Shown: one piece after another, positions 1 to 64,000 of the stretch | Layout: every line of letters starts with the position of its first letter | Numbering within the stretch: position 1 is the stretch's first letter | Assembly (NCBI GenBank): GCA_038046725.1 | Contig: JBBSVQ010000001.1 | Coordinates: forward strand, 187,780 to 251,779 | Direction of reading: 5' to 3' | Length of the DNA: 64,000 nt | DNA from: Thermoplasmatota archaeon | GTDB lineage: Archaea; Thermoplasmatota; E2; JACPAO01; JAHFTW01 | Program-made: the position numbers and the translations under genes | Notes under the pieces: model-generated | Databases searched by the model: none | What the model saw: the letters and a program-made list of their open reading frames with translations, nothing else | What the model was told of the DNA's origin: nothing

Positions 1-92
1 AAATCGTCCTTCACGGTCTCGCTCACTTTGATGCCGGCTCGGTCGAGCTCGTGCTGCAGCGCATCCGGGATGCGGATGCTGATTACGCCCAC
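1..92 (-). CDS. Partial ribbon-helix-helix (CopG/antitoxin-like) protein; the N-terminus is in the window and the rest runs off the window start
   Basis: Minus-strand frame reads (GTG)GVISIRIPDALQHELDRAGIKVSETVKDD... with a beta-strand/helix pattern typical of RHH DNA-binding proteins. Start codon and extent are uncertain. Confidence 0.3.
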   Translation of the reverse strand, partial: MGVISIRIPDALQHELDRAGIKVSETVKDD

Positions 93-171
93 CAGTATAC
101 ATGGTGTGTTGACGACTTAAGGTTTGCGCCATCGGTTGGCGGGTGTGCCTTGCGCAGGACCTCGAGGCCCG

Positions 172-642
172 TCAGACCGTCTCGACCGGGTCCTGGCGCG
201 AGGCACGAATGATCTCCGCGATGCGTTTGGCCTTCTCCATCTTGGCCTTCTCGTCCGGGCTGTTGGCCACGACGCCGGGCACCAAGGTTGGCTTGTTGTT
301 GCGGTCGAGGGCGACGAACGTCATGTAGCAGCTGGCGGTGTGCCGGATTTCGCCGGTTGTCGGGTTCTCGGCTTCGACGCGGATGCCTACCAGCATGCTG
401 GTCCTGCCGACGTGGCGCACGGTGGCCTTGATGACGAGGATGTCGCCGATGTACACGGGTTCCTTGAAGTCCATGCGTTCGAGGGAGACGGTGACGACCT
501 TGGGGACGCGGGCGTGGCGCCAGGCGGCGACGGCGGCGGCTTCGTCGATGTACTTCAGGATGGCTCCGCCGTGCACGTTGCCGTACACGTTGGCCTCGTC
601 CGGCGTCATGAGCTTCGACATCGTGGTGGCCGATTGGCTCAT
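172..642 (-). CDS. Hotdog-fold acyl-CoA thioesterase
   Basis: MSKLMTPDEANVYGNVHGGAILKYIDEAAAVAA...TASCYMTFVALD is the 4HBT/acyl-CoA hydrolase signature. Start chosen at the internal ATG (MSQSATTMSKL) rather than the Arg-rich upstream extension of the ORF. Confidence 0.7.
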   Translation of the reverse strand: MSQSATTMSKLMTPDEANVYGNVHGGAILKYIDEAAAVAAWRHARVPKVVTVSLERMDFKEPVYIGDILVIKATVRHVGRTSMLVGIRVEAENPTTGEIRHTASCYMTFVALDRNNKPTLVPGVVANSPDEKAKMEKAKRIAEIIRASRQDPVETV

Positions 643-733
643 CGGGACCGGCGGGGGCGCGCCCATGCACGGACGACCGGGCGCCCCGATTTCAGGGTGG
701 TGCTTCGGCCGCACGAAAGGCCTTGAACGCCGG

Positions 734-1153
734 ATGCCATGGCTTGCCGTGGCTGACGTGGTGCAGGAGCTTGCGGCGTCCCCCGAGGTGCGCAGGCACC
801 TGGCCACCCCCAACACGGGCGTCTACATCATGCGCCAGGACGGCGACATCGTCTGGGCCAGTGAATCCATGCAGGCCGTCACGGGCCGGAGCCCCCAGGA
901 CCTCGTCGACCGCAATGCGTGGGAGGTCTTCGTGCCTCGGGAGGACCTGTCGCAGGTGACCGAGTTCAAAGTGCGCTTGACCGACGGTGATGGCGTCCTG
1001 TGGATGCGTGTTCTCGTGCCGAACGGATCGCCCGTGTGGTACCGCGCGACGGTCTGGGTGCGCAGCAACCACATCCTGTGCGCCTTCAAGGTGGAACTCG
1101 ACCAGGCCGAGTGGCGCCCGCACTTCATCGTGCGGCCGCGGCCCAAGGCATAG
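734..1153 (+). CDS. PAS-like sensor domain protein
   Basis: The C-terminal 139 aa of ORF 338..1153 (MPWLAVADVVQEL...IVWASESMQAVTGRSPQDLVDRNAWEVFVPREDL...GVLWMRVLVPNGSPVWYRATVWV) has a PAS fold pattern. The upstream part of the ORF is low-complexity. Confidence 0.4.
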   Translation: MPWLAVADVVQELAASPEVRRHLATPNTGVYIMRQDGDIVWASESMQAVTGRSPQDLVDRNAWEVFVPREDLSQVTEFKVRLTDGDGVLWMRVLVPNGSPVWYRATVWVRSNHILCAFKVELDQAEWRPHFIVRPRPKA

Positions 1154-1179
1154 AGCCGGCCGAAGCTTAGCGTGCGGCG

Positions 1180-2205
1180 TCAACCCAACGTGAGTTGCTT
1201 CTGCCCCTTCTGCTTCGGCTGCGGCGGCCCAGGGAACCACACGTCGCCGGGTTTGCGCGTGAGGCGCTTGGCGAGCTCGCCGTCCCCGAGCGCCGCCGCG
1301 ATGCGCGGCAGGGAATCGGCGGCGTTGCCCTCGAACGGGTTCGTCGAGATGACGAACGCCTCCTTCCACGGCGCGTGCTGCACGCGCTTGCGCACCTCGA
1401 GGATGTCGCTGAGGCGGTCGGCTTGCGTGATGTAGCGGCCGCGCACGTCGACGAGATTCCCCGTGAAGCGCACATAGCCGAACGACGACGTGGCCCACGG
1501 GGGCGCGAAGGCCTTCGGGTGCGTCCCCCACACCAACGCGGCATCGTGCGTCGTGAGAAGGTCCTGCGTCGCGTCCACGAACCAGGACGGGTTGCGCACC
1601 TCGAGCGCGAACGAGCCCGGCTCCTGCAGCGCAAGCAACTTCTCGATGAGTTCCCAGCCTTTCTCGCGCTTCATCGAGGGCGGGAGCTGGATGAGGACCG
1701 GACCGAGCTTGTCGGCGGCGCGCAGCGGTTCGAGCAGGTCGAGCCAAGTCTTGGCCTCCTCGACGCCGCCGCCTTCGTGCGTGACCTTCTTCCACATCTT
1801 CGGGAGGAACTTGAAGCCGGGCGGGGTCTGCTCGATCCAGGGTTCGAGCAGCTTGGCGCCGGGGAGCCGATGGTACAATTGGTCGGCCTCGGCCACGGAG
1901 AACACGCTGGAGTAACGCGGCAGGTACTCGTCGTGCGGCGTGCCAAGCGGAAAGAGGGCGTTGTCGAAGTGCGAGTTCGACCAAGCGGTGAGGCCGAAGC
2001 GCAGGCGCAGGTCCGTCCGCAGCGGCGGCAACGGGGGCTGGGCCTGCAACGTTGTCGGCGCACCCGCATCGGCGTCCGAGGCGACCTTGGCGTGGGCTCG
2101 TTCGGCGGCTTGGCGCAAAGCGGAAGGGACGGGGCCGGAAGCGGCCGCATCGGGAGAGGCGGGGTTCGCGAGCGGGTCCTTGGGGGCTTTGGCCTTGGGA
2201 CTCAT
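1180..2205 (-). CDS. DUF72 (UPF0759) family protein
   Basis: Family-typical blocks ...LPKMWKKVTHEGGG...GPVLIQLPPSMKRE...FALEVRNPSWF...FGYVRFTGN.... Start at the internal ATG (MSPKAKAPKD). Confidence 0.75.
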   Translation of the reverse strand: MSPKAKAPKDPLANPASPDAAASGPVPSALRQAAERAHAKVASDADAGAPTTLQAQPPLPPLRTDLRLRFGLTAWSNSHFDNALFPLGTPHDEYLPRYSSVFSVAEADQLYHRLPGAKLLEPWIEQTPPGFKFLPKMWKKVTHEGGGVEEAKTWLDLLEPLRAADKLGPVLIQLPPSMKREKGWELIEKLLALQEPGSFALEVRNPSWFVDATQDLLTTHDAALVWGTHPKAFAPPWATSSFGYVRFTGNLVDVRGRYITQADRLSDILEVRKRVQHAPWKEAFVISTNPFEGNAADSLPRIAAALGDGELAKRLTRKPGDVWFPGPPQPKQKGQKQLTLG

Positions 2206-2360
2206 CTCCGGGCGCCATCGGGGCCGCGGGTGATAATCTGCGCGCCAGCCGATGCGGGATCCAGCAAAGCGTGGCTGACCGGGCACAAGGACAAGGACAC
2301 AGCGTCCATGTCACACCCCGACCAATGGCTTTATTGGCTTTAGTCGCTAAAGCATCTTGC

Positions 2361-2588
2361 ATGCCGGTCGTGGACGAGGTCAAGATGGTCCAGGTGCACG
2401 CGTCCACCCACGAACGCCTCACAGCCCTGCGCCTTCCCGGGCTCACTTACGAGGACGTGATCAACTTCGCCTTGGACCACCTGTCCGAGGACGAGATCGC
2501 CAAGCACTACGCAGCCTGGCAGAAGGAAGCCATGGCGAAACTCTCCAAGGTTTCACGTCCCCTGCGCAAGGGCGACAGAATTCATTGA
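2361..2588 (+). CDS. Small hypothetical protein (75 aa)
   Basis: MPVVDEVKMVQVHASTHERLTALRLPGLTYEDVINFALDHLSEDEIAKHYAAWQKEAMAKLSKV is a compositionally normal segment of ORF 2052..2588. The upstream part of that ORF is Arg-rich junk. Confidence 0.3.
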   Translation: MPVVDEVKMVQVHASTHERLTALRLPGLTYEDVINFALDHLSEDEIAKHYAAWQKEAMAKLSKVSRPLRKGDRIH

Positions 2589-2687
2589 TGGATTCAAGGG
2601 ATTCCTGGACCGACAGCGATAGAGTTGGTTGTTGGCGCTAGTCGCCGTCGCCGACAGCGGTATAGCTGCACGACCCGGTTCCGCCGC

Positions 2688-3281
2688 ATGGCCGCGCCCG
2701 CGAAGCCGACCCGCAAACCAACGCTCACCTCGTTCCTGTGGTTCGCGGACAACCTCGAGGATGCAGCCAAGTTCTACACCAAGGTGTTCCCCGGCTCGAA
2801 GACCGGCAACGTGGCGCGCTACGGAGACGCGGGCCCCGGCACCAAGGGCACCGTCATGTCGATGGACTTCGAGATCGCGGGCCACCGCTTCGCCGGCGTC
2901 AATGGCGGTCCTATCTTCCAGTTCAACGAATCCGTCTCCTTCGTCATCGACTGCAAGGACCAGGCGGAAGTGGACTACTATTGGAACGCCCTCGCAGGCA
3001 ACGGCGGCACGGAGTCGCAGTGCGGCTGGCTGAAGGACAAGTTCGGCCTGTCGTGGCAAGTCGTGCCCGTGGAATTGACGGCGGCGCTCACGGACAAGGA
3101 CCCGAAGCGCGCGACACGGGCGATGCAGGCCATGCTCACCATGCGCAAGATCGACGTCAAGGCCATCCAGGACGCCGCCGACGGCAAGAAGCCGGCCCTG
3201 GTCGCGGCAGGTGCACGGGAGTCGAAGCGTGTGCGGGCCGACACCGAGGCGGCCACGGTCCAGTCGCGCAAGAAGCGCTGA
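2688..3281 (+). CDS. VOC/glyoxalase-fold protein (PhnB-like)
   Basis: LTSFLWFADNLEDAAKFYTKVFPGSK...MSMDFEIAGHRFAGVNGGP...SFVIDCKDQAEVDYYWNAL...CGWLKDKFGLSWQVVP is the PhnB/3-demethylubiquinone methyltransferase-like VOC signature. Confidence 0.7.
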   Translation: MAAPAKPTRKPTLTSFLWFADNLEDAAKFYTKVFPGSKTGNVARYGDAGPGTKGTVMSMDFEIAGHRFAGVNGGPIFQFNESVSFVIDCKDQAEVDYYWNALAGNGGTESQCGWLKDKFGLSWQVVPVELTAALTDKDPKRATRAMQAMLTMRKIDVKAIQDAADGKKPALVAAGARESKRVRADTEAATVQSRKKR

Positions 3282-3462
3282 ACGGGTTTGCCCTGGCGCA
3301 ACGTTTGGGCAAACACAGATGACACAGACAAATTGGGGCTTTCCGGGTCACCGCCCGTGCAGCTTCTTGCGAGAATCTGTGTTTGCCCATCCTGGACGCG
3401 GGACCATGCTCCTGGCAAGGCTGTCCACAGGGTTGATATCTGGCCTCAGGTGAGCGCGACCC

Positions 3463-4737
3463 GTGCCAAAGGCCTGGGCCCCGACCCCCCCGAAGGACGG
3501 CCAACCGATCGTGATGAAGGACGGCCACCTCGTCGTGCCGAACCACCCCATCATCCCCTTCATCGAGGGCGACGGCACGGGCCCGGACATTTGGCGTGCC
3601 GCCAAGCGCGTCCTCGACGCCGCCGTCGAGAAGGCGTACAAGGGCAAACGCAAGATTTCCTGGATGGAAGTCTTGGCTGGCCAGAAGTCCTTCACCCAGG
3701 TCGGCAACTGGCTGCCCGACGCCACCGTCGAGGCGTGCACGAAGTACCTTGTCTCCATCAAGGGGCCCCTCGAGACCCCCGTCGGCGGCGGCATCCGTTC
3801 CCTCAACGTCGCCCTGCGCCAGCAGATGGACCTCTACACCTGCCTGCGCCCCGTCAAGTGGTACAAGGGCGTCCCTTCGCCCGTCAAGGACCCGGGCAAG
3901 GTGGACATGGTCATCTTCCGCGAGAACACGGAGGACATCTACGCCGGCATCGAGTTCAAGGCCGGCACGGATGAGGCGAAGAAACTCCTGAAGTTCCTGC
4001 AGACGGAACTCGGCGTCAAGAAGGTCCGCTTCCCCGAGACGAGTTCCTTCGGCATCAAGCCCGTCAGCGAAGAGGGCACCAAGCGCCTCGTGCGCGCCGC
4101 CATCCAGTTCGCCATCGAGCACAACCGCAAGTCGGTCACCCTCGTGCACAAGGGCAACATCATGAAGTTCACCGAAGGCGGCTTCCGCGACTGGGGCTAC
4201 GAGGTCGCCACGCGTGAGTTCGGCGGCAAGGTCATCGGCGACGGCCCCTGGGTCGAGTTGCCCAACGGCCTGGTCGTGAAGGACGCCATCGCGGACGCCA
4301 TGTTGCAGCAGATTCTGTTGCGCCCGGCCGAGTACGACGTCATCGCGACGCTCAACCTCAACGGCGACTACATCTCGGACGCCCTCGCGGCCCAAGTCGG
4401 CGGCATCGGCATCGCCCCCGGCGGGAACATCAACTACCTGACCGGCCACGCCGTCTTCGAGGCCACGCACGGAACCGCGCCCAAGTACGCCAACCAGGAC
4501 AAAGTCAACCCGGGCTCCGTCATCCTGTCCGGCGTCATGATGCTCGAGTACATGGGCTGGCAGGAGGCCGCAGACCTCATCGAGGCCGCCCTCGAGAAGA
4601 CCATCGCCCAGAAACGCGTCACGTACGACTTCGAGCGCCTGATGACTGGCGCCACGCTGCTGAAGTGCAGCGAATTCGGCGACGCCATCATCGGCAACAT
4701 GGCCAGCTCGCACCAGACCGTCAAGGCGGCCGCCTAG
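3463..4737 (+). CDS. icd: NADP-dependent isocitrate dehydrogenase
   Basis: [18 protein letters not shown]..., ...[22 protein letters not shown]...DLY..., and the C-terminal ...[23 protein letters not shown]... motifs. At 424 aa it is the right size for prokaryotic IDH. Confidence 0.9.
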
Positions 4738-4804
4738 GTCTACGCTTCGACCATCCGTCCATTTGACGCCAAACCTCAAATCCTGTCGGAGCAGCGTGCA
4801 GGTG

Positions 4805-5377
4805 ATGCGCGCCGCCGTGGTGTGTTTGGTCGCTTTGCTTCTTGCCGGGTGCGCCCAGGACGAACCGCCCCAGCAAGAGGCGGCCGGGAACGACCCGTCG
4901 CCGTCGTCACCCAGCGACGACCTGCCGCGCACCAGCAGCGACACGGAGGCCAACGCGACGGCGCTCTCGAACTTCACGTTCGACCAGACCTTCCCGCTGC
5001 GCGTGATCACCGGCGCAACGGGCACCACAGGAGTGGGTGACAACGGCGGCAACTGCGTGATCTTCCCCACCGGCATCATCATCGGGCAAGGAAAGGCGAC
5101 GCTGTCCTGGCCGATGCAGGTGCCAACGGACCTCACCGTCGACATCCGCGTCGAGGGCGGCGGCTCGCCCCTCAGCACGACGGGTGCCAGCCCGGTCACC
5201 CTTGCCTTCGACTCGCTGCCGGAGGCAGGCTCCCATCCCTTCGACTGGGGCACCTTCTTCATGGTGCATGCCGGCACGGTCCCGGTCGCCGTCGCCGACG
5301 TCGAGCTGCACATCACGTTCGCCTACCAGGCGGAATCGCCCCTCGAGGTCCAGGCGGACAGCGCGGCCTGCGGCTGA
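4805..5377 (+). CDS. Secreted lipoprotein, hypothetical
   Basis: Signal peptide with lipobox (MRAAVVCLVALLLAGC) followed by an acidic, Ser/Thr-rich mature region. No recognisable domain. Confidence 0.45.
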   Translation: MRAAVVCLVALLLAGCAQDEPPQQEAAGNDPSPSSPSDDLPRTSSDTEANATALSNFTFDQTFPLRVITGATGTTGVGDNGGNCVIFPTGIIIGQGKATLSWPMQVPTDLTVDIRVEGGGSPLSTTGASPVTLAFDSLPEAGSHPFDWGTFFMVHAGTVPVAVADVELHITFAYQAESPLEVQADSAACG

Positions 5378-5579
5378 CCGGCTAAGCGGCCGCGATGGCT
5401 CGCATCCCAGGCGCGTCGAGGTCGATCCAGTCGCGTTCCACGTCGGGCTTCGGCCGGGCTGGCCGTTCGCTGGCATCCATCCGCGGCGCGACCGGGCGGG
5501 GGGTTGATGAAGTTGGCCACAAGAGGGTGCTTGGTTTCGTGTGGACGCCCCGCAACCGTGATGACCTCGACGCCCGCTC

Positions 5580-5903
5580 GTGCGCCCGTTGCCCACCGCG
5601 CGCGAGTTCCTGGCAAAGCACCGGCGCAACAACGCGCTCTTCGACATCTGGAGCCTCGTCCACCTCGTCACAGGCGTCGGCGCCGGCTGGCTCATGGATC
5701 CCTTCGTGGGCCTGCTCATCCTCGTGTTGTGGGAACCCCTGGAAATCCTCGTCTTGTCCCCGTTCCTTGCGCGCTTCGGCATCCTGTTCGGCCACGAGTC
5801 CCTGAAGAATTCCTTGTCCGACATCGCGTTCGACAGCCTTGGGGTCGCATTGGGGTACTGGGGCCTCAGGGCCCTTGCCACGCCGCCGTTCACGTTGATC
5901 TAG
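5580..5903 (+). CDS. Small integral membrane protein (2-3 TM)
   Basis: Hydrophobic helices LVHLVTGVGAGWLMDPFVGLLILVLWEPLEILVLSPFLARFGILFG. Normal composition in a GC-rich context. Confidence 0.4.
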   Translation: MRPLPTAREFLAKHRRNNALFDIWSLVHLVTGVGAGWLMDPFVGLLILVLWEPLEILVLSPFLARFGILFGHESLKNSLSDIAFDSLGVALGYWGLRALATPPFTLI

Positions 5904-5942
5904 CGCCGCAAGGCCCTTGACCGGGACCCTTGGTCGTGTGGC

Positions 5943-7211
5943 GTGCGCTTCGCTCCCATCGCCCTCGTGGTCCTCCTGGTCGCCGGCTGCCTCGAAGGCT
6001 CCGACGACGGCGACTCGGGCGCCGGGCCCGACTCCGACCAAGCCACCGACACCGTGCGCTTCCGTGAGCCAATCGACTTGAAATCCAAGGCCCGCCCCGG
6101 TGCGGCTGGCACGAACTGCCAGGATTCCGTCGTGGATGGCGACTGCGGACTCGGCGAACCCACGATGGAGGTGGACAGCCGGGGAACCATCTACATCTCC
6201 GGCGTGTGCTGCATCACGGTCGCGCCGCCGGTGTACGTCAGCCGCGACGGCGGCGCCACGTTCCAGGACTTGCCGACGCCCGCGGGCGTGCGTGAGGCCT
6301 TCGGCATCGAGGGCGACTTCGCCATCGACGACGTCGGCCGCGTGTACTTCGCCGACATCGAGTTCGCGGCCACTTTCCAGGTGAGCGTGTGGGACGCGGA
6401 CGGCACCTTCGTGCGCCACACCAAGTGGCCGGCGCCGCCGCTCGTGGACCGGGACTGGATCCGCGCCGAAGGCGACGGAACGGTGTACTACGTCTACAAC
6501 ACGGGCACGGCGACGAACGTGTACAAGTCGATGGATGCGGCCGAGACCTGGACTCCGACGGCCGTGTTCCAGGCGCCGTTCGGGCTTGGCAACGCGGCGT
6601 CGGGTTTGGCGGATGGCGAGTTGTGGATCCTCGGCGGCTCGAATTCAGGCAACGTGCTCGGCGAAGTCACGCGCGACGCCGGCCTGACGTGGAGCGAGGA
6701 GACCACGACGATTCCGTCCGGCGGCGGCTTCCCGGCCGGGGCCTTCGACGAAGGTGGCCGCCTGTACGGCGTCAGCGCCAGCGACGACACCATCACCGTG
6801 GCCGTGCGTTCGACGACTGGCGAGTGGGCCACCCCCGCAATCGTCTCCGGAGTCGGCCACCACCGCATGCCGTGGATCGCGGCGGGCGCCGATGGCGGCG
6901 TCGTGGCGTCGTGGTACGGCACGAACAGCACCGAGATTGGGCCCGGCAGCGAATGGTTCCTGCACGTCGCGCTCAGCCTCGATGCCGGCGTAACGTGGAC
7001 GACGCGCATCGCCGACCCCATTCCTGTCCTGACCGGCGACCTGCAACGGCAACTCCTCGACTTCTTCCAGGTCGAAGTCGGCCCGGACGGCGCCATCCAC
7101 GTCGCGTACAGCTCATTGCCCGTGGGGGAGTCGAACGAGGAGCAACTGCACTACGTGCGCAGCGAACCCATCCCGGCACTCGCGCCGATGAAGTACTTCA
7201 ACGGGCCGTAG
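5943..7211 (+). CDS. BNR/Asp-box repeat lipoprotein (sialidase-like beta-propeller)
   Basis: Lipobox LLVAGC, then four S-x-D-x-G-x-T-W Asp-box motifs (SRDGGATFQ, SMDAAETWT, TRDAGLTWS, SLDAGVTWT). Confidence 0.65.
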   Translation: MRFAPIALVVLLVAGCLEGSDDGDSGAGPDSDQATDTVRFREPIDLKSKARPGAAGTNCQDSVVDGDCGLGEPTMEVDSRGTIYISGVCCITVAPPVYVSRDGGATFQDLPTPAGVREAFGIEGDFAIDDVGRVYFADIEFAATFQVSVWDADGTFVRHTKWPAPPLVDRDWIRAEGDGTVYYVYNTGTATNVYKSMDAAETWTPTAVFQAPFGLGNAASGLADGELWILGGSNSGNVLGEVTRDAGLTWSEETTTIPSGGGFPAGAFDEGGRLYGVSASDDTITVAVRSTTGEWATPAIVSGVGHHRMPWIAAGADGGVVASWYGTNSTEIGPGSEWFLHVALSLDAGVTWTTRIADPIPVLTGDLQRQLLDFFQVEVGPDGAIHVAYSSLPVGESNEEQLHYVRSEPIPALAPMKYFNGP

Positions 7212-7223
7212 GACAGGGCTTCC

Positions 7224-8618
7224 CTATTTCCCCACACCCTCGTGACCCGCGAAGCGCACGACTTTCGTGGCCGGCGTGGGGAGGTCCGCCTGGTGGTACG
7301 CCTTCTCGCCGTGTTCGTACAAGTCGAGGCCAACCTGCTCCGCCTCGGCGGGGACGCGCAGCCCAATGAGTTTGTCCGTCAACCACAGCAAGCCGAGCGT
7401 CAGGACGAACGCGTATGCGGCCACGAGAGCCACGGCGATTGATTGGTCGGCAAGCAGGTCGAGGCCGCCCGCCGTGTAGCCGAGTCCGCCGTTGTCCGTG
7501 GCGAAGAGGCCGGTGCGCGCGAGGCCGTTGACGAAGGGGGTGGCGAGCAGCCCGGTGGCGATGGAGCCGAGCGCCCCGCCGACGCCGTGCACGCCGAAGG
7601 CGTCCAGCGAATCATCCAGTTTGAGGACGTTCTTCGTCAGGGCGACGGCGCCGTAGCAGACCGGGCCTGCGGCCAAGCCGATGAGAAGCGCGCCCATCGG
7701 CGTGACGAAGCCGGAGGCGGGCGTGATGGCGACGAGGCCCGCGACGAGGCCCGTGGCCGCGCCGAGGGCGCTGGGTTTGCCTTTGGCCATCCATTCGGCG
7801 CCGCACCAGGAGAGGCACGCGGCGGCGGCGCCCAGGTGCGTTGCGGCGAAGGCCGATGCCGCAAGCCCGCCGGCTGCGAGGGCGCTGCCGGCGTTGAAGC
7901 CGAACCAGCCGAACCAGAGCAGGCCCGCGCCCAGCATCGTGAAGGGAATGTTGTTGGGTGGCATCTGCACGGTGCCGAAGCCGCGGCGGCGCCCGACGTA
8001 CAGGGCGCAGGCGAGGGCAGCGACGCCGGCTGTGAGGTGCACGACGGTGCCGCCAGCGAAGTCGAGGGCGCCCATTTGGGCGAGAAGGCCGCCGCCCCAG
8101 ACGCTGTGCGCGACGGGGTCGTAGACGAGCGTGGCCCAGAGGACGGAGAAGAGCAGGACGGCCTTGAAGCTGAAGCGCTCGACAAAGGCGCCGACGATGA
8201 GGGCGGGCGTGATGGCGGCGAACATCATTTGGAACAGCACGAAGGCCAGGTGCGGAACCGTGGGCGCAAGAGGGGCTGCGTCACCGGAGCCGATGCCGTC
8301 GAGGAACGCGAAGTCGAGGTTGCCGATGATGCCGCCGACGTCAGGGCCGAAGGCGAGGGTGTAGCCCACGACGGCGAACTGCACGGACACGACGGCGAGG
8401 ATGAGGAAGCACTGCAGCAGCGTCGAGAGGATGTTCTTGTGGCGCACCATGCCGCCGTAGAACAGGGCGAGGCCGGGAACCATCAGCATGACGAGGGCTG
8501 CGCTCACCAGCACCCACGCCGTGTCGCCCGCAGAGATCGACGACTCGGCCGCCTGCGCACTTGCGGTCGGGAGGGCCAGGAGGAGCATCAGGAGGAGAAC
8601 GGTTCGGCCGACGTGCAT
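7224..8618 (-). CDS. amt: Ammonium transporter (Amt/MEP family)
   Basis: Signal peptide, then 11 TM helices with Amt hallmark blocks (...DFAGGTVVH..., ...FGWFGFNAGSA..., ...GALLIGL...HGVGG...G). Confidence 0.9.
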   Translation of the reverse strand: MHVGRTVLLLMLLLALPTASAQAAESSISAGDTAWVLVSAALVMLMVPGLALFYGGMVRHKNILSTLLQCFLILAVVSVQFAVVGYTLAFGPDVGGIIGNLDFAFLDGIGSGDAAPLAPTVPHLAFVLFQMMFAAITPALIVGAFVERFSFKAVLLFSVLWATLVYDPVAHSVWGGGLLAQMGALDFAGGTVVHLTAGVAALACALYVGRRRGFGTVQMPPNNIPFTMLGAGLLWFGWFGFNAGSALAAGGLAASAFAATHLGAAAACLSWCGAEWMAKGKPSALGAATGLVAGLVAITPASGFVTPMGALLIGLAAGPVCYGAVALTKNVLKLDDSLDAFGVHGVGGALGSIATGLLATPFVNGLARTGLFATDNGGLGYTAGGLDLLADQSIAVALVAAYAFVLTLGLLWLTDKLIGLRVPAEAEQVGLDLYEHGEKAYHQADLPTPATKVVRFAGHEGVGK

Positions 8619-8865
8619 CCTGCCAAGGAAAATCGGGACCCGCTTGATAATGGAATCGCTGGCAAAGTGAGACGAATCATGCCTTCTTTGGCTTGATTTG
8701 AGCTGAACGAGTCGAAATCGTTGGACTTGCGCTACCTACTAGGTCAAGGCAGCCTGCCGAAGTCCTGCGTTGCACGCGTGCGGCCATTGGCCCCACCAGC
8801 CACGGATTGACACGGAACGTAGGATCCGTGGTCATCCGTGCCAATCCGTGGCCCGTCGGGGCGGA

Positions 8866-9105
8866 CTACTCGCGGACTTCCAGCTCTTCCTCGCGGAACG
8901 CGGCGTCCGCCGTGTCGGGACGCAGGACGGTGAGGGGAACGGGCGCCAGGGCCACGAGGATGCCGAGGACCAGCAGGAGCAATCCCAGCAGGGGCTTGCC
9001 GTGGTCCACGATGACGATGGAGCCCGCGGCGAACGTGAAGATGCCCGCGATCTTGGTGAAAAGCGTGACCAGCTTGTAGTCGCGCTCCGACAGGACCAGG
9101 GCCAT
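8866..9105 (-). CDS. Small membrane protein
   Basis: Two hydrophobic helices with normal codon composition. Overlaps only antisense junk ORFs. Confidence 0.35.
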   Translation of the reverse strand: MALVLSERDYKLVTLFTKIAGIFTFAAGSIVIVDHGKPLLGLLLLVLGILVALAPVPLTVLRPDTADAAFREEELEVRE

Positions 9106-9126
9106 GGCGGCGCCGACGAAGGGGGG

Positions 9127-9630
9127 CTACTTGTCGGTTGTGGGCCGGGCCACGAGACGGGCGCCTCCCAGCAGGAGGGCAGCGGTCAGCGCGACCCACC
9201 AGCCAAGGCCCGGCATCGCGGTCTCGGTGACAGGCTCGCCGGCGGTGATGTTGCCTTCGTAGGTGCGGCCGCCCCAGAACGACGGGACGTCGGCTGGCCA
9301 CAGCATGCATGACGCGAGGGCCAAGGCAAGCAGGACCACAGCGACGCCGAGGTCGCGGCGCCAAGTCGTCGGCTCATGCCTGTCACTGCGGGCGGCGATG
9401 CGCACGAAGAGCAAGACGAGCGTGACGGCCACGACGGCGCCAGTCAGCCAGGGGCCCCACGCCGTCGTCAGGGGCTCCTCGGGCCGGAACAACCGCACGT
9501 CATCGCGCAGGGCGGAAGCGCCTGAGGACCAAGTCACACGCCACCAGGCAAGCAGGAGCGACGTCGCCGCGAGAAGGAAGGCCGCGATGGCGAGGCGGCG
9601 CGATGCAAGCAGGCGGGAGTCGTCGTCCAC
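9127..9630 (-). CDS. Integral membrane protein (4 TM), hypothetical
   Basis: Four clear TM segments. Co-directional with 8866..9105. Confidence 0.4.
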   Translation of the reverse strand: MDDDSRLLASRRLAIAAFLLAATSLLLAWWRVTWSSGASALRDDVRLFRPEEPLTTAWGPWLTGAVVAVTLVLLFVRIAARSDRHEPTTWRRDLGVAVVLLALALASCMLWPADVPSFWGGRTYEGNITAGEPVTETAMPGLGWWVALTAALLLGGARLVARPTTDK

Positions 9631-9706
9631 GCCGGCTCCAGGTGGCGCTGCGGCATGAGCCTAGTGGGTCCAGCCCCGCTATGAACCCCTGCGGCAGTGG
9701 CCCGTC

Positions 9707-10288
9707 GTGGGCAACGAGCTGACCGGCATCCTCTCGGGCACCGGGGCGAAGATGAAGGGCGAGGTCATGGACGACCACGTCGTCTTCCGCGGCGCCGTCA
9801 AGGCCGAGGTGCCGTTCGAGGACATCGTCGCCGAGGCGCGCGGGACCCTCCTCATCCTGTCCTTCGGCGGGCACACGGTCGAACTCGGGGCCGGCGCCCG
9901 CGCCAGCCAACTCGCGAGCAAGGTCCGCAGCCCACCCAGCCGCCTCGACCGCCTCGGCATCGAGTACGGCACGTCCGCCGCCACCGCAGGGCCCGTCGAT
10001 GCGCACTTCAAATCGGAGTTGGGCGCACGCGCAGTTGTGGCCCCCGGCGTGCCGAAGGAACCGGTCGACGCCCTGTTCTTCGCCGTGGCCGCCGCAGCAC
10101 AACTCGCCCCCTTGGCCAAGCTTGCGCCACTCGTCAAACCCGGGGGCACCCTGTGGCTGGTGGCCACGCGCGGCGCAATGCCGGACTCGCAGGTGGCAGC
10201 CGCCGCGAAGGCCGCCGGACTCAAGGTCGGCGCGTCGGTGCGCTTCTCGCCGACGCAAGTCGCGACGCGGTTGACGCACGCCGCCTAG
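9707..10288 (+). CDS. Hypothetical protein (GTG start)
   Basis: Compositionally normal 193-aa ORF (VGNELTGILSGTGAKMKGEVMDDHVVFRGAVKAEVPFEDIVA...). The competing long ORFs here are Arg-rich. Confidence 0.4.
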   Translation: MGNELTGILSGTGAKMKGEVMDDHVVFRGAVKAEVPFEDIVAEARGTLLILSFGGHTVELGAGARASQLASKVRSPPSRLDRLGIEYGTSAATAGPVDAHFKSELGARAVVAPGVPKEPVDALFFAVAAAAQLAPLAKLAPLVKPGGTLWLVATRGAMPDSQVAAAAKAAGLKVGASVRFSPTQVATRLTHAA

Positions 10289-11160
10289 GTCCGCAGGCTC
10301 GGCGACCAGGAGAGAATGGAATCCATTGCCGTCTCTTCGCCCGGCGTGAGCACGACGTTGGGCGCAAGCAAGTCCTGCGCCATGTGCTCGGCCGATGTCG
10401 TGCCCGTCAGCACGTGCAGCCCCCTGGCAAGGCAGTAGGCGAAGACGACTTGCGGCGGCGTCGCGGCGAGCCGGGCGGCGGCCTGCAACACGACGGGATG
10501 ACCCACGAGGCGGTGCCCGGTGAGCAAGGAAAATCCCTGATACAGAATCCCGTGGCGCGTACAGGATTCGCGCACGGCTGCGTCGGCGTGCGGCCGCGTG
10601 AAGCAGCGGTTCTGGACGATGGCTGGTGGAACCTTGGCGATGGCGACGAGTTCGTCGAGTTGGTCCGCCGAGACGTTGGATACCCCAAGCAACCGGGTTG
10701 AGCCTGCGCGGTGCAGGTCCTCCATCGCCGCCCACGCCTCGAGGTCGTCCTCCCCCCATCCAAGCGGGACCGACGGGCCATGCAGGAGGTATGCGTCAAG
10801 CGTCTCGACGCCAAGATGCTCGAGGGAGCTGGCGAAGGATTGCTCAACTTGCCTCGCCATTGGCGCCCCGGCGTCGTACGGCAGGCGGTGGTCCTGGCCT
10901 GCGGGGTGCGTGAACTTCGTCTGCAGGAACAGGTTGCCCCGGGCAAGGGCACCGCTGCGAATCTGCGCCTGAACAGCCTCGCCGACGGCGGCTTCGTGGT
11001 AGTGTTTGCGTTGGTTGGCCGTGTCGATGCCGCGGAATCCCGCCTGCAACGCAGCCGTGACCAGGCGAGCAGTCTGCGCCTCCTTCCAAGCCGTCCCGTA
11101 GAGGAGTCGGGGCACGGCGACGGGTCCACCGGCGACGTTCGGGGTTGCGGGCACGGTCAT
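10285..11160 (-). CDS. Aldo/keto reductase
   Basis: LLYGTAWKEAQTARLV...GFRGIDTANQRKHYHEAAVG...LFLQTKF...LDAYLLHGP... carries the AKR catalytic-tetrad context. Start at the internal ATG (MTVPATP). Confidence 0.8.
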   Translation of the reverse strand: MTVPATPNVAGGPVAVPRLLYGTAWKEAQTARLVTAALQAGFRGIDTANQRKHYHEAAVGEAVQAQIRSGALARGNLFLQTKFTHPAGQDHRLPYDAGAPMARQVEQSFASSLEHLGVETLDAYLLHGPSVPLGWGEDDLEAWAAMEDLHRAGSTRLLGVSNVSADQLDELVAIAKVPPAIVQNRCFTRPHADAAVRESCTRHGILYQGFSLLTGHRLVGHPVVLQAAARLAATPPQVVFAYCLARGLHVLTGTTSAEHMAQDLLAPNVVLTPGEETAMDSILSWSPSLRT

Positions 11161-11185
11161 GCATCCTGGAGCGGCTTGAAGACCC

Positions 11186-11560
11186 CTATCCAGGGCCGGG
11201 CCATTCATTGCGCAACGGGTCGCCCTCGTCCAGCGTGGGAATCTCGCGGGCGCCGCACAACCGGGCATGCCGGCGCCACGCCGGCCCATGGTCCTCGTCC
11301 TCGTCGAAGAGCAAGGCCGCGGCATGCGCGACCTCGTGCCGGATGGTCTCGATCAGCAAGTCGCCGCGCACGTGCCGCGACAACAGAAACGGCCGCAACT
11401 CGCGCCACGGCCCGGCCCCAATCGTGTTCGTTGCCGCGAACAAGTCATGGCGGTCAACGAGGTCCACGCCAGGAAACGGGGGGAGGGCGCCGGCATACAC
11501 CTCCCGGTTGATGCGGTCATACTCCGCCTGGAACGCAGGGACGGCGTCGGACACAGACAT
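11186..11560 (-). CDS. SprT-like zinc metallopeptidase domain protein
   Basis: The HExxH motif (IRHEVAHAAA) sits in a SprT-like context. Confidence 0.5.
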   Translation of the reverse strand: MSVSDAVPAFQAEYDRINREVYAGALPPFPGVDLVDRHDLFAATNTIGAGPWRELRPFLLSRHVRGDLLIETIRHEVAHAAALLFDEDEDHGPAWRRHARLCGAREIPTLDEGDPLRNEWPGPG

Positions 11561-11672
11561 TATTCCTGGGCCGCCAGAAGGTCGGCATCACGGGGAATCT
11601 GGCGCATGAGGTCGGGTAAGACGTGCGGGGCTTCTTGTTTTTGGTGGCCAGCGTGCCTGCCGGGCTCCCGAC

Positions 11673-12617
11673 ATGGACGGCAGCTTCACGACCCCCGCGG
11701 CAGCTCCCCGACCGTTGGGAATCGCCGCCCTCCGGAAGATTCTCCCGCCCGCACCATTCGACGTTGCGGCCCTGCGCGGCAAGACCGTCGCCGTGGATGC
11801 GGACAACCTCGTGTGGTCCTTCGTCACGGCGCTCGCGGGGGCCGGTGAACTCCCGAAGGCGCCGGACGGGCGTTCGAATGCGCACCTGCTGGGCCTCCTG
11901 TCACGGCTTTCGCTTTACACGAAGTGGGGGGCCAGGAGCGTCTGGGTCTTCGACGGCGTGCAGCCGGATCTGAAGGCGGCCACCCTCATCGAACGAGGAG
12001 AACGCATCGAAGCGGCCCGCGTGGCTGGGGACAACTACCAAGCCTCGGTGGCCGTCGACGAGGACGACCTCGAGGAATGCAAGCGACTTCTCACGCACCT
12101 CGGCATGCCGTGGATCGAGGCGCCTGGCGAATCCGACGCGCAATGCGCCCAACTCGTGCAAGCCAGGCATGCCTGGGCCGCCGTGACGCAAGACTGGGAC
12201 ATCGCGCTCTTCGGGGCGCCACGCGCGCTGCGCAATCTCACGCTCAGCAAGACGCGCCAGCCGGAGATTCTCGACCTCGGGGCCGCGCTTGCGACGGCGG
12301 GCCTGACGCGCGAGCAACTCGTGGACTGCGCCATCCTGATTGGCACCGACTACAATGAAGGCATCGCGGGCGTTGGACCCGTAAAGGCCGTGAAGCTCCT
12401 CAAGCAATGCGGCAATCTCGAGGGAGCCCTTGCCCGACTTGGCGCGAAGTTGCCGCAGGCATCCGAGATTCGCGCGCTCTATTTCGCGCACCCCGTGGAC
12501 AAGCGCTTCGTTCCGCAGTGGAAGTCGCCCGATGCAGAGGCCACGATGGACTTCCTTCGCAGCCGCGGCGTTCCCCAGCAACGCGGTCAGGACTTGCTCA
12601 ACGCACTCGATCCTTAA
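11673..12617 (+). CDS. fen: Flap endonuclease 1 (FEN-1)
   Basis: N-domain ...GKTVAVDADNLVWSF..., I-domain ...GMPWIEAPGESDAQCAQL..., H3TH ...LIGTDYNEGIAGVGPVKAVKLLK.... This is the archaeal/eukaryal type. Confidence 0.9.
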   Translation: MDGSFTTPAAAPRPLGIAALRKILPPAPFDVAALRGKTVAVDADNLVWSFVTALAGAGELPKAPDGRSNAHLLGLLSRLSLYTKWGARSVWVFDGVQPDLKAATLIERGERIEAARVAGDNYQASVAVDEDDLEECKRLLTHLGMPWIEAPGESDAQCAQLVQARHAWAAVTQDWDIALFGAPRALRNLTLSKTRQPEILDLGAALATAGLTREQLVDCAILIGTDYNEGIAGVGPVKAVKLLKQCGNLEGALARLGAKLPQASEIRALYFAHPVDKRFVPQWKSPDAEATMDFLRSRGVPQQRGQDLLNALDP

Positions 12618-12677
12618 GGCACAGCCAGGCCCGCCTCGAGGACCAAGCTTTACGGCACGCCGGCCAATGCCCTTCCC

Positions 12678-13814
12678 ATGGCCAAGGCCCTCGTCCTCGG
12701 CGCCGGATTCGGCGGCATCTCGGCAGCCCTGGAACTGCGGCGCCTCCTTCCCAACCTCGACGTCACTCTCATCGACGAGGGCAGCACGTTCCGCATGGGA
12801 TTGGGAAACCTGTGGGTCCTCGATGGCCGTCGCCAAGTCGGCGAGGGCCAACGCCCCCTGACGGCCCTTCGCGACCGCGGCATCCAAGTCAAGCGTGGCC
12901 GCGTCGAAGCCATCAACGCCGCCGAACGCACGGTGACCGTGGACGGTGCCCAACTAGGCGCCGACGGAATCATCCTCGCGTTGGGAGCTCGGCTAGCCCC
13001 GGAGGCAACGCCCGGATTCGCAGCCGCGCACAACCTGTACGACGAATCCGGCGCCGCCGCATTCAACAAGGCCCTGCAGGGCTTCGCGGGCGGACGCATC
13101 CTGATCCAGGTGTGCGCCCTTCCATTCAAGTGCCCCCCGGCGCCCTACGAGGCCGCCCTGCTTGTGGCCGACCTTCTGCGCAAACGCGGCATCAAGGCCG
13201 AAATCCATTTGGCAACCCCGGAACCCCATCCCTTGCCCGTCGCCCCACCCGAGGTCGGCGCGAGACTTCTGCCATTGCTCGAAGCAGCTGGAATCCGATA
13301 CCACCCTGGCTGCAAACCCGTGCGCTTCACCGATGGAACCGTCGAGTGGGAAAACGGGCAATCCCTCGCATTCGACCTCGCGGCCGGCGTTCCCACGCAT
13401 CAAGCCCCAGCCGTCATCGCCACAAGCGGACTGGCCGGACCCTCGGGATTCGTTCCAGTCGATGCCGCGAGCCTGCGCACCAAAGTGCCCCGCGTGTACG
13501 CCGTCGGCGACGTGGCGGCGGTTCCACTTCCCAACGGAAAGGCAGCACCAAAGGCCGGCGTCCTAGCCGAATCCCAAGGCCGCGCCGCAGCAACCCACCT
13601 CGCCCAAGACCTGCAAGCACGCGGCGACCCCATCGCCTTCGACGGGCGCGGCACGTGCTTCATCGAGCTCGGCAACGGACAAGCCATGCCCGCTGCGGGA
13701 GACTTCTTCGCAATGCCGCACCCCAAGTTTTCCTTCAAGCCGCCGTCGACGCAAGGGTTGCAAGACAAACAGCGGTTCGAATCCGACCGCCTGGCATCCT
13801 GGTTTCCCGCGTAG
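12678..13814 (+). CDS. FAD/NAD(P)-dependent pyridine nucleotide-disulfide oxidoreductase (SQR/NDH-2-like)
   Basis: N-terminal Rossmann MAKALVLGAGFGGISAALEL and a second dinucleotide fold ...RVYAVGDVAAV.... At 378 aa it is the SQR-like size. Confidence 0.75.
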   Translation: MAKALVLGAGFGGISAALELRRLLPNLDVTLIDEGSTFRMGLGNLWVLDGRRQVGEGQRPLTALRDRGIQVKRGRVEAINAAERTVTVDGAQLGADGIILALGARLAPEATPGFAAAHNLYDESGAAAFNKALQGFAGGRILIQVCALPFKCPPAPYEAALLVADLLRKRGIKAEIHLATPEPHPLPVAPPEVGARLLPLLEAAGIRYHPGCKPVRFTDGTVEWENGQSLAFDLAAGVPTHQAPAVIATSGLAGPSGFVPVDAASLRTKVPRVYAVGDVAAVPLPNGKAAPKAGVLAESQGRAAATHLAQDLQARGDPIAFDGRGTCFIELGNGQAMPAAGDFFAMPHPKFSFKPPSTQGLQDKQRFESDRLASWFPA

Positions 13815-13883
13815 AATCGGCGACGACCTTGTGCGCCGCGCGCGAGGTGCCGTCAGCAGTTCAACGGGAATTGCGTGGATGCC

Positions 13884-14333
13884 CTACTTGGCTCGCTTTG
13901 GCTTGGCCTCTGCGGCGGATGAATTGAGTGCGACCGCGGCCCGGATTAGCGCCTTGAAGGCCGCCGCGTCGACCGTCGCCCCCGCATGGACGTCGATTGC
14001 GCGCCTCGTGGCCCCGGTGTCGGCGGCGTTGAAGAGACGCGCCGGATCCTCGAGTGCCGCCCCTTGTGCGAACGTGAACTTCACCTTGTCCTTGTAGGTC
14101 TCCCCGGTGCAGAGGATGCCGTCATGCGACCACACCGGAACCCCCGCCATTGCATTCGACGGCTTCCTCCACTTGATTTCCTCGAGGACGTCCGGGTCCG
14201 CCTCATGAATCAGGTTGCGCATCCGCTGCAAGACGTCCACGCGCCAATCCCCCACGGTTGCGCTCCTTTTTCCGGACGCCTTCTTCGCGGCCGACGTCTT
14301 GGCAGATTTCTTCGCCGACTTGGCCGCAGCCAT
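13884..14333 (-). CDS. DUF1801 (YdhG-like) domain protein with K/A-rich N-tail
   Basis: ...WRVDVLQRMRNLIHEADPDVLEEIKWRKPSN...GILCTGETYKDKVKFTFAQGA... is a DUF1801 pattern. Confidence 0.5.
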   Translation of the reverse strand: MAAAKSAKKSAKTSAAKKASGKRSATVGDWRVDVLQRMRNLIHEADPDVLEEIKWRKPSNAMAGVPVWSHDGILCTGETYKDKVKFTFAQGAALEDPARLFNAADTGATRRAIDVHAGATVDAAAFKALIRAAVALNSSAAEAKPKRAK

Positions 14334-14771
14334 GCCGGAGCCATTCGGCACCGATGCTTAATCGGTTTCGTCCGTTGACCACCATCCCGGCCCCCGGGAT
14401 GCATCGCCTACGACTTGCCCCAGCCCGGCATCGCAGCCGCCTGCCGAATCCACGCCACCATCTGAGCCTCATCGAAGTCGTCCTCGTGCACGTCGAGCCA
14501 GCGCGCGTCCTTCCCCGACGACCATGCCGGCCATCGCAACAACCACTCGGCGCCGATCCTGGACCCGCAACAGCAGCGCCAGCGCAGGCAACTGCACGAC
14601 CTGTGCAAGGAACGGCATCGCCGCCAACAGGCCCAATTGCAGGTTGAATGCCCCAGTGAATACGGCCAGGCCAGCAAGGAAAGCACCTCCGGTCAAGCTG
14701 TCCATCAGGCGCGACAGGACCGCATCCCAATTCAGTGGACGGCGTGGATCGAGGGCCAGAGTCAACTCCAG

Positions 14772-16112
14772 CTAGTGGCTCCGATAGCCCTCGATGGCCT
14801 CGTCCAGGATGCCTCGAATGGTGGGATTGACTCGGCTTGCCGTGAAGTTGGGCAAGGTGATGCGGCCGGCTTCGCCCATGCGTTCGGCGGCCGTGCGGTC
14901 GGTGAGGATGACCCGCATGGCCTCCGCCAGGCTTTCCTCCTTCCCGGCCTCGAACAGGAGACCATTGTTTCCATGAACGACGATTTCCGCTGCCCCACAG
15001 CCCGTGGAGACGATGGGAACGCGGCCGTAGCGCCAAGCCTCCAACGGCGTCAGGCCGAAGCCTTCGATATCGCTGGTCAAAAGGACGGCTTCCGCTCGTG
15101 CATAGGCAGCCGCGAGCAGGCCGTCGGGAATCCAATGGGCGAAGCGGACCGCATTGGTGACCTCGAGTTCGGCGACAATCCATTGCAGTTTTTCGCGCCA
15201 TTCGGCCGACTTGCCTTTGCCTTGATGGCCACCGAGTTTCCCGGAGAATGATCCATTCCCGACGAGGACCAACCGCGTGTTGGGATCTTCTTTGTGGATG
15301 CGGGCGAAGGCGCGAATGGCTAGGTCCTGGCGTTTCATGGGATCCATGCGCGCCACGAGCAGGAAGACGCGCGTGTCCGGCTTCAGGTTCCACTCGGCTT
15401 CCAAAGCCGCAATCTTGGTCGGGCTGGTGTCTGGCCAATCGTCCGGGTTGATGTGCGGATACACTTGGCGGACTTTGCCGTGGAATCCGGCGTCGACGAA
15501 CCCCTGCAGGTCACGTCGCGTGCTGACCATGACGGCGTCGAAGTCCTCCATGACGCGCAGCATCCAGTGCCGCGTGTAGGCCGGGATGAGTTGCGGGTTG
15601 AAGGGGACGTGCCAGCGCATCACGCAAGGCGCTGCCAGGCCAAGCAAGGCGCCGACTTGCAGGAGCTGGAAGTCATGGATGTAGGCGACGTCCAGGTCGC
15701 CAGCGTGTTCCAGCAACGCATCGGCCGTGCGGGCGTTGTATCGCGTGTATTGGCGGAAGTCGTCGCCGCTGAAGCGTTGGCTGGGCAGGCCGTGGATGTC
15801 GTTCCACAATTTCTCTTTGCTTCTGCCGTACGCTTGCAGTTCCTCGCTGGGCATGTCGATGTGCCGCAACTGGATGCTGCCGCCGTCGAGGTCGACCTGG
15901 GCCGGCGCGCCGGGTTGGAGGCTGTACCAGTACGCCTGCTTCATCCAGCCCTGATTGCGCAGGTTCTGAAGGGTGGGCAGGACCATGCGGCAGACCCCGC
16001 CTGGGCTCAACCGATGATTCGGCAGGTCCGGGCCGGCAGGTCCCCCTTGGCCTTCGCCGTCGAAGCGGAAAAGGGGCGTCTGGGTGCTGACGAGAATCGT
16101 GTGCTGCCCCAT
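14772..16112 (-). CDS. GT4-family glycosyltransferase (sugar-phosphate/compatible-solute synthase-like)
   Basis: C-terminal GT-B motifs ...RLVLVGNG...LLTSDIEGFGLTPLEAWRYGRVPIVSTGCGAAEIV.... The N-domain ...VAYIHDFQLLQVG... resembles sucrose-phosphate/trehalose-P synthase-type enzymes. Confidence 0.75.
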   Translation of the reverse strand: MGQHTILVSTQTPLFRFDGEGQGGPAGPDLPNHRLSPGGVCRMVLPTLQNLRNQGWMKQAYWYSLQPGAPAQVDLDGGSIQLRHIDMPSEELQAYGRSKEKLWNDIHGLPSQRFSGDDFRQYTRYNARTADALLEHAGDLDVAYIHDFQLLQVGALLGLAAPCVMRWHVPFNPQLIPAYTRHWMLRVMEDFDAVMVSTRRDLQGFVDAGFHGKVRQVYPHINPDDWPDTSPTKIAALEAEWNLKPDTRVFLLVARMDPMKRQDLAIRAFARIHKEDPNTRLVLVGNGSFSGKLGGHQGKGKSAEWREKLQWIVAELEVTNAVRFAHWIPDGLLAAAYARAEAVLLTSDIEGFGLTPLEAWRYGRVPIVSTGCGAAEIVVHGNNGLLFEAGKEESLAEAMRVILTDRTAAERMGEAGRITLPNFTASRVNPTIRGILDEAIEGYRSH

Positions 16113-16116
16113 GGCT

Positions 16117-16830
16117 TCACGCAGCCGCTGCGGGAACGGGGTTTGGCGTTCGCCAGTCGCCTTTGAGCAACCGGCGGACCGCGTCGATCACCGCGCCAGG
16201 GCCAGGCGCCTCAAGGACCTCATCCGCGCATTCCTTGAGCGAAGGAACCGCATTGGCCACGGCGAGTGCCACGTGGGCGCGGTCGAACAAGGCGACGTCG
16301 TTCTCGCCGTCGCCGATGGCCACCACGTGTGCACCGCGAATCCCAAGGCTGCCCAAGGCCCCGTCGAGTCCAATGCCTTTGTCGAGACCGGGCGGCAGCA
16401 CGTCGACTCGGTCCACGTTGAGTTGGATGGAGCAGTCGCTTGCTTGCTGTCGAATGACGTCCAGGTCGTTGATGGAAGCGCTGAAGGAGGTCGAGCGGCG
16501 CTCGATGGCCACGCCCGCTTCCGCGACGCGTTCCGCCGCCTTCAGGACGATGTCCGCGTTGCTGGGCCGCAGCAGCGTCGACCAAGACCCCCAGACAGCG
16601 CCGCCCTCCAAGACGAAGGCATCAAACACCTCGGCCAGGGGGGAAAATCGTTCCAGGTCCGCTTTGGAGCGTCCAGTGACCAGGATGCACCTGAACCCAG
16701 CCTTGCGGAGCTCCCCAACGGCAAACAGCGCCTCTGGATCAGGAATGAAGTCATCGCCGGTCAAGGTGCGGTCGCAGTCGACGGCGAAGGCAATCATGTG
16801 GTTGGGTTTGGCCGCTGGTTCGTCTGTCAT
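16117..16830 (-). CDS. HAD-IIB (Cof-type) sugar-phosphate phosphatase
   Basis: Motif I AFAVDCDRTLT, motif II ...ILVTGRS..., motif III/IV ...VVAIGDGENDVALF.... It lies immediately downstream of the GT4 gene, 4 nt apart. Confidence 0.75.
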   Translation of the reverse strand: MTDEPAAKPNHMIAFAVDCDRTLTGDDFIPDPEALFAVGELRKAGFRCILVTGRSKADLERFSPLAEVFDAFVLEGGAVWGSWSTLLRPSNADIVLKAAERVAEAGVAIERRSTSFSASINDLDVIRQQASDCSIQLNVDRVDVLPPGLDKGIGLDGALGSLGIRGAHVVAIGDGENDVALFDRAHVALAVANAVPSLKECADEVLEAPGPGAVIDAVRRLLKGDWRTPNPVPAAAA

Positions 16831-16868
16831 GGTTTTCCTGGTGGGGGCGAGGGGAGTAAAGGGGGTGC

Positions 16869-17102
16869 TCAGAACTTGGTCCCGGTCAGCGTCTTCGCGT
16901 CGGTCACGCTGGGGACGGCCCGAATCTTTTCCTCGACAAGGCGCCCCAGCTTGTCGAATGAGTTTGCCTCGAGCTTGGCGATGAGGTCGAATTCCCCGAA
17001 GAGTGGCACCAGTTCCGTGATCTCGGGGACCTTCAGGAGTTGATTGTAGACCTCGCGGTCCTTTCCTGGTTCGGTGCTGATGAGGACGAAGCCGAGGGTC
17101 AC
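16869..17102 (-). CDS. Stand-alone Lrp/AsnC ligand-binding (RAM) domain protein
   Basis: (GTG)TLGFVLISTEPGKDREVYNQLLKVPEITELVPLFGEFDLIAKLEANSFDKLGRLVEEKIRAVPSVTDAKTL matches the RAM beta-alpha-beta-beta-alpha-beta pattern. No HTH precedes it. The start is uncertain by 1 nt (my reading of the sequence lines gives 17103). Confidence 0.55.
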   Translation of the reverse strand: MTLGFVLISTEPGKDREVYNQLLKVPEITELVPLFGEFDLIAKLEANSFDKLGRLVEEKIRAVPSVTDAKTLTGTKF

Positions 17103-17292
17103 GAGGGCACGCTCCTCTTCATGTTGTGTCGTGAGACCCAGGCCAAGCCGCCAAGGGCCAGGCAGGTTGCCGCGATGGCCAAGAGGTCGAATCGGGTGGT
17201 CCGGACGCCTTCGATGACGAGCAACAGGATGGCGGTGCTGAAGGACGCAAGGCCGGCAACGAGTCGCCAATGCACGTCTGCCCACATTCGGG

Positions 17293-18921
17293 TCAAGCCG
17301 ACGCCTGGGTGCGGGCCGATTCAACTTCGGGCCGGCGCTCAAGCAAGGGACCTGGGACGCCTTCGCGCATGAGGACCTGGTAGAGGTCCTTGCGCCGATC
17401 CTGCAGCTGCCGCACGCTCCCGGTACGTTGGTTGCGGCGCAGCACTTCGAGGTCGAGATCAGCCATGACGACGGTCTCGACGTTCGGGTTGGCTTCGGCC
17501 GCGATGCCATCGCGGGGGAAGGCGAAGTCGCTGGGCGTCAGAATGGCGCTTTGCGCGTACTGGACGTCCATGTTCTCCACCTCAGGTAGGTTTCCCACGG
17601 TGCCGGCGGTGACGACGTAGACCTGGTTCTCCACGGCTCGCGCCTGGGCGCAGTACCGAACACGCAGGTGCCCCTGCCGGTCTTCGGTGCAGTAAGGCAC
17701 AAAAAGGATCTTCGCGCCGCGTTCCACGGCGACGCGCGCCATCTCTGGGAATTCCACGTCGTAGCAGACCAGGATTGCGATCTTCCCTTCGTCGGTGTCC
17801 AGGATGCGGAGGCCGTCGCCGGGTTCGATGCCCCACCAGCGCCGCTCGTTTGGAGTGATGTGCAGCTTGGCTTGGCCGTCGATGGTGCCGTCTCGACGGA
17901 AGAGGAAGCTGATGTTGCGCAGGCGGCCCTGCTCTTCCACGACGTGGCTTCCGGCGATGATGTTGACGTTGTACTTCACGGCCAGGTCACGGAAATGCTC
18001 GAGGTATTGCGTCGTGTAGGTGGACAAGTGGCGGATGGCCTTGCCGGGGTCACGCTCAGGCGTGATGCTGAGCAGCTGCGTCGTCAGGAGTTCGGGGAAG
18101 ACCGCGAAGTCGGCCTTGTTGTCCGAGGCGACATCGACGAAATAGGCGGTCTGGCGGCGGAAGTCCTCGAAGGACTCCAGTTTGCGCATCTGGTACTGGA
18201 TGACGGCGATGCGCACCGGGTGGCTTGACTTGAGAGCCCTGCCGGGCGTGACACGGTAGTCGATGTTGCTCCACTCCATGAGCACGGCGTGACCCAGGGA
18301 GTCCTTGTCGCTTGGGAGGTAATTGTGCAGGACGTGCTGCGGCACGAAGCCGTTGCGGAGCTGGAACCAGAGGACCGGGTCGTCGACTTCATTGCGCGTG
18401 ACGGCCTCGACGTAATCCGCGGCATCCATCTTGTCGGCGTGCTTGTGGTAGCCGGGCATGCGGCCGGCGATGAGCATGCGTTTCAATCCCAGGCGCTGGC
18501 AGAGCTGCTTCCGTGCCTCGTAGAGGCGTGCCCCGATCTTCATGCTGCGATAGTCGGGGTGGACCATGACCTCGATGCCGTAGAGGTCCTTGCCGTCCGG
18601 GTCGTGGTTCCGGATGGTGCCCTCGCCGCTGATGTCCTTGAATGAATGGTTCTCCTCGTAGGCGTCGAAGTCCAGGATGAGGCTGCTGGCGCTTCCCACG
18701 ACCTTGCCGTCGACTTCGACGACCATCTGCCCTTCCGGGAAGTACGCGATGTGGCTTGCCAGTTGCGCCTTCGACCACGGCTTCATCCCTGGGAAACAGG
18801 CCTGCTGCATCGCGATGATCCGGTCAAAATCCGCTTCCACCATCTGGCGGACCGTGATGGGTTTCTCGAAGCTAGCGAGATCGAGGCCTGGCGGGGCTGT
18901 GCCCGCGTTTGCATCCGTCAT
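17293..18921 (-). CDS. Bifunctional GNAT acetyltransferase / carbon-nitrogen hydrolase (nitrilase superfamily) fusion
   Basis: N-terminal GNAT (...IEVMVHPDYRSMKIGARLYEA...). C-terminal CN-hydrolase with the E/K/C triad context (...AVFPEL..., ...RK..., ...IAILVCYDVEFPE...). Confidence 0.8.
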   Translation of the reverse strand: MTDANAGTAPPGLDLASFEKPITVRQMVEADFDRIIAMQQACFPGMKPWSKAQLASHIAYFPEGQMVVEVDGKVVGSASSLILDFDAYEENHSFKDISGEGTIRNHDPDGKDLYGIEVMVHPDYRSMKIGARLYEARKQLCQRLGLKRMLIAGRMPGYHKHADKMDAADYVEAVTRNEVDDPVLWFQLRNGFVPQHVLHNYLPSDKDSLGHAVLMEWSNIDYRVTPGRALKSSHPVRIAVIQYQMRKLESFEDFRRQTAYFVDVASDNKADFAVFPELLTTQLLSITPERDPGKAIRHLSTYTTQYLEHFRDLAVKYNVNIIAGSHVVEEQGRLRNISFLFRRDGTIDGQAKLHITPNERRWWGIEPGDGLRILDTDEGKIAILVCYDVEFPEMARVAVERGAKILFVPYCTEDRQGHLRVRYCAQARAVENQVYVVTAGTVGNLPEVENMDVQYAQSAILTPSDFAFPRDGIAAEANPNVETVVMADLDLEVLRRNQRTGSVRQLQDRRKDLYQVLMREGVPGPLLERRPEVESARTQASA

Positions 18922-19223
18922 CTGAGTGGCCACCTCGGGAACCATCATATCCGTAGCAGGTGGACATGTTCGACAATCCCCACGATTGCCGATGTACCCG
19001 ACGCCCATCGACGGTCGAATTGCGAGTGAACACGATTATTCCGGGTTGCTCGCCGCGCTCATGGTTAGGGTTTCGCTGCGGGCCGGGTGGGCTGCCGGAA
19101 CATCAAGCGCCCGAGGCGCATCCATAGGTTCCTCCGGAGGTCTGAGGCCGCATGGAACGGTGTTGGGCCCTCGCCGCGCTGAAAGACCGTCGCAAATGAA
19201 TACGGGCGCGCACTGGCCACTGC

Positions 19224-20525
19224 GTGAGCGCAGGTGTCGGCCCGGTCCTGCTCGACCTGGCCATCATTGTCTTGGCGGCCAAGTTCGCCGGCGAGCTCTT
19301 CGAGCGCATGCGCCAGCCGGCCGTCATCGGAGAATTGCTCGTCGGTGGCCTGCTCAGCGCCTCACTGCTCGGGCCCTACTTGGGACTCCCGGACCTCGCA
19401 GGCCATGAAGCGAGCGAGGCCGCGCCCATCATCGAGACGTTGGCAGGCCTCGGCGCAATTCTTCTCCTGTTCGAAGTGGGTTTGGAAAGCAACATCCGCC
19501 AGATGACGAAAGTCGGAGCCAGCAGCATCCTCGTTGCCCTCATCGGCGTCATCGCAAGCTTCGCCGTTGGTTACCTGGGCAGCGCCGCCCTCGCGGAAAT
19601 CTGGAGTTCCTGGCGGGCCGCCGACGCAGCCCTTCCACCCCATCTACTGCACGTCTTCGTGGGTGCCGCCATGACGGCCACCAGCGTCGGCATCACGGCT
19701 CGCGTCCTTGCCGACATGAACCGCCTGCAGACCGCAGAAGCCCGCACCATCCTTGGCGCCGCCGTCCTCGACGACGTCGCCGGCCTCATCATCCTCGCCG
19801 TCGTCGCCGCTCTCATTGAAGGTGCCCTCGGCGGCGCTTCCATCGGCCCTTGGGAAATCGCTCGCATCACTGGTTCCGCGGTCCTGTTCCTGGTCGTTGC
19901 CGTGGTCGTGGGCCTCCGCTTGGTGCCCAAGGCCTTCGACGCACTCGTTGACCGCTTCCGAATTGCCGGCTTCCCGGTAGCGCTCGCTTTTGGCTTCGCG
20001 CTCCTGATGTCCTATGCTGCCAGCCTCGCTGGCCTTGCCGATATTGTTGGCGCCTTTTCCGCGGGCTTGCTGTTGGCGCAGACGCGGCACGCCCACCAGA
20101 TCTTTGAGGCCATCAAACCCATTGGAGCCCTCCTCATTGGCTTCTTCTTCGTCACCATCGGCATGCGCATCGACTTCCACGCCTTCCAAACCGATGCCGC
20201 ACCGATTCTCGGCGCCGGCCTCGCCTTGACTGCCCTCGCGGTCGCGGCCAAGCTCGCGTGCGGTTTGGGTGTCGTCCGCAAGCAGGCGCAACGTCTGCCG
20301 GTTGGCGTCGGCATGGTTCCCCGCGGTGAAGTCGGCCTAATCTTCGCAAGCCTTGGGTTGGCCACCGGCTTGTTGGGGCCCGCGCTCTACGCGACCATCG
20401 TCCTGGTGATGCTGCTGACCACGTTCGTGACGCCCCTCTGGCTTGCGCGCCTGAAGGACCGCTTCACGCCGGACCTGGCGCCGGACGGCGATCATGCGAA
20501 TCTGGCGCGAACCCTGGAAGCCTAA
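19224..20525 (+). CDS. Cation:proton antiporter (CPA/Kef-type Na+/H+ exchanger family)
   Basis: 12-13 TM helices with the CPA signature ...AAVLDDVAGLIILAVV... and ...MVPRGEVGLIFASLG.... Confidence 0.85.
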   Translation: MSAGVGPVLLDLAIIVLAAKFAGELFERMRQPAVIGELLVGGLLSASLLGPYLGLPDLAGHEASEAAPIIETLAGLGAILLLFEVGLESNIRQMTKVGASSILVALIGVIASFAVGYLGSAALAEIWSSWRAADAALPPHLLHVFVGAAMTATSVGITARVLADMNRLQTAEARTILGAAVLDDVAGLIILAVVAALIEGALGGASIGPWEIARITGSAVLFLVVAVVVGLRLVPKAFDALVDRFRIAGFPVALAFGFALLMSYAASLAGLADIVGAFSAGLLLAQTRHAHQIFEAIKPIGALLIGFFFVTIGMRIDFHAFQTDAAPILGAGLALTALAVAAKLACGLGVVRKQAQRLPVGVGMVPRGEVGLIFASLGLATGLLGPALYATIVLVMLLTTFVTPLWLARLKDRFTPDLAPDGDHANLARTLEA

Positions 20526-20583
20526 CCGAGCAGCCGATTTGCGCGGAGCGACCGTGTTGGCCCCGAATCCTGCAGGATGCGGC

Positions 20584-21576
20584 TCAAGCCGGGAGGTCTG
20601 CCTTCCTTCGCCCGAGGTCAGCGGCGCCAATGGCGACGGCGCCAGGTCCCAGCCTCGTGCGTAGGACGCGCACGCGGCGCGCGGGCGCCAGGCTGGCTGC
20701 CCGCACGCTCCGCCGCACGTCGGCCACGAGCTGGGGGAACCCCTGCGCAAGACCCCCGCCGAGGATTAGCGCCTCGGGATTGAATGCGTTGACAATCCCG
20801 ACGCAAGCCACGCCGAGCATCCGCCCGGCCTCGGCAACGATGCCTTGCGACAACAGGTCTCCGGCGGCGCAGGAGCGCGCCAGCACACGAGCATCGATGC
20901 GCGCCGGCGAGCCCGCCAAGGCCAGCAGGGCGCGCCCGGCCCTGGGATGAGCACGCGCGGCGCGCCGGGCCTCCTGGGCAAGCGCCCAACCGCCCGCATA
21001 GGCCTCGAGGCAACCGCGGCCGCCGCAGTTGCACACCCTGCCGCCGGCGACGACTGGGACATGGCCGAGCTCGCCGGCAGAACCGGCGGCGCCTTCCAGC
21101 AGAACGCCTCCGCTGAGGATCCCGGCGCCGATGCCGGTGCCCAGGGCAAGGAAGACGACGTCGCGCAGGCCGCGGGCCTGTCCGTACCGGCTCTCCGCCC
21201 AGGCGGCGGCCCGGGCGTCGTTGGTGAGGGCCACCGGCACCTCCAGGCGCCGGCGCAGGCGCGTGGCGAGTGGCACGTCGTGCCAACCCGCCAGGTTGGG
21301 ACTGGAGCGCACGACCCCACCGGAGACCTGGCCTGCGAACCCGATGCCGACGGACGCGAGCGTGCCGTCCGGCCCCCCTTGGCATGCCGTGACGGCGTCC
21401 AACATCGCGCGCACGACGGCGTCGGGGCCGTCCGCCGCAGGCGTAGCGGCCTGCACGATGCGCAAGGCCTTGCCCTTGGCGTCGACGGCGGCCACCAGCA
21501 ACTTCGTCGCGCCCACGTCGATGCCGATGGCCAGAGGCCGGCCTGTGCGCGATGACCCGGATTGGGCGGCGGCCAT
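20584..21576 (-). CDS. ROK-family sugar kinase (glucokinase-like)
   Basis: IGIDVGATK..., ...LGTGIGAGIL..., and the ROK zinc motif ...GHVPV...CNCGGRGCLEAYAGG.... Start at the internal ATG (MAAAQSG). Confidence 0.8.
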   Translation of the reverse strand: MAAAQSGSSRTGRPLAIGIDVGATKLLVAAVDAKGKALRIVQAATPAADGPDAVVRAMLDAVTACQGGPDGTLASVGIGFAGQVSGGVVRSSPNLAGWHDVPLATRLRRRLEVPVALTNDARAAAWAESRYGQARGLRDVVFLALGTGIGAGILSGGVLLEGAAGSAGELGHVPVVAGGRVCNCGGRGCLEAYAGGWALAQEARRAARAHPRAGRALLALAGSPARIDARVLARSCAAGDLLSQGIVAEAGRMLGVACVGIVNAFNPEALILGGGLAQGFPQLVADVRRSVRAASLAPARRVRVLRTRLGPGAVAIGAADLGRRKADLPA

Positions 21577-21733
21577 GGCTGCCGAACGCCCGGCTTGGCC
21601 AAGAGGATTGCCTGGCCCGAGTCGACCGCATGCGCCCGGCCCGTTTGGCCGAAGCCGAAGCCCCAAGGATTACTTGCCGCAAAGGCTACCTGAAGTCGTG
21701 CCACGAGCCAATTCGCCTCGCCCCGATTCTTCC

Positions 21734-23581
21734 ATGCTTGACTACGGCATCATCGGGGACCTGCACTCCGCCGCCTTGGTCAGCAACCAGGGCTCCGTGG
21801 ATTGGCTGTGCTGGCCCCGGTTCGACAGCCCCAGCATTTTCGCCCGCCTGCTCGACCGGAAGAAAGGCGGCCACCTGAGCATCGCCCCCGTCGGCACGTT
21901 CCAGTCCTCGCAGGAATACGAGCCGCGCACCAACATCCTGCGCACACGTTTCGTTGCCAAGGGAGGCCTCGCGACGTTGGAGGCGTTCATGCCGGTCTCC
22001 GAGATCGACAACCACGAGTACGGTGAACACGAGGTCCAGTTGCTCTTCACGGTCCAGGAGGGGACCGTCACGAGCGCCATCGAGTTCGCCCCACGATTCC
22101 AATACGCCCTCGGCGACACCGCCCTCCAATCCTCGCCGCACGGCGTGCTTGCCATGCAAGGCGACGAGAGGGTCGCGCTCTCGACGCCGGCCTTGCTGAC
22201 CGTGCAAGGCGACCTGGCCACCGGGGAATGGACCGGCGGCAAGGGCGACCGGCTCGGATTGACCCTGCGTCATGACGAGAGAATTGTGCGCCCCTACGAC
22301 GAGGCCGACAGCGCAGCCAAACGCAACCGGACCGTGGCGTACTGGGAAGGTTGGTGCGCGCGCGGCCGCTACGAAGGGCCCTGGCAGGGTGCTGTGCTTC
22401 GCTCCGCCCTCACGTTACGGCTCCTGACGTACGCGCCAACTGGTGCCCTCGTGGCCGCCGCGACGACCAGCTTGCCGGAATCCCCGGGAGGTTCGCGCAA
22501 CTGGGACTACCGGTTCTCATGGGTCCGCGACTCCTCCTTCACGATGTCCGTCCTGCATGGGCTCGGCTACACGCGCGAAGCCCGGCGCTACGTCCGCTGG
22601 CTGCGGCGACTGCTTCGTGGCACCATCAACAACATCGGCCAGCTGCGCGTCTGCTACGGCCTGGAAGGGGAGACCGACCTGCCGGAGGTCGAGCTCGGCC
22701 ACCTCTGCGGCTACCTCGATTCCCGTCCCGTCCGCATCGGCAACGAGGCGGTCAAGCAGTTCCAGTTGGATATCTTCGGCAGCCTCGCTGACGCCATCCA
22801 TCGCGCCTACCAGACGGCGGAAGGCCATCCCGATGAGGCGTGGCGCAGCCTACAGGCCATCGCGGACCACGTCTGCAAGCACTGGAAGGAGCCCGACCAT
22901 GGCATCTGGGAGGTCCGCGCCCCCAAGGTCCGGTACACGCATTCCGCCCTCATGTCCTGGGTGGCCCTCGACCGGGCGACAAAGGTCGCCGTGGCGCGCG
23001 GGCAAGCGGAGCGGGCGGCGAGTTGGCAGGCGGACCTCAAGGGCATCCGCGAGGCCATTCTGCGGGACGGCTGGAGCGAGCCCAAACGATCGTTCGTGCA
23101 AAGTTTCGGTTCCCAGGCGATTGACGCGAGCCTCCTGCTGGTGCCGATTGTCGGGTTCCTGCCCGCCGGCGACCCACGCGTGCTCGACACGATCCAACGC
23201 ATCCGCGAGGAGTTGGGCTCGGGCCCGTTCATCCACCGCTACAAGGCGCCGGACGGCCTGCCCGGCCAAGAAGGAGCGTTCCTCATCTGCAGCTTCTGGA
23301 TGGTCGAGGCGCTGGCGATGGCTGGCGAGACCAAGGAGGCGCGCGACCGGTTCGACGCCTTGTGCCGGCTTGCAGGGCCACTTGGGCTGTTCGGCGAAGA
23401 GGTCGACCCCGCGACAAACGGCCCGCTGGGCAACTTCCCCCAGGCCCTGACCCACCTGAGCCAGATCCAAGCGGCGTTGGCCCTGGAGCGACAGCACGAG
23501 ACGCCAGCGACCAAGCCCCGCAACGCACCGACCGTGACGGCAAGGCGCGCCCCGGCCAACACCATCGGGACCAGCACCTGA
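21734..23581 (+). CDS. Glucoamylase / glucodextranase-like glycoside hydrolase family 15
   Basis: MLDYGIIGDLHSAALVSNQGSVDWLCWPRFDSPSIFARLLD... and ...SLPESPGGSRNWDYRFSWVRDSSFT... are GH15 hallmarks. The 705-nt upstream part of ORF 21029..23581 is Arg-rich antisense of the ROK gene. Confidence 0.8.
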   Translation: MLDYGIIGDLHSAALVSNQGSVDWLCWPRFDSPSIFARLLDRKKGGHLSIAPVGTFQSSQEYEPRTNILRTRFVAKGGLATLEAFMPVSEIDNHEYGEHEVQLLFTVQEGTVTSAIEFAPRFQYALGDTALQSSPHGVLAMQGDERVALSTPALLTVQGDLATGEWTGGKGDRLGLTLRHDERIVRPYDEADSAAKRNRTVAYWEGWCARGRYEGPWQGAVLRSALTLRLLTYAPTGALVAAATTSLPESPGGSRNWDYRFSWVRDSSFTMSVLHGLGYTREARRYVRWLRRLLRGTINNIGQLRVCYGLEGETDLPEVELGHLCGYLDSRPVRIGNEAVKQFQLDIFGSLADAIHRAYQTAEGHPDEAWRSLQAIADHVCKHWKEPDHGIWEVRAPKVRYTHSALMSWVALDRATKVAVARGQAERAASWQADLKGIREAILRDGWSEPKRSFVQSFGSQAIDASLLLVPIVGFLPAGDPRVLDTIQRIREELGSGPFIHRYKAPDGLPGQEGAFLICSFWMVEALAMAGETKEARDRFDALCRLAGPLGLFGEEVDPATNGPLGNFPQALTHLSQIQAALALERQHETPATKPRNAPTVTARRAPANTIGTST

Positions 23582-23638
23582 CGAAATGGCGCGCCCAAAC
23601 GTTGCCTACCAAGGAACGTGCAGCGAGGTTGGGCGAAT

Positions 23639-23744
23639 GGATACAACCCGGCTACAACCGCTACACTGGTCCGCGGCCGATTGGGTCGTGTTGGGGGCAA
23701 GGGTCAGTTAAGCTCGTGGAAAGTATAGGCGTGATGCCGTACAG
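23639..23744. repeat. Copy A of a ~106-bp dispersed repeat (64-nt conserved 5' block, 25-nt variable middle, 17-nt conserved 3' block)
   Basis: GGATACAACCCGGCTACAACCGCTACACTGGTCCGCGGCCGATTGGGTCGTGTTGGGGGCAAGG...GGCGTGATGCCGTACAG is near-identical to 29544..29649. It lies in a convergent intergenic region. Confidence 0.6.
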
Positions 23745-23776
23745 GTTCCGCACATAACGGGTTGGATTCAAGCGTC

Positions 23777-24751
23777 TTATTGGACCACAAAGTCGCCAAT
23801 CATGCCGTGCGTGCGGTGGTTGCCGACGTCACAGTAGAAGATGGTGGTCATTGCGCCGCCCACGGTGAATGTAATGGTGTCCGTCTGGCCTGCGTTAAGC
23901 GGCGCAGTCTTTGCAATGGAGGCTGATTCGCCGACCCAGATGTCGTGGCGGCGGTTCTCCGGGTCGAAGTTGCCGTAGTGCAGGCGAATCTCGTGGTTGG
24001 TTGGCACGATGATATCGGCTGGCGAGTACCCGTAACTTCCAGTCTGGTCGTTGGTCTCCACAAAGAGCTCCCAAATGGGCAGTCCGGCGGAGTTGGTCTG
24101 CCCGGTCTCCTGGCCGGTGTATCCAGATGGGGGCGGGCTCGATGAGGTGGTGGTCGAGGATGAACTGCTGGCTTGGCTTGCGGTGGTCGTCTGGCTTGAC
24201 GAGGCCGTTGTTGTCCCGGTTGCTGTGCTGCTGGATGTTGTCGTCGATGTCGAAGCGACCGTGCCGTTTGAGGGGTCGCTCGTTGGCTGCGTGGTCGTTG
24301 TTGGTCCGAATCCGCTACGGTCGAACTCAACGGGTTCCAACTCGTCCCACACGATGGAGCCGCCATACCAGCCTGTGCCCACGACGAGAGCGGCGGTGAC
24401 CCAGAGCGCGCCCAGCCAAGCCCAAGCGCCCTTCTGCAGGAAGGTGGCACGGAAGATCCAGGCGAGAATGGCAAGCAGGCAGGCGGCCACCGCCGTGGCA
24501 ATCCCTAGGATCTGATGGGTGGAGATCCAATCTTCTTTCTCGGTGCCTTCCCACTCCTCTTGGGCGCTGTCTTTCTCCAGCAGGCCCGTGCCGACGGCGA
24601 CGACTGCCGAAAGGGCCGCCGCGATGAGCAGTGGGGGAACGGCCTGCGTGACCCATGGCCACCACCGCTTCAGGCTCGCCGCCAAGGCCGCCAGCGGAAG
24701 CAGAATCAACGGGGCGTGGACGACCAGCGGATGGAAGACGGGCGGAATCAT
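23777..24751 (-). CDS. Membrane-anchored halocyanin/plastocyanin-like blue copper protein
   Basis: N-terminal TM helices, a long Ser/Thr-rich linker (TTTSSSTATGTTTASSSQTTTASQASSSSSTTTSSS), then a C-terminal cupredoxin domain with ...TIFYCDVGNHRTHGMIGDFVV (Cys/His/Met copper ligands). Confidence 0.7.
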   Translation of the reverse strand: MIPPVFHPLVVHAPLILLPLAALAASLKRWWPWVTQAVPPLLIAAALSAVVAVGTGLLEKDSAQEEWEGTEKEDWISTHQILGIATAVAACLLAILAWIFRATFLQKGAWAWLGALWVTAALVVGTGWYGGSIVWDELEPVEFDRSGFGPTTTTQPTSDPSNGTVASTSTTTSSSTATGTTTASSSQTTTASQASSSSSTTTSSSPPPSGYTGQETGQTNSAGLPIWELFVETNDQTGSYGYSPADIIVPTNHEIRLHYGNFDPENRRHDIWVGESASIAKTAPLNAGQTDTITFTVGGAMTTIFYCDVGNHRTHGMIGDFVVQ

Positions 24752-24895
24752 CGACGGCACGACAGCGACTGGCCGAAGGCACACTTAACGGATTTCAAAG
24801 GGTTCCGCGACTCGTTTCGCCGTAGTCGTGCCCGCATGGCCGTGGCCGGCCTCAATGGTTTTGAGGCCGGCAAGGCGTGCGTTGCTGGGTCCACT

Positions 24896-25396
24896 ATGAC
24901 CAAGCACCTTCTCGCTCCAGTCGCTCTCTTCCTGGCCCTCGCGCTCTCGGGGTGCTCGTCCAATGGCGAGGGGACGCTGCAGGTGCAGGTCACCGACTTG
25001 CCTGGCGACATCGCGGACTTCAGTGCCCTACCCGTGACCGTCTCCTCGATCGAGCTCACCATGAAGGATGGGGGGAAGGAAAGCTACGCTCCATCCGATG
25101 GGACCTTCGACCTGACGACGCTGGTCAACGGCAACACGACCACCCTCTTCAAGGACGACGTCAAGGCAGGCAACTACACTCGCCTCGCCCTCAAGGTTCG
25201 CGACGCTACGGGGACTCTCAAGTCGGGCGGCCAAGTCGCAGTGACCACCCCCGGCGGCACGCTGTTCTTGGAGCAGGCCTTCACGGTCAAGGAAGGCGAG
25301 GAAACCAATTTCCTGTTCGATGTCGTGGTCCACAAGGAGGGCAACGGCCAGTACATCTTCCAGCCCAACGCCAGCGGCAGCCGCGTCACCAATTAG
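24896..25396 (+). CDS. DUF4382-like secreted lipoprotein
   Basis: Lipobox LALALSGC, then ...LQVQVTDLPGDIADFSALPVTVSSIELTMKDG...FDLTTL.... Paralogous to 25551..26504. Confidence 0.55.
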   Translation: MTKHLLAPVALFLALALSGCSSNGEGTLQVQVTDLPGDIADFSALPVTVSSIELTMKDGGKESYAPSDGTFDLTTLVNGNTTTLFKDDVKAGNYTRLALKVRDATGTLKSGGQVAVTTPGGTLFLEQAFTVKEGEETNFLFDVVVHKEGNGQYIFQPNASGSRVTN

Positions 25397-25550
25397 CGGG
25401 GCAAGCCGAGCGGAAATTGGCCAGCGTTTGCAATGGCCTACGCAGTCCATGTCCCCGGGCGCACGGCAAACCATGGCGTCCTGCGTACCCATCCTTCAAT
25501 GGCCGCCAACATCCGTTCATATACTCCGGACGACCGGTAAGGGGTTGGCG

Positions 25551-26504
25551 ATGAACGTGAACCGCACGCCCACTCCGAAGCTTGCTGGCCTGCTGGCCAT
25601 GACCTCCCTTGCCCTCGTGGCCCTTGCCGGCTGCTCGTCCCAATCCTCGGATGAGGGCTCCCTGGCCCTCTACGTCAAGGACGCCCCCTTGGACCAGTAC
25701 GACCAGCTGCGCGTGACCATCACACGCGCCGAGGCCCTGCCGGACCAGGCCAGTGACTGGGTCACGGTCTACGATGGCGAGAAGACCGTCGACCTGCTTG
25801 CATTGCAGAGCCCGACCGCGAAGGAGAAGCTCGCCGAGCTCGGCGTCCCCGCCGGCCCCTACTCGGGCCTGCGCCTGGCCATCAGCGAGGCCGTCGGCAT
25901 CGACGCCAACGGCACCGAATACCAACTCGTCGTCGCCGGCAACGTCCTGACCGTCTTGGAGTCCTTCGAGATCGGCAAGGGCGCCGACCTGAGCCTCCTG
26001 CTCGACATCGACACGAACGCCAGCGCCTCCGAACCGGGCCTCTTCGCCCCGCAAGCCAAGGCCCTGCGCTCCAGCCACGCTGACCAGGACCAAGACGGCG
26101 TCGACGACGTCGAGGACGCCGACTACAACGCGACCGAATCGCCCCGCCAGGAGCGCAGCAACCTGTACGGCCTGTGCACCGCCTGGATGGCCAGCGAGAC
26201 GGCCCGCGAGCACGGCAACGCCACCGACAACAGCACCGCCTTCGCGCGCCTTGGCGAGAACGCCACGGACGCCGGCCAGTCGCTGGAGGATTTCTGCGAC
26301 GCCCAGCCCTTCCCGGGCAAGTCGGACGCCATCCCTGAGGACGCCCAGGAGGCCCGCCAGGCCGCCATGGAGCGCCGCGAACAGGCCGGCAACGGCACCG
26401 CGGGCCGCCCCACGTCGACCCCGAGCCCGAGCGCCCACCCGACGGGCGCCCCCGAAAACCAGACGCAATCGACCAGCCGCAGCGGAACCCACGGCCCCCC
26501 GTAG
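25551..26504 (+). CDS. DUF4382-like secreted lipoprotein with acidic low-complexity C-terminal extension
   Basis: Lipobox LVALAGC, then ...LALYVKDAPLDQYDQLRVTITRAEAL...VDLLALQ..., paralogous to the preceding gene. The C-terminus is rich in N-glycosylation-like N-x-T/S sequons. Confidence 0.55.
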   Translation: MNVNRTPTPKLAGLLAMTSLALVALAGCSSQSSDEGSLALYVKDAPLDQYDQLRVTITRAEALPDQASDWVTVYDGEKTVDLLALQSPTAKEKLAELGVPAGPYSGLRLAISEAVGIDANGTEYQLVVAGNVLTVLESFEIGKGADLSLLLDIDTNASASEPGLFAPQAKALRSSHADQDQDGVDDVEDADYNATESPRQERSNLYGLCTAWMASETAREHGNATDNSTAFARLGENATDAGQSLEDFCDAQPFPGKSDAIPEDAQEARQAAMERREQAGNGTAGRPTSTPSPSAHPTGAPENQTQSTSRSGTHGPP

Positions 26505-26580
26505 GCCCGCAAGCGCGTTCGACCGACGCACCCTTGACCCCCTCTCTCCCTTCCCATTCCAATCCTCAAGGTGAACCCCC

Positions 26581-27558
26581 ATGAAGACGACGGCCTGGTG
26601 CATCCTCCTGCTGCTGGCGCTCGTGCCGCTGGCCGTGGCGCAGGGCCCGCCGTCGAGCCACGGCCCCCCGACGTCCACTCCAAGCGGCAGCCCGCCCTCG
26701 GACGCGGGCAATGTCAGCTCCCAGGACCGCCCCAGCGAAACGCCCAGCGCGACGGGCCAGCCGACCTCGATGCCTTCGACCGGACCCCGCGAACCGGCCG
26801 TCGACATCCAGGACGCGCAAGGCGGATTCGGCGCCCGACCAAGCGACCCCGACAGCAGGCGCCCCTCGTTCAGCTACAACGCCAGCCGCGCCGAAATCGC
26901 CCTCGACCACGCGGACGCCCGCGTCCTCGACACCGTCATCGACGCCATCATCGAGTTCCAGGACGAGGACGGCGACGGCGCCTACGACCTCGGCGAGACC
27001 ATCCACCAACGCCTCGCCCTCAGCGACCTCCCCTCCAGCGTCCACGATGCCGGGGACTCAACCCGTGACGCTGTCTACGAGTTTCCCAATGGAGGCAACC
27101 TGACGCTGCGCTTCCACCTCGCGCCCACGGGTGATGGGGAGGCGACAAAGTTCGACGTCGCCATCCACGACTTCCCCGTCAACTCAACGACCAGCCGAAT
27201 CGCCGTCGGCCTGCGCGTCGAGGCCCTCGAAGGCCTGCGCGTCGCCACCGTGCACGGCGCCCCCGCACTCGTCGGCAACGGCACCGGCCAAGTCCCGTTC
27301 CTGTCCTGGGCCCAAGGTGCCCTGGTCGACGGCCAGCAAATCGCGGTCGCTTCGAGCATCCAGCTCGACGCCGGCGGCCCCGGCGCCGTCATCTACTGGG
27401 CCTACCCGCAGGGCGAGATCCTGCACGACCCTATCCTCGGAATGACAAGCTTCACGCTCCCCAGCCTCGGCGACCCAGTCGTCTTCGCGGTCGCCCTTGG
27501 GGCGGGAGTGGTTTTTCTGGCCGTCGGCTTCGAGGCGCGCCGGAGGTACAAGCCGTGA
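26581..27558 (+). CDS. Secreted Pro/Ser/Thr-rich protein with C-terminal membrane anchor
   Basis: Signal peptide MKTTAWCILLLLALVPLAVAQG and C-terminal TM helix PVVFAVALGAGVVFLAVGF followed by RRRYKP. No recognisable domain. Confidence 0.5.
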   Translation: MKTTAWCILLLLALVPLAVAQGPPSSHGPPTSTPSGSPPSDAGNVSSQDRPSETPSATGQPTSMPSTGPREPAVDIQDAQGGFGARPSDPDSRRPSFSYNASRAEIALDHADARVLDTVIDAIIEFQDEDGDGAYDLGETIHQRLALSDLPSSVHDAGDSTRDAVYEFPNGGNLTLRFHLAPTGDGEATKFDVAIHDFPVNSTTSRIAVGLRVEALEGLRVATVHGAPALVGNGTGQVPFLSWAQGALVDGQQIAVASSIQLDAGGPGAVIYWAYPQGEILHDPILGMTSFTLPSLGDPVVFAVALGAGVVFLAVGFEARRRYKP

Positions 27559-27818
27559 CCCTGCTGCTGAATGCCAGCGTCGCCCTCCTTGCCCTCGTCG
27601 CAACAGCCCTCGCCATCCTCGCGTTCATTGGTTGGACCAGGAACCGCACCGGCCGCCTCGCCATGCTGGCAATTGGCTTCGGCATCGTCGCCGCGGCGGG
27701 CATCATCACGGCCATCGGCATGTTCACCAGCCAAACACCGGTGGCCATGCTGACGTGGCAAAGCCTGCTCCTCGCCGCCGGCTTGTTCGTCGTCTACTTG
27801 GCAGCCGTGAAGCGTTGA
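27555..27818 (+). CDS. Small 3-TM membrane protein (GTG start), partner of the downstream wHTH regulator
   Basis: Three hydrophobic helices, with a 4-nt overlap onto the stop of the upstream gene. Same architecture as 30256..30528. Confidence 0.45.
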   Translation: MTLLLNASVALLALVATALAILAFIGWTRNRTGRLAMLAIGFGIVAAAGIITAIGMFTSQTPVAMLTWQSLLLAAGLFVVYLAAVKR

Positions 27819-27829
27819 CCCAACGAACC

Positions 27830-28420
27830 ATGCTTCTCCACCCGCCCAACCTCTTGCAGGCGGCCGTCCTCCTCGTCGCCGCGAAAGGCGAGGAAGGCGG
27901 CAACAGGCGCCGCGTCTACGCCATCGTGGCCGAATTCCCGGGCTTGCACCAGAACGACATCGCCCGCCGCCTTGGCATCAGCGGCAACGCCGCCGACCAC
28001 CACCTGCGCCAACTCGTCCGCGCCGGGCTCATCTCCCGGCAGGAGGAAGCCTCGTTCGTGCGGTTCTACGTCCGCGTGCAAGGCACCGTGGCGCCCGAGG
28101 GAGCCGTTGGGGAAGCCGACAAGCCCAAACTGGCACTCCTGCGAAAGGCCCGCCCCTTGGAGATTGTCGCCCAGCTTCTGGTCAACGGCCCCAGCACGAT
28201 GGGCGATGTCGCCAAAGCCCTCGGCGTCACGCCTGGAAACGTCACGCACCACGCGGCCAACCTGGAAGCCGCCGGCATCCTGACCCGGACCCAGCAAGGC
28301 CGGGAGCGGATCCTCGACCTCGCAAACCGTGACGACACCATCCGGCTGCTGCTAGCGTACGAACCTCCGGCGGACCTCGTCGCCGGCTTCGATGACCTCT
28401 GGCAGGAGGTCGGATTCTGA
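27830..28420 (+). CDS. ArsR-type transcriptional regulator with two winged-HTH domains
   Basis: Two HTH units (...RRRVYAIVAEFPGLHQNDIARRLGISGNAADHHLRQLVRAGLIS... and ...RPLEIVAQLLVNGPSTMGDVAKALGVTPGNVTHHAANLEAAGIL...). Confidence 0.65.
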   Translation: MLLHPPNLLQAAVLLVAAKGEEGGNRRRVYAIVAEFPGLHQNDIARRLGISGNAADHHLRQLVRAGLISRQEEASFVRFYVRVQGTVAPEGAVGEADKPKLALLRKARPLEIVAQLLVNGPSTMGDVAKALGVTPGNVTHHAANLEAAGILTRTQQGRERILDLANRDDTIRLLLAYEPPADLVAGFDDLWQEVGF

Positions 28421-29466
28421 TGCGCACAATTTCCCTGGTCCTAGTCGCTGCCATTGTCATGGCAGGTTGCCTCGCCGGCACCAAGTCCGACAATGGCGCG
28501 CAGCCGACCGGCACGACAGACACCACCAACGCCTTGACAGCCACCGAAAAACCGGTGGCCCCACAAGAGGACGCCCTTGCCCCGACAACAGGGGCCGGTC
28601 AACCGATCCAAGAAGGAAACTTCGGCGGCAGCCTGGTGCATGACGGCGTCGAACGCACGTACGAGCTCCACGTCCCACCAGGACTCTTGTCCAATCAATC
28701 GATTCCCTTGATGCTCGTCATCCATCCGGCCCTTGCCAATGCCGCCGCGGTGCACGGTGGCTTCGGATTCGACTCCTACGCCGACGAGCACGGATTCATC
28801 ATCGCCTATCCTGACGGCACCCGTGAAGAGGCGGGCAGCGACGAGCGGACCTGGAACGCCATGCACTGCTGCGGCGTCGGCCACTCGACCAACGTCGACG
28901 ACGTGGGCTTCCTCTTGGACCTCATCGCCAAGATGCGCCGCGACTATCCCCTCGACGCCGGCCACATCGGCTTGGTCGGCCACAGCAACGGCGCCATGCT
29001 AGCCCACCGCTTCGCCGCCACCCATAGCGAACTCGTCTCCTCCGTCACCGCCGTTGGTGGCACCATCGGAGGACAAGAGGACCGCTTCTCGCCGCAGCTG
29101 CAAGTCCCGGATCCCTCAAGCCCAGTCTCAGTCCAGATTATTCACGCCTACGACGACCCCATCGTCACCTATTACGGCGGCCCCAACCGCGGCTTCTACG
29201 AGCGCAACCGCCTCGACACACCCGTCCGTGATTCAGTGGACTTCTGGCGGGACTACGACGGCGCAACCGAGAAAACCGGAAGCTGGAGCGACAACGGCGT
29301 CGACTACGAGACCTACCGGGCCCCCGACGGGACCGAGGTCGACCTGGTCTCCACGAACGGGGGACACGGCTGGCCCGGCTCGGGACAGCCAATCCCGAAA
29401 ATCGTCAAGGTGCCGCCATTCCCTCACGCGACTCTGCTGGCCGTGGAATTTTTCCTGGCCCATTGA
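28420..29466 (+). CDS. Secreted alpha/beta-hydrolase esterase (PHB depolymerase/LpqC-like)
   Basis: Lipobox IVMAGC, ...VERTYELHVPPGL...PLMLVIHPALANAAA...GFIIAYPDGT..., and the nucleophile elbow ...LVGHSNGAMLA.... Confidence 0.75.
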   Translation: MRTISLVLVAAIVMAGCLAGTKSDNGAQPTGTTDTTNALTATEKPVAPQEDALAPTTGAGQPIQEGNFGGSLVHDGVERTYELHVPPGLLSNQSIPLMLVIHPALANAAAVHGGFGFDSYADEHGFIIAYPDGTREEAGSDERTWNAMHCCGVGHSTNVDDVGFLLDLIAKMRRDYPLDAGHIGLVGHSNGAMLAHRFAATHSELVSSVTAVGGTIGGQEDRFSPQLQVPDPSSPVSVQIIHAYDDPIVTYYGGPNRGFYERNRLDTPVRDSVDFWRDYDGATEKTGSWSDNGVDYETYRAPDGTEVDLVSTNGGHGWPGSGQPIPKIVKVPPFPHATLLAVEFFLAH

Positions 29467-29473
29467 GCACGCG

Positions 29474-29493
29474 GTTGTAGCCGTGTTGTAGCC
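29474..29493. promoter_or_regulatory. Tandem direct 9-mers GTTGTAGCC (x2, 11-bp register) facing inverted copies inside repeat copy B
   Basis: GGTTGTAGCCGTGTTGTAGCC here. GGCTACAACCCGGCTCCAACC at 29545..29565 is the inverted partner. The same word starts the three 35-bp motifs at 37435, 38999 and 40061. Confidence 0.35.
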
Positions 29494-29543
29494 ACGGCCT
29501 AACGGACATACTAACGTACCCTGTCGTGGTTGTGAGTGCGGAT

Positions 29544-29649
29544 GGCTACAACCCGGCTCCAACCGCTACACTGGTCCGCGGCCGATTGGGTCGTGTTGGG
29601 GGCAAGGACTAGCTAACCTCGCAGCAGGCTTGGGCGTAATGCCGTACAG
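29544..29649. repeat. Copy B of the ~106-bp dispersed repeat
   Basis: The 64-nt block is about 95% identical to copy A. The 25-nt middle differs, and the 17-nt 3' block GGCGTAATGCCGTACAG is conserved. Confidence 0.6.
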
Positions 29650-29735
29650 TTGAGCTCATTGGCGTCATTCCACCCGAAAAAGTCTGCTTTGCACAACCGA
29701 CCAGTTGACGCCCAAAGCCAGAACCCCCAAGTCGG

Positions 29736-30254
29736 CTAGGGTCCCCGCATGCCGTCCGCGCCTTCGACCAAACGGTCAATCATGCGGTCCATGATGCTGC
29801 TCTGATACGTGATCGCCAATCGCATGACCGCGTCGCCATCGATGACGCGATAGACGGCCTCGCGACCTTCGCGACTGGCTTCAATCAGGCCGGCTTCGAC
29901 GAGATGCTGGAGATGATAGTTGGCGGTGCTGGACGCCAAATCCAGCCCCGCGAGAATCGCAGCCTTGGATTGTTGGCCATGCTCGATGAGCCAAGCGAGG
30001 ATGCGGCGCGGGATGGTTTGGCGCAAGAATGCGACCCGACGCTTGTCTTCTGCGTCCATCCGGGCCGGGAAGAACCGCTTGTTCCCGTCTTGGACGACGG
30101 TGACCAAGTTCGCAGCGACCAGTTGTTCGAGATGGTACTCCAAGGTACCCATGGAGCCGAAGACGCGTTGGAGCTCGCGCAAGTATTGGCCGGGGTGGCG
30201 CAACAGGTGCTGGTAGAGGTCCCGTCGGGCCTCCAGCGCCAAAGCTTCGCGCAC
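29736..30254 (-). CDS. ArsR-type regulator with two wHTH domains (paralogous architecture to 27830..28420)
   Basis: ...LYQHLLRHPGQYLRELQRVFGSMGTLEYHLEQLVAANLV... and ...RRILAWLIEHGQQSKAAILAGLDLASSTANYHLQHLVEAGLI.... Confidence 0.65.
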   Translation of the reverse strand: MREALALEARRDLYQHLLRHPGQYLRELQRVFGSMGTLEYHLEQLVAANLVTVVQDGNKRFFPARMDAEDKRRVAFLRQTIPRRILAWLIEHGQQSKAAILAGLDLASSTANYHLQHLVEAGLIEASREGREAVYRVIDGDAVMRLAITYQSSIMDRMIDRLVEGADGMRGP

Positions 30255-30255
30255 G

Positions 30256-30528
30256 TCAATCCCGCGTCATGCTCAGGAAGAACAGCAACAGGATCAGGCA
30301 GTCGGCGATGATTCCGATGGTCTCGAACAAGTCGTTTTGCTCTGGGAAGATGAGTTCGGTGCCGATGAAGAGGCTCTTCAGGAAGAACACGGCGAAGGCT
30401 GCCATGAAGAACATCAGCCTCTTCGTTCGGGCGCGCCGGTACGCCTGCGCCGAGAAGTAAAGCATCACGGCGGCAAACAGCGGGACGAGCAGACGGAAGA
30501 TGTCGTGCAGTTCGATGGGTTCAGCCAT
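30256..30528 (-). CDS. Small 3-TM membrane protein, upstream partner of the regulator
   Basis: Three TM helices. Its stop is 1 nt from the start of 29736..30254. Confidence 0.5.
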   Translation of the reverse strand: MAEPIELHDIFRLLVPLFAAVMLYFSAQAYRRARTKRLMFFMAAFAVFFLKSLFIGTELIFPEQNDLFETIGIIADCLILLLFFLSMTRD

Positions 30529-30699
30529 GGGTCATCCGGGAGATGGTTTGGCACTTGAAAACCCGGTCGATGTCACAACCGGACAACAGCAGGGCGAGAG
30601 TTGAAGCAATGATGAGAGGGACTGGGCGCATGGTTGGGACTCCGGTTTCAAGGGCGGAATGGGGAATCGAAAGGGAAGAGGGGGGAAAATGGCGACGAA

Positions 30700-31026
30700 T
30701 TACTCGTCCTTGGCGTCGTCTTCGTCGTCCGAGGCGTCGTTTTCACCGCAGTCGCTGTCGTCCTTGTCGTCGGAGTCGTCAGCGTCTTGGTGTCCTGGCT
30801 CGTTGGGGTCGGCGTCAGGGCCCTGGTCGGGGCCGTCTTCGGCTCCTTCAGCGGTCTCGGCGGCGTCCCCGGACTCGTCAGCGTCCTGGTGGCCGGCTTC
30901 GTTCGGATCCGCATCGATGCAGGCCGTGCCGCTGTCGCCGGTTGTCTGGGCGAAGACGGCGTATCCGCCGCCAACGACCAAACCGACCAGCAACATCAGG
31001 GCCGGCCAAGTGGTTCGTAGATTCAT
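30700..31026 (-). CDS. Small secreted highly acidic protein
   Basis: Signal peptide MNLRTTWPALMLLVGLVVGGGYAVFA, then a D/E-rich region (..DADESGDAAETAEGAEDGPDQGPDADPNEPGHQDADDSDDKDDSD..). Possible cation-binding. Confidence 0.45.
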   Translation of the reverse strand: MNLRTTWPALMLLVGLVVGGGYAVFAQTTGDSGTACIDADPNEAGHQDADESGDAAETAEGAEDGPDQGPDADPNEPGHQDADDSDDKDDSDCGENDASDDEDDAKDE

Positions 31027-31106
31027 GGGGTCACATCCCCGGCATGCCGGGTTGAAGGGGAATCCGTGGCCGTTGTATACTCCGTTTTCAGGACAGGGTT
31101 CGCCGA

Positions 31107-31440
31107 TTAGGACATGGGTCGCCGCGAGAGCCACCCCATGACTCCCCCGCAGGTTGTTGTTTGGCGCTTCTTGCCTTGCCGGTGTCCCGTGACCAGACCG
31201 TACTCCATGAGGCATGCAACGTCTTCGCTGACGTTCTTGGCGTCCCGCTTGAGGGCGGCGGTGAGTTGCTTGACGTTGGCTTCTCCGAGTTCCCGCAGGA
31301 CTTCCAAGATGTGCAGCCTGGTTCACGTCAGTTTGCTGAGGTCTGCCTCATCCAGGAGCAAGACGTCCTGCAGGTTGAACTCCAGCTTGAGTCGCTTCGG
31401 GTCTTCCTCGAAGAGCTTGCAAGGCTGCCGTTGTCATCGG
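31107..31440 (-). pseudogene. Degenerate partial duplicate of the wHTH regulator gene 36675..37109
   Basis: About 85% nucleotide identity to 36721..37000 over roughly 280 bp. A frameshift and substitutions break the frame; only a 66-aa ORF (MEVLRELGEANVKQLTAALKRDAKNVSEDVACLMEYGLVTGH...) survives. Confidence 0.55.
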
Positions 31441-32086
31441 AGGCATGGTGGTCCATCGGGACCTCGGCGGACTCATGGTGCCCGGCGGCGCCCGCGCCCA
31501 GGCCCGGGAACACCTCGGCCGCGGCGAAACCGACGCCATACAAGGCCCCAGCCAAGGCCACGCCCAACAGGATGCTGACGACCATTCGCCCGACGGAAGG
31601 GCCGACTGCTCCCGTCCCTCGCGTGCTCAGGAGGGCACCTCCCAAGACAAGGGCCGTGACGAGCTCGGCGGCGTCCGTGATGAACCCGATGGCATCGATG
31701 CCTTCGGATTCACCGGTGAACGGGTTGCGGAAGCTTCGCGTCACCGCGTAGAGCGCGAGGGGGATGATGGCAAGGGCGATGCCGGATTCGCGGTACCAAC
31801 GGAAGGGCGTCCGCAAGGCCGCCACGGCCCACAAGGTCTGGGACGCGCCGATGGTCGCGAAGAACAGGCCGGTGCCCAGGGCCTCACTGAGATGCGACGG
31901 CGTCAGGACCAAGTGCAGGATGCCCGCCACGAGCTGGAACGCGATGGCAATCGTCAGCAGGACTGAAGGCCCCGTGGCGCGGGCGGTGGGTGCAGGGGCC
32001 GGCGGCTCCGGGGCAACCTTGGATGCGTCCAGGATGCGGCGCATGGAATCGGCCCGGGCCAGCGCTTTGTCAAGGTCGTCCGGCAA
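31328..32086 (-). CDS. Integral membrane protein (about 6 TM), C-terminus probably altered by the adjacent duplication
   Basis: TM-rich N-terminal 200 aa. The last ~35 codons (...DNGSLASSSRKTRSDSSWSSTCRTSCSWMRQTSAN) read through the pseudogene copy in a different frame. Confidence 0.5.
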   Translation of the reverse strand: MPDDLDKALARADSMRRILDASKVAPEPPAPAPTARATGPSVLLTIAIAFQLVAGILHLVLTPSHLSEALGTGLFFATIGASQTLWAVAALRTPFRWYRESGIALAIIPLALYAVTRSFRNPFTGESEGIDAIGFITDAAELVTALVLGGALLSTRGTGAVGPSVGRMVVSILLGVALAGALYGVGFAAAEVFPGLGAGAAGHHESAEVPMDHHASDDNGSLASSSRKTRSDSSWSSTCRTSCSWMRQTSAN

Positions 32087-32094
32087 GAGTCACC

Positions 32095-32202
32095 GTCAGT
32101 GCTTGTGGCCGTCGTCCGGGTGGTGCTTGTGAGCGTGCGCGTCCGCGGCCTTCTTGTCAGCGACTTTGGTCTTCTTGCCGAAGAGTTTGTCGAAAATGTC
32201 CA
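32095..32202 (-). CDS. His-rich micro-ORF (35 aa) 13 nt downstream of the ZIP transporter
   Basis: MDIFDKLFGKKTKVADKKAADAHAHKHHPDDGHKH. Not in the ORF track because it is under 60 aa. Same strand as the ZIP gene with a normal stop. Confidence 0.3.
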
Positions 32203-32214
32203 TGGTGTGACTCC

Positions 32215-33606
32215 CTAGACTTCAATGCCGACCATGGCCGGGATGAGGACGACGATCAAAGCGACGATGATGCCGACGCCGAAACCCAACCCGACTGGCA
32301 TGCGTTGCTCGCGGGCCCGCAGCTCCGGCAACAGTTCGGCCAGGGCGATGAAGATGAACGTGGCCGCAGCGAGGGCGACGAGGTGTCCCACCAGCTTCTC
32401 GCTGCCGACGAGGAAGATGCCGACCAGGCTGCCGACGGGCGTCAACGCGGCCATGATGGCGATGCCACCGAGGACCTTGCGGCGACGCCAGGCGGCGGCG
32501 AGGAAGACGCTGGCAGCTGCGATGCCATCGGGGAACTGGTGGATGAGCACGGCACTCGCCGCGGCGAAGCCGACCGCGCTGTCAAGCTCGAAGGCGGCCG
32601 GCAGGACGAGGCCGTCCACGAAGCGGTGGAAGCCGAGGGCGAAGAACGCGACCAAGGCCAAGCCGGCGGCATGGGTCGCGACGCGCTCGTGCCCGGCGGC
32701 GTCGTGCGCTTCCTCGTGGCCGTGCTCGTCCTCCGCGTCGTGCGCATCGTGCGGGTGGCCGGCATGGTCGTGGCCGTGGTCACCCGCGAAGTGACGCACC
32801 AGGAACAGGACGACTAGGCCGCCCACGATGGTGAACGGGGCAGCCTCATTGAGCTCGATGGCCTCCGGGATGAGGTCGAGGACCGCGATGGCCAGCAAGA
32901 GGCCCGCCGTGGCCCCGAGCAGGAAGTGGATGCGGCGCTGGGACACGGTCCGGCCGGCGATGGCCATGACGCCGGCCAGCAGCGTGATGGCGCCCGCCAA
33001 GACGGCGATGCCGAGGACCCAGGGCAGGCTGAGGCCGGACCCGGACGTCACGTCGCCGCCATCGTCGCCGCCAGGTCCGGGGGGCGCGGCAAGATTCGCT
33101 TGGATGGCGTGCAACCTGGTGGACGGCGAGCCGCACACGATGGAGACGGATTGCCCAAGCGGCGCAGGGCCCGTCTTGGTCAAGGTGACCGTGATCACGA
33201 CGGGGCCGGTCACGTTGTCCGCAGCCGGGACACTGAACGCCAGGGTGGCCGGGGAATCGACGGCCGTGCCGGCGCCGTACGCCTTGGAGGCCTGGGCCGG
33301 CGGCGCGGAGCCGATGGCCAGGGTCGCGGCCACGGTGAAACCCGTGCCCGGAGTGGCCCCTTGCGCGAAGGCGAGGCTGAGGAGCGCGGACTGCTCCGGC
33401 ACCGCGTACGTCCCGTTGAAGGGCGCGCCCTCGAACGTGCCCGTGACCGTGTTGGCTCCACCGGTCGCCAGGGTCAGGCAGTTGCTGGCCGAGCCAGGTT
33501 CAGCGGCCAGGCTTCCGTCGGCGCGCAGGTAGAGGTCTCCCGAACTGGCGGCGCTGGCCAGGGGCGCCAACAGCAGGAGCGCGAGCACGGCGGTTCGTCG
33601 GTTCAT
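32215..33606 (-). CDS. ZIP-family metal transporter fused to an N-terminal secreted domain
   Basis: Signal peptide MNRRTAVLALLLLAPLASAASS, then a ~200-aa Ala/Thr/Gly-rich extracytoplasmic domain. ZIP core with an intracellular His-rich loop (GDHGHDHAGHPHDAHDAEDEHGHEEAHDAAGHE) and ...HQFPDGIAAASV.... The upstream 238 codons of ORF 32215..34323 are Arg/His junk. Confidence 0.8.
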   Translation of the reverse strand: MNRRTAVLALLLLAPLASAASSGDLYLRADGSLAAEPGSASNCLTLATGGANTVTGTFEGAPFNGTYAVPEQSALLSLAFAQGATPGTGFTVAATLAIGSAPPAQASKAYGAGTAVDSPATLAFSVPAADNVTGPVVITVTLTKTGPAPLGQSVSIVCGSPSTRLHAIQANLAAPPGPGGDDGGDVTSGSGLSLPWVLGIAVLAGAITLLAGVMAIAGRTVSQRRIHFLLGATAGLLLAIAVLDLIPEAIELNEAAPFTIVGGLVVLFLVRHFAGDHGHDHAGHPHDAHDAEDEHGHEEAHDAAGHERVATHAAGLALVAFFALGFHRFVDGLVLPAAFELDSAVGFAAASAVLIHQFPDGIAAASVFLAAAWRRRKVLGGIAIMAALTPVGSLVGIFLVGSEKLVGHLVALAAATFIFIALAELLPELRAREQRMPVGLGFGVGIIVALIVVLIPAMVGIEV

Positions 33607-33611
33607 GGGGT

Positions 33612-34643
33612 TCACGTCGCCGGCCAACCGCAGCTTGCGGAGTCGCATTGGCCACTTGGGTCTTCCACTTGCACGGTGACGTGCCGGATCTTGTATGTGT
33701 CGCGCAAGTGGCGAGCGATGTTGATGCTGAGGTTGTCGTTCTCGCGGGGTCCCTTGAGGTTGATGTGGACCGTCAAGGCGTCGAGGCCGGTGCCGATGTG
33801 CCAGATGTGCAGGTCGTGGATGTCCCGCACGTTGGGCATGCCGCGCAGGTCGCGGGCAACCGCATCCGCGTCGACGCTGTCGGGCGTTCCCTGCATGAGG
33901 ATGTGAAGGGTCTCCCGCGTGAGCTTCCACGTGAACAGGAGGATGAGGATGGTGATGAAGATCGTCAGGATGGGGTCGGCGACGTGCCAGCCCTTGTAGT
34001 AGATGAGGACACCAGCGACCAAGGCAGCGGCGGAGCCAAGCACGTCCGACAGGATGTGCACGTACGCGGCGCGGACGTTGATGTTGTGGCCGGAGCCGGC
34101 ATGCAGGACGAAGGCCAACCCGATGTTCGTGACCAGCGTGAGTGCGCCGATGGCCATCACGACCGGACCATGGACCTCGGGAGGGTTGCTGATGCGGACG
34201 TAGGCTTCCCAGAGGAAATAGACGGAGATGCCCCACAGCACGAGGGCGTTGACGAAGGCCGCGATGACCTCGGCGCGTTGGTGCCCATAGGTCCGGCGCT
34301 TGTCGGCGGGTTTCAGGGCCCAAGACACGGCGAGGAACGCCAGGAGGACGGCGCCGACATCTGTGGCGTAATGGCCCGCGTCTGCCAGAAGGACCAAGGA
34401 ATTGGCCGCGAGGCCGCCGGCGATCTCGGCGACCATGACGAGTGTGCCGGCGAAGGCGACGAAGAGGAGGCGCTTGCGGTTCTTGACTGCCATCTCCTTC
34501 AATTCGGAGCCGTGGTCGTGTCCATCGTGGCCATGTCCGCCGCTTCCATGGTCGTGGCCCGAATGGTCGTGTCCGTCGTGGTCGTCGTGGTGCCCATGGT
34601 CCTCCGCATGCCCTTTGGCAGACGGCTGGGCCCCGCCTGCCAT
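33612..34643 (-). CDS. Cation diffusion facilitator (CzcD-like) with His-rich N-terminal tail
   Basis: N-tail ...HAEDHGHHDDHDGHDHSGHDHGSGGHGHDGHDHG.... Six TM with ...LLADAGHYATD... and ...HVHILSDVLGS..., plus the C-terminal cytoplasmic domain. Confidence 0.85.
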   Translation of the reverse strand: MAGGAQPSAKGHAEDHGHHDDHDGHDHSGHDHGSGGHGHDGHDHGSELKEMAVKNRKRLLFVAFAGTLVMVAEIAGGLAANSLVLLADAGHYATDVGAVLLAFLAVSWALKPADKRRTYGHQRAEVIAAFVNALVLWGISVYFLWEAYVRISNPPEVHGPVVMAIGALTLVTNIGLAFVLHAGSGHNINVRAAYVHILSDVLGSAAALVAGVLIYYKGWHVADPILTIFITILILLFTWKLTRETLHILMQGTPDSVDADAVARDLRGMPNVRDIHDLHIWHIGTGLDALTVHINLKGPRENDNLSINIARHLRDTYKIRHVTVQVEDPSGQCDSASCGWPAT

Positions 34644-34787
34644 CGGGAGCCCCGAGGCGCTGCGCGGGTTTGGCCGGGGGTTGCTACCGACGGTCTCTTC
34701 CACGTCTTCTGTCCAAGGCGCACAGGATATCAGGTGGCTGCTAAGCGGGCCGCCTTCTTTTCATAAGCCCTAGAGGCCGCCGTGGAA

Positions 34788-35162
34788 TCAGATGGGCGCT
34801 GGCGTGACGCGGACGCCGTCGATCTTGGTCAGAGCGTCCAGCAACTCGTGGATGCGCGGGCCGTCGCCGTGCAGGATCAGCGAGTCGACGCAGGTCCCTT
34901 CCAAGTGGTGGTGGAGACTGGTGCTGACGAGGTCGTCGAACTCGTGGGCCACGCGGTTGACCTCCTCTTGGCTGCGGTCGGCCTCGTACACCAAGGTGAG
35001 CGCCATGTGGACGTGGCCCTCGAATTTCATCTGGTGCATCGCGATGAAGTGCTGCAAGGCCGCGCGAACGGCGCTGGAGCGGCTGCCGAAGGCGAAGTGC
35101 TCGACGAGCTTGTCGAATTGCTTGAGTTCCTTGCCGGACAGCGAGACGGAGATGACGGTCAT
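34788..35162 (-). CDS. NikR-like metal-responsive regulator (RHH + ACT-like metal-binding domain)
   Basis: N-terminal RHH MTVISVSLSGKELKQFDKLVEHFAFGSRSSAVRAALQHF, C-terminal ...HVHMALTLVYEADRSQEEVNRVAHEFDDLVSTSLHHHLEGTCVDSLILHGDG.... The upstream part of the ORF is Arg-rich. Confidence 0.65.
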   Translation of the reverse strand: MTVISVSLSGKELKQFDKLVEHFAFGSRSSAVRAALQHFIAMHQMKFEGHVHMALTLVYEADRSQEEVNRVAHEFDDLVSTSLHHHLEGTCVDSLILHGDGPRIHELLDALTKIDGVRVTPAPI

Positions 35163-35221
35163 GGAGGTCGCGGGGCCGGCGTTTGCAGGGTCAAAGGAGT
35201 ACAGGGACTTGCCGGAGGCGG

Positions 35222-35638
35222 TCACCCCAACGGCTGGGGTGGGCCCTTGGCGAACCAGCGGGCGTAGTAGCGCTTCTTGCTCACCAGTTGCAGGATGCCC
35301 AGGATGACGATGGCGACGCCGATGCCGAGGTGGACGAGGACCGCGATTCCGGGCGGGAACAGGAAGTCGTGGATGGCGAGCAGGCTTCCGAGAAAGAAGG
35401 CGACGAAGCCAAAGACCAAAGGTGCCGAGCCTGACCGCCGGACCAAGGCCAACACTGCGACGACGATTCCGGCCACGGCCAGAATCGGTCCGCCGGCCCA
35501 TACGGCGATCTCCAGCGGATTGCTGACGGCGGCGAGGACGAAGGCGCCGAGCACGATGAGGACGACGCCGAAGCCGACCTCAATGGGCGCCATGGACCGG
35601 GTGGGCTTGGGCTGCTTGGAGCCTTTGGCGGTGGCCAT
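35222..35638 (-). CDS. Integral membrane protein (4 TM), hypothetical
   Basis: Four TM helices with normal composition. Confidence 0.45.
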   Translation of the reverse strand: MATAKGSKQPKPTRSMAPIEVGFGVVLIVLGAFVLAAVSNPLEIAVWAGGPILAVAGIVVAVLALVRRSGSAPLVFGFVAFFLGSLLAIHDFLFPPGIAVLVHLGIGVAIVILGILQLVSKKRYYARWFAKGPPQPLG

Positions 35639-35812
35639 CTGCGTGCTTCGAACTCCAGGCAACGCTTGAAGTGTGTCCTAAGAACGGGCTCGGTTCTTAG
35701 TAAGGTCAGCGGAACCCCGGGCTTCCAGGGCAAGGCAAGCCACCGCGGCGGCGAGGCCCACGATGGCCCAGAGCAGCGGACGCCAGTCCTTGCGGACATC
35801 TCGTGCTTGACG

Positions 35813-36460
35813 CTATTGGGATGGGCGCTCGTAGACGGCCACTTGCCAGAAGCCTGCGCGCTGGTGGTGCTGACGGATTAGTCCCGCCCGTTCGAGTTCC
35901 CCGTGGACCAGATTGTCAGGATGGATGCGCATGCGGAACGGGTTCCGGGTCACGACCAGGATGGAATTCATTCCGCGGGCCGCCAACCGAGTCCACCATC
36001 GGTCGCGCGGCCACACGAGACCCAAGCGGCCCTTCGCTCGCTCCGCGGCGCGGTGGAGCAACGCACTGGCGTCAGGATAGCAGCACACGACCCGGTCGAG
36101 CGTGACGAGGTCGGCGGACTCCACCTGGGAGGCCACGTCCACGAAATCGCCGTAGAGATACCGGGCCCGCTCCCCGTAGCCCCGGCGGTGTGCCTCCTTC
36201 TTGGCGACATCGAGGTAGGCTTGGCTGGCGTCGACGTCCGTGAGCCTCGTGGCCCCCCTTGTCGCGAGTTCGTGCTGCACGACGCCTACGCCGCCGCCAA
36301 TGTCGAGGACGGTTCTGGCAGCGAACCCTTCCGCGGTCACGGCGCCGACAAGTAGCCTCGTGGTCTTGATGGGGCCCCTCCGTTGGTAGCGCCGGAGTTC
36401 TCGGCGCGCCGTTCGCGAGGAGAAGATCTTCTCCGCGCCCTGACAGTGCGGGCAAACCAT
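35813..36460 (-). CDS. Class I SAM-dependent methyltransferase with N-terminal Cys-x2-Cys
   Basis: MVCPHCQG..., motif I ...VLDIGGGVGVV..., and the post-I acidic residue ...LTDVDAS.... Confidence 0.7.
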   Translation of the reverse strand: MVCPHCQGAEKIFSSRTARRELRRYQRRGPIKTTRLLVGAVTAEGFAARTVLDIGGGVGVVQHELATRGATRLTDVDASQAYLDVAKKEAHRRGYGERARYLYGDFVDVASQVESADLVTLDRVVCCYPDASALLHRAAERAKGRLGLVWPRDRWWTRLAARGMNSILVVTRNPFRMRIHPDNLVHGELERAGLIRQHHQRAGFWQVAVYERPSQ

Positions 36461-36674
36461 CGAGCGACATACACCGAGGCAGAGACATGAACGCGTCGGA
36501 CGCCCTACGTTCGGTCGACGCTCCACGTGCTTCGCATATGGATGCCCGAGTTGCGAGACCAAGGGCGTGGTCGTCCGGGGGCGGTGAGTGGCCCTGCTGC
36601 TCGGCCCGCCGGCATCCCCAACGTAACGGCACCTGCAGGGAGGTTCGATTTCGGGCGACCCCAGGGGAATGGCC

Positions 36675-37109
36675 TCAGACTGAGATTACGATCTGGTTGC
36701 CGGCGAGCTGGACGAGCTTCTCTTTGCCGTCCCGATGGCCGGTCACCAATCCGTACTCCATGAGGCAAGCGACGTCTTCGCTGACGTTCTTGGCGTCCCG
36801 TTTCAGGGCGGCCGTGAGTTGCTTGACGTTGACTTCGCCCAACTCGCGCAGAACCTCCAAGACATGGAGCCGGGTCCACGTCAGTTTGCTGAGGTCTGCC
36901 TCGTCGAGGAGCAAGACGTCCTGAAGGTGGAAGTCGAGCTTGAGGCGCTTCGGATCCTCCTCGAAGAGCTTGAGGTTGAACAAAGCGTCCTTGGCTTCCA
37001 TGTCGCCCTTCTTGGCAAGCTTCGCCACGGCCTCGCGGCTGCCGTACTTCGCCAGGATCTCGGTTCGCATCTCGAGTCCGGTCATTTGCCGCTTGATTCG
37101 GATTTCCAT
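36675..37109 (-). CDS. wHTH transcriptional regulator (intact parent of the 31107..31440 pseudogene)
   Basis: ...RLHVLEVLRELGEVNVKQLTAALKRDAKNVSEDVACLMEYGLVTGHRDGKEKLVQL.... The alternative start MTGLEM would remove the overlap with 37082..37360. Confidence 0.6.
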   Translation of the reverse strand: MEIRIKRQMTGLEMRTEILAKYGSREAVAKLAKKGDMEAKDALFNLKLFEEDPKRLKLDFHLQDVLLLDEADLSKLTWTRLHVLEVLRELGEVNVKQLTAALKRDAKNVSEDVACLMEYGLVTGHRDGKEKLVQLAGNQIVISV

Positions 37110-37360
37110 GTCTTGACCTCCTGTTTCAATTTCTCCAAGTTGAATGAGTTGTGCTTCGCGCGGTAGCGTCGCATGATGGCATCCGCCTCCGCTGCAGACC
37201 CGACACTAACATTGGGGCCGGCTCCGGGGTCACTTGGATGGTGCAGATGCGTGCCATGGTGATGCGCGTGATTGTAGCGGCAGATGCGGTAGTCAAAAGA
37301 AGGATCGAGGACGGACCATTCGCCGCCCTCGTTCTCCTGCCGCCGCAGCCGCCACTTCAC
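37082..37360 (-). CDS. Small K/R-rich-N-terminus protein, member of a three-gene paralogous family
   Basis: MKWRLRRQENEGG...SAAEADAIMRRYRAKHNSFNLEKLKQ aligns with ...GEATAEIRAWAKDYIARNKAMLDLM (39859..40011) and ...DEGAETRAWAKDHIERNRGRH (38809..38946). The 35-bp motif lies 75 bp upstream. Confidence 0.35.
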   Translation of the reverse strand: MKWRLRRQENEGGEWSVLDPSFDYRICRYNHAHHHGTHLHHPSDPGAGPNVSVGSAAEADAIMRRYRAKHNSFNLEKLKQEVKTWKSESSGK

Positions 37361-37434
37361 GATTGGTCGAATAGACCATGGGTTTTTGGGCTACTTAACG
37401 ATTGGTGTTAGACGCCAATTGATGCCGGAGCGGT

Positions 37435-37469
37435 GTTGTAGCCATCCGCTACCAGACCCCGCAGCAAGT
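37435..37469 (-). promoter_or_regulatory. Conserved 35-bp upstream motif, copy 1
   Basis: GTTGTAGCCATCCGCTACCAGACCCCGCAGCAAGT. It aligns without gaps with copies at 38999 and 40061. Confidence 0.4.
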
Positions 37470-37551
37470 CTGCTGGACCGGCCAACGGTGGAGAGTCGGC
37501 GTCGCGGCTAGAGCCGTTCCAGGGCCTTGTAGTTGGTCTGGAAGCTGGCGG

Positions 37552-38808
37552 CTACGCCGGTTCGCGTTCGACTTCGTCGCGCAGGTCCAAGGCCTGCATA
37601 GCGCTGATCCCAAGGGCCATGGCGACCTCGGCGAGGTGGCGCTCCTCGCGACGCGTGAGTGTCCCATCTCGCATCGCCGCGCGCAAGGCCGCCTTGTAGC
37701 CTGCGACCGCCGAAGTCGATGCTGCGGTGTCCGGTCTCGACCGGTCGGAGGAGCGCTCGATGGCGCGTTGGATTGGGCTCGCTGCGAACACGAAGGTGCC
37801 GGCCAGGATGCCGCCCATGAGCAGGCCGTATTCGGCGCTGAAGAAGTTCTGGGCCACTTGGGCGACGATGAAAAGGACGGCCAAAGCCCCACCTGCAAGG
37901 ACTCCGCTGCGGACCGCGACCCGTGTCCATGGGACCTTGAGGAGGTCGTGCTTCACGATGGCGAAGGCGAGCAGAGTGGCGCTGATGGTACGCAGAATGC
38001 CAAAGGCACCGTAGTCCTCGCTGCCGTCGCCGACGAGGACGACGACGAGCGCCAAGGCGCCGGCGGCCAGCAAGGCGATGAACGCCGACCGGGCCAGACG
38101 GGGCTCGCGGCCCGCTGAAGGGACAACGAACGCGGCGGCACCAATGGCGGCAGACGAGGCGTGCACGAAGAGGCCGGCGTAGGCCAACCACGCCTCCCAA
38201 CGGTCGACCGCGAGCGGCGCCGACGCGTTGAAGACACAAAGGAAAATCGTGAAGAGGCCGAAGGCCAGCGTCAGGCCGACCATCGCCCGACGATCATGGC
38301 TGGCCGTGACTGGCTCCGCGTGGAAGCGGGCGACGCACGCTGCAAGCAGCACGATGAACGCACTGATGTTAGCCGAAAGGACTGACCCCACGACAACGGC
38401 ATCGATTCCAGTCCCGAAGATGGCGATGGCCGCCCGCTCCTCGAAAGCCCCCCAAAAGGCAACCATAACGCCCACCCAGGCAAGTGCCTGCACCACGGCC
38501 ATCGACGCGACGAAACGTCGCCAAGAGGGCGTCACGCCCTTGGTCAGATGGATGGCCAACGCCACGGCCAGCAAGAACACGGGGAGTGTGAGGGCCGCGA
38601 CGATCCAAGGCTCTGGCCCGGCCGTTGCCCTGTCGTAATCGAGAAGGTTCTCGGAGATTAAGGCAAGGCCCCACGACCCTGACAGGCCCCCGATCAGGCG
38701 GCCGCGCTGCGTGCCGCGCCCCCTGACGAGGATCACGGCGCCGAGGGCGAGGAACAGGAACGCGCCGCCTGCGTTGATGAGGGCGGACAGCGAAAGGTCG
38801 TACTGCAC
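37552..38808 (-). CDS. Polytopic membrane protein (about 10 TM) with C-terminal soluble helical domain
   Basis: TM-rich throughout, GTG start. C-terminal ...GTLTRREERHLAEVAMALGISAMQALDLRDEV.... Confidence 0.55.
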   Translation of the reverse strand: MQYDLSLSALINAGGAFLFLALGAVILVRGRGTQRGRLIGGLSGSWGLALISENLLDYDRATAGPEPWIVAALTLPVFLLAVALAIHLTKGVTPSWRRFVASMAVVQALAWVGVMVAFWGAFEERAAIAIFGTGIDAVVVGSVLSANISAFIVLLAACVARFHAEPVTASHDRRAMVGLTLAFGLFTIFLCVFNASAPLAVDRWEAWLAYAGLFVHASSAAIGAAAFVVPSAGREPRLARSAFIALLAAGALALVVVLVGDGSEDYGAFGILRTISATLLAFAIVKHDLLKVPWTRVAVRSGVLAGGALAVLFIVAQVAQNFFSAEYGLLMGGILAGTFVFAASPIQRAIERSSDRSRPDTAASTSAVAGYKAALRAAMRDGTLTRREERHLAEVAMALGISAMQALDLRDEVEREPA

Positions 38809-38946
38809 TCAGTGCACTCTCCGCGTCGTCGCGACGTGACGACCGCGGTTGCGCTCGATGTGGTCCTTGGCCCACGCGCGCGTCTCGGCCCCTTCGTCGC
38901 CGTAGAGGGAATCGCTGACGCGCGACGCTGAGAGCTTGCCCTCCAC
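38809..38946 (-). CDS. Short or remnant paralog of the small K/R-protein family (GTG start, 45 aa)
   Basis: (V)EGKLSASRVSDSLYGDEGAETRAWAKDHIERNRGRHVATTRRVH. Its stop abuts the start of the membrane protein gene. The 35-bp motif is 53 bp upstream. Confidence 0.3.
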   Translation of the reverse strand: MEGKLSASRVSDSLYGDEGAETRAWAKDHIERNRGRHVATTRRVH

Positions 38947-38998
38947 GACGTCATCGAAACCCGAAGGAGGCCATGAGGCTTGCGCGGGTTGGCCAACT

Positions 38999-39033
38999 GT
39001 TGTAGCCGTCCGCCACCAAACCCCGTAGAAGGT
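38999..39033 (-). promoter_or_regulatory. Conserved 35-bp upstream motif, copy 2
   Basis: GTTGTAGCCGTCCGCCACCAAACCCCGTAGAAGGT. Confidence 0.4.
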
Positions 39034-39189
39034 TGCATTCAGGTCTTGCGCCCAATCTCCTTGAGCTTCGTCTCGAACCCGGCGTAGAACCGCCGCGCCG
39101 GGTGGTCGGGATTCCGCAAGGCGGCCACCGTTGATAGCGAGCGTAACCCATTGGGTTAAGCATATAACGTGTAACGTGCATAGTTACGC

Positions 39190-39516
39190 GTGGATGTGGA
39201 GCGCTTCCTGGTCCCAGTCGGCCAGGACCTCGTCATCCGCGTCGAGTTGCGCAAGAAGGCAGGCCGATTGGCAGGCTTCGTCTGTCAACTTGAGGCAGAC
39301 GATGGCGAGGACGTCGTTCCGGTCGTCCGGTACGACACCAGCCACGGCTACCTGCATGTGCACAAGTATTGGCTCTCCGAGGAACGGGAAGTGAAGGACA
39401 TGGAAGACCGCAACCATCCAGCCACCGACTACACGACCCAATTGGACGAAGCCCTCGACAATCTCGTCGAACACCACGTGGACTACGTCGCGCGCATGAA
39501 GCGCGCAGGAAAGTGA
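39190..39516 (+). CDS. Hypothetical protein (GTG start), tightly coupled to the downstream wHTH gene
   Basis: VDVERFLVPVGQDLVIRVELRKKAGRLAGFVCQLEADDGEDVVPVVRYDTSHGYLHVHKYWLSEEREVKDM.... There is a 5-nt gap to the next gene. Confidence 0.4.
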   Translation: MDVERFLVPVGQDLVIRVELRKKAGRLAGFVCQLEADDGEDVVPVVRYDTSHGYLHVHKYWLSEEREVKDMEDRNHPATDYTTQLDEALDNLVEHHVDYVARMKRAGK

Positions 39517-39521
39517 ACCCG

Positions 39522-39854
39522 ATGACCAAGACCGACATGCGCCGCGCCGCCGACTTCATCCGCAAGGTCGCCAAGGCCCCCGCGGGAGCCTACCCGGATT
39601 CCTTCATCGCTTTCGAGTGGGGGAGCCCGCTCCTCTTGCAGATCATGAGCGGCGAGAAGAGCCGCCTCATCGAGTACCTCAAGGAACACGGCCCCGTCGA
39701 AAGCGTCACGACGCTAAGCCAGGCCTTAGGCAGGTCCCGGGAAGCCGTGAGCCGCGACCTGCACGTCCTCGTCAAGACCGGAGTCATCCTTGCCGAGCAG
39801 CATGGAAAGACGAAGACGCTCTCGGCTAGCGAACGACCAATCCTAATTCGCTAG
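39522..39854 (+). CDS. wHTH transcriptional regulator
   Basis: ...IEYLKEHGPVESVTTLSQALGRSREAVSRDLHVLVKTGVILAEQHG.... Confidence 0.5.
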   Translation: MTKTDMRRAADFIRKVAKAPAGAYPDSFIAFEWGSPLLLQIMSGEKSRLIEYLKEHGPVESVTTLSQALGRSREAVSRDLHVLVKTGVILAEQHGKTKTLSASERPILIR

Positions 39855-39858
39855 TCAT

Positions 39859-40011
39859 TCACAGGCGCGCCATCAAGTCGAGCATGGCCTTGTTGCGCGC
39901 AATGTAGTCCTTCGCCCAGGCACGGATTTCGGCCGTCGCTTCCCCATACAGGGACTCGTCGCGCGGCTTGCGAGTCTTGCGCGGCTTGCGAGTCTTGCGC
40001 GGCTTGGGCAT
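39859..40011 (-). CDS. Small K/R-rich protein with tandem PRKTRK repeats (50 aa), family member 3
   Basis: MPKPRKTRKPRKTRKPRDESLYGEATAEIRAWAKDYIARNKAMLDLMARL. Not in the ORF track (under 60 aa). The 35-bp motif is 50 bp upstream. Coordinates may be off by 1 nt. Confidence 0.4.
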   Translation of the reverse strand: MPKPRKTRKPRKTRKPRDESLYGEATAEIRAWAKDYIARNKAMLDLMARL

Positions 40012-40060
40012 GCGTCTACGAGGCCGCCCATTCGCATGAGACTTGCGCGGCTACGAGCGT

Positions 40061-40095
40061 ATTGTAGGAATCCGCTATCGGACCTCGCAGAAGGT
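40061..40095 (-). promoter_or_regulatory. Conserved 35-bp upstream motif, copy 3
   Basis: ATTGTAGGAATCCGCTATCGGACCTCGCAGAAGGT. Confidence 0.4.
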
Positions 40096-40188
40096 CGCGT
40101 TAAAGCCTCCAACAGGAGAGAATTCGAGCCCGACTTATCGCGACTAACGCACCTTGTAGTAGGTCCAGGCGCGGATGCTGGCAATTCG

Positions 40189-40306
40189 CCTACAAATCTC
40201 CCCCAATCCTCTCACAGTTGGGGTAGAATTGTGGGCGAACGGTGGGCCATTTTGGGGGCAATCGCTACCGAACATCTTGCCACCTATAGGCCTCATGCCG
40301 TACCAG
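40189..40306. repeat. Divergent copy C of the ~106-bp repeat family
   Basis: CCTACAAATCTCCCCC...TTGGGGGCAATCG...GGCCTCATGCCGTACCAG shares the CTACAA start, the TTGGGGGCAA block and the ATGCCGTAC(C)AG 3' block with copies A and B. Confidence 0.4.
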
Positions 40307-40356
40307 TTCTTGCGGCATTCCAGATTCCAAGAAGGTCTTGTCCAGGCGAGCCGCCG

Positions 40357-42759
40357 TCACGGCGCCGCGGTTGGCGGAGGCGCCCCGGTGGGGGCGTCCA
40401 CCGTGGCCTTGGTCCACGTCACTGAGAAGGTCGTCCCTTTTCCGGGGCCTGGGCTGGTGGCGGACATCTGCCCGCCGTGCTGTTCCACGATGCCTTTGCT
40501 GATGTACATGCCCAAACCAGTGCCTTTGGCGACATTGGGGATGGCCTCATGCAATCGGACGAAGGGCTCAAACAGGTGTGCGAGTTGTTCGGCGGTCATC
40601 CCGAGCCCGGGGTCCTTGAAGGAAAGGATGACGCCGGATTCCAGGTTCTTGGCCGTCACCTCGATCACGCCTCCGTTCGGGGAATACTTGACTGCGTTGC
40701 TGGCCAGGTTCATGACGACCTGCATGACTTTGGCGGGGTCGCCGTCGATGGTGATGTCGGCATGGATGTCAAGCTGGAACGTGAGGCCGTTCTTCTCGGC
40801 GGCCTCACGGAACGAGTCCGCCGCTTCCTGGATCAAGGGGGCCAGCACGACGGCCTGCCGACGGAGTTTGAGGCGCCCGGCCTGCAAGCGGGCCGCGTCA
40901 AGCATGTCATCGATGAGGAGTTGGAACCGGCCGATGTTGCGTTCCATGAGTCCAATGCTGTCCAGTTGCTTGGGGGTCAGGTCCTTGCCAAGCTTGAGTG
41001 TGCCCAACTGGAGCTTGAGCGGCGTGAGCGGGGTCTTGAGGTCGTGGGCGGCGGTGTTGAGGAACTCGGCGCGGAGCTTGCTCAGTGCAGCCAACTGCTG
41101 GACTTGCGCTTCCTGTTCATGCAACGCGGCCTCAGCCAATTGTGCCTTGTGCGCGGCCGTGACGTCGACTACGATGCCATGCACGCGCACAACCCGGCCA
41201 TCCTTGGCTTCGGGTTTGCCGATGACTCGCTCCCGCAGTGCGTTGCCCGCATCGGACCTTGCATCCACCTCGAAATCATACTCCAAGCCGCGTTGGACAG
41301 CCTGCTCCACGGCGCTTGCGATGCGCTGCCGGTCAGGCACCGAGTAAAACCGCAGGGCCCCGTCCAGTCCCTGGGGTTCGAAGCCCCGCGGAACGCCGTG
41401 AAGATCACAGAGGGAATCGCTCCAACGAATCTTCCCCGTCTCCAAATCGAAGTCCCAGGACCCCATGCCGGCCACGATCTCCGCCTCGGCCAGCATGCGT
41501 TCGCTCTTGCGCAGTCCAGAAACCAGGCGCTCTTCTCGCTCCTCGGCCACCCTGTTCCTCACAACGCCAAACAAGTGGAAGCCGTCCGCGGACTCCGTCA
41601 ATTGGGCACGTAGACCAACGGGGATTTTGCTGCCGTCACGACGGAGCCATTCTGTCCGGAACTCGCTGAAATCGCCGCCCTTGACTTGCGCGATGAATCG
41701 ATTTCGCTCCTCCGGCGCCGCGTAGAAGGCGGAGGCCATGGGGCGCTCCATCTTCAGTTGCTCAAGTGAGTCATAACCAAGCATGGCGACGCCCGCCGGG
41801 TTCAGGTAGATCACGTCACCGCCAATCCTCGCGTCCAGAACCCCATCTGGTACACGCTCCACGATTCCCTTGAAGTCTCTCGCTGACTGATGCTCATGGG
41901 ACTGAGCTTCGGCGGTCCGCTTGTCCGCGGCCTCCAGGCGGTGCAAGCCGAACACAAGGACCCCGAGCAGCGTCAGATTGCCAACCGAGATCGCCAGCGG
42001 TGCAGCCGACAAGCCAAGGTCATAGTTGGCAAGGCCGCCGGCCAGGCGAGAAACCAGCGACAGCAGGAACGGCAAGGCCAGGGCCGCGGCCACGACGAAG
42101 AACGCCGGGCGACCTCGCTGATGGGCCTGCACGAAGAGCCGCGCCAAACCGCGGCCATCCATGGTCAAGATAGCCCCGGCCAGGAAGAGCAAACCCAACG
42201 CGGCTGGCGCAGCCATCGAGGACAGGTCCTCCAAGCCGTAGATTTCCGGGCCGAACGCGTAGCCGACCGCGGCGACATAGCTCACCACGCCAGCAGCCAC
42301 CGCCAACCCGTCCCTGATTCGCACAACCCCCCGGGAGCCAGCCCAAATGGCCGTGCCAACGAAGGTGAACGACAGCGCGGCCAACAGCGCCATGCGCCCA
42401 GGAAACGACGTCAAGGTCCCCGTATCATCACGTGCCAGCGCCTGATCGATGCCCAAATCGGTGCCGGTGAGGTACTCGCCCAAAGTCACCAAGCCGATCA
42501 GCAAGACCAGGGGGGCCAGCAGTCGGCCCAGGGCTTGGATGCCTCGCGACGACGAAGAAACCCCAAGAACGGCAACACCAGCCAACCCCAAGGCCAGCGC
42601 AGCGTTCGCCTTCATCGGAACGAAGTCCGTGAACAGCCCCATCAGAGGACGGAGGCCGAGAAGCCATCCCCCAAGGCAGGCAAAGCCAATCGCGGATGCA
42701 GTGAACGCCAGGACCCTACTGGCGTGGAGCATCCCTCGCGACGAGCCCGGGTCCGACAC
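40357..42759 (-). CDS. Multi-TM sensor histidine kinase with PAS domains
   Basis: About 10 N-terminal TM helices, PAS segments, HisKA (...AAHDLKTPLTPLKLQL...), and HATPase_c N/G1/G2 boxes (...NLASNAVKYSPNGG..., ...DPGLGM..., ...GTGLGMYISKGIV...). Confidence 0.85.
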   Translation of the reverse strand: MSDPGSSRGMLHASRVLAFTASAIGFACLGGWLLGLRPLMGLFTDFVPMKANAALALGLAGVAVLGVSSSSRGIQALGRLLAPLVLLIGLVTLGEYLTGTDLGIDQALARDDTGTLTSFPGRMALLAALSFTFVGTAIWAGSRGVVRIRDGLAVAAGVVSYVAAVGYAFGPEIYGLEDLSSMAAPAALGLLFLAGAILTMDGRGLARLFVQAHQRGRPAFFVVAAALALPFLLSLVSRLAGGLANYDLGLSAAPLAISVGNLTLLGVLVFGLHRLEAADKRTAEAQSHEHQSARDFKGIVERVPDGVLDARIGGDVIYLNPAGVAMLGYDSLEQLKMERPMASAFYAAPEERNRFIAQVKGGDFSEFRTEWLRRDGSKIPVGLRAQLTESADGFHLFGVVRNRVAEEREERLVSGLRKSERMLAEAEIVAGMGSWDFDLETGKIRWSDSLCDLHGVPRGFEPQGLDGALRFYSVPDRQRIASAVEQAVQRGLEYDFEVDARSDAGNALRERVIGKPEAKDGRVVRVHGIVVDVTAAHKAQLAEAALHEQEAQVQQLAALSKLRAEFLNTAAHDLKTPLTPLKLQLGTLKLGKDLTPKQLDSIGLMERNIGRFQLLIDDMLDAARLQAGRLKLRRQAVVLAPLIQEAADSFREAAEKNGLTFQLDIHADITIDGDPAKVMQVVMNLASNAVKYSPNGGVIEVTAKNLESGVILSFKDPGLGMTAEQLAHLFEPFVRLHEAIPNVAKGTGLGMYISKGIVEQHGGQMSATSPGPGKGTTFSVTWTKATVDAPTGAPPPTAAP

Positions 42760-43213
42760 ATCATCCGATGACCCTCGTGCCTATTAGGCCCTCACGAACA
42801 CCACGAAACAGGACGGTGACAGCCTAATGCGAAGGCGCAGAGCAGAAGGGCGTGGACCTTGCTGCTTTTGCCGGGGGCTCACGCGCGACCCGCAGGGCCG
42901 TGCATTTCTGAATGGGACCTCTAGGAAGGTGTGATTTGTCATTGCGGGAATCGAGCTTGCGGGAATAGGTAGGGAGGTGGACTCCGAAATTGGGCCCGGG
43001 GCGCTCCTAGGCGGCTGCCTCAACGGTTTTCGGGCCCTTGGACGGCTGTGGCTGCGAATGCGTAGAGCTGGGCAGCGTTGTGCACCTTGCCGTGCCCACT
43101 GGCGCTGTGGGTCCAGGCCTCGGCGATGATCCATCGTTGGCACAGGTCCATGCTGTCGGAATCCAAACGGTAACCAAATGAGAATCACCCCGAGCGGGGT
43201 GAAACCAGACCGA

Positions 43214-44232
43214 GGGATTGCACTGAAAATCGGAAGCCATATGTGTTTGAGCGGATTGGCGAATTCGGGGCTGCACGTTGGGCATCAATTGGCACGATTA
43301 CCACAAAAAACGGAAGCAGGAATTCCAGGTCCTTCTTGACGCGATGGACAAGGTCGCCAACTCTGTTGGGCCGCCGAAAGCAGAGCCGAAACCGGCGGGT
43401 TCTCGGGGGAAGGGGCGTCCGCCGTACAGTCCAACTTCAATGTTGAAGGTCAATTTGCTGCGGATCTATCTGAAGTTGAGCTACCGAGACATGGAAGCAC
43501 TCTTGGCCGCCGATGCCGGAATGCGCGACCGCCTCGGACTTGCCAAAACGCCGGGCCAGGACACGATTCACCGCCACGCCGAAACCCTGACGGAAGCCTA
43601 CCTCGTCAAAATCAATCGTGCTCTGTCGGAGCGCCTAAAAAAAACGAGTTTGACGTCTGCGTCGACGCCACCGGTCTTACGATCAACTGGCACGAGGCAC
43701 GTTGGAGCCTTACCCAACCCCAACAGCGGCAAGGCCGCAACTGGCTCAAACTCAACGCGTTAATCGAGGCTGAATCCAAGACGGTTCTCTCCTGGAAATT
43801 CTCCGGGCCGCACGAGCACGACACGAAATTCCTGCCCGGACTCGTTGCGGCCGTCGGTGCACCGATTCGCGAACTCTACGCCGACGCGGGCTATCTCAGC
43901 CAACGCAACTGCATTGCTGCCAGACAAGCCGGTGCCACACCCTTCATTCGGCCCAAGAAAAACACGCGGCAAGCGCCCCCAAAACCCACTGGCCATGACG
44001 TTCGTACCGCATTCCACCAAATGGTCGGCTCCGAGCAAACGGACCGCACCGCCTGGTACACTCGTTACGGCCGTCGCAATAGGATTGAGTCAACGTTTGG
44101 CGCCATCAAACGCCGCTTCGGCGGACGACTCCGCGCCGTCAACCAGGCTATGCGAATCGTCGAAGCCACCCTGAAAATCCTGGTATGGAACCTAACCAGG
44201 ATCAGGTATGGTGAATTTTAGTGCAATCACCC
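43214..44232 (+). mobile_element. IS5-family insertion sequence (about 1.02 kb) with imperfect 17-bp terminal IRs and 8-bp target-site duplication
   Basis: IRL GGGATTGCACTGAAAAT (43214..) versus the reverse complement of IRR, GGTGATTGCACTAAAAT (..44232). Direct repeat CAGACCGA at 43206..43213 and 44233..44240. Confidence 0.75.
43278..44221 (+). CDS. IS5-family DDE transposase, two frames joined by a -1 frameshift at an A8C run
   Basis: Frame A is MGINWHDYHKK...LKVNLLRIYLKLSYRDMEALLAADAGMRDRLGL...ERLKK. Frame B (-1) continues NEFDVCVDATGLTINWHE...YADAGYLSQ...RNRIESTFGAIKRRFG...ILVWNLTRI to 44221. The slippery heptamer A_AAA_AAC lies at about 43637..43645. Confidence 0.75.
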
Positions 44233-44460
44233 AGACCGACCGGGAGCATTTCACTGGGGCATTTGGACTTTATAAGGTGGTTTCGGAATGGAGTCGGACC
44301 TGATAAGAAGGGGATTCTCGTAGTGTGAACTACATGCAAACGACCGTCAAGGTTCAGCGCCGCGATCCCGCGGTGTCCGTGTACCGGGCCAAATTCCGAG
44401 AGGACGTACGCAACCTGCAACGCGTCCGCGAGTGGCTCCTTCGACGAAAGAGTAAGGCCG

Positions 44461-46248
44461 CTAAGAAGGACTAGGTTCCCCGGCTAGCAGCATGAAGTAA
44501 AGCATTGCCAGCGCCGCTACGGGCCAGGCGAATCTGAATGCCGTGATGGCCTTGGCGGCGCCTTGCAGCGATGAAAGGGATTGCGTCAACAATACGCCAG
44601 CGAAGGCTAGGAATCCAGCAATCAGAACTTGGTTGGAGTGTAACCGATCGACCGCACCTTGCCAGTCCGCGACGCTTAGCGTCCAGGCGGTGGCGGCTCC
44701 GATATAGAGTAGCCATGTCGGGTAAACTGAGGACGATATCGGAAGTCTAGTCCGAATGCGGATCCAAAATTTGCTGGTCATCGCGAGCGCTCTTTGCAGC
44801 GGGAACAAGTGCCACTTAGATCCAGCAACAAAGCCAAACATCCCACCTGCTGCGCGATTCCATCGTTCTCCAAAACCGCCGAGTTCCTTGAAGGAGAGTT
44901 TCATCCAGTCTTCGATTACGCGCTCCGGAAAAACGACCTCGAGGTGTTCGGCGTCGCGACGAATCAAGCTCTGGCCATCTGGCTTTTCCAGAATGACCGG
45001 GTCGAAACTTGGCATGCGAAGCTTAGGCCAGGCGCCAACTAGGTTGGGAAGCAGGGCGCGATCAAACCGCCAACCTTCATCGTGTGGTGTTCGTTTTGAA
45101 ATCGGTCGGGCAACACGATAGAGTCGAGGCCATCGTGGTTCTTCCATAATGAATCCGTGTGGCGCAGTGAAGCGGGCGTGATAGGTGCGCGCAGCAGCTG
45201 GTCGGTCCACCACGATGGTCTTTGGAAAAGTCATCGCTAGGAAGGCCCACCAAAATAGCGATATCAACAACCATACCGCCAACGCGAGCAGGTACGTCGT
45301 CCGATACACGAACCATCCTGCCCAGAATAGGAAGTTCAGAAGAGTGTTCAGCACGACTTGCGCTGCGGTTTTCATCCGCCCATTTGCGGCTGCAGCCTGG
45401 CGATTCTGGCCTGCCTCGGCGTTAGGAGTCCAACCGTCAAACCACGGCCTTGGGGTGGGGGTGGGAATATCCTCGGGCCATCGTGTGGTTTGCACATCGC
45501 TCGAGAAATGGTCTACGATGAAACGCGGATGTCTTACCTCCGCCCTGTCGCCCGTTCGGTATGGGCCGGCACTTACGGATGGACTAAATGAGGGTGTTAT
45601 CGCTTGCTGCGGCGGGAGGACTACGAGCAAAGGAGGTAGTCCCAAGCAGGCGTCTGTGATGAGCTGTTGAATGTTGTCCAAGTCATCGGCGAGCATCCCG
45701 GCGGTGTCATTTTCCTCTTCGACATTGTTCACCAGCAAGGTGGCCTGAAGGTCTTCCACGCCGGCCAGGCAGGTTAGTTGCAAATCTGGATGCGCCGAGC
45801 ATCCGTTCGTGTCGATTTCGTCGAAGACCTGGCGCACCAGGCTGGTCACATGGCGAATGTCATCCCCCAAATCAGGAAGAATTTGCTCGATTTGTTGCGC
45901 GACCAACCCGAATGCACGCGGAATTGCATCGAAAGCAAGCTCGGAAGTGAGCACGACCAGGGAGTCGCCGTTGGCGGCGATTACGCGCTTGCGGAACCGG
46001 AAAACTTCGAGACTTGGAGAATGAAGACGAACGACAAAAAGGAGCCTTGGCCCTTCATTGCGAATCAGGTACCTTGTCTTGATGTCCTTGGAACCGCGCC
46101 GGGCTAATCTTTGGGTCAAGAACGGTCGTTCCACTTCGATTTCTGCCACCACGCGGTCATATGCAGAGTATAGCAGGGCGTCTGCCGCCCAATCCACAAG
46201 ATCCTCGTCGGATGGCATCGAAGTCAAACCGGGCGTATTGTACGCCAA
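44461..46248 (-). CDS. Large hypothetical protein (595 aa) with central TM helices, in a lower-GC segment
   Basis: Intact ORF with normal amino-acid composition, GC about 50-55% against about 67% for the flanks, and two or three central TM segments. No domain recognised. Confidence 0.5.
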   Translation of the reverse strand: MAYNTPGLTSMPSDEDLVDWAADALLYSAYDRVVAEIEVERPFLTQRLARRGSKDIKTRYLIRNEGPRLLFVVRLHSPSLEVFRFRKRVIAANGDSLVVLTSELAFDAIPRAFGLVAQQIEQILPDLGDDIRHVTSLVRQVFDEIDTNGCSAHPDLQLTCLAGVEDLQATLLVNNVEEENDTAGMLADDLDNIQQLITDACLGLPPLLVVLPPQQAITPSFSPSVSAGPYRTGDRAEVRHPRFIVDHFSSDVQTTRWPEDIPTPTPRPWFDGWTPNAEAGQNRQAAAANGRMKTAAQVVLNTLLNFLFWAGWFVYRTTYLLALAVWLLISLFWWAFLAMTFPKTIVVDRPAAARTYHARFTAPHGFIMEEPRWPRLYRVARPISKRTPHDEGWRFDRALLPNLVGAWPKLRMPSFDPVILEKPDGQSLIRRDAEHLEVVFPERVIEDWMKLSFKELGGFGERWNRAAGGMFGFVAGSKWHLFPLQRALAMTSKFWIRIRTRLPISSSVYPTWLLYIGAATAWTLSVADWQGAVDRLHSNQVLIAGFLAFAGVLLTQSLSSLQGAAKAITAFRFAWPVAALAMLYFMLLAGEPSPS

Positions 46249-46730
46249 CCTGATCCATCAGGTACTACCAATTGGACGCGGCACAGGTATGCCCAGGCCT
46301 TGTCGATTTCTCCCCGAACATGCGGCTTGATCATTGCAATGTGGTCGAGCAATGCATTGCTGGGCATTCCAGGATTTTTCGACAGAACTTGCAGCATGCT
46401 AGTTGCGGCCTCCAATCCAAATGAGCCGAGCTCAATGCCCTGAACTGCGAGAGTAATGCGTGCATCGTTCGCTAATTCTGGTTGGAGTTCCGGTTCTAAT
46501 TCGGGCCAGGCGTAGTACTCGCGCGCAAGGGCAGGACTGTACACGCCGCGAAGATGAGACCCGTAGGAGAAATTGGCTTCCGGATAACCCAGCGCTTTCA
46601 GCAAGAAGGTGGCCTTTTGTGTTAGGAGACGGGATTCAAACGTCTGCTTCCCAAAGACCGCCTTGCTGGCGGCGGCAAGGTGACCCAATATCCCGTCAAG
46701 ATGCAGCGCCACGAGCGAAGGACCTGCCAA
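46224..46730 (-). CDS. Hypothetical protein (168 aa), overlaps the start of the downstream gene by 25 nt
   Basis: MAGPSLVALHLDGILGHLAAASKAVFGKQTFESRLLTQKATFLLKALGYPEANFSYGSHLRGVYSPALAREYYAWPELEPEL.... No domain recognised. Confidence 0.45.
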   Translation of the reverse strand: MAGPSLVALHLDGILGHLAAASKAVFGKQTFESRLLTQKATFLLKALGYPEANFSYGSHLRGVYSPALAREYYAWPELEPELQPELANDARITLAVQGIELGSFGLEAATSMLQVLSKNPGMPSNALLDHIAMIKPHVRGEIDKAWAYLCRVQLVVPDGSGWRTIRPV

Positions 46731-46837
46731 GGGGTTAGTAGAGTTGACGAAGGGATTGTAGCAAAGCCGGAGGCGAGCCGTTCAGACCCATTATCTCTGG
46801 ATGTCGCCGAGCCTACCACTAGATGGCTTGAGAACGT

Positions 46838-47188
46838 CTAGCGCTGCGCGATGCGCGCGGCATGATACTGGACGGTGGTTGATGATACCCCCAATTGGCG
46901 GGCAAGGGCCCGTCGACTCAGAGTCGGATTCGCAGCCAATGCTTCCCGAACCAGTTCACTCGTTTCTTCTACCGGCCTTCGAAGGACCTTGGTTCCCTTG
47001 GATGTCAGGATGGTGCGCACAAGGCGCCCATCGCGCCAGCGCATCGCCAACCCGTCGCGTTCCAAACGTCGCAGGGCCTGATGAGCGCCAGGTTGTGAGA
47101 TACACGCGAACTGGGCATAGTCCAAATCCAGCGCCCCGGGATGGTCTGATAGAAACGCGAGGGCCCTCCGCTGTGCGTCCCCAGCCAC
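46838..47188 (-). CDS. wHTH transcriptional regulator heading the three-gene module
   Basis: ...LRRLERDGLAMRWRDGRLVRTILTSKGTKVL... and a second HTH ...LSRRALARQLGVSSTTVQYHAARI.... Confidence 0.5.
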   Translation of the reverse strand: MAGDAQRRALAFLSDHPGALDLDYAQFACISQPGAHQALRRLERDGLAMRWRDGRLVRTILTSKGTKVLRRPVEETSELVREALAANPTLSRRALARQLGVSSTTVQYHAARIAQR

Positions 47189-47590
47189 AACGTTGACAGC
47201 GCGGACGGCTTCATAATCTGTCTAGCACACCCGCTGGTGTACGCCACCGGTAGCGCCTTTGCGTGGCACTGCGAGAAACCAGGCGCACGGTCATGAGTAG
47301 TTCGTGGGCTTGCTGGGCATCAGAAAGTGCCTCGCCGGTTAGTCCCAAAAACAGAAGGCAGCCGCATGACCGCGGTCTCGCTAGCGGGACCGGGCGCTGA
47401 TCCAGGCGCTGGCGACTTGGGCCAGAACACCGACCATGCCGATGGCGAACGCCTAGGCAATCTTGTTCACAGATTTCCTCCTCAAGGACTAGGCCAGCCA
47501 CCGTCGAGGCGGTCTCAAGTAGTTGGTCACGAACTGTTCAAAGCCACCATCGGACACTCGTTGGCCTTGAGTGCGTGGGCACGGTGCACG

Positions 47591-50500
47591 TCAGTCCGAG
47601 ACCACCGACCACCTGGCGGGGCTTGGTGCCTCGGGCGGCTTGGGGAACAGCGTCAGCCGCCCCGACGGCACCTGCCAAGGCGAGACCCCCCTAAGGGTCC
47701 GGCTATCGGGCGCGCCCTCCACGGCTGCCCCGGCGGGGACTGGAAGGTCGCCCACCCCCAAACGCCACGCGATGAGGTCGGGGACCTGGGCGGCGGCATA
47801 CAGCTTCCATTGCCCGTCCGCCCGGCCGACGGGCCACATGGGCACGTCCCCGCCGAACACGACGCCGAAAGCTGCCGGTGCCCGCCGTGGGCCGACTACG
47901 GAGAAGACCGCATGCTGGAACGTCAGCGATCCTCGCATTCCCGGAGCAGCGCTGCCCTGGAGCGTGTGGCCGTCCTTCTTTGCGACGAACTGGTCGCCAC
48001 TGGCCTGGACGGTCCACCCGGCTGAGCCGAGCGCACGGGCGATGTGCGGCAAGGAGGAAGTCCAAAGTTCTCGGCTGGCGGTGGTGCCGGGGCGGCGGTT
48101 GCTCCACACCTGGGAAAGCGCCCTTTCCTGGACGTTGCGCCGGGCTTCTTGGAGGGCCTGCCAGGGGTCCATGGTGGGCCCCGCATCCTCGCCTAGCCGG
48201 GTCCGCACCTCGTTCCGGATGGCGTCCGCTACAATCTGCGGGCATTCTCCGACGGCCAGCTCGTAGTCCTCGCGGCGGGCCATGAGCCGGCCGTACATCC
48301 GGGCCTCGACGCTGTTGGGATACCAGAGGTTGACAACGTCGACCTGGGGAGCCCTCTGGCCCAAGCGCGCCACACGCCCAATCCGTTGCTCGAGACGGGC
48401 AGGGTTCCAGGGCACGTCCACGTTGATGACGACGCGGGCAGCCTGTAGGTTCAGGCCTTCGCTGGCCGCGTCCGAGCAGAACACCACCTTCGCAAGCCCC
48501 TCTTCCAGAGCTGCGCGGACCGTCTCCTTCGAGGCACGAGTACGCTGGCCGGAGGACGCCACGAAGGCGTCCTGCCCAGTGTACTTGGCGAAGCCGACGT
48601 CGGGGAACCATTCCTCGAAGGCCTGGATGCACCTGTCGACTGTGTCGGTGTAGCGCGAGAAGACCAGCACTTGGTCACGTTCCAAGTACGACGCCAGCAG
48701 CTGGCGGAGCTCCCTCATCTTTGGGTCAGGTTCCTGCTCGTCCGCATGCAGCACGTCGAGGCGTTCAATCAGGTCCTTGATGTAGACGGCCTCGGCCTGC
48801 TTGGCGGTGGCCACTTCGGCAGGGTCGACCGCGGCGCTAGGGGCGGTGCCTTCGAGGCCTGGGTCCTCGTCGGTGTCGTCGTCCTCTTCGTCGAGCCCCG
48901 ACTCGACGCCAGCTGCGATGCTGTCGAGCCGTTGCATCCGCTTGAGCAGGCTGATGCGGGCCGCGTAGAGGCTCGATGCCAGCCTTTGCTGGTAGGAGCA
49001 TCTCGCGAAGCCGAGCGAAAGCGGCCGGTCCGGGTGCGCGGCCTGCTCGACGCGGCCGTAAGCACGAGACAGGTACTCGTCGACGCTGCGGTAGAACTCC
49101 ACGACTCCCGGGTCGACCTTGGCAATCGGAGCATGCAGGCGCCTTTCGGGGAACCGGTAACCGAACTTCTCGAGCACCTTCCTGGTGTTCCTGATCGTCA
49201 GTAGCGAAGCGGGGTGGGCATCGACCAGAAGAGGGTAAACCTCAGGCCAAGCAGCCCTTGCTTTGATCGTCGCCTGGGCATTGGCCGAATCCTGTGACGC
49301 AAGGGTCTTGGCTGTCGTGGTGGCACCGCTTGCCGGCTGCCAGCCGTAGTCCTTGCGCGCTTGGGCAAGCCACTTCAGGCTCCACTTGGCGTCCTCGAGC
49401 GTCGGCAGCGCGGCGCCGAGCGCCAGCACGCGGAGCGAACGTGCGTACTCGCCTTCACCCTTGACCGGGTCGGTCCAGGCCTGCGGAAGGCCAAGGAGGC
49501 GCAGCAGTGCGTGGAACTCGGCCGGTTCCAACTGGACCGGTGTCGCCGTGAGCAGCAGCAGGTGCGGCACCTTGGTCGCGACGGTGTCGAGCGTGCGCCA
49601 CAGCAAGGTCGGGCGCAACGTGCCGTCGAGGTCGCGTCGCACTCGCGCCGCATGGGCTTCGTCGACGACCATGAGGTCTGGCAGATGCGCCCCAGACAGG
49701 AGGTTCCCTCCGTCGCGGCTGCCGCGGACCAACTGCGCTGACACCAGGCGAAGCGCGGGCGAACCTTTGCCCAGCGGGTGGTCGCTCGGCGCCCGGTGGA
49801 AGCGCCCGTCGGGGTCCACGTAGGCCTTGGCCCCGGAATCGTACCGCCAGAAGCTGAGCCCGAAATGGTGCTGCATCTCTTCCTGCCACTGGCGCATCAC
49901 GTTCTTCGGGGCAAGAATCGTGACGCTCGAGACGGCCTTGGTTCGAAGGAGGTGGGCAATCGCAGCGCCGGCCTCCAAGGTCTTGCCGAGGCCGACCTCG
50001 TCTGCCAGCAGGGCGCGGACGGGCCATCTTCCTAAGCAGTCGAGGAAAGCGCGTTCCTGGTGGGGGAACAGGGCCGACGGGCCCAAGTTGAGAGAGCCAA
50101 GCAGCGGGCTCTCGCGGAAGAACCTGTCAAGCACGGAAGTCCTCGGCGAGGCCTTCGACTGGGCCACGGGCTGGTGCTCGGTCTCGCCGAGGGCGGCCAG
50201 CAGGTGGTTCGCAAACTCCTGGTCAAGGACTCGGACCGCAACGTCCTCGCGGCGACCTTGCCAGATCTGCTCGAAGCTGTCCACGCGCTCCCTCGTCTGG
50301 GCGGGTTCCTCCCAGGAACGGAAGACGTTGAGCTCCTCGTAGTTGGTGGCCATCCCTGGCACGGTCTCGTTGGCGCTGCCACTGGCGGCCACGATGTCGC
50401 CGCCGGCGTCGGTGAAGAGCAGCCGCTTGCTGTGGAAGATTCCGGTTCGTCCGTAAGGGACGGCCACACGTACCTGGAGCAGCCCTTCCTTCATCATCCA

Positions 50501-50902
50501 GGCAACGGTCGCGATGCGGTTCCGCGACAATTCGTCACGAAGGGTCGCCACGCTGTCAAGGAGGCGCTGCCCGACGGCCGCCATGATTTCCTCAGGCGGC
50601 GGCGAGCCAGCGGCTTTTGCCAGGTCAGCGGGCACGTCGTGGACGCCCAGGACGAGGCGCATCTTCCCGCGCCTGCGCCACAGCCCTTCGAGGCCATCGG
50701 CGATCGCGACCAGAGCGGTGACATTGAAGAAGCCGGTCAGCCGGTCGTAGGCGACGGCTTCGGCGAGCGCGGGTTGCACCAACCCTTGCAGGAGAACATC
50801 GGCGCGCCCTTCGTAGAAGGAACGGAGGCCCAGGCCGCGTAGCCCTGCCAATGTCTCACCGACCGAGCGCGTCCAGGACTGCGTCGCAGAACGCCTGGTC
50901 AC
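47591..50902 (-). CDS. PLD-family (HKD) nuclease fused to SNF2-family helicase
   Basis: N-terminal HKD motif ...GIFHSKRLLFTDAGGDIVAASGSANET.... SNF2 ATPase with ...LADEVGLGKT..., DEAH box ...LMVVDEAHAARV..., and helicase-C ...LNLQAARVVINVDVPWNPARLEQRIGRVARLGQ.... Confidence 0.85.
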   Translation of the reverse strand: MTRRSATQSWTRSVGETLAGLRGLGLRSFYEGRADVLLQGLVQPALAEAVAYDRLTGFFNVTALVAIADGLEGLWRRRGKMRLVLGVHDVPADLAKAAGSPPPEEIMAAVGQRLLDSVATLRDELSRNRIATVAWMMKEGLLQVRVAVPYGRTGIFHSKRLLFTDAGGDIVAASGSANETVPGMATNYEELNVFRSWEEPAQTRERVDSFEQIWQGRREDVAVRVLDQEFANHLLAALGETEHQPVAQSKASPRTSVLDRFFRESPLLGSLNLGPSALFPHQERAFLDCLGRWPVRALLADEVGLGKTLEAGAAIAHLLRTKAVSSVTILAPKNVMRQWQEEMQHHFGLSFWRYDSGAKAYVDPDGRFHRAPSDHPLGKGSPALRLVSAQLVRGSRDGGNLLSGAHLPDLMVVDEAHAARVRRDLDGTLRPTLLWRTLDTVATKVPHLLLLTATPVQLEPAEFHALLRLLGLPQAWTDPVKGEGEYARSLRVLALGAALPTLEDAKWSLKWLAQARKDYGWQPASGATTTAKTLASQDSANAQATIKARAAWPEVYPLLVDAHPASLLTIRNTRKVLEKFGYRFPERRLHAPIAKVDPGVVEFYRSVDEYLSRAYGRVEQAAHPDRPLSLGFARCSYQQRLASSLYAARISLLKRMQRLDSIAAGVESGLDEEDDDTDEDPGLEGTAPSAAVDPAEVATAKQAEAVYIKDLIERLDVLHADEQEPDPKMRELRQLLASYLERDQVLVFSRYTDTVDRCIQAFEEWFPDVGFAKYTGQDAFVASSGQRTRASKETVRAALEEGLAKVVFCSDAASEGLNLQAARVVINVDVPWNPARLEQRIGRVARLGQRAPQVDVVNLWYPNSVEARMYGRLMARREDYELAVGECPQIVADAIRNEVRTRLGEDAGPTMDPWQALQEARRNVQERALSQVWSNRRPGTTASRELWTSSLPHIARALGSAGWTVQASGDQFVAKKDGHTLQGSAAPGMRGSLTFQHAVFSVVGPRRAPAAFGVVFGGDVPMWPVGRADGQWKLYAAAQVPDLIAWRLGVGDLPVPAGAAVEGAPDSRTLRGVSPWQVPSGRLTLFPKPPEAPSPARWSVVSD

Positions 50903-51665
50903 CGTCCGGCGACTTCCGCTTCACGGCACCGGCGTCCGCGAGCTGCGACAGCAGGTCCGTGAGGAAGCCCAGCTGCGGACCAGAGAACGGCTTGCCCGTG
51001 TTGTTCTCCTGGTACCCGCGCTTCTTCGCGAAGTCGCCCAACGCTCCTCGTGCCTTCGGCGTTAGCACGTTGTACTGGGCGGCCTTCTTTGCCATGTGCC
51101 AGATGGCCTTCGACGGAAGGTTCGCGACGCGCTCCTCCTCGGAGGGACCTGTGATACCCCTGACTGCGGCCAAGGCCGTCAGATGCGGGCTGCGGCCGGC
51201 CGGCATGCCGTCGACAGCTGCCAGCACCTCGCGCAGCTGGGCGGGCTCAAGTCCGATGATGTCGAGCCAGGTCGTCTTCGGCGGTGGAGCGCGGTCCAGG
51301 ATGGCCAGGATCTCCTCGGGTTCGGCCCCCAGCTGCAGGACCGCGTAGACTTCGGCCTCGGTCGCGCCGACCCATTTGGCAGCCTGGTCGATGTCCAGGC
51401 CGGAGACGGTGTACGTCGCAGAAACCCGTTCGAGGTAGCCCTTGAACGGGTTGCTGGGCGACCGCCAGGCCTCGATGAACGCCTCGATGCGGCCACCGGA
51501 GCCAGACCCCGGAAGGGGCGGGAGCGCCGGTGGAGCCGCAAGGAGAGCAGGGGACGCTTTGGGAGGGGCGACCTTCGCTGCGTGCTTGGGCGTGGACCTG
51601 CTGGGCTTCTCCGATTCCCGCTTCGCCTTGGCGGGGGCCTTCTTCTTGCCGAACACGTCACTCAC
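50856..51665 (-). CDS. Hypothetical protein with Lys/Pro-rich N-terminal tail (269 aa)
   Basis: MSDVFGKKKAPAKAKRESEKPSRSTPKHAAKVAPPKA..., then a helical domain. Overlaps the GHKL gene stop by 8 nt and the PLD-SNF2 start by 47 nt, so the start is uncertain. Confidence 0.45.
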   Translation of the reverse strand: MSDVFGKKKAPAKAKRESEKPSRSTPKHAAKVAPPKASPALLAAPPALPPLPGSGSGGRIEAFIEAWRSPSNPFKGYLERVSATYTVSGLDIDQAAKWVGATEAEVYAVLQLGAEPEEILAILDRAPPPKTTWLDIIGLEPAQLREVLAAVDGMPAGRSPHLTALAAVRGITGPSEEERVANLPSKAIWHMAKKAAQYNVLTPKARGALGDFAKKRGYQENNTGKPFSGPQLGFLTDLLSQLADAGAVKRKSPDGDQAFCDAVLDALGR

Positions 51666-53103
51666 CTGCCGCCGCGTTGAGCCACAGGTTGCGGATGCGA
51701 CGGGCCTCGTCCGGAGGGTAGCCCTTTTCCCGTTCGAGGAAAAGCGCGAGCGAGTCGGACATCGCCAGGAACATTAGCAGCTTCTTGTCCTCGATGTACT
51801 TCACGAGCTTCGAGGAGCTGTTCACGACGGCCTGCAGTTCGCTGCCGCGCTCGGACTCGTACATGTAGGACCAGGGCGTGATGCTCTCGCCGAGGTCTTC
51901 CATCGTGTAGGTCAAGGTCAGCGGTCCGTCAGGGAGGTGGACCTTGTTCGCGTCGACGGTGACTTCCTTTCCCTGGTCGACCTGGACGGCAGGCCCCTTC
52001 CCGGCACCGGGCTCCGCAAAGGCCCCGTCGCCCTGCGCTGCCGTGCCGTCGGGCGCCTTGAACATGGAGGAGAGGACCTTGCCTGCGGCCAACGCCTGCT
52101 GCGCCCCTTGGATGGCGCGAGCGAAGCGGGTGCGGTCGCCCCGGCCACGGATCGTCGTGGCGCTGGCCTTCTCGAAGACCTTCATCTTCTCCTTCATGAC
52201 GTCCGTGGCCGCGCGCCACTCTGCGCTCTGCTTGGCGAAACCTTGCTTGTTGAAGTTCACCGGAACGAAGTCCACGTGCATCTCGCCGACGATGCGGGAG
52301 TTCATTGTATGGACGCGGAACCAGTCCTTGTTCCAGGGCTCCACCAGCTGGTTCAGCTTGTAGAGGTTGATCCCGAACTTGTCGTCGTTGTGGGTGATCT
52401 TGTCGAGGCCGACCCAGCCGTGCACCCTCCATTCGCCGCGCGGCCCGCACTTCTCGTCGATCTCGAAGCGTTTGTCCTCGATGAGGCTGTACGCCTTGGG
52501 AAGCACCACGTCGTTGCCCACGCGGAAGACGTCGCCCCGCTCGATGTGGGGCTTGTAGGCGTGGCCCAGCTGTTCCACGACCGCCCCGCGCATCGTGTCG
52601 GGTTGGCGTAGGTTCCGTACCACGATGGCCGTGCCATGCGCCCGGCCTTCGAGGGGACCGTCCTTGTCGGGCTTGCCCGCATGGATCACATGCTTCCACC
52701 GGACGCCGCTCTTCTGCTTGGCCCGCGCGCGCCACTCGTCAAGGTCGAAGGTCACCGAGTATTCGACGTCCTTGCCGTCGGGGCGAGTGTGGATCTCCCA
52801 GATGCGGCCTAGCGAAGCGCAGGCGGTCTTCATGCCAAGGCCGTAGACGCCCTTGCGCCCCTTCCGCGGAAGGAAGTCGTCCATGTTGACGCCGAGCCTG
52901 ACCGCTTCCGTCAGGATGTCCTGCTCCATGCCGGTGCCGTTGTCGACCACGACGATGCGGTCCCTGGCGAGGGTGACGTCCACCTCAATCGGCGTGTCGC
53001 CGACGCGCGCGTCGATGCTGTTGGCGACGAGCTCCACGATGGCCTCGGGGACCTTGAAGTTCGTAGCCCCAATCTTGTCGAGCATCGACTCGTCCGGAGT
53101 CAT
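51658..53103 (-). CDS. GHKL (Bergerat-fold, MORC/MutL/HSP90-like) ATPase
   Basis: N-box ...EAIVELVANSIDARV..., G1 ...IVVVDNGTGM..., G2/G3 ...GVYGLGMKTACASLG.... Start at the internal ATG (MTPDESML). The 103 upstream codons of the ORF are Arg/Cys-rich. Confidence 0.7.
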   Translation of the reverse strand: MTPDESMLDKIGATNFKVPEAIVELVANSIDARVGDTPIEVDVTLARDRIVVVDNGTGMEQDILTEAVRLGVNMDDFLPRKGRKGVYGLGMKTACASLGRIWEIHTRPDGKDVEYSVTFDLDEWRARAKQKSGVRWKHVIHAGKPDKDGPLEGRAHGTAIVVRNLRQPDTMRGAVVEQLGHAYKPHIERGDVFRVGNDVVLPKAYSLIEDKRFEIDEKCGPRGEWRVHGWVGLDKITHNDDKFGINLYKLNQLVEPWNKDWFRVHTMNSRIVGEMHVDFVPVNFNKQGFAKQSAEWRAATDVMKEKMKVFEKASATTIRGRGDRTRFARAIQGAQQALAAGKVLSSMFKAPDGTAAQGDGAFAEPGAGKGPAVQVDQGKEVTVDANKVHLPDGPLTLTYTMEDLGESITPWSYMYESERGSELQAVVNSSSKLVKYIEDKKLLMFLAMSDSLALFLEREKGYPPDEARRIRNLWLNAAAGE

Positions 53104-53243
53104 GTCGATGGAGATGTCCTTGGAATCACGCGGGATTGAAATCGACCACCATGCCCCAGTTACGGAAGCGCCAAGCACTGAACGGCCTTGCTTAAAAGGA
53201 AGCGGTGGGCCGCAATTATGGCAGGTGGGAGGCCGCCGACGGC

Positions 53244-54038
53244 TTACGCGGCAAGCGCCGCCACGTACTGCTCCCGTTGGCTCCAAGGGACCGGCGTGAT
53301 GGCATAGTTGCGCAGGGCCTGCAAGGCAGTGGGCGACGCCGGCTTCTCGATGTCGTTCACAAGAACGTAGGCGTCGGTCTCCTGGGACCGAGCTTCGCGC
53401 GTATCCTGCCAAGAGAAAATCGCCGCTTCGATTGTGTTCTTGTTCGTGCCGTTGAGCGCGCGCAAGGCGCGCTCTGGTGCCTTGGGCGACTTCGGGATGA
53501 TGAAGTCGAAGTGGTGCGTGTACCCGCTGCGGCCCGAAAGGCGCGAATTGTATACGTAGCGGATTTTGTGGCCATCGAGCCAGGCGGCGACGTCCTCGAC
53601 GAACATCTGCGCGACGTTCGGCTGGGCCATGTAGAACATGTCGCCGACGGCGAGCATAGCCTGCACGATGTCGTGCTTCTTCATGGGGAAATCCCCGGCG
53701 CCCGCGAAAACCTCGAGGCGGTGCTTGTCGCTGCGCTTGACCCCGAATCCATTGAGCACTTCATCGAGGACTGCAAGACGGTGCTTGCCGGCCATCTTGA
53801 AGCCAGACATGGCAAGGTCGTTCAGCACGTAGCCGTCGTCGTGGAGGAGGAATCCCTTGTCGACCTTCTGCACGTAGATCTGTAGCATGTCGTTGTGGCG
53901 GTCGAGGTACGGGGTGGTAATCTCCACGTTCGTGCCGATGTCGCGCAAGGCGGTGCTGTCGCGGAGCCATTTCCAGTGCGCGTCGAGCAGCTCCTTGATC
54001 TCCTCGCCCATGCTTGGCGGAGTGATGGGTTTGGCCAT
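53244..54038 (-). CDS. DUF1828/DUF1829-like protein
   Basis: ...WKWLRDSTALRDIGTNVEITTPYLDRHNDMLQIYVQKVDKGFLLHDDGYVLNDLAMSGF... matches my memory of the DUF1828 N-domain pattern. The family assignment is unverified. Confidence 0.45.
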   Translation of the reverse strand: MAKPITPPSMGEEIKELLDAHWKWLRDSTALRDIGTNVEITTPYLDRHNDMLQIYVQKVDKGFLLHDDGYVLNDLAMSGFKMAGKHRLAVLDEVLNGFGVKRSDKHRLEVFAGAGDFPMKKHDIVQAMLAVGDMFYMAQPNVAQMFVEDVAAWLDGHKIRYVYNSRLSGRSGYTHHFDFIIPKSPKAPERALRALNGTNKNTIEAAIFSWQDTREARSQETDAYVLVNDIEKPASPTALQALRNYAITPVPWSQREQYVAALAA

Positions 54039-54476
54039 TCAGACGAACCCCTGCTGGACCGGCAGCTTCCTGATGTTGCAGTAAGAAAGGAACTGCTCCA
54101 GGGTCTTCTGGACGTCGGTGGGGTGGGTGAACTCAGCGGGCAGCGGGTACGCCCATTTGTCGCCGAAGCCTTCGCGGTAGAGGTGCAGGTGCGGCGCGGG
54201 GACGACTTCGCCGTCGGGATTTCGGTGGGGTGCGCTGCCGAAGTCTAGGCGTGCGAGGATGACGGTCTGGCGGGCGCGGTTCTGGTAGGTGCCCTTGAGG
54301 TCGATGTTGGCGCGGCGGACGTCGAGCTGGAACTCCTCTTTCTCGCCCTCGGCGCGCAGGTCAATCTGCTGCAGGGTGCCGGGGTTGGGGAAGCTCAAGA
54401 CGTCCTTCTTGTCCACGGGGAACTTGGCCGCTTTCAGCAGGCGGTCTGCCCATTCCTGGTTCATCGGCGCCTCCAA
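54039..54476 (-). CDS. Hypothetical protein (145 aa), first gene of the minus-strand operon
   Basis: MEAPMNQEWADRLLKAAKFPVDKKDVLSFPNPGTLQQIDLRAEGEKEEFQLDVRRANIDLKGTYQNRARQ.... Its stop is 1 nt from the next gene. Confidence 0.45.
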   Translation of the reverse strand: MEAPMNQEWADRLLKAAKFPVDKKDVLSFPNPGTLQQIDLRAEGEKEEFQLDVRRANIDLKGTYQNRARQTVILARLDFGSAPHRNPDGEVVPAPHLHLYREGFGDKWAYPLPAEFTHPTDVQKTLEQFLSYCNIRKLPVQQGFV

Positions 54477-54645
54477 TGAGGCGCCTCCCCTCTGAAACCG
54501 TTTCGAGGTTGATCTAACCGGGCCAGCGCCTGTCCAGGCGTTTCATCCCTGTTGGGCGCTTGGGACGCCTTTATGCCCTTAGCGAGGCTCGCATCGTGAG
54601 CACTGGCCATCCTGTTTCGGGTTGGCTGATGCCGGAGCAGGACGC

Positions 54646-57246
54646 ATGGCCAAGTCGGACCGGAAAGACGTCGAGACCTACGAGCACAAGGCCGCCCAGC
54701 GCCCGAACAACCCACCGGTGGGCCTTGTGACGAAGGACACGGAGGCGCGAGAGAAGCGCCGCACCTACCAATACACCGATAACGTCCACGTCAAGCCCCA
54801 CGACAAACACCAGGACCCTGCCCTGGTCTGGGCGACGAAGGCCGAGCGCACTAGCTTCGAGGTCCCGACTGTCAACCTCCACGTCCATGAGCGCATCGAC
54901 CCGCAGACGATTCTGCGCGCGGTGCGCAAGAAGGGTGCGACCGTACAGCAATCCCTTTTCCAGTCCTCGGACCAGAACCTCCCCCTATCCAAGGCAGTCG
55001 AATTCTACGAGCACGCGCAAGGCTGGTCAAACCGGCTCGTCGCCGGCGACAGCCTGCTGGTGATGAACTCGCTCATCGAGAAAGAAGCGATGGCCGGCAA
55101 GGTCCAGATGGTCTACTTCGACCCGCCTTACGGCATCGAGTACAAGTCGAACGCCCAGCCATTCGTCGACAAGCGCAGCGTTGCCGAAGGCGACAAGGAC
55201 GCCGACTTGGACCAAACGCCGGAGCAGATCAAGGCGTTCCGTGACACCTGGGAGCTCGGGATTCACTCCTACCTCTCGTTCATCCGCGACCGGATGTTGC
55301 TGGCGCGTGAACTCCTGACACCAAGCGGCAGCGTGTTCATCCAGATTAGCGACCAAAACCTCCACCACATCCGCGAGGTGATGGACGAGGTGTTCGGCCC
55401 AGGTTGCTACGTCGTCACGATTCCTTTCAAGAAGAAGGGCAGCCAGCGCTCCGGCTTGCTCCGGCCCGTCAACGACTACTTGATCTGGTATACTCGCAGC
55501 CCCGTTGATTCCGGCGTGCCGAAGTTCCACGCGCTCTTCGAAAAGTGGGCCCTCGACCCGGAAACACTCTCGGAATTCCGTTACGTTGAGCTTCCGGGCG
55601 GCAAAGAAATGCTACTCGGGCACCTGAAACGACCTGACGGGTCGGACGTCGACTATGCAAGTCACCCCGAGCTCCTGATGGCGGACTACCCCAAGGCGCG
55701 CCTCTACCGAGCCAACCCTCTCAAGAGTGGCGGCGTTCGAGCCAACCAGAGCCTGCCGTTCACCTACAAGGGCAAGACGTACGAGCCCGGCCCGGGCAAC
55801 TGTTGGAAACACACAGCTCGAACCGATGATGGAAGCCCAAGCGGAATGGACCGCCTCGCCAAGGCCGGCCGGCTAATCGGAACGAAAACCGACTTGCGCT
55901 ACCGCAACTACCTGGATGACTTCGGTTACAAACCTGTGTCCAACTGGTGGGATGGACTCGGCGGGGCCTCCAACCCAATCTACGTCGTGCAGACCAACAC
56001 GGAAGTCGTGAAGCGCTGCATGCTGATGACGACAGACCCGGGCGACCTGGTAATTGACATCACTTGCGGCTCCGGAACGACGGCTTACGTCGCCGAAGAA
56101 TGGGGCCGTCGCTGGATGACATGCGACACGTCGCGCGTTGCGGTGACGCTTGCCAAGCAACGGTTGATGACTGCGGCTTTCCCGTTTTATCGACTTCGTC
56201 ATCCGGACGAAGGCGTTTCGTCCGGACTTCGCTACAAGCAGGTTGCGCACATCACGTCCTCGACGATTGCGAATGACGACAAACCCGTGATGGAAGACGT
56301 GTACGATGACCCCGAAGTCGACGGGTCCAAGGCGCGCGTTACCGGACCCTTCACTGTCGAAGCCGTGCCGGCGCCTGTCGTTCTGAGTTTGGACGGATCG
56401 CATCAAGGGCTGGCACCCTCGAATGGTCAGGACGTTGCCCGGAGTGGCGAAACGGCACGCGAGGATCAGTGGAGGACGCAGCTCATGCAAACCGGGATTC
56501 GAACGCTGAAGGGACAGGTGGTCCGTTTCACGCGTCTGGAACCCGCTGCGGCCAGTACCTACTTGCACGCGACTGGTGAGACCGCCGAGACACCATCTCG
56601 TCGTGTGGCGGTATCGTTCGGGCCCGAACATCACCCCATGGAACGCAAGCAGGTCGAGTTTGCATGGGAAGAAGCGCGCCAGATGGCCGACCGCCCTCAA
56701 CTCCTTGTCTTCGCGGCGTTCTCGTTTGATGCTGACACGGCGAAGGACATCGATAACGCCAAGCCAGACAAGATGGGCATGACGTTCTGGAAGGTCCAGA
56801 TGAACACGGACCTGCTCACCGAAGACCTCCGTAAGGGGGGCAAGTCCGACGACTCGTTCTTCCTCGTCGGCCAACCCGATGTGGCCTTGGAGCGCATCAA
56901 GGACGGCGAACACAAGGGAAAGGTCCGCGTCGTTGTCCGGGGCTTCGACTACTTCGACGTCCGCAGCAGCAAGCTGGAATCGGGCAACTCTTCACGCATC
57001 GCGGTATGGATGCTCGACCCCGACTACGACGGGCGCAGCGTGTTCCCGCAGCAGGTCTTCTTCCCCATGGCTGCCGACGACGAAGCGTGGGGTAGGCTTG
57101 CGAAGAACCTCAACGGCGAGATTGACTTGGACCGCATCAAGGCCTACTGGGGGAAGGAATCTCTCCCCTTCCAGCCCGGCAAGCGCGTCGCCGTCAAGGT
57201 CGTTGATGACCGTGGCATCGAGAGCATGAAGGTCTTGGACGTGTAG
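54646..57246 (+). CDS. mod: Type III-like R-M modification methyltransferase (N6A/N4C beta-class, DPPY)
   Basis: ...NRLVAGDSLLVMNSLIEKEAMAGKVQMVYFDPPYGIEYKSN... (motif IV), then motif I ...LVIDITCGSGTTAYVAEEWGRRWMTCD.... At 866 aa it carries a C-terminal extension. Confidence 0.8.
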   Translation: MAKSDRKDVETYEHKAAQRPNNPPVGLVTKDTEAREKRRTYQYTDNVHVKPHDKHQDPALVWATKAERTSFEVPTVNLHVHERIDPQTILRAVRKKGATVQQSLFQSSDQNLPLSKAVEFYEHAQGWSNRLVAGDSLLVMNSLIEKEAMAGKVQMVYFDPPYGIEYKSNAQPFVDKRSVAEGDKDADLDQTPEQIKAFRDTWELGIHSYLSFIRDRMLLARELLTPSGSVFIQISDQNLHHIREVMDEVFGPGCYVVTIPFKKKGSQRSGLLRPVNDYLIWYTRSPVDSGVPKFHALFEKWALDPETLSEFRYVELPGGKEMLLGHLKRPDGSDVDYASHPELLMADYPKARLYRANPLKSGGVRANQSLPFTYKGKTYEPGPGNCWKHTARTDDGSPSGMDRLAKAGRLIGTKTDLRYRNYLDDFGYKPVSNWWDGLGGASNPIYVVQTNTEVVKRCMLMTTDPGDLVIDITCGSGTTAYVAEEWGRRWMTCDTSRVAVTLAKQRLMTAAFPFYRLRHPDEGVSSGLRYKQVAHITSSTIANDDKPVMEDVYDDPEVDGSKARVTGPFTVEAVPAPVVLSLDGSHQGLAPSNGQDVARSGETAREDQWRTQLMQTGIRTLKGQVVRFTRLEPAAASTYLHATGETAETPSRRVAVSFGPEHHPMERKQVEFAWEEARQMADRPQLLVFAAFSFDADTAKDIDNAKPDKMGMTFWKVQMNTDLLTEDLRKGGKSDDSFFLVGQPDVALERIKDGEHKGKVRVVVRGFDYFDVRSSKLESGNSSRIAVWMLDPDYDGRSVFPQQVFFPMAADDEAWGRLAKNLNGEIDLDRIKAYWGKESLPFQPGKRVAVKVVDDRGIESMKVLDV

Positions 57247-57248
57247 CG

Positions 57249-57695
57249 ATGGCTCAGGCCATGGTCGAGAGACTAAACGCACAACATTGGTTGCTCATCA
57301 CGAGTCGGGCTTCGTGGGAGCGAATGGAGCAAGCTGGCGCGTGGGCATTCGCAGACAAGAGTCTGAAACGGGCGTCCATGCTTCACCGAGGCACGCAGGG
57401 CGTCGTGTACTGCACCGGCGAGAGCTCCTTCGCAGCGGTTATCGAGTTCACCGGTGAATTCCGCCAGCACGCCCGCTCAACGGTCTTCGGGGCCCTCTAC
57501 CCGCACGCCATGCCGTTCCGCGTCGTCGCCGCCCCTGGCTTCTCACTCCCGATGGCGGCCGTGGTTCAGACCCTCGACTTCATCGGCAAGAAGGATTACT
57601 GGTTCAGCTACCTTCAAGGGCAGGCTCTTCGCCCTTTGTCCCGTGAGGACTTCCACGTTCTGGCTTCTCGGTTGCAGACGAAGGGGGCTCGGTGA
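57249..57695 (+). CDS. EVE/PUA-like (modified-base reader fold) protein between mod and res
   Basis: ...AQHWLLITSRASWERMEQAGAWAFADKSLKRASMLHRGTQGVVYCTGESSFAAVIEFTGEF... matches my memory of EVE/ASCH-type PUA-like domains. Its stop overlaps the res start (TGATG). Confidence 0.45.
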   Translation: MAQAMVERLNAQHWLLITSRASWERMEQAGAWAFADKSLKRASMLHRGTQGVVYCTGESSFAAVIEFTGEFRQHARSTVFGALYPHAMPFRVVAAPGFSLPMAAVVQTLDFIGKKDYWFSYLQGQALRPLSREDFHVLASRLQTKGAR

Positions 57696-60523
57696 TGGTC
57701 GGAGTACCGAAGATTGATCGCCTCATCCAGAACAACCCGTACCGCGAGCCTGCGAGGTACTGGAAGTTCAACGCGACCAGCCGCACCTGGCGCTTGACCG
57801 AGGGACGGCGCGAGGCGGGTTACATGGTGCAGTCGGGCGACCCTGACGACCCCGGCGATTATCGGGCACTACGCCTGGCCAACCAGGTCCGTCCGCGCGT
57901 CAAGGAATGGCGGGCCGCCGGCTACCCAGGCATCACGGGAGTGACTCGGCGACTGCTGGAACACTGGACGGACCCCAACGCCCGGACGTTCCCGTTCTTC
58001 TTCTGCCAACTGGAAGCCATCGAGACGCTTGTCTGGCTCGCGGAAGCCCCGCCGTCCGCCAAGCAGGGCCTCGACTGGGAGACCGACGGCGGCGACTTCG
58101 TGCGCGAGTGCTGCAAGATGGCCACCGGCACGGGCAAGACTATCGTCATGGGCATGGTCATCGCGTGGCACGTACTCAACAAGGTCGCGTACCCCCAAGA
58201 CCCGCGTTTCAGCAAAAACATCCTTGTCGTTGCCCCCGGTCTAACGGTCAAGGAGCGCCTTCAGGTGCTGAAGCACCCCGACGGCATCTACCGGGAATTC
58301 AGCATGATTCCCGGCGCCATGCGCGACCAATTCGCCCAAGGCCGCGTCGTTGTCGAGAACTGGCACACCCTCGCCCGCCGCGAAGAGGTCGGCCCACGCG
58401 TCATGCGCAAGAAGATGGGCGCTGAGTCGGACGAAGCGTACTGCCGCCGCGTCCTGGTAGACATCGCGAAAGCCAGCAATCTCCTCGTCATCAACGACGA
58501 AGCCCACCACGCGTGGCGCGTCGACCCGAAACGCAAGGCCGAGTTCAAAGGGGAAGACAAGGACGAAGCCCAACGCGCCACGGTCTGGATCGACGGCCTC
58601 GACATCATCAACAAGGCCCGCGGCATCCTGAAGTGCTACGACTTCACCGCCACGCCCTTCGCATCAGCGGGCAAGGGAAACCAGGAGAACGTCATCTTCG
58701 AATGGGTCGTCAGCGACTTCGGCTTGAACGACGCAATCGAGAGCGGGCTCGTCAAGACGCCGCGCCTGCCAACTGTGGACAACAGCATCCCGGACGCCGA
58801 GACGTTCCGCAGCAGACTCCTGCACATCTACGGTGAGTCCGAAGTGCAGAAGGACTTGAGTCGGAAGGCCAAGCCAGAGGAACCGCTGCCCCAACTGGTT
58901 CGCAACGCCTACGAACTGATGACCAAGGACTGGGCCAGGACGCGCGACGACTGGGCCAAGGAAGGCCATCCCGTTCCCCCCGTGATGATTACTGTCGCCA
59001 ACACCACATTCACGGGAGCCCGCATTGAGCACGGATTCCGGACCCACGACCTGGGCGTCGAAGCTGCACACGACGAGAAGGGATTGCTCCGCATCGACAG
59101 CAAAATGCTCAAGGACGTCGAAGAGCGCGACGCGGGAGTCTCGCTCGCTTTGGACCTGGACGACGAAGCCGAGTTGACGGCGGATCAGCGCGCAGAGCTG
59201 CTCCGCCGTCAGGTCGACAGCGTGGGCAAGCCCGGCAAGCCCGGCGCCCACATTTTCAACCTCGTCAGCGTCATGATGCTGACCGAAGGCTGGGACTGCC
59301 GCACCGTGACCCACATCATGGGCCTGCGCGCGTTCACTTCCCAGCTGCTCTGCGAGCAGGTCATCGGCCGCGGCTTGCGCCGCACGTCGTACGAGACCGA
59401 GCAGGTCGAGTTCCCCGACGGCCGCAAAGAGCAACTCTTCGCCGCCGAGTACGTCAACGTGTTTGGCATCCCGTTCTCGTTCCTGCCACTCGAATCGGAC
59501 GAGACGGGGACATCCAAGAAGCCACGCCCCACCACGGACATCCACACACTAGACGAGCGAAAGGACCTGGCTATCAAGTGGCCGAACGTGCTCCGCATCG
59601 AGCACCGGTTGAGCCACCAGCTCCGCCTGGACACTGCCAAGGTTCGCCCGTTCAAAATCGACCCCTCGCTCGTGAGCACAGAAGCGCAACTGGCGCCCTT
59701 GATGGACAACCGACCAAACCCTGACCGCGCGACGCTCATTGAGCTGCAGGATTTGGCCGACACGCGCTACCGTCAGCAGGCCATTGTGTTCCGCCAAGCG
59801 AAGAGCCTCTTCGAGAACATGAAGGAAGACTGGAAGGGCAACCCCGCCACCCTCGCATCCCAGACGGTCCGCCTCGTGGAGGAATTCCTGGCCAGCGGCA
59901 AGGTGGACTTCGGCGGCGTCAAGTTCGGCGAAGACGACGTCCGCCGTCGCATCGTCTTGGCACTGAACACGCCCCGAATCGTTTACGCCCTGAAGGACGC
60001 CATCACGCAGCAGTCCAGCGAAGAGTCCCACATCGTCCTCGATGCGACACATCCGGTAGGTTCGACAGAAGACATGCTGCCGTGGGCCACGCGCAAGAAG
60101 TCGCGCGAAACGAAGAAGAGCCACGTCAACCGCGTCGTCCTCGACTCGGCATGGGAGGCTTCGGACGCCTACGTCATCGACCAGTCGAAGCACGTCGAGG
60201 CCTGGGCCAAGAACGACCACCTCGGGTTCGAGATCGCCTACATCGAGATGGGCCGGGTTGCCAGCTATCGCCCCGACTTCCTCGTCCGCCTGACCAACGG
60301 CGTCAACCTGGTACTAGAGACGAAGGGAAAGGAGCGCGACGCCGACCGGACCAAGTGGACGGCCATGGACGCTTGGATTGCGGCCGTCAACCAGCACGGC
60401 GGGTTCGGGCAGTGGGAATTCAGGACGTCGCGACTCCCCGGCGAGGCGAAGGAAATCCTTGCAGAGCTTGCCGCACGTGGTCCCGTCGGACCCGCTTCTG
60501 CAGGCAAGGCACAATCTAGTTAG
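57695..60523 (+). CDS. res: Type III restriction enzyme Res subunit (SF2 helicase + C-terminal endonuclease)
   Basis: Walker A ...KMATGTGKTIVMGMV..., DEAH ...LLVINDEAHHAW..., motif VI ...QVIGRGLRR..., and a C-terminal nuclease-like region ...VVLDSAWEASDAYVIDQSKHVEAWAKNDHLGFEIAY.... Confidence 0.85.
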   Translation: MVGVPKIDRLIQNNPYREPARYWKFNATSRTWRLTEGRREAGYMVQSGDPDDPGDYRALRLANQVRPRVKEWRAAGYPGITGVTRRLLEHWTDPNARTFPFFFCQLEAIETLVWLAEAPPSAKQGLDWETDGGDFVRECCKMATGTGKTIVMGMVIAWHVLNKVAYPQDPRFSKNILVVAPGLTVKERLQVLKHPDGIYREFSMIPGAMRDQFAQGRVVVENWHTLARREEVGPRVMRKKMGAESDEAYCRRVLVDIAKASNLLVINDEAHHAWRVDPKRKAEFKGEDKDEAQRATVWIDGLDIINKARGILKCYDFTATPFASAGKGNQENVIFEWVVSDFGLNDAIESGLVKTPRLPTVDNSIPDAETFRSRLLHIYGESEVQKDLSRKAKPEEPLPQLVRNAYELMTKDWARTRDDWAKEGHPVPPVMITVANTTFTGARIEHGFRTHDLGVEAAHDEKGLLRIDSKMLKDVEERDAGVSLALDLDDEAELTADQRAELLRRQVDSVGKPGKPGAHIFNLVSVMMLTEGWDCRTVTHIMGLRAFTSQLLCEQVIGRGLRRTSYETEQVEFPDGRKEQLFAAEYVNVFGIPFSFLPLESDETGTSKKPRPTTDIHTLDERKDLAIKWPNVLRIEHRLSHQLRLDTAKVRPFKIDPSLVSTEAQLAPLMDNRPNPDRATLIELQDLADTRYRQQAIVFRQAKSLFENMKEDWKGNPATLASQTVRLVEEFLASGKVDFGGVKFGEDDVRRRIVLALNTPRIVYALKDAITQQSSEESHIVLDATHPVGSTEDMLPWATRKKSRETKKSHVNRVVLDSAWEASDAYVIDQSKHVEAWAKNDHLGFEIAYIEMGRVASYRPDFLVRLTNGVNLVLETKGKERDADRTKWTAMDAWIAAVNQHGGFGQWEFRTSRLPGEAKEILAELAARGPVGPASAGKAQSS

Positions 60524-60546
60524 GCAGCCCTGAAGCTCGGCCCCTG

Positions 60547-62109
60547 GTGGCGAAGGTCGTCGGTGGGCGGGTGGTCGGGCTTTTCGGCCGCCTTTCGCTG
60601 TCCTGGACGTTCAACGAGCAAGGGCTGGCCGTCCTTCACGGCCCCAACGGCTCAGGGAAGTCGACGTTCCTCCGAATCCTCGAGGCCACGTTCAACCGCC
60701 AGATGGAGGCGCTTTCGATGCTGCCATTCAGGGCGGTCGAGGTGGACTTCGACGACGGGCGCCGCCTGCGCATCCTGGACCGTGCGTTCCTGAACGCTGA
60801 GGTCCGGATTGACGAGGAAGTCCGCGGCCGCTTCGAGGAGCTTGTCAGTGAGGCTATACAGAAAGACGGGAACATCTCGGATGCCGCTGCCGCAGAACTT
60901 TGGGAGGAGGCCGTTAGAGATGCCGACTGGTACTCCTGGGACGACGCGATGCGCGATCCCCCTCCCCACGGGGCCCGCAGGCCTCTGAAACTCGAGCTGA
61001 TGGGCGCCCCGGCCCGCCAGCGCACGACGATCGCCGGGACATACATCAACGAACCTGGAGAACGGCGGAAGCTACTTCGGCCGGGCATCGTCGAGGCGGC
61101 AAACCGGTACCATAGCCCGGTGCTGGACGAACTGAAGGACTTGGTCTGCACGCGGATCAGCGGACCGGTGGGTTCTGCGACCGACCTCGAGACGTTCCGA
61201 GGAAGCCCGGAGGCCCTTCTGCGGCGCATGAACGCAGAGCTGACCGCCATCAGGCGTTTGTTTGCGCCGCCCTATGGCGTGCAGGTACGGCTTCTCGGCG
61301 AGCAGGAGCGCGCCGACCCGGACGACTTCATTGCAGCCCTTCACGAGACCAAGCGGAATCCGCCGCCCGCGGGCGACGCGCAGATGCCCTGGTACAACAA
61401 ACGGGCAGAAGAGGCCGCAGCCAGGGAACGCGAGTGGGACGAGCTGCAGCGGACATTGGGTTCGAAGCGACAAAACGAATCTGGTGCGCCAAAGCCCTCT
61501 GACCGCCAGGCCTTGTCAAACTCGCCAGGGTTCCCCGACGTGGTCAGCTTCTTCGCGACAATCCCTCCCGGGCACTGGCTCGAACGGGAGCTTGCGGGGG
61601 AACTGGCCTATCGGCTGGCCCAAAGTGCTGAACCGAAGGAGCGCACGGCCTTGGCCGAGCGGCTTCGGGAACTGAGTTTGGTGGTAGACGCGCAGGTCAA
61701 GCCCTACGACCGGTTCGTCTACAGGATCAACGAGTTCCTGGACCAGCGGCGGACCGGCGCTTCAATCCACGTCTCCGGCTTCGACGGGCCGCCGGTCGTC
61801 GGGTTCTGGGCCGGCGAGAACGAGATTCCCGGCGACCGGCTGTCCTCCGGGGAGACATCACTGATCGCAATCGCCCACCGCGTCTCCACCTCGTGCGCAC
61901 GTGCGGCGGAAGGGAAGTACGTCCAGCACATCGTCCTGCTCGACGAGCCAGAGGCCAGTCTTCACCCGACCTGGCAGCGAGGCCTGCTCGACCTTGTCAT
62001 GGGTTTCTTCCACAAGGGCCGCGACTGCCTCGTTGTGGCGACGCACAGTCCGGACGTCGCATCGTCCCACCTCTCCGCCATGCAAGAGGTGCCCGACCCT
62101 GCGGCCTGA
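60547..62109 (+). CDS. ABC-type (AAA_15/21, OLD/AriA-like) ATPase
   Basis: Walker A ...LHGPNGSGKSTFLRILEAT..., a long helical insertion, and C-terminal Walker B/D-loop/H-loop ...IVLLDEPEASLHPTWQRGLLDLV...VVATHSPDV.... Confidence 0.7.
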   Translation: MAKVVGGRVVGLFGRLSLSWTFNEQGLAVLHGPNGSGKSTFLRILEATFNRQMEALSMLPFRAVEVDFDDGRRLRILDRAFLNAEVRIDEEVRGRFEELVSEAIQKDGNISDAAAAELWEEAVRDADWYSWDDAMRDPPPHGARRPLKLELMGAPARQRTTIAGTYINEPGERRKLLRPGIVEAANRYHSPVLDELKDLVCTRISGPVGSATDLETFRGSPEALLRRMNAELTAIRRLFAPPYGVQVRLLGEQERADPDDFIAALHETKRNPPPAGDAQMPWYNKRAEEAAAREREWDELQRTLGSKRQNESGAPKPSDRQALSNSPGFPDVVSFFATIPPGHWLERELAGELAYRLAQSAEPKERTALAERLRELSLVVDAQVKPYDRFVYRINEFLDQRRTGASIHVSGFDGPPVVGFWAGENEIPGDRLSSGETSLIAIAHRVSTSCARAAEGKYVQHIVLLDEPEASLHPTWQRGLLDLVMGFFHKGRDCLVVATHSPDVASSHLSAMQEVPDPAA

Positions 62110-62179
62110 GCAGCTTCTCGCAGACGCACGCGGGCGGGCTGCCGCACGCCAATACCTTGCCACTGGGTCGCGACCGGGC

Positions 62180-63190
62180 GTGCTCCTCATCGGCGAGAGC
62201 GACGCGGACGAGTCGAAGCTCATGAAACTGCTGGGGCGCGTCCCTCATCTCGGGCGCCGCGACGACGCCGCGCGCGCCATGGGCGTGACCCGTACGCCAG
62301 GGGGAAAGGACATCGCGGAGGCCGAGGCAAAGCTATGGGCCACGGGTGAGGCCCGGCACCAGTCCGTCAAGGGAGTGGTGATGACGAGGGACCTGGACAT
62401 GGACTACGCGCAGCATGTCGATGACAGGTCAATCCAAGTTGGAACGTTCCCGGGTACGCGTCTAGCAGCCGTTGTGGAAACCGCGCTCGCAAAGGGCCTT
62501 GGAAGCGGTGGTGTCCGGGTCGATGTGGTGGTCACGCCACGCAGCGACCTGGAGACAACCGTACTTGCCTACGCGCGCGGTGCTCCTCCCGGCCTGGGGC
62601 CCGCCGGCCAGGAGGACCTTTGGCGCCGGCTTGTCGCGCTCGCATGGCTCCAGCAAGCGATTGTATGGGAGCTCCAGACCGACGGGGCCGTGGTGAAGTC
62701 GAGTGTCTTCTACGACGACAAACCTGCTCCTTGGGAGAGCGATGCAGTGAGCGCGGCGCGAACCTGGAACGACGCCAACATACGCCGCGCTGCCGATGCA
62801 TTTGCAAAGGCGCTAGGCGCCGAATCCAAGGCTCCGGCCCAGTCCTTCCCAGGCCTCACTTTGGTTGACAAGCGGGGCAACCATGTCTCACGAGACCACC
62901 TGGCAGGGGCACTCGAGTTCCTTGAGCGGCACCGTGAGGCGTGCGAGGGAACGGATGGCGCGACTACGGGCCCTGCAGCAGCGCTTGACCGATTCGCCCG
63001 CTCGCCCTGCGGTTGCGTGTGGACCTTGGTCAACGGCCATGCCCTTTTCCGATTGACGGCTGCCCTCGTGGGCCAGGCCTCCCGGACCCTTGAGGGGCGG
63101 GTCGTCTGGGGAATGGTGGAGTCCAGGGAAATCCAAGCAGCTGCAAAGTCAGACCCGTCTTTCGGGGCGCGGCTGGACAAGCTCCTGTGA
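62180..63190 (+). CDS. Toprim/DUF4435-like (OLD-family nuclease, AriB-like) partner protein, GTG start
   Basis: (GTG)LLIGESDADESKLMKLLG... carries a Toprim-like conserved Glu plus acidic cluster, and a later DLDMDY resembles the DxD motif. The frame has no ATG before MKLLG. An upstream extension to 61901 would overlap the ATPase gene by 209 nt. Confidence 0.45.
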   Translation: MLLIGESDADESKLMKLLGRVPHLGRRDDAARAMGVTRTPGGKDIAEAEAKLWATGEARHQSVKGVVMTRDLDMDYAQHVDDRSIQVGTFPGTRLAAVVETALAKGLGSGGVRVDVVVTPRSDLETTVLAYARGAPPGLGPAGQEDLWRRLVALAWLQQAIVWELQTDGAVVKSSVFYDDKPAPWESDAVSAARTWNDANIRRAADAFAKALGAESKAPAQSFPGLTLVDKRGNHVSRDHLAGALEFLERHREACEGTDGATTGPAAALDRFARSPCGCVWTLVNGHALFRLTAALVGQASRTLEGRVVWGMVESREIQAAAKSDPSFGARLDKLL

Positions 63191-63254
63191 CCGGCACGTA
63201 CCTTCAGCTCTCTTACCCCAACCAATAAGATCCCACTCCTTACCAGGGCCTGGG

Positions 63255-64000
63255 ATGCCTGGTATCAGGGTGGTCGAGCTCTTCGCCGGCGTCGGCGGCT
63301 TCAGGCTTGGCCTCGACCGGACGAACGGCCCGTTCGAGACCGTCTGGTGGAACCAGTGGGAACCCGCAACCAAGGTCCAGCATGCGTGGGCCTGCTACGC
63401 CCGCCGGTTCCACGGCGACGTCTCCGCCGCGCCCCCCTTCAGCAACACCGACGTCACCAAGGTCCCCGTCGACGCCGTCCCGCAGCACGACCTCCTTGTC
63501 GGCGGGTTCCCCTGCCAAGACTACAGCGTGGCCACCACGCTCGACAAGGCCGGCGGACTCCAAGGAAAGAAGGGTGTGCTGTGGTGGGAGATCAAGCGCA
63601 TCCTCGACGCCCGCAAGCCTCGCTACGTCCTGCTTGAGAACGTGGACCGGCTGCTCAAGTCGCCTGCAAGCCAAAGAGGGCGGGACTTCGGCGTCCTGCT
63701 CGCATGCCTGCGGGACTTGGGTTACGTCGTGGAGTGGCGTGTTGTCAATGCAGCCGACTATGGCAACCCCCAGCGCCGCCGACGCGTGTTCATCTTCGCC
63801 GCCCGCGACAACAGTGGCCTAGGCAAGAGCATCGCCCGCAAGGCGCACCGCAGCAACTACCTCTTCACAGAAGGGCTGTTCGCCAAAGCCTTCCCCACGG
63901 ACTTCGAGCCCTTCGCCGTCGAGGAAGAAGAAGGGGAGCTTTTCGACAACGACGTCCGCGAAGTGAGCGCGTCGTTCCACCACCTGTTCCAGAACGCCGG
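63255..64000 (+). CDS. dcm: DNA (cytosine-5)-methyltransferase, partial (runs off window end)
   Basis: Motif I ...VVELFAGVGGFRLGL..., motif IV ...LLVGGFPCQDYSVA..., motif VI ...YVLLENVDRLL..., motif VIII ...QRRRRVFIFAAR.... Confidence 0.85.
   Translation, partial: MPGIRVVELFAGVGGFRLGLDRTNGPFETVWWNQWEPATKVQHAWACYARRFHGDVSAAPPFSNTDVTKVPVDAVPQHDLLVGGFPCQDYSVATTLDKAGGLQGKKGVLWWEIKRILDARKPRYVLLENVDRLLKSPASQRGRDFGVLLACLRDLGYVVEWRVVNAADYGNPQRRRRVFIFAARDNSGLGKSIARKAHRSNYLFTEGLFAKAFPTDFEPFAVEEEEGELFDNDVREVSASFHHLFQNA

Follow-up and report, generated by a model that had tools for sequence, protein, structure and literature searches.

Three intergenic repeats, A, B and C, were analysed in a window of 64,000 nt from a Thermoplasmatota MAG (an uncultured archaeon). 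Judging by their sequences, they are paralogues within a small non-coding family that is restricted to one lineage, and I tentatively favour the explanation that they are locally duplicated promoter/operator regions followed by a leader. The homology of the copies, the copy set, their non-coding nature, their positions relative to genes and the spacing of their boxes are observed directly.

It was found that A (23633-23744) and B (29538-29649) form a 112-nt direct repeat with 86% identity, 5905 nt apart. As described in the initial annotation, a near-identical 64-nt 5′ block (23639-23702 and 29544-29607, two mismatched positions) and a 17-nt 3′ block (23728-23744 and 29633-29649, one mismatched position) are separated by exactly 25 nt in both A and B. 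The similarity is indeed non-random: A/B sub-blocks of 19-27 nt are present at two sites only in the window, dinucleotide shuffles of the window gave 0.00-0.02 expected matches, and a homologue exists in a second genome. On the other hand, the 25-nt core had been regarded as unrelated sequence. About half of the core is identical between A and B in an ungapped comparison (17/29 when flanking bases are counted); the 3′ half of the core of A matches the homologue from the second genome at 13/15 positions, and the 5′ half of the core of B does so at 9/14. Since each core half is kept in A or B relative to outside homologues, the spacer is diverged homologous sequence. The flanks of A and B have diverged by about 45%, and the near-identity of the 64-nt blocks is attributable either to recent gene conversion or to strong operator constraint.

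The one clear homologue, L003, belongs to another Thermoplasmatota MAG. It matches C with 72% identity over 171 nt (E=6e-19) and A with 74% over 88 nt (E=1e-8), and it is L003 that ties C to A and B. Copy C (40135-40310, plus strand) has an ATG at 40175 and a TAAC box at -30. It carries TTGGGGGCAA-N33-ATGCCGTAC, the 33-nt spacing being unchanged from A and B, and this spacing between the two blocks is constant across all four full copies (A, B, C and L003). With the block spacing kept and the link through L003, the divergent copy C is confirmed as a true homologue. C and L003 share one divergent subtype, and C has a private hairpin insertion at ~40196-40224. The longest stretches identical between C and L003 (23 and 20 nt) lie in the 3′ part, outside the putative core promoter; a functional RNA would be consistent with this as well.

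The first ~65 nt of the element form a separable 5′ module. The window has six full copies and one partial copy of it, all at 23.6-40.2 kb, and L003 makes the number of full 5′-module copies seven. The full element A extends over 23599-23750 on the plus strand, with a 5′ module at 23599-23664 (nhmmer E=1e-10), an ATG-like +1 at 23637, and a 3′ part at 23673-23750 (E=1e-21) ending in ATGCCGTACAGGTTCC. The full element B (29499-29654, plus strand), identified by pairwise match to A and by nhmmer, has a 5′ module at 29499-29569, an ATG at 29542 with TAAC at -30, and a 3′ part at 29578-29654; its TATAGG box is degenerate (CTTGGG). Three further copies on the minus strand consist of the 5′ module only: D (37421-37487, E=8e-13), E (38984-39049, E=5e-12) with ACG for ATG, and F (40046-40115, E=6e-13) with ATT for ATG and a TTTAAC box at -31. 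B′ (29471-29494, minus strand, E=0.004) repeats part of the tandem GGCTACAAC boxes in inverted orientation; it begins 7 nt past the esterase stop codon and has no mismatch to GGCTACAACNCGGCTACAACC, with no such match expected by chance. B′ and B are head-to-head with 21-nt inverted arms and 50 nt between them, and F and C are head-to-head with ~40 nt between their 5′ ends. The three copies of the initial annotation are real, and four more of the 5′ part (B′, D, E and F) had been overlooked. The 5′ block had likewise been missed as a separate module, one that also stands upstream of real genes. A profile search found no further copies in the other ~61 kb read (~78 kb of the genome), and the ZIP neighbourhoods searched in 10 related contigs contained none.

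The full and the short copies differ in their positions relative to genes. It was verified that A and B lie in convergent gaps: A between a GH15 gene (ending at 23581, plus strand) and a DUF2231/cupredoxin gene (23777-24751, minus strand), whose stop is 27 nt from the end of A, and B between an esterase gene (ending at 29466, plus strand) and an HTH_20 gene (ending at 29736, minus strand). The stop codon of the facing convergent gene (cupredoxin, HTH_20 or histidine-kinase) is 27-82 nt from A, B and C. D, E and F are 60-85 nt upstream of minus-strand genes. D is ~85 nt upstream of an ORF (37082-37360) followed by a wHTH gene (36675-37109); E is ~63 nt upstream of a small SLYG-family gene (38812-38946) followed by a 418-aa gene (37552-38808); F is ~60 nt upstream of another small SLYG-family gene (39862-40011). 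In the other genome, a regulator gene lies on one side of the L003 element and a co-directional membrane-protein gene on the other, the element filling the gap. Several regulators of the wHTH class (HTH_20, HVO_A0114 and HVO_0163 types) are next to the copies, and the setting is a metal-homeostasis (metal-handling) and regulator gene island. The segment 31146-31418 duplicates part of the wHTH gene 36675-37109.

Ahead of the start codons of 42 genes in this genome, the AT content has its maximum at -33..-24 (0.46-0.52 vs 0.33-0.38), which places TATA-like boxes ~30 nt before ATG and indicates mostly leaderless mRNAs. Matching this maximum, four of the seven full copies, namely B, C, F and L003, have a TAAC box 30-31 nt before the ATG/TTG/ATT triplet, where the anchors of B and F are shifted by 1 and 5 nt. 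The box is only moderately AT-rich and is missing in A, D and E. The ATG-like triplet is also the midpoint of an GGTTGTAGCC/GGCTACAACC dyad, whose centre, counted from this triplet, falls at -1.5 to +1 in A, B, C, D and L003; in D, the dyad is GTAGC/GCTAC and its centre is the ATG itself. The 5′ module may accordingly be described as a candidate portable archaeal promoter with an operator. The (T)TAAC box would serve as the TATA-like box ~30 nt before the ATG-like triplet, the presumed +1, and the GGTTGTAGCC and GGCTACAACC half-sites would form a dyad over it, with two GGCTACAAC boxes, 11 bp apart, just downstream of the triplet. Given this layout, a local winged-helix repressor could occlude the transcription start. 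The 5′ module alone (D, E and F) heads small-gene and regulator operons, and the copies probably originated by local duplication. Promoter activity, repressor binding and transcription are all predictions from these motifs.

The 3′ extension, ~100 nt long and present in A, B, C and L003, has TTGKGGGC boxes at 12-bp spacing and the two highly conserved blocks TTGGGGGCAA... and (TATA)GGCNTNATGCCGTACMRGTTC. It may be a leader-like or upstream control region, because the L003 version leads into the membrane-protein gene. The extensions of A, B and C aim at convergent 3′ ends and would yield short non-coding or antisense transcripts only, or nothing. A downstream gene is present for D, E, F and L003; against the promoter reading, there is nothing for A, B and C to drive, since convergent genes follow within 27-82 nt. 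A second TATA-like box, GTATAGG, exists in A, C and L003 ~25-29 nt before the edge of the 3′ homology, and from its position transcription might instead begin here, with the second predicted +1 about 3-5 nt past GGTTCC.

Archaeal promoters with an operator over the transcription start include those controlled by MDR1, Phr, LrpA and TrmB-type regulators. The modules resemble them in a TATA-like box ~30 nt before the start, a dyad centred on the putative +1, tandem half-sites one helical turn apart, nearby winged-helix regulator genes and a metal-related context. They differ from them in that three copies have no downstream gene and that the regulator and the start are putative here. In addition, such operators normally have no long conserved downstream part, whereas the present module has one.

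Are the copies merely debris? They could be non-functional relics, that is, upstream-region pieces spread by local segmental duplication that are tolerated in convergent gaps, with A and B partly homogenised by gene conversion. All copies are within 17 kb and none is in the other ~61 kb read; B′, D, E and F are truncated at differing points; the TATAGG box is lost in B and the ATG in E and F. Other local duplications also exist, namely 31146-31418 from the wHTH gene and the paralogous genes of E and F. However, two MAGs share a non-coding identity of 72% with identical stretches of 20-23 nt, while an oxidoreductase ORF of L003 has a match in the window with just 33% amino-acid identity; this is not what neutral decay would predict. 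The 33-nt block spacing, retained in 4/4 full copies, also argues against decay, and I consider the relic explanation unlikely. The initial annotation had regarded a local-duplication relic as more likely in case only these copies existed and no transcript was detected. The local clustering in the window agrees with that idea, but the element is known from a second genome and is thus more than a relic of a single local duplication.

The copies could also be paralogous sRNA genes of ~110-170 nt, with scaffold blocks and a target-selecting segment, or cis-antisense genes to the convergent 3′ ends. They are like known families of paralogous trans- or cis-antisense sRNAs in their length of 110-170 nt, the sibling copies, the conserved blocks with a divergent segment and the convergent gaps, in which all three full copies of the window lie 27-82 nt from the facing stop codon. 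The two identical 20-23-nt blocks shared by C and L003 across genomes and the promoter-like box upstream are also in line with this, and C and L003 can both close a hairpin, which varies in length, with an GCCUACAA/UUGUGGGC helix. In contrast to such families, no conserved fold, terminator, predicted target or Rfam 15 entry was found here. Rfam 15 gave no match at the gathering score in the whole window. Around A and B, matches had E>1 only (the best with 16 bits vs a gathering score of 63), and there was none at E<=1 for 36900-40450 or for positions 1-800 of L003. ARAGORN found no tRNA or tmRNA gene in the window. Folding z-scores against shuffles were +0.59 for A, +0.54 for B, -3.84 for C and -0.83 for L003, so that only C stands out from the shuffles; its stability (z=-3.8) results from its private hairpin insertion. 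RNAalifold gave a weak consensus of -18.5 kcal/mol with an unfavourable, positive covariation term (+0.44) and double changes in 4/21 pairs, the alignment having only ~3 independent full-length sequences. A and B do not retain the helix of C and L003 at the corresponding box, and a T-rich archaeal terminator was not found after any copy. Thus, the structured RNA suggested earlier gains no support from Rfam, folding or covariation with these ~3 sequences. Nor does the core look like a target-specific variable segment: it is diverged homologous sequence, and no complementarity longer than 10 nt was found on either strand of the 64-kb window. I regard an sRNA family as improbable.

A remnant of a mobile or recombination element, either a MITE or att/attC-like sites around an inserted 5.9-kb gene cluster, is very improbable. 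Its attractions are that a 5.9-kb block of accessory-looking genes has A and B as direct repeats on its two sides, that inverted pairs exist (arms of 21 nt in B′-B and of ~50 nt in F-C), that an IS5-like transposase fragment is present at 43278-43763, and that the elements occupy convergent gaps, a common place for REP elements and MITEs. REP/BIME elements and MITEs are likewise short non-coding repeats with internal inverted repeats, but the 112-170-nt unit has no terminal inverted repeats or target-site duplications, and its copies number just 7, within a span of 17 kb. The unit ends (CTAACG... and ...GGTTCC) are not complementary, the inverted boxes being internal or from a neighbouring partial copy; no flanking direct duplications were seen, and the copies are confined to 23.6-40.2 kb, with none in the other ~61 kb read from this genome or in the 10 related contigs. 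The suggestion of a MITE-like element therefore finds no support. Viral, plasmid and phage collections had no matches. Integron attC sites and gene-cassette boundaries are also reported from Archaea; an attC site is an imperfect palindrome, R″-L″...L′-R′ (RYYYAAC...GTTRRRY), with IntI and attI nearby. The present element is similar in being ~100 nt long, in having a variable centre between conserved ends and in following an ORF directly. Unlike in attC sites, its ends are not mutually complementary and there is no end-to-end palindrome; the inverted boxes (GTT...AAC; GTTGTAGCC...GGCTACAAC in B′-B) are in the reverse order of R″/R′ (AAC...GTT), and no IntI-like recombinase domain occurs among the listed genes. 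Sites of an integrative element were rejected as well: the interval from A to B and the gene list for 18-40 kb contain no integrase, transposase or reverse transcriptase, and the window has no tRNA gene. A DGR was rejected since the A/B mismatches are not adenine-specific, hitting all four bases in both copies; both copies are intergenic, and the annotated stretches have no reverse transcriptase.

It is scarcely credible that the 64-nt block is the gene of a leaderless micro-protein of 24 residues, M[D/A]TTRLQPLHWSAADWVVLGAR[V/T]S, with the core as post-stop sequence. In its favour, an ATG (23637 and 29542) opens a 24-codon frame with TAA at the same position of the core in A and B, the high-identity block begins 4 nt ahead of this ATG and reaches codon 22, one of the two differences in the 64-nt block is synonymous (CTA/CTC) and TAAC at -30 in B fits a leaderless start. 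Against it, C and L003 have lost the frame, with a different sequence, no stop codon and indels whose lengths are not divisible by 3, D has another frame of 16 codons, and there is hardly any synonymous change against ~45% flank divergence, so that the conservation is at the nucleotide level, as expected from gene conversion or a DNA/RNA constraint. The mismatches show no periodicity by codon phase (11/10/12 for C vs L003, 13/10/17 for A vs L003 and 7/9/8 for A vs B). The inter-box lengths of the full copies (49/49/72/61 nt) differ by 11, 12 and 23 nt, which breaks the frame, and a search of 5.8e9 protein clusters gave no relative for the sole intact ORF, which lies on the minus strand of C. 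Since the mismatches lack 3-nt periodicity, the frames are not kept and protein relatives are absent, the element is not protein-coding, a point on which the initial annotation is supported.

The small gene downstream of F (39862-40011, minus strand) encodes MPKPRK...SLYGEATAEIRAWAKDYIARNKAMLDLMARL and is a paralogue of the one downstream of E (38812-38946, minus strand), with 62% identity over 24 aa. It has five small homologues in public data (69-76% identity), and on this basis its predicted product is a real conserved small protein. A link between the element and this gene family in a third genome comes from the homologue P0048, which begins with MPTT; this corresponds to the ATG-CCT-ACA-AC box translated into amino acids.

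It was found that copies A (23633-23744) and B (29538-29649), both on the plus strand, form a 112-nt direct repeat of 86% identity, 5905 nt apart, as seen by reading the sites and in a repeat scan. The conserved ends described in the initial annotation are real: A and B differ at two positions in the 64-nt 5′ block and at one in the 17-nt 3′ block, and exactly 25 nt separate the blocks in both copies. The similarity is beyond chance, since sub-blocks of 19-27 nt occur only at A and B, against 0.00-0.02 expected from shuffles. The divergent copy C (40135-40310, plus strand) is also genuine; in it, 33 nt separate TTGGGGGCAA from ATGCCGTAC, as in A and B, and it has a homologue elsewhere. I performed a pattern scan for TTGGGGGCAA-N31-35-ATGCCGTAC and variants on a genome collection with one genome per species. 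Ten loci were obtained, and the sole true homologue is L003, a locus in another Thermoplasmatota MAG (JBAZXE010000004.1), which is 72% identical to C over 171 nt (E=6e-19) and 74% identical to A over 88 nt (E=1e-8). A pattern scan of metagenomes gave six loci, every one a chance match. In summary, the repeat is real, non-coding, and conserved outside this genome.

How far is the element spread? Two tandem GGCTACAAC boxes (a 21-mer) recur inverted 50 nt upstream of B, as a partial minus-strand copy (B′). A profile of the ~65-nt 5′ part matched, besides A, B, C, and L003, three minus-strand copies, D (37421-37487), E (38984-39049), and F (40046-40115), with E values from 1e-10 to 5e-15. In a profile search, the remaining ~100-nt 3′ part was present in A, B, C, and L003 only. 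That the 5′ part stands as a module of its own, with further copies, is new to this analysis. Every copy in the source genome lies within 23.6-40.2 kb. None was found elsewhere in the window, in the contig flanks (14.5 kb: 6.5 kb left and 8 kb right), or in the ZIP-transporter neighbourhoods of 10 related contigs, whose ZIP proteins are 38-68% identical. Thus, the family seems to be small, local, and lineage-restricted and, as far as can be seen, is not a genome-wide dispersed repeat. A candidate distant copy at about 2600-2700 was not accepted, its alignment scores lying inside or near the shuffle range. In those 10 Thermoplasmatota contigs (L022-L027, L030-L034), the order NikR, cation efflux (CDF), and ZIP (32215-35501 in the window) is kept, and the copper genes around it (multicopper oxidases, CopC/CopD, and P-type ATPases) vary.

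D, E, and F sit 60-85 nt upstream of minus-strand genes: a 92-codon ORF followed by a wHTH gene for D, and two paralogous small genes sharing the motif SLYG..AE.RAWAKD.I.RN for E and F. The small gene downstream of F is a real gene, with five small relatives of 69-76% identity in public data. One of these, P0048 (MPTTCGTVQPG...SLYGEE...), starts with MPTT, which is the translation of the ATG-CCT-ACA-AC box of the module; this suggests that the same box would precede the P0048 gene in a third genome. Within the module, in B, C, L003, and F, a TAAC box lies 30-31 nt before a conserved ATG/TTG/ATT triplet, the presumed +1. Across 42 upstream regions of the same genome (window and flanks), AT content is highest at -33 to -24 before the start codon (0.46-0.52 versus 0.33-0.38), indicating TATA-like boxes about 30 nt before the ATG and suggesting mainly leaderless mRNAs in this archaeon. 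In A, B, C, D, and L003, a dyad with arms drawn from GGTTGTAGCC and GGCTACAACC is centred at most 1.5 nt from the triplet (23637 in A, 29542 in B, and 40175 in C). Archaeal promoters controlled by a repressor bound over the start site have a TATA-like box and a dyad in such positions, and the layout of the 5′ module, with its presumed +1, would be like theirs. The reading I tentatively prefer is that the elements may be promoter/operator modules multiplied by local duplication, to which A, B, C, and L003 add a leader-like extension. The cis-regulatory logic of uncultured Thermoplasmatota is almost unknown; here, a conserved and duplicated promoter/operator-like module stands among numerous orphan winged-helix regulators and genes for copper, zinc, and nickel, and it would give a concrete operator (the GGCTACAAC dyad) and candidate regulators, the local wHTH genes at 27830-28420, 29736-30254, 36675-37109, and 39519-39854.

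The two small genes (38812-38946 and 39862-40011, both minus strand) encode ~45-50 residues with SLYG..AE.RAWAKD.I.RN..LDLMARL and have no significant Pfam family. Their five homologues in public metagenomes are 38-71 residues long, and the gene at 39862-40011 has a KPRKTR tandem repeat.

The likeness of A and B is concentrated in the 64-nt block, where they differ at 3% of positions, against roughly 45% in the flanks. This fits either recent gene conversion or strong constraint at the nucleotide level, for example on an operator. In the same place is a 24-codon ATG frame, which ends at a TAA shared by A and B. Another local duplication in the same island is the minus-strand gene 31146-31418, a truncated paralogue of the HVO_A0114-type wHTH gene 36675-37109 (minus strand; 86% amino acid identity over residues 47-137 and 86% DNA identity over 249 nt).

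The 3′ part contains three TTGKGGGC boxes at intervals of about 12 nt, whose half-site is also that of the dyad's left arm, along with two blocks of high conservation. In A, C, and L003, a TATA-like GTATAGG precedes the end of homology (GGTTCC) by about 25-29 nt, so that transcription may have a second start at the 3′ edge, just after GGTTCC (about 23752, 29656, or 40312 in the window). In L003, a double AsnC-type regulator gene and a co-directional membrane-protein gene flank the element, which fills the gap between them and has the look of an upstream control or leader region. As the initial annotation had it, A and B lie in convergent gaps, A between a GH15 glycosidase gene (plus strand) and a DUF2231/cupredoxin membrane-protein gene (minus strand), and B between an esterase gene (plus strand) and an HTH_20 regulator gene (minus strand). 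C lies between a wHTH gene (plus strand) and a PAS histidine kinase gene (minus strand). The facing convergent stop codons are 27 nt (A), 82 nt (B), and 47 nt (C) away, and B′ is directed into the esterase gene. The region of 20-43 kb is rich in metal genes (NikR, CDF, ZIP, and cupredoxin) and winged-helix regulators. The window belongs to contig CAYIPJ010000002.1 of GCA_964365265.1, its base 1 being base 68832 of the record, and a ZIP transporter of 100% identity bears the label Candidatus Thermoplasmatota archaeon. Groundwater samples hold this organism, and an identical gene was found in sample ERR3858122. Around B, two paralogous pairs (27555-28420, plus strand; 29736-30528, minus strand), each a small DUF7521 protein and a double-wHTH regulator (25% identity, E=2e-14), are convergent, with the esterase gene (28420-29466, plus strand) between the plus-strand pair and B.

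A, B, and C are either orphan promoter-leader units, able to give only antisense or short transcripts, or tolerated debris. If transcribed, the orphan copies would be dedicated antisense promoters in convergent gaps. It is rather unlikely that the copies are functionless relics; mere duplicated debris would still document the copying and reshuffling of upstream regions in an archaeal accessory island.

Equally doubtful is a small RNA or antisense unit. No common fold was demonstrated for the structured RNA proposed initially: Rfam gave no match at gathering scores, and around the copies and L003 nothing scored better than E>1; the folds of A, B, and L003 are no more stable than those of shuffles; and RNAalifold on four sequences (about three independent) gave a weak consensus with no favourable covariation. 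C alone is stable, owing to a hairpin insertion of its own. A GCCUACAA/UUGUGGGC helix common to C and L003 is not kept at the homologous box of A and B. C/D-box and H/ACA sRNAs were rejected, their boxes not being conserved across copies, and ARAGORN found no tRNA in the window. An origin-recognition box (G-string plus TGGAAA) was also rejected; its G-string orientation is wrong and the motif is missing from B and C.

The 25-nt core had been described as unrelated sequence, possibly target-specific. Over the core region, A and B are identical at 17 of 29 ungapped positions, L003 agrees with the 3′ half of the A core at 13/15 and with the 5′ half of the B core at 9/14, and C and L003 agree at 23/29. 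The core is thus ordinary diverged homologous sequence, which in A and B has drifted in a different half each. A guide-like role is not supported either, as no complementary match longer than 10 nt to any core was found anywhere in the window. It is unlikely that the copies form an undescribed family of archaeal regulatory RNA units with portable promoters of their own in convergent gaps, whose transcripts, antisense or short and trans-acting, would be directed at the 3′ ends of genes for metal handling and signalling (those of the cupredoxin membrane protein, HTH_20, and PAS histidine kinase), with the divergent core tuning each copy.

A mobile element or recombination site is improbable. The MITE-like nature suggested earlier is not supported, as the unit lacks terminal inverted repeats and target duplications, and the stretch from A to B encodes no integrase, transposase, or reverse transcriptase. 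Four pattern scans of viral collections gave chance matches or none, and A and C had no BLAST match among plasmids or phages. The inverted-box order is the reverse of that of attC, and the mismatches are not adenine-specific, against a DGR-type origin. An IS5-like transposase fragment 3 kb beyond C shares nothing with the element.

Judged by its pattern of change, the element does not encode a protein. Mismatches fall evenly over codon phases (C/L003, 11/10/12; A/L003, 13/10/17; A/B, 7/9/8), and the distance between conserved boxes (49, 49, 72, and 61 nt in A, B, C, and L003) lets no reading frame survive. There were tempting frames. A minus-strand ORF in C (...NWYGMRPIGG...IRAWTYYKVR*), whose stop codon is kept in A, B, C, and L003, was rejected because it lacks protein relatives (none among 5.8 billion protein clusters) and periodicity and is broken in A, B, and L003. 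A plus-strand WGQ...MPY frame, with the L003 membrane protein beginning at MPYRF, was rejected since the upstream frame is not kept; that protein has no database relatives. That A and L003 differ by AGG/CGG (Arg) is one observation only. The reverse strand resembles the SLYG small genes (CTGTACGGC, ATCCGYGCCTGG), an estimated chance match at this length given the comparisons made, and BLAST gave none. A micro-protein from the 24-codon frame of A and B is very improbable, the block being nearly free of synonymous change and the frame missing from C and L003.

Beyond C, the region 43000-47000 is of low GC content (55-59% versus ~65%), with ORFs lacking Pfam matches and the transposase fragment (DUF772) at ORF 43278-43763 (plus strand); it is probably foreign or degraded mobile DNA. 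From 47591 to 64000 and past the window (L035, its continuation) lies a defence island with an SNF2/PLD helicase, a MORC-like HATPase, DUF1828/1829, an N6/N4 methyltransferase, a ResIII helicase, and an AAA_21 ATPase, then a Dcm methylase with Vsr and a BglII-type endonuclease. In a second sample, ERR3858122, an almost identical block of this island was found.

What the first reader, a model, noticed from the sequence alone, without database searches (positions are those of the whole stretch)
37082..40095. Family of three small K/R-rich genes, each preceded by the same gap-free 35-bp motif
Genes at 37082-37360, 38809-38946 and 39859-40011 share a C-terminal helical block (AEIRAWAKDYIARNKA / AETRAWAKDHIERNRG / ADAIMRRYRAKHNSFN). 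Two have strongly basic N-termini (MPKPRKTRKPRKTRKPR with a perfect tandem PRKTRK, and MKWRLRRQ). Each sits 50-75 bp downstream of a 35-bp element that aligns without gaps: GTTGTAGCCATCCGCTACCAGACCCCGCAGCAAGT, GTTGTAGCCGTCCGCCACCAAACCCCGTAGAAGGT, and ATTGTAGGAATCCGCTATCGGACCTCGCAGAAGGT. Two of the genes are too short for the ORF track and would be missed by standard callers. Each is adjacent to a regulator or membrane-protein gene. Candidate roles are small nucleic-acid-binding or autoregulatory proteins, or antitoxin-like proteins, with the motif as operator or promoter.
Basis: seen in the sequence. Interest (0 to 1): 0.6.

Follow-up and report, generated by a model that had tools for sequence, protein, structure and literature searches.

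The report
Duplicated antitoxin-like gene with upstream element
Two of the three small genes belong to an unnamed 43-residue protein family of uncultured Thermoplasmatota archaea that normally sits just upstream of a Doc/Fic-like toxin gene, and the shared 35-base motif is a selected non-coding piece of that gene's upstream region that was copied and rearranged with it, so this is a decayed toxin-antitoxin-like locus and not three parallel genes.

Summary
The 35-nt motif is real. It occurs three times (37435, 38999, 40061), with none expected by chance. The "family of three" is not real.

- **g3 and g2:** they belong to a conserved ~43-aa family with a disordered N-terminal tail and one 27-residue helix. 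The word-indexed search found 34 clusters, and every source-named one is from Thermoplasmatota.
- **Usual partner:** elsewhere the gene lies 4 nt upstream of a 153-167-aa Fic/Doc-like gene ([Q/H]PFxDANHRTA). The window keeps only a 32-codon remnant of that gene (39042-39137).
- **State of the two genes:** g3 is an intact orphan. g2 is a chimera, cut after ...RNR and fused onto a 418-aa membrane-protein gene.
- **g1:** it is unrelated (hhalign probability 0.2%). It follows the motif only because the small gene between them was deleted. Loci L006 and L013 show the intermediate arrangements.
- **Core promoter:** a second conserved box, GCGCAAGNCTCATG, lies 23-25 nt before the start codon in 10 of 10 loci. 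That is the archaeal BRE/TATA position for a leaderless mRNA.
- **The motif:** it lies 12-39 nt further upstream and is as conserved as codon positions 1 and 2 (0.82 against 0.59 for third positions). It is part of a ~300-nt module related to a dispersed repeat. It is most likely a protein-binding regulatory site, but this is unproven.

The parts
39859..40011 (-). g3: intact 50-aa member of the small-protein family. It has a variable basic tail and the conserved helix SLYGEATAEIRAWAKDYIARNKAMLDLMARL. It is an orphan, with no Doc-like gene downstream.
   Evidence: AlphaFold gives one helix at residues 23-49, pLDDT 88-97. Codon positions 1+2 are 0.84 identical and position 3 is 0.59.
39961..40006 (-). 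Perfect 18-nt tandem repeat (2.6 copies) encoding PRKTRK-PRKTRK. The copy number varies: P0001 has one unit fewer.
40035..40048 (-). Box 2 of copy 3 (GCGCAAGTCTCATG), 23 nt before the ATG. It is the inferred BRE/TATA-position core promoter of a leaderless mRNA.
   Evidence: Positional AT profile of 47 upstream regions.
40061..40095 (-). 35-nt motif, copy 3. Sense strand: ACCTTCTGCGAGGTCCGATAGCGGATTCCTACAAT.
40144..40303 (-). E-like 5' part of the conserved upstream module. It holds GTACGGCAT..., a first motif-like arm (about 40252-40278) and an inverted motif-like arm (about 40151-40185, including ACTACAAGGT). The adjoining hairpin CTCCTGTTGGAG is at 40107-40118.
   Evidence: It is 82% identical to L016 over 290 nt.
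38809..38946 (-). g2: 45-aa chimeric derivative of the family. Homology ends after ...DHIERNR, so the conserved C-terminal EMLDLMARL is lost. Its stop codon directly abuts the GTG start (38808) of the next gene.
   Evidence: Identical to P0022.
38972..38985 (-). Box 2 of copy 2 (GCGCAAGCCTCATG), 25 nt before the GTG start of g2.
38999..39033 (-). 35-nt motif, copy 2.
39042..39137 (-). Remnant (last 32 codons) of the Fic/Doc-like partner gene. It ends 5 nt before motif copy 2.
   Evidence: tblastn gives 81% identity to residues 136-167 of the L010 protein. Flank comparison.
37552..38808 (-). 418-aa multi-pass membrane protein gene with no Pfam family. It now lies directly behind g2 and its promoter module.
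37435..37469 (-). 35-nt motif, copy 1. It is a relic, because box 2 and the small gene that followed it are deleted.
37535..37555 (-). Inverted partner of motif copy 1 (21 nt, 81% complementary).
37411..37424 (-). Left border (CATCAATTGGCGTC) of the g1-HTH module. The same border is joined to three different left-hand sequences in the window, L006 and L013.
37082..37360 (-). g1: 92-aa His-rich protein (CRYNHAHHHGTHLHHP). It is not a member of the small family. It is the first gene of a two-gene module with the overlapping wHTH gene.
   Evidence: Orthologues in L006 and L013 are 80-85% identical.
36675..37109 (-). 144-aa HVO_A0114-type winged-helix protein, partner of g1.
   Evidence: Pfam PF25212, E = 7.9e-12..

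Best explanation
The window comes from an uncultured Thermoplasmatota archaeon (MAG GCA_964365265.1).

**The small gene.** g3, and in truncated form g2, encode a lineage-specific mini-protein with a disordered, variable N-terminal tail and one amphipathic 27-residue helix. Its normal place is 4 nt upstream of a 153-167-aa Fic/Doc-like gene. I infer that it is the inhibitor or antitoxin partner of that protein and acts by binding it through the helix. Comparable cases are the C-terminal helix of Phd on Doc and FicA/VbhA on class I Fic toxins.

**State in this window.** The toxin-like gene has been lost, and only 32 codons remain. g3 is an intact orphan. g2 is a recombinant stump whose promoter module now precedes a membrane-protein gene. 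The third motif copy has lost the small gene altogether and abuts the unrelated g1-wHTH module.

**Transcription (inferred).** The small gene is transcribed as a leaderless mRNA from box 2 (GCGCAAGNCTCATG). Box 2 spans about -38 to -25 relative to the start codon.

**The motif (inferred).** The 35-nt motif lies 12-13 or 36-39 nt upstream of box 2. It contains an imperfect dyad, GTCCG-N4-CGGAY, and the word GCCTACAAC. It is under purifying selection. Most likely it is a DNA site for a regulatory protein, acting as an operator or upstream activating site. It travels with the promoter as part of a ~300-nt module. That module is related to a dispersed repeat, the 'E element', of these genomes.

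**Shown:** family membership, synteny, the rearrangements, conservation of the motif, and the fixed spacing of box 2.
**Inferred:** antitoxin function, promoter function, and protein binding to the motif.
For: - **Origin:** the source record and the archaeal context come.
- **Family size:** 34 clusters in the word-indexed search, plus 11 representatives at 50% identity in an exhaustive HMM search. One of those 11 is a repetitive 3017-aa protein I take to be spurious. There are no longer, domain-bearing relatives.
- **Coding selection:** codon positions 1+2 are 0.84 identical against 0.59 for position 3.
- **Structure:** the model is a single helix at residues 23-49 with pLDDT 88-97. The N-terminus has pLDDT about 64.
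- **Synteny:** the small gene is followed at 4 nt by the 153-167-aa gene in L002/L003, L004, L010, L012, L016, L019 and L020, and by a truncated copy in L013. In addition, 14 contig-length matches link the two families' hit lists.
- **Partner is Fic/Doc-like:**
  - 21 of 28 members hit Pfam Fic, best E = 3.8e-4.
  - The top PDB sequence hit is a death-on-curing protein, aligned over the motif.
  - hhalign to P1 Doc gives E = 4.8e-4, aligning QPFFDANHRTAL with HIFNDANKRTAL.
  - The model has pLDDT 92, and its top Foldseek hits are Phd-Doc 3K33/3DD7 followed by Fic proteins.
- **Rearrangements:**
- **Box 2 spacing:** 23-25 nt in 10 of 10 loci, while the intervening sequence varies. An AT-rich peak at -35 to -25, a second at -11/-10, and G/C at -1 appear in 47 upstream regions of these genomes.
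- **Motif under selection:** mean pairwise identity is 0.82. The whole module is 82% identical between c3 and L016, although the adjacent gene's third positions are only 45% identical.
Against: - No Fic/Doc-like partner gene is present in the 64-kb window, so g3 may have no target here.
- The main clade of the partner family has Gln at the catalytic His position of the Fic motif. The partner may therefore not be a toxin at all.
- All Fic/Doc similarity scores are below curated thresholds.
- The small protein lacks the [S/T]xxxE[G/N] inhibitory motif. It has no recognisable DNA-binding domain, so it is unlikely to bind the motif itself.
- The motif is absent upstream of family members that still have box 2 (L017, L019, L020). 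It is also absent from L001, L002, L004 and L015. It is therefore not required for expression of the gene.
- Motif-like arms occur in inverted pairs and in a dispersed repeat. That fits a repeat-element origin as well as an operator.
- Box 2 is GC-rich and not a canonical TATA box. No transcription start site data exist.
Confidence: 0.55

Rival explanations
1. The motif is an arm of a dispersed, MITE-like or recombination-prone repeat element. Its copies mark the places where a portable promoter-plus-gene module was duplicated, inserted or deleted. Its conservation then reflects element function, such as recombinase or transposase binding, and not gene regulation.
For: - Motif homologues occur as inverted pairs in the E elements at 23.6 and 29.5 kb and in L001.
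- The motif has an inverted partner upstream in c1, c3 and L016.
- GTTGTAGCC occurs 6 times exactly in the window, against about 0.5 expected from my own back-of-envelope estimate. With one mismatch allowed there are 18 matches against 8.4 expected.
- The module lies next to different upstream genes in different genomes.
- Homology breakpoints coincide with the motif edge in c2. A half-motif follows the Doc-like gene in L010 and L016.
- An E element plus a box-2-like sequence precedes a different toxin-antitoxin operon, mazE-PIN, in L001.
Against: - No integrase or transposase lies within 10 kb on either side.
- No target-site duplications were identified.
- L010, L012 and L013 have no inverted partner.
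- The motif pattern hit only one real extra locus in 185,579 species genomes and none in the metagenome collection. That argues against an actively spreading element.
- The integron attC core sites RYYYAAC/GTTRRRY are not matched.
Confidence: 0.25
2. The motif acts as RNA. It would be a hairpin (GUCYG-NNNN-CGGAY) in a 5' leader or small RNA, and the alternative pairings between the three arms would act as a switch.
For: - All changes in the 5-bp stem among six of the seven distinct gene-upstream motif copies compared (c1, c2, c3, L006, L010, L012, L013) keep G-C or G-U pairing on the sense strand only. This comes from reading the copies.
- Arm 2 can pair with arm 1 or with arm 3.
Against: - There are no compensatory double changes.
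- The L006 copy has a G-G mismatch in the stem.
- MFE z-scores are only -0.2 to -1.5.
- RNAalifold gives a covariation term of about 0.
- There is no Rfam match, even at E <= 1.
- Box 2, at promoter distance from the start codon, would place the motif outside the mRNA.
Confidence: 0.1
3. One reading: three paralogous small K/R-rich genes, each with its own copy of an operator or promoter.
For: The three motif copies each lie 49-74 nt upstream of a small ORF.
Against: - g1 is not homologous to g2 and g3.
- In L006 and L013 the small gene sits between the motif and g1, so the window's arrangement is a deletion product.
- g1 keeps its own conserved TTAAGTAG box between the junction and its start codon.
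Confidence: 0.03
4. The motif is coding. It would be an N-terminal extension or upstream ORF reading (D)LLRG[LPA][VIL]AD[GSA]YN.
For: Many differences among the first four copies are synonymous in that frame. In L006, L010 and L012 the frame runs into the small ORF, and P0016 was called that way.
Against: - A TAA stop lies two codons upstream in c3 and L010, and there is no start codon.
- A 1-nt insertion lies inside the motif in L016.
- The frame relative to box 2 and to the small ORF differs between loci, with spacings of 23, 24 and 25 nt.
- L013 carries non-synonymous changes.
Confidence: 0.02

Closest known systems
Phd-Doc type II toxin-antitoxin system (phage P1; PDB 3K33, 3DD7)
   Same: - A small gene sits immediately upstream of, and is translationally coupled to, a Fic-fold 'Doc' gene.
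- The partner carries xPFxDANxRTAL, which aligns with Doc's HIFNDANKRTAL.
- Doc complexes are the top fold hits.
- Phd neutralises Doc through a C-terminal helix that is disordered on its own. This is established knowledge; see also PMC5033356 and its reference 44. The small protein here is essentially one such helix plus a disordered tail.
   Different: - There is no sequence similarity to Phd/YefM, and no N-terminal DNA-binding domain.
- The partner is about 40 residues longer than Doc.
- In the main clade the partner has Gln instead of the catalytic His, and His instead of Lys, in the motif.
- The system is archaeal and lineage-restricted.
- In this window the toxin gene is gone.
Class I Fic toxin / FicA antitoxin modules (VbhT-VbhA, EcFicT-EcFicA)
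   Same: - A small helical inhibitor is encoded immediately upstream of a Fic-fold protein (PMC5033356).
- VbhT-VbhA, Bep-BiaA and Fic-1-AntF complexes are among the fold hits.
   Different: - The defining inhibitory motif [S/T]xxxE[G/N] is not present. The family has SLYG[ED][EAQ], and these positions vary.
- FicA forms two helices, whereas the model here has one.
TumE-TumA-like pairs and DUF7718 + HVO_A0114 wHTH pairs (for the neighbouring g1-HTH module, not for g2 or g3)
   Same: - A small protein gene overlaps a downstream winged-helix gene of the HVO_A0114 type.
- A bona fide DUF7718 + HVO_A0114 pair lies at 39190-39854.
- TumE-TumA was shown to be a toxin-antitoxin superfamily with a DNA-binding antitoxin (PMC10584680).
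   Different: g1 matches neither DUF7718, DUF6516 nor any Pfam, NCBIfam or PADLOC model.
Archaeal BRE/TATA promoters of leaderless mRNAs, with upstream regulator sites
   Same: - Box 2 lies where BRE plus TATA lie when transcription starts at the start codon. That is about -38 to -25, from established knowledge of archaeal promoters.
- The same positional AT peak is seen in other genes of these genomes.
- The motif lies where archaeal activators or repressors commonly bind, just upstream of BRE.
   Different: Box 2 (GCGCAAGNCTCATG) is not a canonical TTTAWA box. There is no experimental transcription start site.

Membership tests
Phd-Doc type II toxin-antitoxin | The toxin has the Fic/Doc motif HxFx[DE][AG]N[GK]R, with a catalytic His | tested here: not met
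   In related loci the partner protein has QPFFDANHR in the main clade. Only the divergent members P0077 and P0078 have HLFPDANHR and HLWPDANHR. Q79 aligns with Doc H66. The window itself holds only a C-terminal remnant without the motif.
Phd-Doc type II toxin-antitoxin | The toxin has the Fic/Doc fold or family membership | tested here: inconclusive
Phd-Doc type II toxin-antitoxin | The antitoxin gene lies directly upstream of the toxin gene in one operon | tested here: met
   A 4-nt gap separates the genes in L002/L003, L004, L010, L012, L016, L019 and L020. This is not the case in the window, where the toxin gene is lost.
Phd-Doc type II toxin-antitoxin | The antitoxin belongs to Phd/YefM (or RHH/AbrB) with an N-terminal DNA-binding domain | tested here: not met
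   No Pfam, NCBIfam, PADLOC or PDB sequence match. The model is a single helix.
Phd-Doc type II toxin-antitoxin | The toxin arrests growth and the antitoxin neutralises it | not testable with these tools
   Needs expression experiments.
Class I Fic toxin-antitoxin (FicT-FicA) | The antitoxin carries the inhibitory motif [S/T]xxxE[G/N] | tested here: not met
   The nearest string is S-L-Y-G-[E/D/A/K]-[E/A/Q/D]. The last position is never G or N, and the Glu is not invariant. The motif definition is from PMC5033356.
Lsr2 DNA-binding domain (PF23359) | Score above the Pfam gathering threshold | tested here: not met
   14.7 bits against a 26.9 cut-off over 12 residues. Only 3 of 29 members hit it.
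Small-protein family (unnamed, Thermoplasmatota) | Conserved core SLYGxxTAxxRxWAxDYIxRNxxMLxLMARL | tested here: met
   g3 has the full core. g2 has it only up to ...RNR. g1 lacks it.
TumE-TumA / DUF7718-HVO_A0114 pairs (g1-HTH module) | The toxin belongs to DUF6516 or DUF7718, and the antitoxin is a wHTH protein | tested here: inconclusive
   The HTH partner matches HVO_A0114 at E = 7.9e-12. g1 has no match to DUF7718 by BLASTP or to any library.
Archaeal BRE/TATA core promoter | A conserved element at about -38 to -24 from the transcription start | tested here: inconclusive
   The position relative to the start codon is met in 10 of 10 loci, and it matches the positional AT peak in other genes. 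The sequence is non-canonical, and the transcription start is unknown.
Integron attC / gene cassette | R'' RYYYAAC and R' GTTRRRY core sites, an array of cassettes, and a nearby IntI | tested here: not met
   CTACAAC and GTTGTAG each miss the consensus at 2 positions (read). No recombinase gene lies within 10 kb on either side. The copies are 1-10 kb apart.
Any Rfam RNA family | A covariance-model match | tested here: not met
   No match at gathering scores over the whole window. No match at E <= 1 over 29300-40300.

The most novel reading that the evidence does not exclude
The ~300-nt conserved non-coding module has three motif-like arms in alternating orientation, a hairpin and box 2. Its dispersed E-element relatives may belong with it in a previously undescribed class of archaeal portable element. 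That element would be either a mobile promoter or recombination cassette that captures and shuffles toxin-antitoxin genes (small gene plus Doc-like here, mazE-PIN in L001), or a new structured regulatory RNA. The small helix protein would then be a new minimal inhibitor of an atypical Fic/Doc protein that lacks the catalytic His.
Probability: 0.15. Interest if true: 0.6.

Novelty: new variant of a known kind. Interest (0 to 1): 0.35.

Why it matters
If the inference holds, it adds an archaeal, lineage-specific partner family for Fic/Doc-like proteins. This partner is a one-helix mini-protein with no DNA-binding domain.

The locus also preserves successive stages in the decay of a toxin-antitoxin-like locus:
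- loss of the toxin gene,
- an orphaned antitoxin-like gene,
- promoter capture by a membrane-protein gene,
- complete deletion of the small gene.

It gives a concrete candidate core promoter and a candidate upstream regulatory site for uncultured high-GC Thermoplasmatota, for which no promoter data exist. It also flags a conserved repeat family that annotation pipelines ignore.

None of this overturns current understanding. It is a modest extension of known toxin-antitoxin biology.

Tried and rejected
- **Bacterial promoter reading of the motif (TTGCTG...TACAAC).** Rejected because the organism is archaeal and the spacer would be 21 nt.
- **tRNA or other known RNA.** ARAGORN found nothing in the window. 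Rfam found nothing at gathering scores or at E <= 1.
- **Coding reading of the motif.** Rejected because of stops, indels and frame inconsistency.
- **Upstream-gene explanation for ACTACAAGGTNCGTTAG.** I first read it as a remnant of the cytochrome-b-like gene seen upstream in L010. tblastn finds no such gene in the window or in other loci. The same string is part of the E elements.
- **RNA structure.** Single-sequence folds are not more stable than shuffles. The alignment fold shows no covariation.
- **Searches for more motif copies.**
  - Genome contigs gave one real hit (L010) and one chance hit.
  - Metagenome contigs gave only a chance hit inside an acyl-CoA synthetase gene.
  - Viral contigs gave two chance hits.
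  - The E core gave no viral hits.
  - The small protein gave no viral relatives.
- **Integron attC idea.** The core sites and the integrase are absent.
- **tRNA-linked integration.** A T-arm-like fragment lies upstream of the small gene in L017, but it does not match the neighbouring tRNA-Glu. I did not pursue it.

Full report
**1. What is in the sequence**

All three ORFs of the finding lie on the minus strand. The 35-nt element occurs at 37435-37469, 38999-39033 and 40061-40095. These are the only three matches in 64 kb, even with 3 mismatches allowed, against 0 expected from shuffles. On the sense strand the copies end 74, 52 and 49 nt before the start codons of g1, g2 and g3. The PRKTRK repeat of g3 is a perfect 18-nt tandem repeat. 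The descriptive part of the finding therefore holds.

**2. Where the window comes from**

The 144-aa protein at 36675-37109 is found, with identical neighbours, on contig CAYIPJ010000002.1 of MAG GCA_964365265.1. The neighbouring domains are archaeal types: HVO_A0114, DUF7718, HTH_HVO_0163 and DUF7521. Relatives of the small proteins that carry a source name are all 'Thermoplasmatota archaeon'. One related locus sits next to ribosomal protein genes S24e and S27e. The organism is a high-GC (about 64%) uncultured Thermoplasmatota archaeon, so bacterial promoter logic does not apply.

**3. g2 and g3 are a real family; g1 is not in it**

- **g3 hits.** g3 retrieves 6 proteins on its own. A profile retrieves 34 clusters of 38-78 aa, all with the core SLYGEETAEIRAWAxDYIARNREMLDLMARL behind a short, variable N-terminus.
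- **Narrow family.** An exhaustive HMM search of 1.84 billion cluster representatives finds only 11 at E <= 0.001. One of them is a 3017-aa repetitive protein that I take to be spurious. None is a longer protein with a known domain.
- **Coding selection.** Across seven loci, codon positions 1+2 of the core are 0.84 identical and position 3 is 0.59, the signature of a translated gene.
- **Structure.** AlphaFold2 with 29 sequences predicts one helix at residues 23-49 (pLDDT 88-97) after a low-confidence tail.
- **Not basic as a family.** The K/R-rich tail is found only in a sub-group (g3, P0001-3, P0017, L006). Most members begin MDGKAPAAR.
- **g2 is truncated.** g2 matches the family only up to ...DHIERNR. 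It then diverges and ends directly against the GTG start of a 418-aa membrane-protein gene. It is a recombinant stump that has lost the invariant C-terminal residues. An identical 45-aa sequence is annotated in a Thermoplasmatota MAG in NCBI (P0022).
- **g1 is unrelated.** tblastn with g3 misses it. hhalign against the family profile gives probability 0.2%.

**4. Why g1 has the motif**

Locus L006, a public run assembly, carries this order: motif, box 2, small gene, a short spacer beginning CAATCAATTGGCGTC, g1, then the 144-aa wHTH gene. Locus L013 (GCA_964643795.1) carries: motif, box 2, small gene, a Doc-like gene truncated after about 50 codons, the same spacer, g1, then the wHTH gene. In the window the motif is fused directly to that spacer...CTACAACACCGCTCCGG|CATCAATTGGCGTC. 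The three loci form a deletion series with a common right-hand border. In the window the small gene and its promoter box are gone. g1 keeps its own conserved TTAAGTAG box between the junction and its start codon.

**5. The usual partner of the small gene**

- **Synteny.** In L002/L003, L004, L010, L012, L016, L019 and L020 the small gene is followed, after 4 nt, by a 153-167-aa gene. Fourteen small-protein clusters and partner clusters also sit on contigs of identical length.
- **The partner family.** It has 44 clusters with an invariant AWSHWMAL...[Q/H]PFxDANHRTAL.
- **Similarity to Fic/Doc.**
  - Twenty-one of 28 members hit Pfam Fic/DOC, best E = 3.8e-4, always below the curated cut-off.
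  - The best PDB sequence hit is a death-on-curing protein aligned over the motif.
  - hhalign to P1 Doc aligns QPFFDANHRTAL with HIFNDANKRTAL at E = 4.8e-4.
  - A confident model (pLDDT 92) has Phd-Doc complexes as its top two Foldseek hits, followed almost only by Fic proteins. The scores are weak, with E about 0.2 and TM 0.33-0.44.
- **My conclusion.** I take the partner to be a divergent Fic/Doc-fold protein. A caveat is that the catalytic His is Gln in the main clade.
- **In the window.** Only the last 32 codons of this gene survive, at 39042-39137, directly upstream of motif copy 2.
- **What this implies.** A small helical protein encoded immediately upstream of a Fic/Doc-fold gene is the architecture of Phd-Doc and of class I FicA-FicT modules (PMC5033356). 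I therefore infer an inhibitor or antitoxin role. The FicA inhibitory motif [S/T]xxxE[G/N] is absent, and there is no Phd-like DNA-binding domain.

**6. The non-coding region**

I aligned the upstream regions of c2, c3, L006, L010, L012, L013 and L016 and inspected L017, L019 and L020. Two conserved blocks emerge.

- **Box 2.** GCGCAAGNCTCATG ends 23-25 nt before the start codon in all ten loci that have it, although the sequence in between is not conserved. The spacing varies by one nucleotide either way, so this stretch is not coding. Gene callers nevertheless sometimes start the ORF at the ATG inside box 2 (P0007, P0008 and others).
- **Promoter position.** In 47 upstream regions of these genomes, AT content peaks at -35 to -25 and at -11/-10, and -1 is 89% G/C. 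This pattern resembles leaderless archaeal promoters. Box 2 sits exactly in the BRE/TATA window. I therefore infer that box 2 is the core promoter.
- **The motif.** The 35-nt motif lies 12-13 nt (c2, c3, L006, L016) or 36-39 nt (L010, L012, L013) further upstream. It is missing from L017, L019 and L020, which keep box 2, and from L001, L002, L004 and L015.
- **Selection on the motif.** Its mean pairwise identity is 0.82. That equals the value for non-synonymous positions of the adjacent gene and is far above the 0.59 for third positions. It is therefore under selection.
- **Sequence features.** It contains an imperfect dyad, which is perfect in L010 (GTCCGCTAGCGGAC), and it ends in GCCTACAAC.

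**7. The motif is part of something larger**

- **A long conserved module.** The whole ~300-nt intergenic region upstream of g3 is 82% identical to that of L016. Third codon positions of the two small genes are only 45% identical.
- **Relation to a repeat.** The 5' half of the module is homologous to a repeat that I call the E element. Its copies lie at window 23600-23760 and 29465-29660, with cores 97% identical, and at L001 1040-1200.
- **Arms.** An nhmmer profile of the motif finds motif-like 'arms' in these elements and about 180 nt upstream of the motif in c3 and L016.
- **Layout.** The order is arm 1 (sense), arm 2 (inverted, including the string ACTACAAGGT.CG.TAG), a hairpin CTCCTGTTGGAG, arm 3 (the finding's motif), box 2, then the gene. 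Inverted partners of the motif are seen in c1, c3 and L016 but not in L010, L012 or L013.
- **A second toxin-antitoxin context.** In L001 an E element, followed by a box-2-like sequence, precedes a mazE-PIN operon.
- **Over-represented word.** GTTGTAGCC occurs 6 times exactly in the window, only in these elements.
- **No mobility evidence.** No recombinase gene lies within 10 kb. The motif pattern is almost absent from 185,579 species genomes and from the metagenome and viral collections.

**8. Alternatives tested for the motif**

- **Coding.** This is contradicted by an adjacent in-frame TAA in c3 and L010, a 1-nt insertion in L016, and inconsistent frames.
- **Known RNA.** There are no matches.
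- **Novel RNA structure.** Stem changes are compatible with G-U pairing on the sense strand. There is no compensatory change, and one copy has a mismatch. Fold energies are unremarkable and there is no covariation signal.
- **What remains.** A protein-binding DNA site is the best fit. The alternative is an arm of a repeat or recombination element. The two are not exclusive.

**9. Verdict**

The locus is best described as the rearranged remains of a lineage-specific, Doc/Fic-associated two-gene module, with its promoter region copied three times. The small protein family and the upstream module are undescribed, but the kind of system is familiar. Interest is moderate to low. The conserved 300-nt module and the E repeats are the least explained part, and the only part that could turn out to be new in kind.

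Noticed in passing
window 23600-23760 and 29465-29660; L001 1040-1200: There is a conserved non-coding 'E element' repeat. Its cores at 23637-23702 and 29542-29607 are 97% identical, and the copy in another MAG is 94% identical. It has tandem GTTGTAGCC words 11 bp apart and motif-like arms in inverted orientation. In the window both copies lie between convergent genes. It has no Rfam match and no covariation support.
   Followed up: partly
window 31146-31418 (minus strand): There is a truncated second copy (residues 47-137, 86% identical) of the 144-aa HVO_A0114-type wHTH gene. It is also seen as a 249-nt direct repeat, 31171-31419 against 36724-36972.
   Followed up: no
window 39961-40048: The 18-nt coding repeat of g3 (AAGCCGCGCAAGACTCGC) shares 14 of 15 nt with the promoter-position box 2 just upstream (AGCCGCGCAAGTCTC). 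The basic PRKTRK repeats may therefore have arisen by duplication of that sequence. P0001 has one repeat unit fewer.
   Followed up: partly
related loci (proteins P0035-P0078); window 39042-39137 remnant: The Fic/Doc-like partner family has Gln in place of the catalytic His of the Fic motif in its main clade (QPFFDANHR). Only divergent members keep His. The 'toxin' may be catalytically atypical or inactive.
   Followed up: partly
window 39131-39854 (plus strand): A DUF7718 gene and an HVO_A0114 wHTH gene form a pair, a putative TumE/TumA-like module. A clear TATA-like box (TTAAGCATATAA) ends 23 nt before its GTG start. The pair is convergent with g3 and divergent from the c2 module.
   Followed up: partly
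window 36631-36654 (plus strand); L006 1076-1108; L010 about 490-523; L016 about 5645-5690: Weak half-motif-like sequences (ACCTGCWGGGAGGTTCGAT... and AACTTCCCAGCAGGTTCGGTG) lie just downstream of the wHTH gene and of the Doc-like gene. The gene modules may therefore be flanked by related sequences on both sides.
   Followed up: partly
L017 3290-3330 and 3623-3695: A tRNA T-arm-like fragment (CCCGGGTTCAAACCCGG) lies just upstream of box 2 of a small-gene copy. A tRNA-Glu gene lies about 100 nt downstream of that gene. The fragment does not match that tRNA.
   Followed up: partly
window 37552-38808 (minus strand): The 418-aa membrane protein behind g2 has no Pfam family. Its cytoplasmic C-terminus (residues about 356-413) weakly matches PADLOC candidate defence model PDC-S48 (E = 5e-7) and the DjlA C-terminal region.
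   Followed up: no

What the first reader, a model, noticed from the sequence alone, without database searches (positions are those of the whole stretch)
47591..54476. Five-gene minus-strand operon (small protein / DUF1828-1829-like / GHKL ATPase / K-P-rich-tailed protein / PLD-SNF2 helicase) that fits no named defence system
Five co-directional genes are tightly packed. 54039-54476 and 53244-54038 abut. 51658-53103 and 50856-51665 overlap by 8 nt. 50856-51665 and 47591-50902 overlap by about 47 nt. The operon runs divergent from a Type III R-M and sits in a lower-GC island next to an IS. Its components are a Bergerat-fold GHKL ATPase, an HKD phospholipase-D nuclease fused to a SNF2 helicase, a DUF1828/1829-like protein, and two proteins with no recognisable domain. 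PLD plus SNF2 recalls DISARM DrmC/DrmD, and GHKL ATPases occur in MORC-like defence modules. However, there is no DrmA or DrmB (DUF1998), no PglZ/BrxC, and no McrBC/GmrSD partner. From the sequence alone I cannot map the set onto DISARM, BREX, Druantia, Zorya, Hachiman, Mokosh or the other systems I know. This is the best candidate for an undescribed, multi-component DNA-targeting immunity system that couples an ATP-driven translocase/nuclease to a GHKL clamp or sensor.
Basis: partly seen in the sequence, partly recalled or inferred. Interest (0 to 1): 0.85.

Follow-up and report, generated by a model that had tools for sequence, protein, structure and literature searches.

The report
Two defence modules, one MORC-based
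The five genes are two independent cassettes: a known but untested two-gene defence candidate (PDC-M24), and a conserved three-gene set (MORC-type ATPase, small DNA-binding-like protein, nuclease-helicase) that in other genomes travels with a cytosine methylase, a restriction-like kind predicted in 2008 and apparently never tested.

Summary
The five minus-strand ORFs are real, and the domain calls are right. They are not one five-gene system. g1 and g2 (DUF6978; DUF1828/1829) match PADLOC's untested candidate PDC-M24A/B. The same pair occurs alone on bacterial plasmids.

g3-g4-g5 (MORC-like GHKL+S5 ATPase; a 215-aa all-helical protein of an unannotated family; an HKD nuclease fused to a SNF2 motor) is a strictly conserved, co-evolving trio. 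It appears in the same order in all 25 complete independent loci, from archaea and at least five bacterial phyla. None of those loci carries g1 or g2.

Nineteen of the 25 also carry one subfamily of C5 cytosine methyltransferase within 10 kb. Vsr (14 loci), a Sau3AI/MutH-like endonuclease (13) and a fourth ~190-aa gene (19) are frequent companions.

In this archaeal MAG (Thermoplasmatota) the same methylase subfamily, fused to Vsr, starts at 63255, about 10 kb away. PDC-M24, a Type III R-M and an ATPase pair lie in between.

The trio fits the MORC + SFII-helicase restriction-like class predicted by Iyer et al. (2008). Its effector resembles MANTIS MtsD. It is not DISARM, MANTIS, Pbe, Hma or Mza. 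I found no experimental study. Verdict: a new variant of a known kind, of moderate interest.

The parts
51658..53103 (-). g3: MORC-like GHKL + S5 ATPase (481 aa), first gene of the conserved trio
   Evidence: Pfam HATPase_c_3 (1.6e-17) and Morc6_S5 (9.2e-08, above the family cutoff). The GHKL motif residues E24, N28, D31, D54, G58, G88, G90 and K92 are invariant in 37 homologues. The AF2 model has pLDDT 83.6. The closest solved folds are MORC3, SMCHD1, MORC2-DNA, MORC4 and TRAP1, at E about 1e-14.
50856..51665 (-). g4: about 215-aa all-helical core preceded by a window-specific, disordered K/P-rich N-terminal tail (residues 1-55); second gene of the trio; unannotated family
47591..50902 (-). 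g5: N-terminal HKD (phospholipase-D-type) nuclease fused to a SNF2 motor, plus a poorly conserved C-terminal region of about 200 aa; third gene of the trio (the true start is probably TTG at 50851)
   Evidence: Pfam SNF2-rel_dom, Helicase_C and PLDc_2. The motif GIFHxK..D..GSxNET (H157, K159, N178) and helicase motifs I, II, III and VI are conserved in 20 orthologues. RapA is the best PDB sequence match, 7e-30. Best family matches are NCBIfam NF042964 'phospholipase D-like anti-phage protein' (1.7e-98, 331 bits, cutoff 1100) and PADLOC PLD_Helicase (3e-57).
53244..54038 (-). g2: DUF1828 + DUF1829 protein = PDC-M24B; belongs to a separate two-gene module
   Evidence: PADLOC PDC-M24B 3.5e-91. 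Pfam DUF1828 and DUF1829. Absent from all 25 other trio loci. Found next to a g1 homologue on the Acetobacter plasmid pAOF1 and on a S. epidermidis plasmid.
54039..54476 (-). g1: DUF6978 protein = PDC-M24A; belongs to a separate two-gene module
   Evidence: Pfam DUF6978 4.5e-40. PADLOC PDC-M24A 1.2e-48. tblastn finds a homologue directly upstream of the g2 homologue on two plasmids.
63255..64000 (+). 5' part of a C5 cytosine methyltransferase-Vsr fusion (599 aa in the full contig); probable modification partner of the trio, or of an adjacent type II R-M
   Evidence: An HMM built from the trio-linked methylases scores the window ORF at E 7.5e-103. The full gene has PF00145 plus PF03852, and a convergent, weakly BglII-like gene follows it. 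It hits the same PADLOC model, PDLC03329, as a trio-linked methylase (1.1e-147 against 1.5e-150).
54622..63190 (+). Intervening, apparently 'embedded' defence genes: Type III mod (54622-57246), a 148-aa ORF, Type III res (57692-60523), an AAA_15/AAA_21 ATPase (60547-62109) and a 336-aa partner (62180-63190)
   Evidence: PADLOC MTase_III 5e-124, REase_III 6.4e-09, PtuA/AriA-like ATPase hits. Gene calls on the parent contig. Relatives of these genes are essentially absent from the 25 other trio loci.

Best explanation
The region holds two autonomous modules placed side by side in an archaeal defence island.

Module 1 (g1 + g2) is the untested PADLOC candidate PDC-M24.

Module 2 (g3-g4-g5) is a rare, horizontally mobile cassette of the 'prokaryotic MORC + SFII helicase' restriction-like class. 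In most genomes it is linked to one subfamily of C5 cytosine methyltransferase, often with Vsr and sometimes with a Sau3AI/MutH-like endonuclease. In this genome that methylase lies about 10 kb away, and other defence genes appear to be embedded in between.

Proposed mechanism (inferred, not shown):
1. The methylase marks host DNA with m5C, and Vsr repairs the resulting T:G deamination mismatches.
2. The MORC dimer acts as an ATP-gated DNA clamp or sensor on unmarked DNA.
3. g4, with its ParB-DBD-like helical domain, binds DNA and/or bridges MORC to g5.
4. g5 translocates on dsDNA with its SNF2 motor. It cleaves when two single-HKD domains dimerise, as in SauUSI/MtsD-type motor nucleases.

What is shown: gene content, intact catalytic motifs, strict synteny, co-evolution of the trio, and linkage to the methylase. 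What is inferred: defence activity, dependence on methylation, and the order of events.
For: Synteny. The order g3->g4->g5 is kept, tightly spaced, in 25 independent loci: 24 from the genome scan plus one metagenome contig. They come from Haloarchaeobius, Methanomassiliicoccus, Trueperaceae, Actinomycetota/Coriobacteriia, Bacillota, Bacteroidota and Thermoguttaceae.

Co-evolution. Pairwise identities of g3, g4 and g5 correlate at r = 0.94-0.97.

Independence of g1/g2. There are no g1/g2 hits in any of those loci. The g1-g2 pair stands alone on two plasmids and equals PDC-M24A/B.

Methylase linkage. A C5 methylase is present in 19 of 25 loci, often directly adjacent and co-directional. Vsr is in 14, the double-MutH endonuclease in 13, and the fourth gene g6 in 19. 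In five of those loci (L002, L009, L013, L022, L024) the C5 methylase was found with no endonuclease hit in the sequence held. The window's methylase belongs to the same subfamily.

Active sites. Catalytic residues are conserved in g3 and g5. g3 has a MORC-like fold. g4 resembles the ParB DNA-binding domain.

Literature. Iyer et al. 2008 predicted this kind of operon. The HKD-SF2 effector is validated in MANTIS/Gao_RL. PDC systems are candidates from 'guilt by embedding'.
Against: No experiment exists for this cassette or, as far as my searches show, for any prokaryotic MORC system.

The methylase co-evolves only loosely with the trio (r 0.55-0.65, Spearman about 0.33). In half the loci it comes with its own classical endonuclease. 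It may therefore belong to an independent type II R-M that merely neighbours the trio.

The flanks held for six trio loci show no such methylase; some of these are limited by contig ends.

g1-g2 and g3-g5 could still be co-transcribed here, because I did not map promoters or terminators and the sigma-70 scan does not apply to an archaeon.
Confidence: 0.65

Rival explanations
1. All five genes form one new five-component immunity system.
For: The genes are co-directional and closely packed in this genome. The largest gap is 140 nt. The same five-gene arrangement appears on a second assembly, a Logan contig that is near-identical.
Against: None of 25 independent trio loci carries g1 or g2 within 10 kb. 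The g1-g2 pair occurs without MORC or SNF2 on plasmids. PADLOC already models g1/g2 as a self-contained two-gene candidate.
Confidence: 0.05
2. The trio is a modification-dependent (Type IV, SauUSI-like) restriction machine that attacks foreign modified DNA. The nearby m5C methylase belongs to an unrelated type II R-M, and the linkage reflects defence-island clustering.
For: g5 shares the HKD + SF2 architecture of SauUSI-type enzymes. It has a variable C-terminal region that could be a target-recognition domain. Half of the loci carry a complete methylase + Sau3AI/MutH-like endonuclease pair. Methylase-trio co-evolution is loose.
Against: One specific methylase subfamily is linked to the trio across several phyla. 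It often sits in the same co-directional gene string, and in some loci no endonuclease hit was found in the sequence held (L009, L022, L013, L024). A Type IV enzyme next to an m5C methylase risks autoimmunity. No SRA, EVE or other modified-base reader domain was detected in g3-g5.
Confidence: 0.15
3. The trio is a MutL-like repair or maintenance accessory for m5C R-M systems. It would activate Vsr or the MutH-like nuclease and unwind DNA, limiting deamination mutagenesis, and would not be a defence effector.
For: MORC is a MutL relative. The cassette co-occurs with Vsr (14 loci) and with MutH-fold endonucleases (13 loci). From established knowledge, MutL stimulates both MutH and Vsr in E. coli.
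Against: A conserved HKD nuclease fused to a SNF2 motor is an effector architecture of validated defence systems. The cassette has the patchy, cross-domain distribution typical of mobile defence genes and sits in islands with Type III R-M, McrBC-like and Schlafen-type helicase genes. The trio also occurs in loci where neither Vsr nor the MutH-like gene was found.
Confidence: 0.1

Closest known systems
Prokaryotic MORC/paraMORC restriction-modification-like operons (Iyer, Abhiman & Aravind 2008, PMC2292703)
   Same: A GHKL+S5 MORC ATPase beside an SFII helicase (SWI2/SNF2 or Rad25-like, some with an N-terminal HKD domain), with cytosine methylases and Vsr in the neighbourhood. All of these features are seen here and in the related loci.
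   Different: That work is a computational prediction of a broad class. The passages I read name neither the g4 family nor the ~190-aa fourth gene, and they mention N-terminal HKD domains only on Rad25-like helicases, not on SWI2/SNF2 ones. I could not see its figures, so I could not check whether this exact operon is drawn there.
MANTIS / Gao_RL / Type-2 BREX-related systems (bioRxiv 10.64898/2026.09.23.753747; PMC12839542)
   Same: The effector is an N-terminal HKD nuclease fused to an SF2/SNF2 motor. g5's best family matches are to this protein (NF042964 at 1.7e-98, PADLOC PLD_Helicase). The overall logic is also parallel: ATPase + small protein + methylase + HKD-helicase.
   Different: The ATPase here is a MORC GHKL protein, not a DUF499 AAA+ protein. 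The small protein is g4, not DUF3870/3780. The methylase is C5, not N6-adenine. g5 scores far below the family cutoff (331 against 1100 bits).
PADLOC candidate PDC-M24 (guilt-by-embedding candidates, bioRxiv 10.1101/2024.01.29.577857)
   Same: g1 and g2 match PDC-M24A (1.2e-48) and PDC-M24B (3.5e-91), are adjacent, and lie between parts of other defence systems.
   Different: None found at the level tested. The candidate itself is untested and its mechanism is unknown.
DISARM (class 1 and class 2)
   Same: It contains a SNF2 helicase (DrmD-like; NCBIfam 4.8e-61 but below the cutoff), a PLD nuclease (DrmC-like) and, in class 2, a C5 methylase.
   Different: No DrmA/DrmB (DUF1998) was found, and no further conserved helicase occurs in the 26 loci. 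PLD and SNF2 are fused here. A MORC ATPase and g4 are present, which DISARM lacks.
[not shown]
   Same: The more distant GHKL paralogues recovered with g3 (about 35 loci) sit directly after a C5 methylase, so the GHKL + m5C theme is shared. g3 weakly hits MzaB.

Membership tests
PDC-M24 (PADLOC candidate) | A protein matching the PDC-M24A model | tested here: met
   g1: PDLC04538, E 1.2e-48, covering 3-138 of 146 model positions. Pfam DUF6978, 4.5e-40.
PDC-M24 (PADLOC candidate) | An adjacent protein matching the PDC-M24B model | tested here: met
   g2: PDLC04539, E 3.5e-91, covering 4-255 of 255 model positions. It abuts g1. The same pairing occurs on two plasmids.
PDC-M24 (PADLOC candidate) | Demonstrated anti-phage activity | not testable with these tools
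   PDC systems are described as 145 untested candidates.
Prokaryotic MORC R-M-like systems (Iyer et al. 2008) | A GHKL + S5 (MORC) ATPase with intact ATPase motifs | tested here: met
   Pfam HATPase_c_3 plus Morc6_S5 above the cutoff. The motif residues are invariant. Foldseek returns MORC3/2/4 and SMCHD1 at E about 1e-14.
Prokaryotic MORC R-M-like systems (Iyer et al. 2008) | A conserved neighbouring SFII helicase and a nuclease | tested here: met
   HKD-SNF2 g5 is present in all complete loci (25 of 25 plus the window). The HKD and helicase motifs are conserved.
Prokaryotic MORC R-M-like systems (Iyer et al. 2008) | A DNA (mostly cytosine) methylase and Vsr in the neighbourhood | tested here: met
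   A C5 methylase occurs in 19 of 25 related loci and Vsr in 14. In the window the methylase-Vsr fusion starts at 63255, about 10 kb away and not adjacent.
Prokaryotic MORC R-M-like systems (Iyer et al. 2008) | Restriction of unmodified DNA | not testable with these tools
   No experimental report was found.
DISARM | DrmA helicase plus DrmB (DUF1998) | tested here: not met
   Clustering of all ORFs in the 26 trio loci shows no further conserved helicase or DUF1998-like gene. The PADLOC DrmA hit on g5 covers the helicase core only.
DISARM | DrmD SNF2 helicase at the family threshold | tested here: not met
   NCBIfam DISARM_DrmD scores 207 bits against a cutoff of 610.
MANTIS / Gao_RL / Type-2 BR | MtsD-type HKD + SF2 effector | tested here: inconclusive
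   NF042964 matches nearly full length (g5 residues 31-896) at 1.7e-98, but at 331 bits against a cutoff of 1100. g5 is a homologue, not an equivalog.
MANTIS / Gao_RL / Type-2 BR | DUF499 AAA+ ATPase, DUF3870/3780 small protein and N6-adenine methylase in the operon | tested here: not met
   g3 is a GHKL protein, g4 has no family hit, and the linked methylase is C5.
PbeABCD / CxC-ABC-DndE systems | CxC-type ABC ATPase (PbeC) and a DndE cognate (PbeD) beside the HKD-helicase (PbeA) | tested here: not met
   Only the N-terminal 400 aa of g5 hit PbeA (1.3e-54). g3 and g4 hit no Pbe model. No ABC ATPase is conserved in the trio loci. Component definitions are from PMC10853773.
Hma | DUF3883-type SNF2 with a C-terminal PD-(D/E)xK nuclease, a DUF1156 methylase and a DUF499 ATPase | tested here: not met
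   g5 has an N-terminal HKD nuclease instead. HmaA is only its sixth-best PADLOC hit. No HmaB or HmaC hits were found.
[not shown]
   [not shown]

The most novel reading that the evidence does not exclude
The MORC-g4-HKD/SNF2 cassette, with its C5 methylase, is a distinct and so far uncharacterised methylation-coupled restriction system. In it a MORC clamp takes the place that the DUF499/BrxC-type ATPase holds in BREX-related/MANTIS systems. It would be a working prokaryotic example of the MORC + SNF2 + 5-methylcytosine partnership that eukaryotes use for transposon silencing. It would also define two new protein families: g4, and the ~190-aa fourth gene found in most related loci.
Probability: 0.35. 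Interest if true: 0.75.

Novelty: new variant of a known kind. Interest (0 to 1): 0.5.

Why it matters
Eukaryotic MORC ATPases silence transposons together with DNA methylation and SNF2 remodellers. They are thought to descend from bacterial restriction-like systems, and my literature searches found no such prokaryotic system characterised biochemically.

This cassette is compact, with three to six genes. It is conserved across archaea and bacteria, and its catalytic motifs are intact. That makes it a practical entry point for testing what a prokaryotic MORC does and how a GHKL clamp controls a motor nuclease.

The result also corrects the annotation. The apparent five-gene operon is a mosaic, which illustrates how defence genes become embedded between the parts of other systems.

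Tried and rejected
- The word-indexed homologue search with g4 alone found only 2 proteins. This wrongly suggested an orphan gene. phmmer on the fetched loci and a profile search later showed a family.
I rebuilt the alignment from database hits.
- The afdb50 fold library was unavailable.
- PDB profile searches for g4, g1, g2 and the fourth gene g6 gave nothing significant.
- Hma was considered because it is 'helicase, methylase, ATPase'. I rejected it because its parts are DUF3883, DUF1156 and DUF499.
- Pbe was considered because of the PbeA hit. I rejected it because there is no CxC ABC ATPase and no DndE.
- The V. cholerae GHKL-Shedu paper is unrelated.
- The group-3 MORC operon of Iyer et al., with a helicase C-terminal DThhQXuRhFG motif, was considered. 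I saw no such motif when reading the g5 sequence by eye, but I ran no pattern search.
- I did not run the sigma-70 promoter/terminator scan because the host is an archaeon. A TATA-like TTTTAAG in the g2-g3 gap was noted but is not evidence.
- Four literature searches for a named MORC-based defence system found none.

Full report
OBSERVATION. The five minus-strand ORFs exist as described, and all but the 264-aa g2 show coding-type GC3 of 0.82-0.88 (g2 did not pass the GC3 filter). Pfam gives the following:
- g1 (54039-54476): DUF6978.
- g2 (53244-54038): DUF1828 + DUF1829.
- g3 (51658-53103): HATPase_c_3 + Morc6_S5.
- g4 (50856-51665): no hit.
- g5 (47591-50902): weak PLDc_2 + SNF2-rel_dom + Helicase_C.

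The host is a Candidatus Thermoplasmatota archaeon MAG (GCA_964365265.1, contig CAYIPJ010000002.1). Some details need correcting:
- The 145-aa protein does have a Pfam family.
- The 47-nt g4/g5 overlap probably comes from taking the longest ORF. A TTG at 50851 fits the orthologues' N-termini.
- GC is 0.66-0.67 over 47-52 kb and 0.62-0.63 over 52-55 kb, against 0.63-0.69 for most of the window. The clearly low-GC stretch is 43-47 kb.
- The 'IS' is a single DUF772 fragment 3.8 kb away.

TWO MODULES, NOT ONE SYSTEM. PADLOC-DB assigns g1 and g2 to the two-gene candidate PDC-M24 (A: 1.2e-48; B: 3.5e-91). g3 and g4 match no system model, and g5 matches generic HKD/SNF2 effectors.

I collected 70 homologues of g3 and aligned a subset of them. 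With that alignment I fetched 77 genomic loci. In every locus that has a close g3 orthologue and enough sequence, the order g3->g4->g5 is kept with tight spacing. This holds for 24 complete genome loci plus one soil-metagenome contig. The hosts are Haloarchaeobius, Methanomassiliicoccus, Trueperaceae, Actinomycetota/Coriobacteriia, Butyrivibrio, Blautia, Sarcina, Sharpea, Bacteroidales/Prevotella and Thermoguttaceae.

None of these loci has a g1 or g2 homologue within 10 kb. Conversely, g1-g2 pairs sit side by side on the Acetobacter plasmid pAOF1 (48% and 46% identity) and on a Staphylococcus epidermidis plasmid next to an integrase. No MORC or SNF2 gene is nearby in either case.

Pairwise identities of g3, g4 and g5 are tightly correlated (r 0.94-0.97), as expected for a unit inherited together.

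WHAT ELSE TRAVELS WITH THE TRIO. I clustered all ORFs of the 26 trio loci and annotated the recurrent families with Pfam. Among the 25 loci other than the window's own:
- a ~190-aa protein with no family ('g6') lies directly after g5 in 19;
- a C5 cytosine methyltransferase (PF00145) is present in 19;
- Vsr (PF03852) is present in 14;
- a double-MutH, Sau3AI-like endonuclease (PF02976) is present in 13.

The methylase is often immediately upstream of g3 and co-directional, or immediately downstream of g6. In five loci (L002, L009, L013, L022, L024) the C5 methylase was found with no endonuclease hit in the sequence held.

The window lacks g6. An HMM built from the trio-linked methylases nevertheless hits the ORF that runs off the window end at E 7.5e-103. 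The parent contig shows a 599-aa methylase-Vsr fusion, which starts at window position 63255. A convergent, weakly BglII-like gene follows it. The window methylase and a trio-linked methylase hit the same PADLOC model, PDLC03329 (1.1e-147 and 1.5e-150).

The window layout is therefore, in order:
- trio (minus strand);
- PDC-M24 (minus strand);
- Type III mod, a 148-aa ORF, Type III res (plus strand);
- an AAA_15/21 ATPase and a 336-aa partner (plus strand);
- the C5 methylase-Vsr fusion (plus strand);
- the endonuclease-like gene (minus strand).

The simplest reading is that other defence genes have become embedded between the trio and its usual neighbour. This is the pattern that defined the PDC candidates in the first place.

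The methylase co-evolves with the trio only loosely (r 0.55-0.65, Mantel p <= 5e-4, Spearman about 0.33). Whether it is the trio's own partner or part of a neighbouring type II R-M remains open.

THE PROTEINS.

g3: the GHKL motif residues (E24, N28, D31; D54, G58; G88, G90, K92) are invariant. The AF2 model (pLDDT 83.6) shows GHKL + S5, then a long helical hairpin, a disordered linker and a small beta/alpha C-terminal domain. Foldseek returns MORC3, SMCHD1, MORC2-DNA, MORC4 and Hsp90/TRAP1 at about 1e-14.

g5: it has a single HKD motif (H157, K159, GSANET). SNF2 motifs I (GLGKT, K307), II (DEAH, D414/E415), III and VI are conserved in 20 orthologues, and the last ~200 residues are poorly conserved. 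RapA is the best solved relative by sequence. The best family match is NCBIfam NF042964, 'phospholipase D-like domain-containing anti-phage protein', nearly full length at 1.7e-98 but far below its cutoff. The MANTIS preprint describes Gao_RL (PADLOC 'GAO_29'), now named MANTIS, as carrying such an HKD/PLD + SF2 effector, MtsD. I infer that PADLOC PLD_Helicase and NF042964 model that effector; I did not confirm the mapping.

MECHANISM (inferred). By analogy with MORC clamps, with HKD nucleases that need dimerisation, and with SauUSI/MtsD-type motor nucleases, I propose the following. The methylase marks self DNA. MORC, helped by the DNA-binding-like g4, recognises or clamps unmarked DNA in an ATP-dependent way and recruits or licenses g5. 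g5 then translocates and cuts once two HKD domains meet. Vsr limits the mutagenic cost of m5C.

The alternatives are a modification-dependent (Type IV) machine, or a MutL-like accessory for Vsr/MutH-type nucleases. Both are less consistent with the operon-level methylase linkage and with the effector architecture, but neither is excluded.

COMPARISON WITH KNOWN SYSTEMS. The cassette belongs to the class predicted by Iyer, Abhiman and Aravind (2008): prokaryotic MORCs with SFII helicases, nucleases (including N-terminal HKD), cytosine methylases and Vsr. It fails the defining features of five named systems:
- DISARM: no DrmA/DrmB.
- MANTIS/Type-2 BR: no DUF499, no DUF3870/3780, no N6 methylase.
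- PbeABCD: no CxC ABC ATPase or DndE.
- Hma: its parts are DUF3883, DUF1156 and DUF499.
- Mza: MzaB scores 33 bits against a cutoff of 850.

Four literature searches found no named or tested system with this composition. The searchable library is incomplete, so a recent description could have been missed.

VERDICT. It is wrong about a single five-gene system and about the kind being undescribed. The trio is a rare, untested variant of a kind predicted in 2008, and its small g4 component belongs to no annotated family. Interest is moderate (0.5). It would rise if experiments show a methylation-coupled MORC restriction mechanism.

Noticed in passing
L002:5990-6565, L011:15388-15957 and 17 further loci (directly downstream of the g5 homologue); absent from the window: A fourth conserved gene of about 190 aa ('g6') follows the HKD-SNF2 gene in 19 of 25 related loci. 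It has invariant motifs TW(V/I)RxTFRHQMSLGxD..D..K and SPNDA...SFEKL. It has no hit in Pfam, NCBIfam, PADLOC or a PDB profile search. It could be a small nuclease or a regulator.
   Followed up: partly
window 60547-62109 (+) and 62180-63190 (+): An AAA_15/AAA_21 (ABC-type) ATPase of 520 aa has PtuA/AriA-like PADLOC hits. A 336-aa protein with no family hit follows it. This looks like another two-gene defence candidate embedded in the island.
   Followed up: partly
window 57249-57695 (+): A 148-aa ORF is wedged between the Type III mod and res genes and overlaps both by a few bases. It has only a weak NCBIfam hit (PRK00809, 'hypothetical protein', 5.6e-08).
   Followed up: no
window 43000-47200: This stretch has low GC (0.56-0.57) and lies downstream of g5. 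It holds a 595-aa ORF (44461-46248, -) and a 168-aa ORF (46224-46730, -) with no hit in Pfam, PADLOC or NCBIfam. It also holds a small winged-helix/MarR-like ORF (46838-47188, -) and a DUF772 transposase fragment (43278-43763, +). It is possibly a separate acquired element.
   Followed up: partly
L081:12709-15334 (same contig, just beyond the window end): The C5 methylase that the window end cuts is fused to a Vsr domain (599 aa). A convergent 294-aa gene with a weak BglII-endonuclease hit (E 0.002, below the cutoff) follows it. In other genomes the equivalent neighbour is a Sau3AI/MutH-like enzyme. If the BglII-like call holds, both would be endonucleases of GATC-containing sites; this is my inference from general knowledge of those enzymes.
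   Followed up: partly
[not shown]
   Followed up: partly
L006:12150-15155 and L019:11750-14978: In the Trueperaceae locus and in one Bacteroidales locus the HKD-SNF2 gene is split into two or three ORFs. This is either decay of the effector or assembly error.
   Followed up: no
L015:12235-16953, L016:15971-20165, L029:15971-20183: An McrBC-like pair (AAA_5 ATPase plus a DUF2357/PDDEXK_7 nuclease) lies directly downstream of the cassette in three Bacillota loci. L016, L027 and L029 also carry a GIY-YIG/Schlafen-type helicase nearby. This confirms a defence-island context.
   Followed up: no
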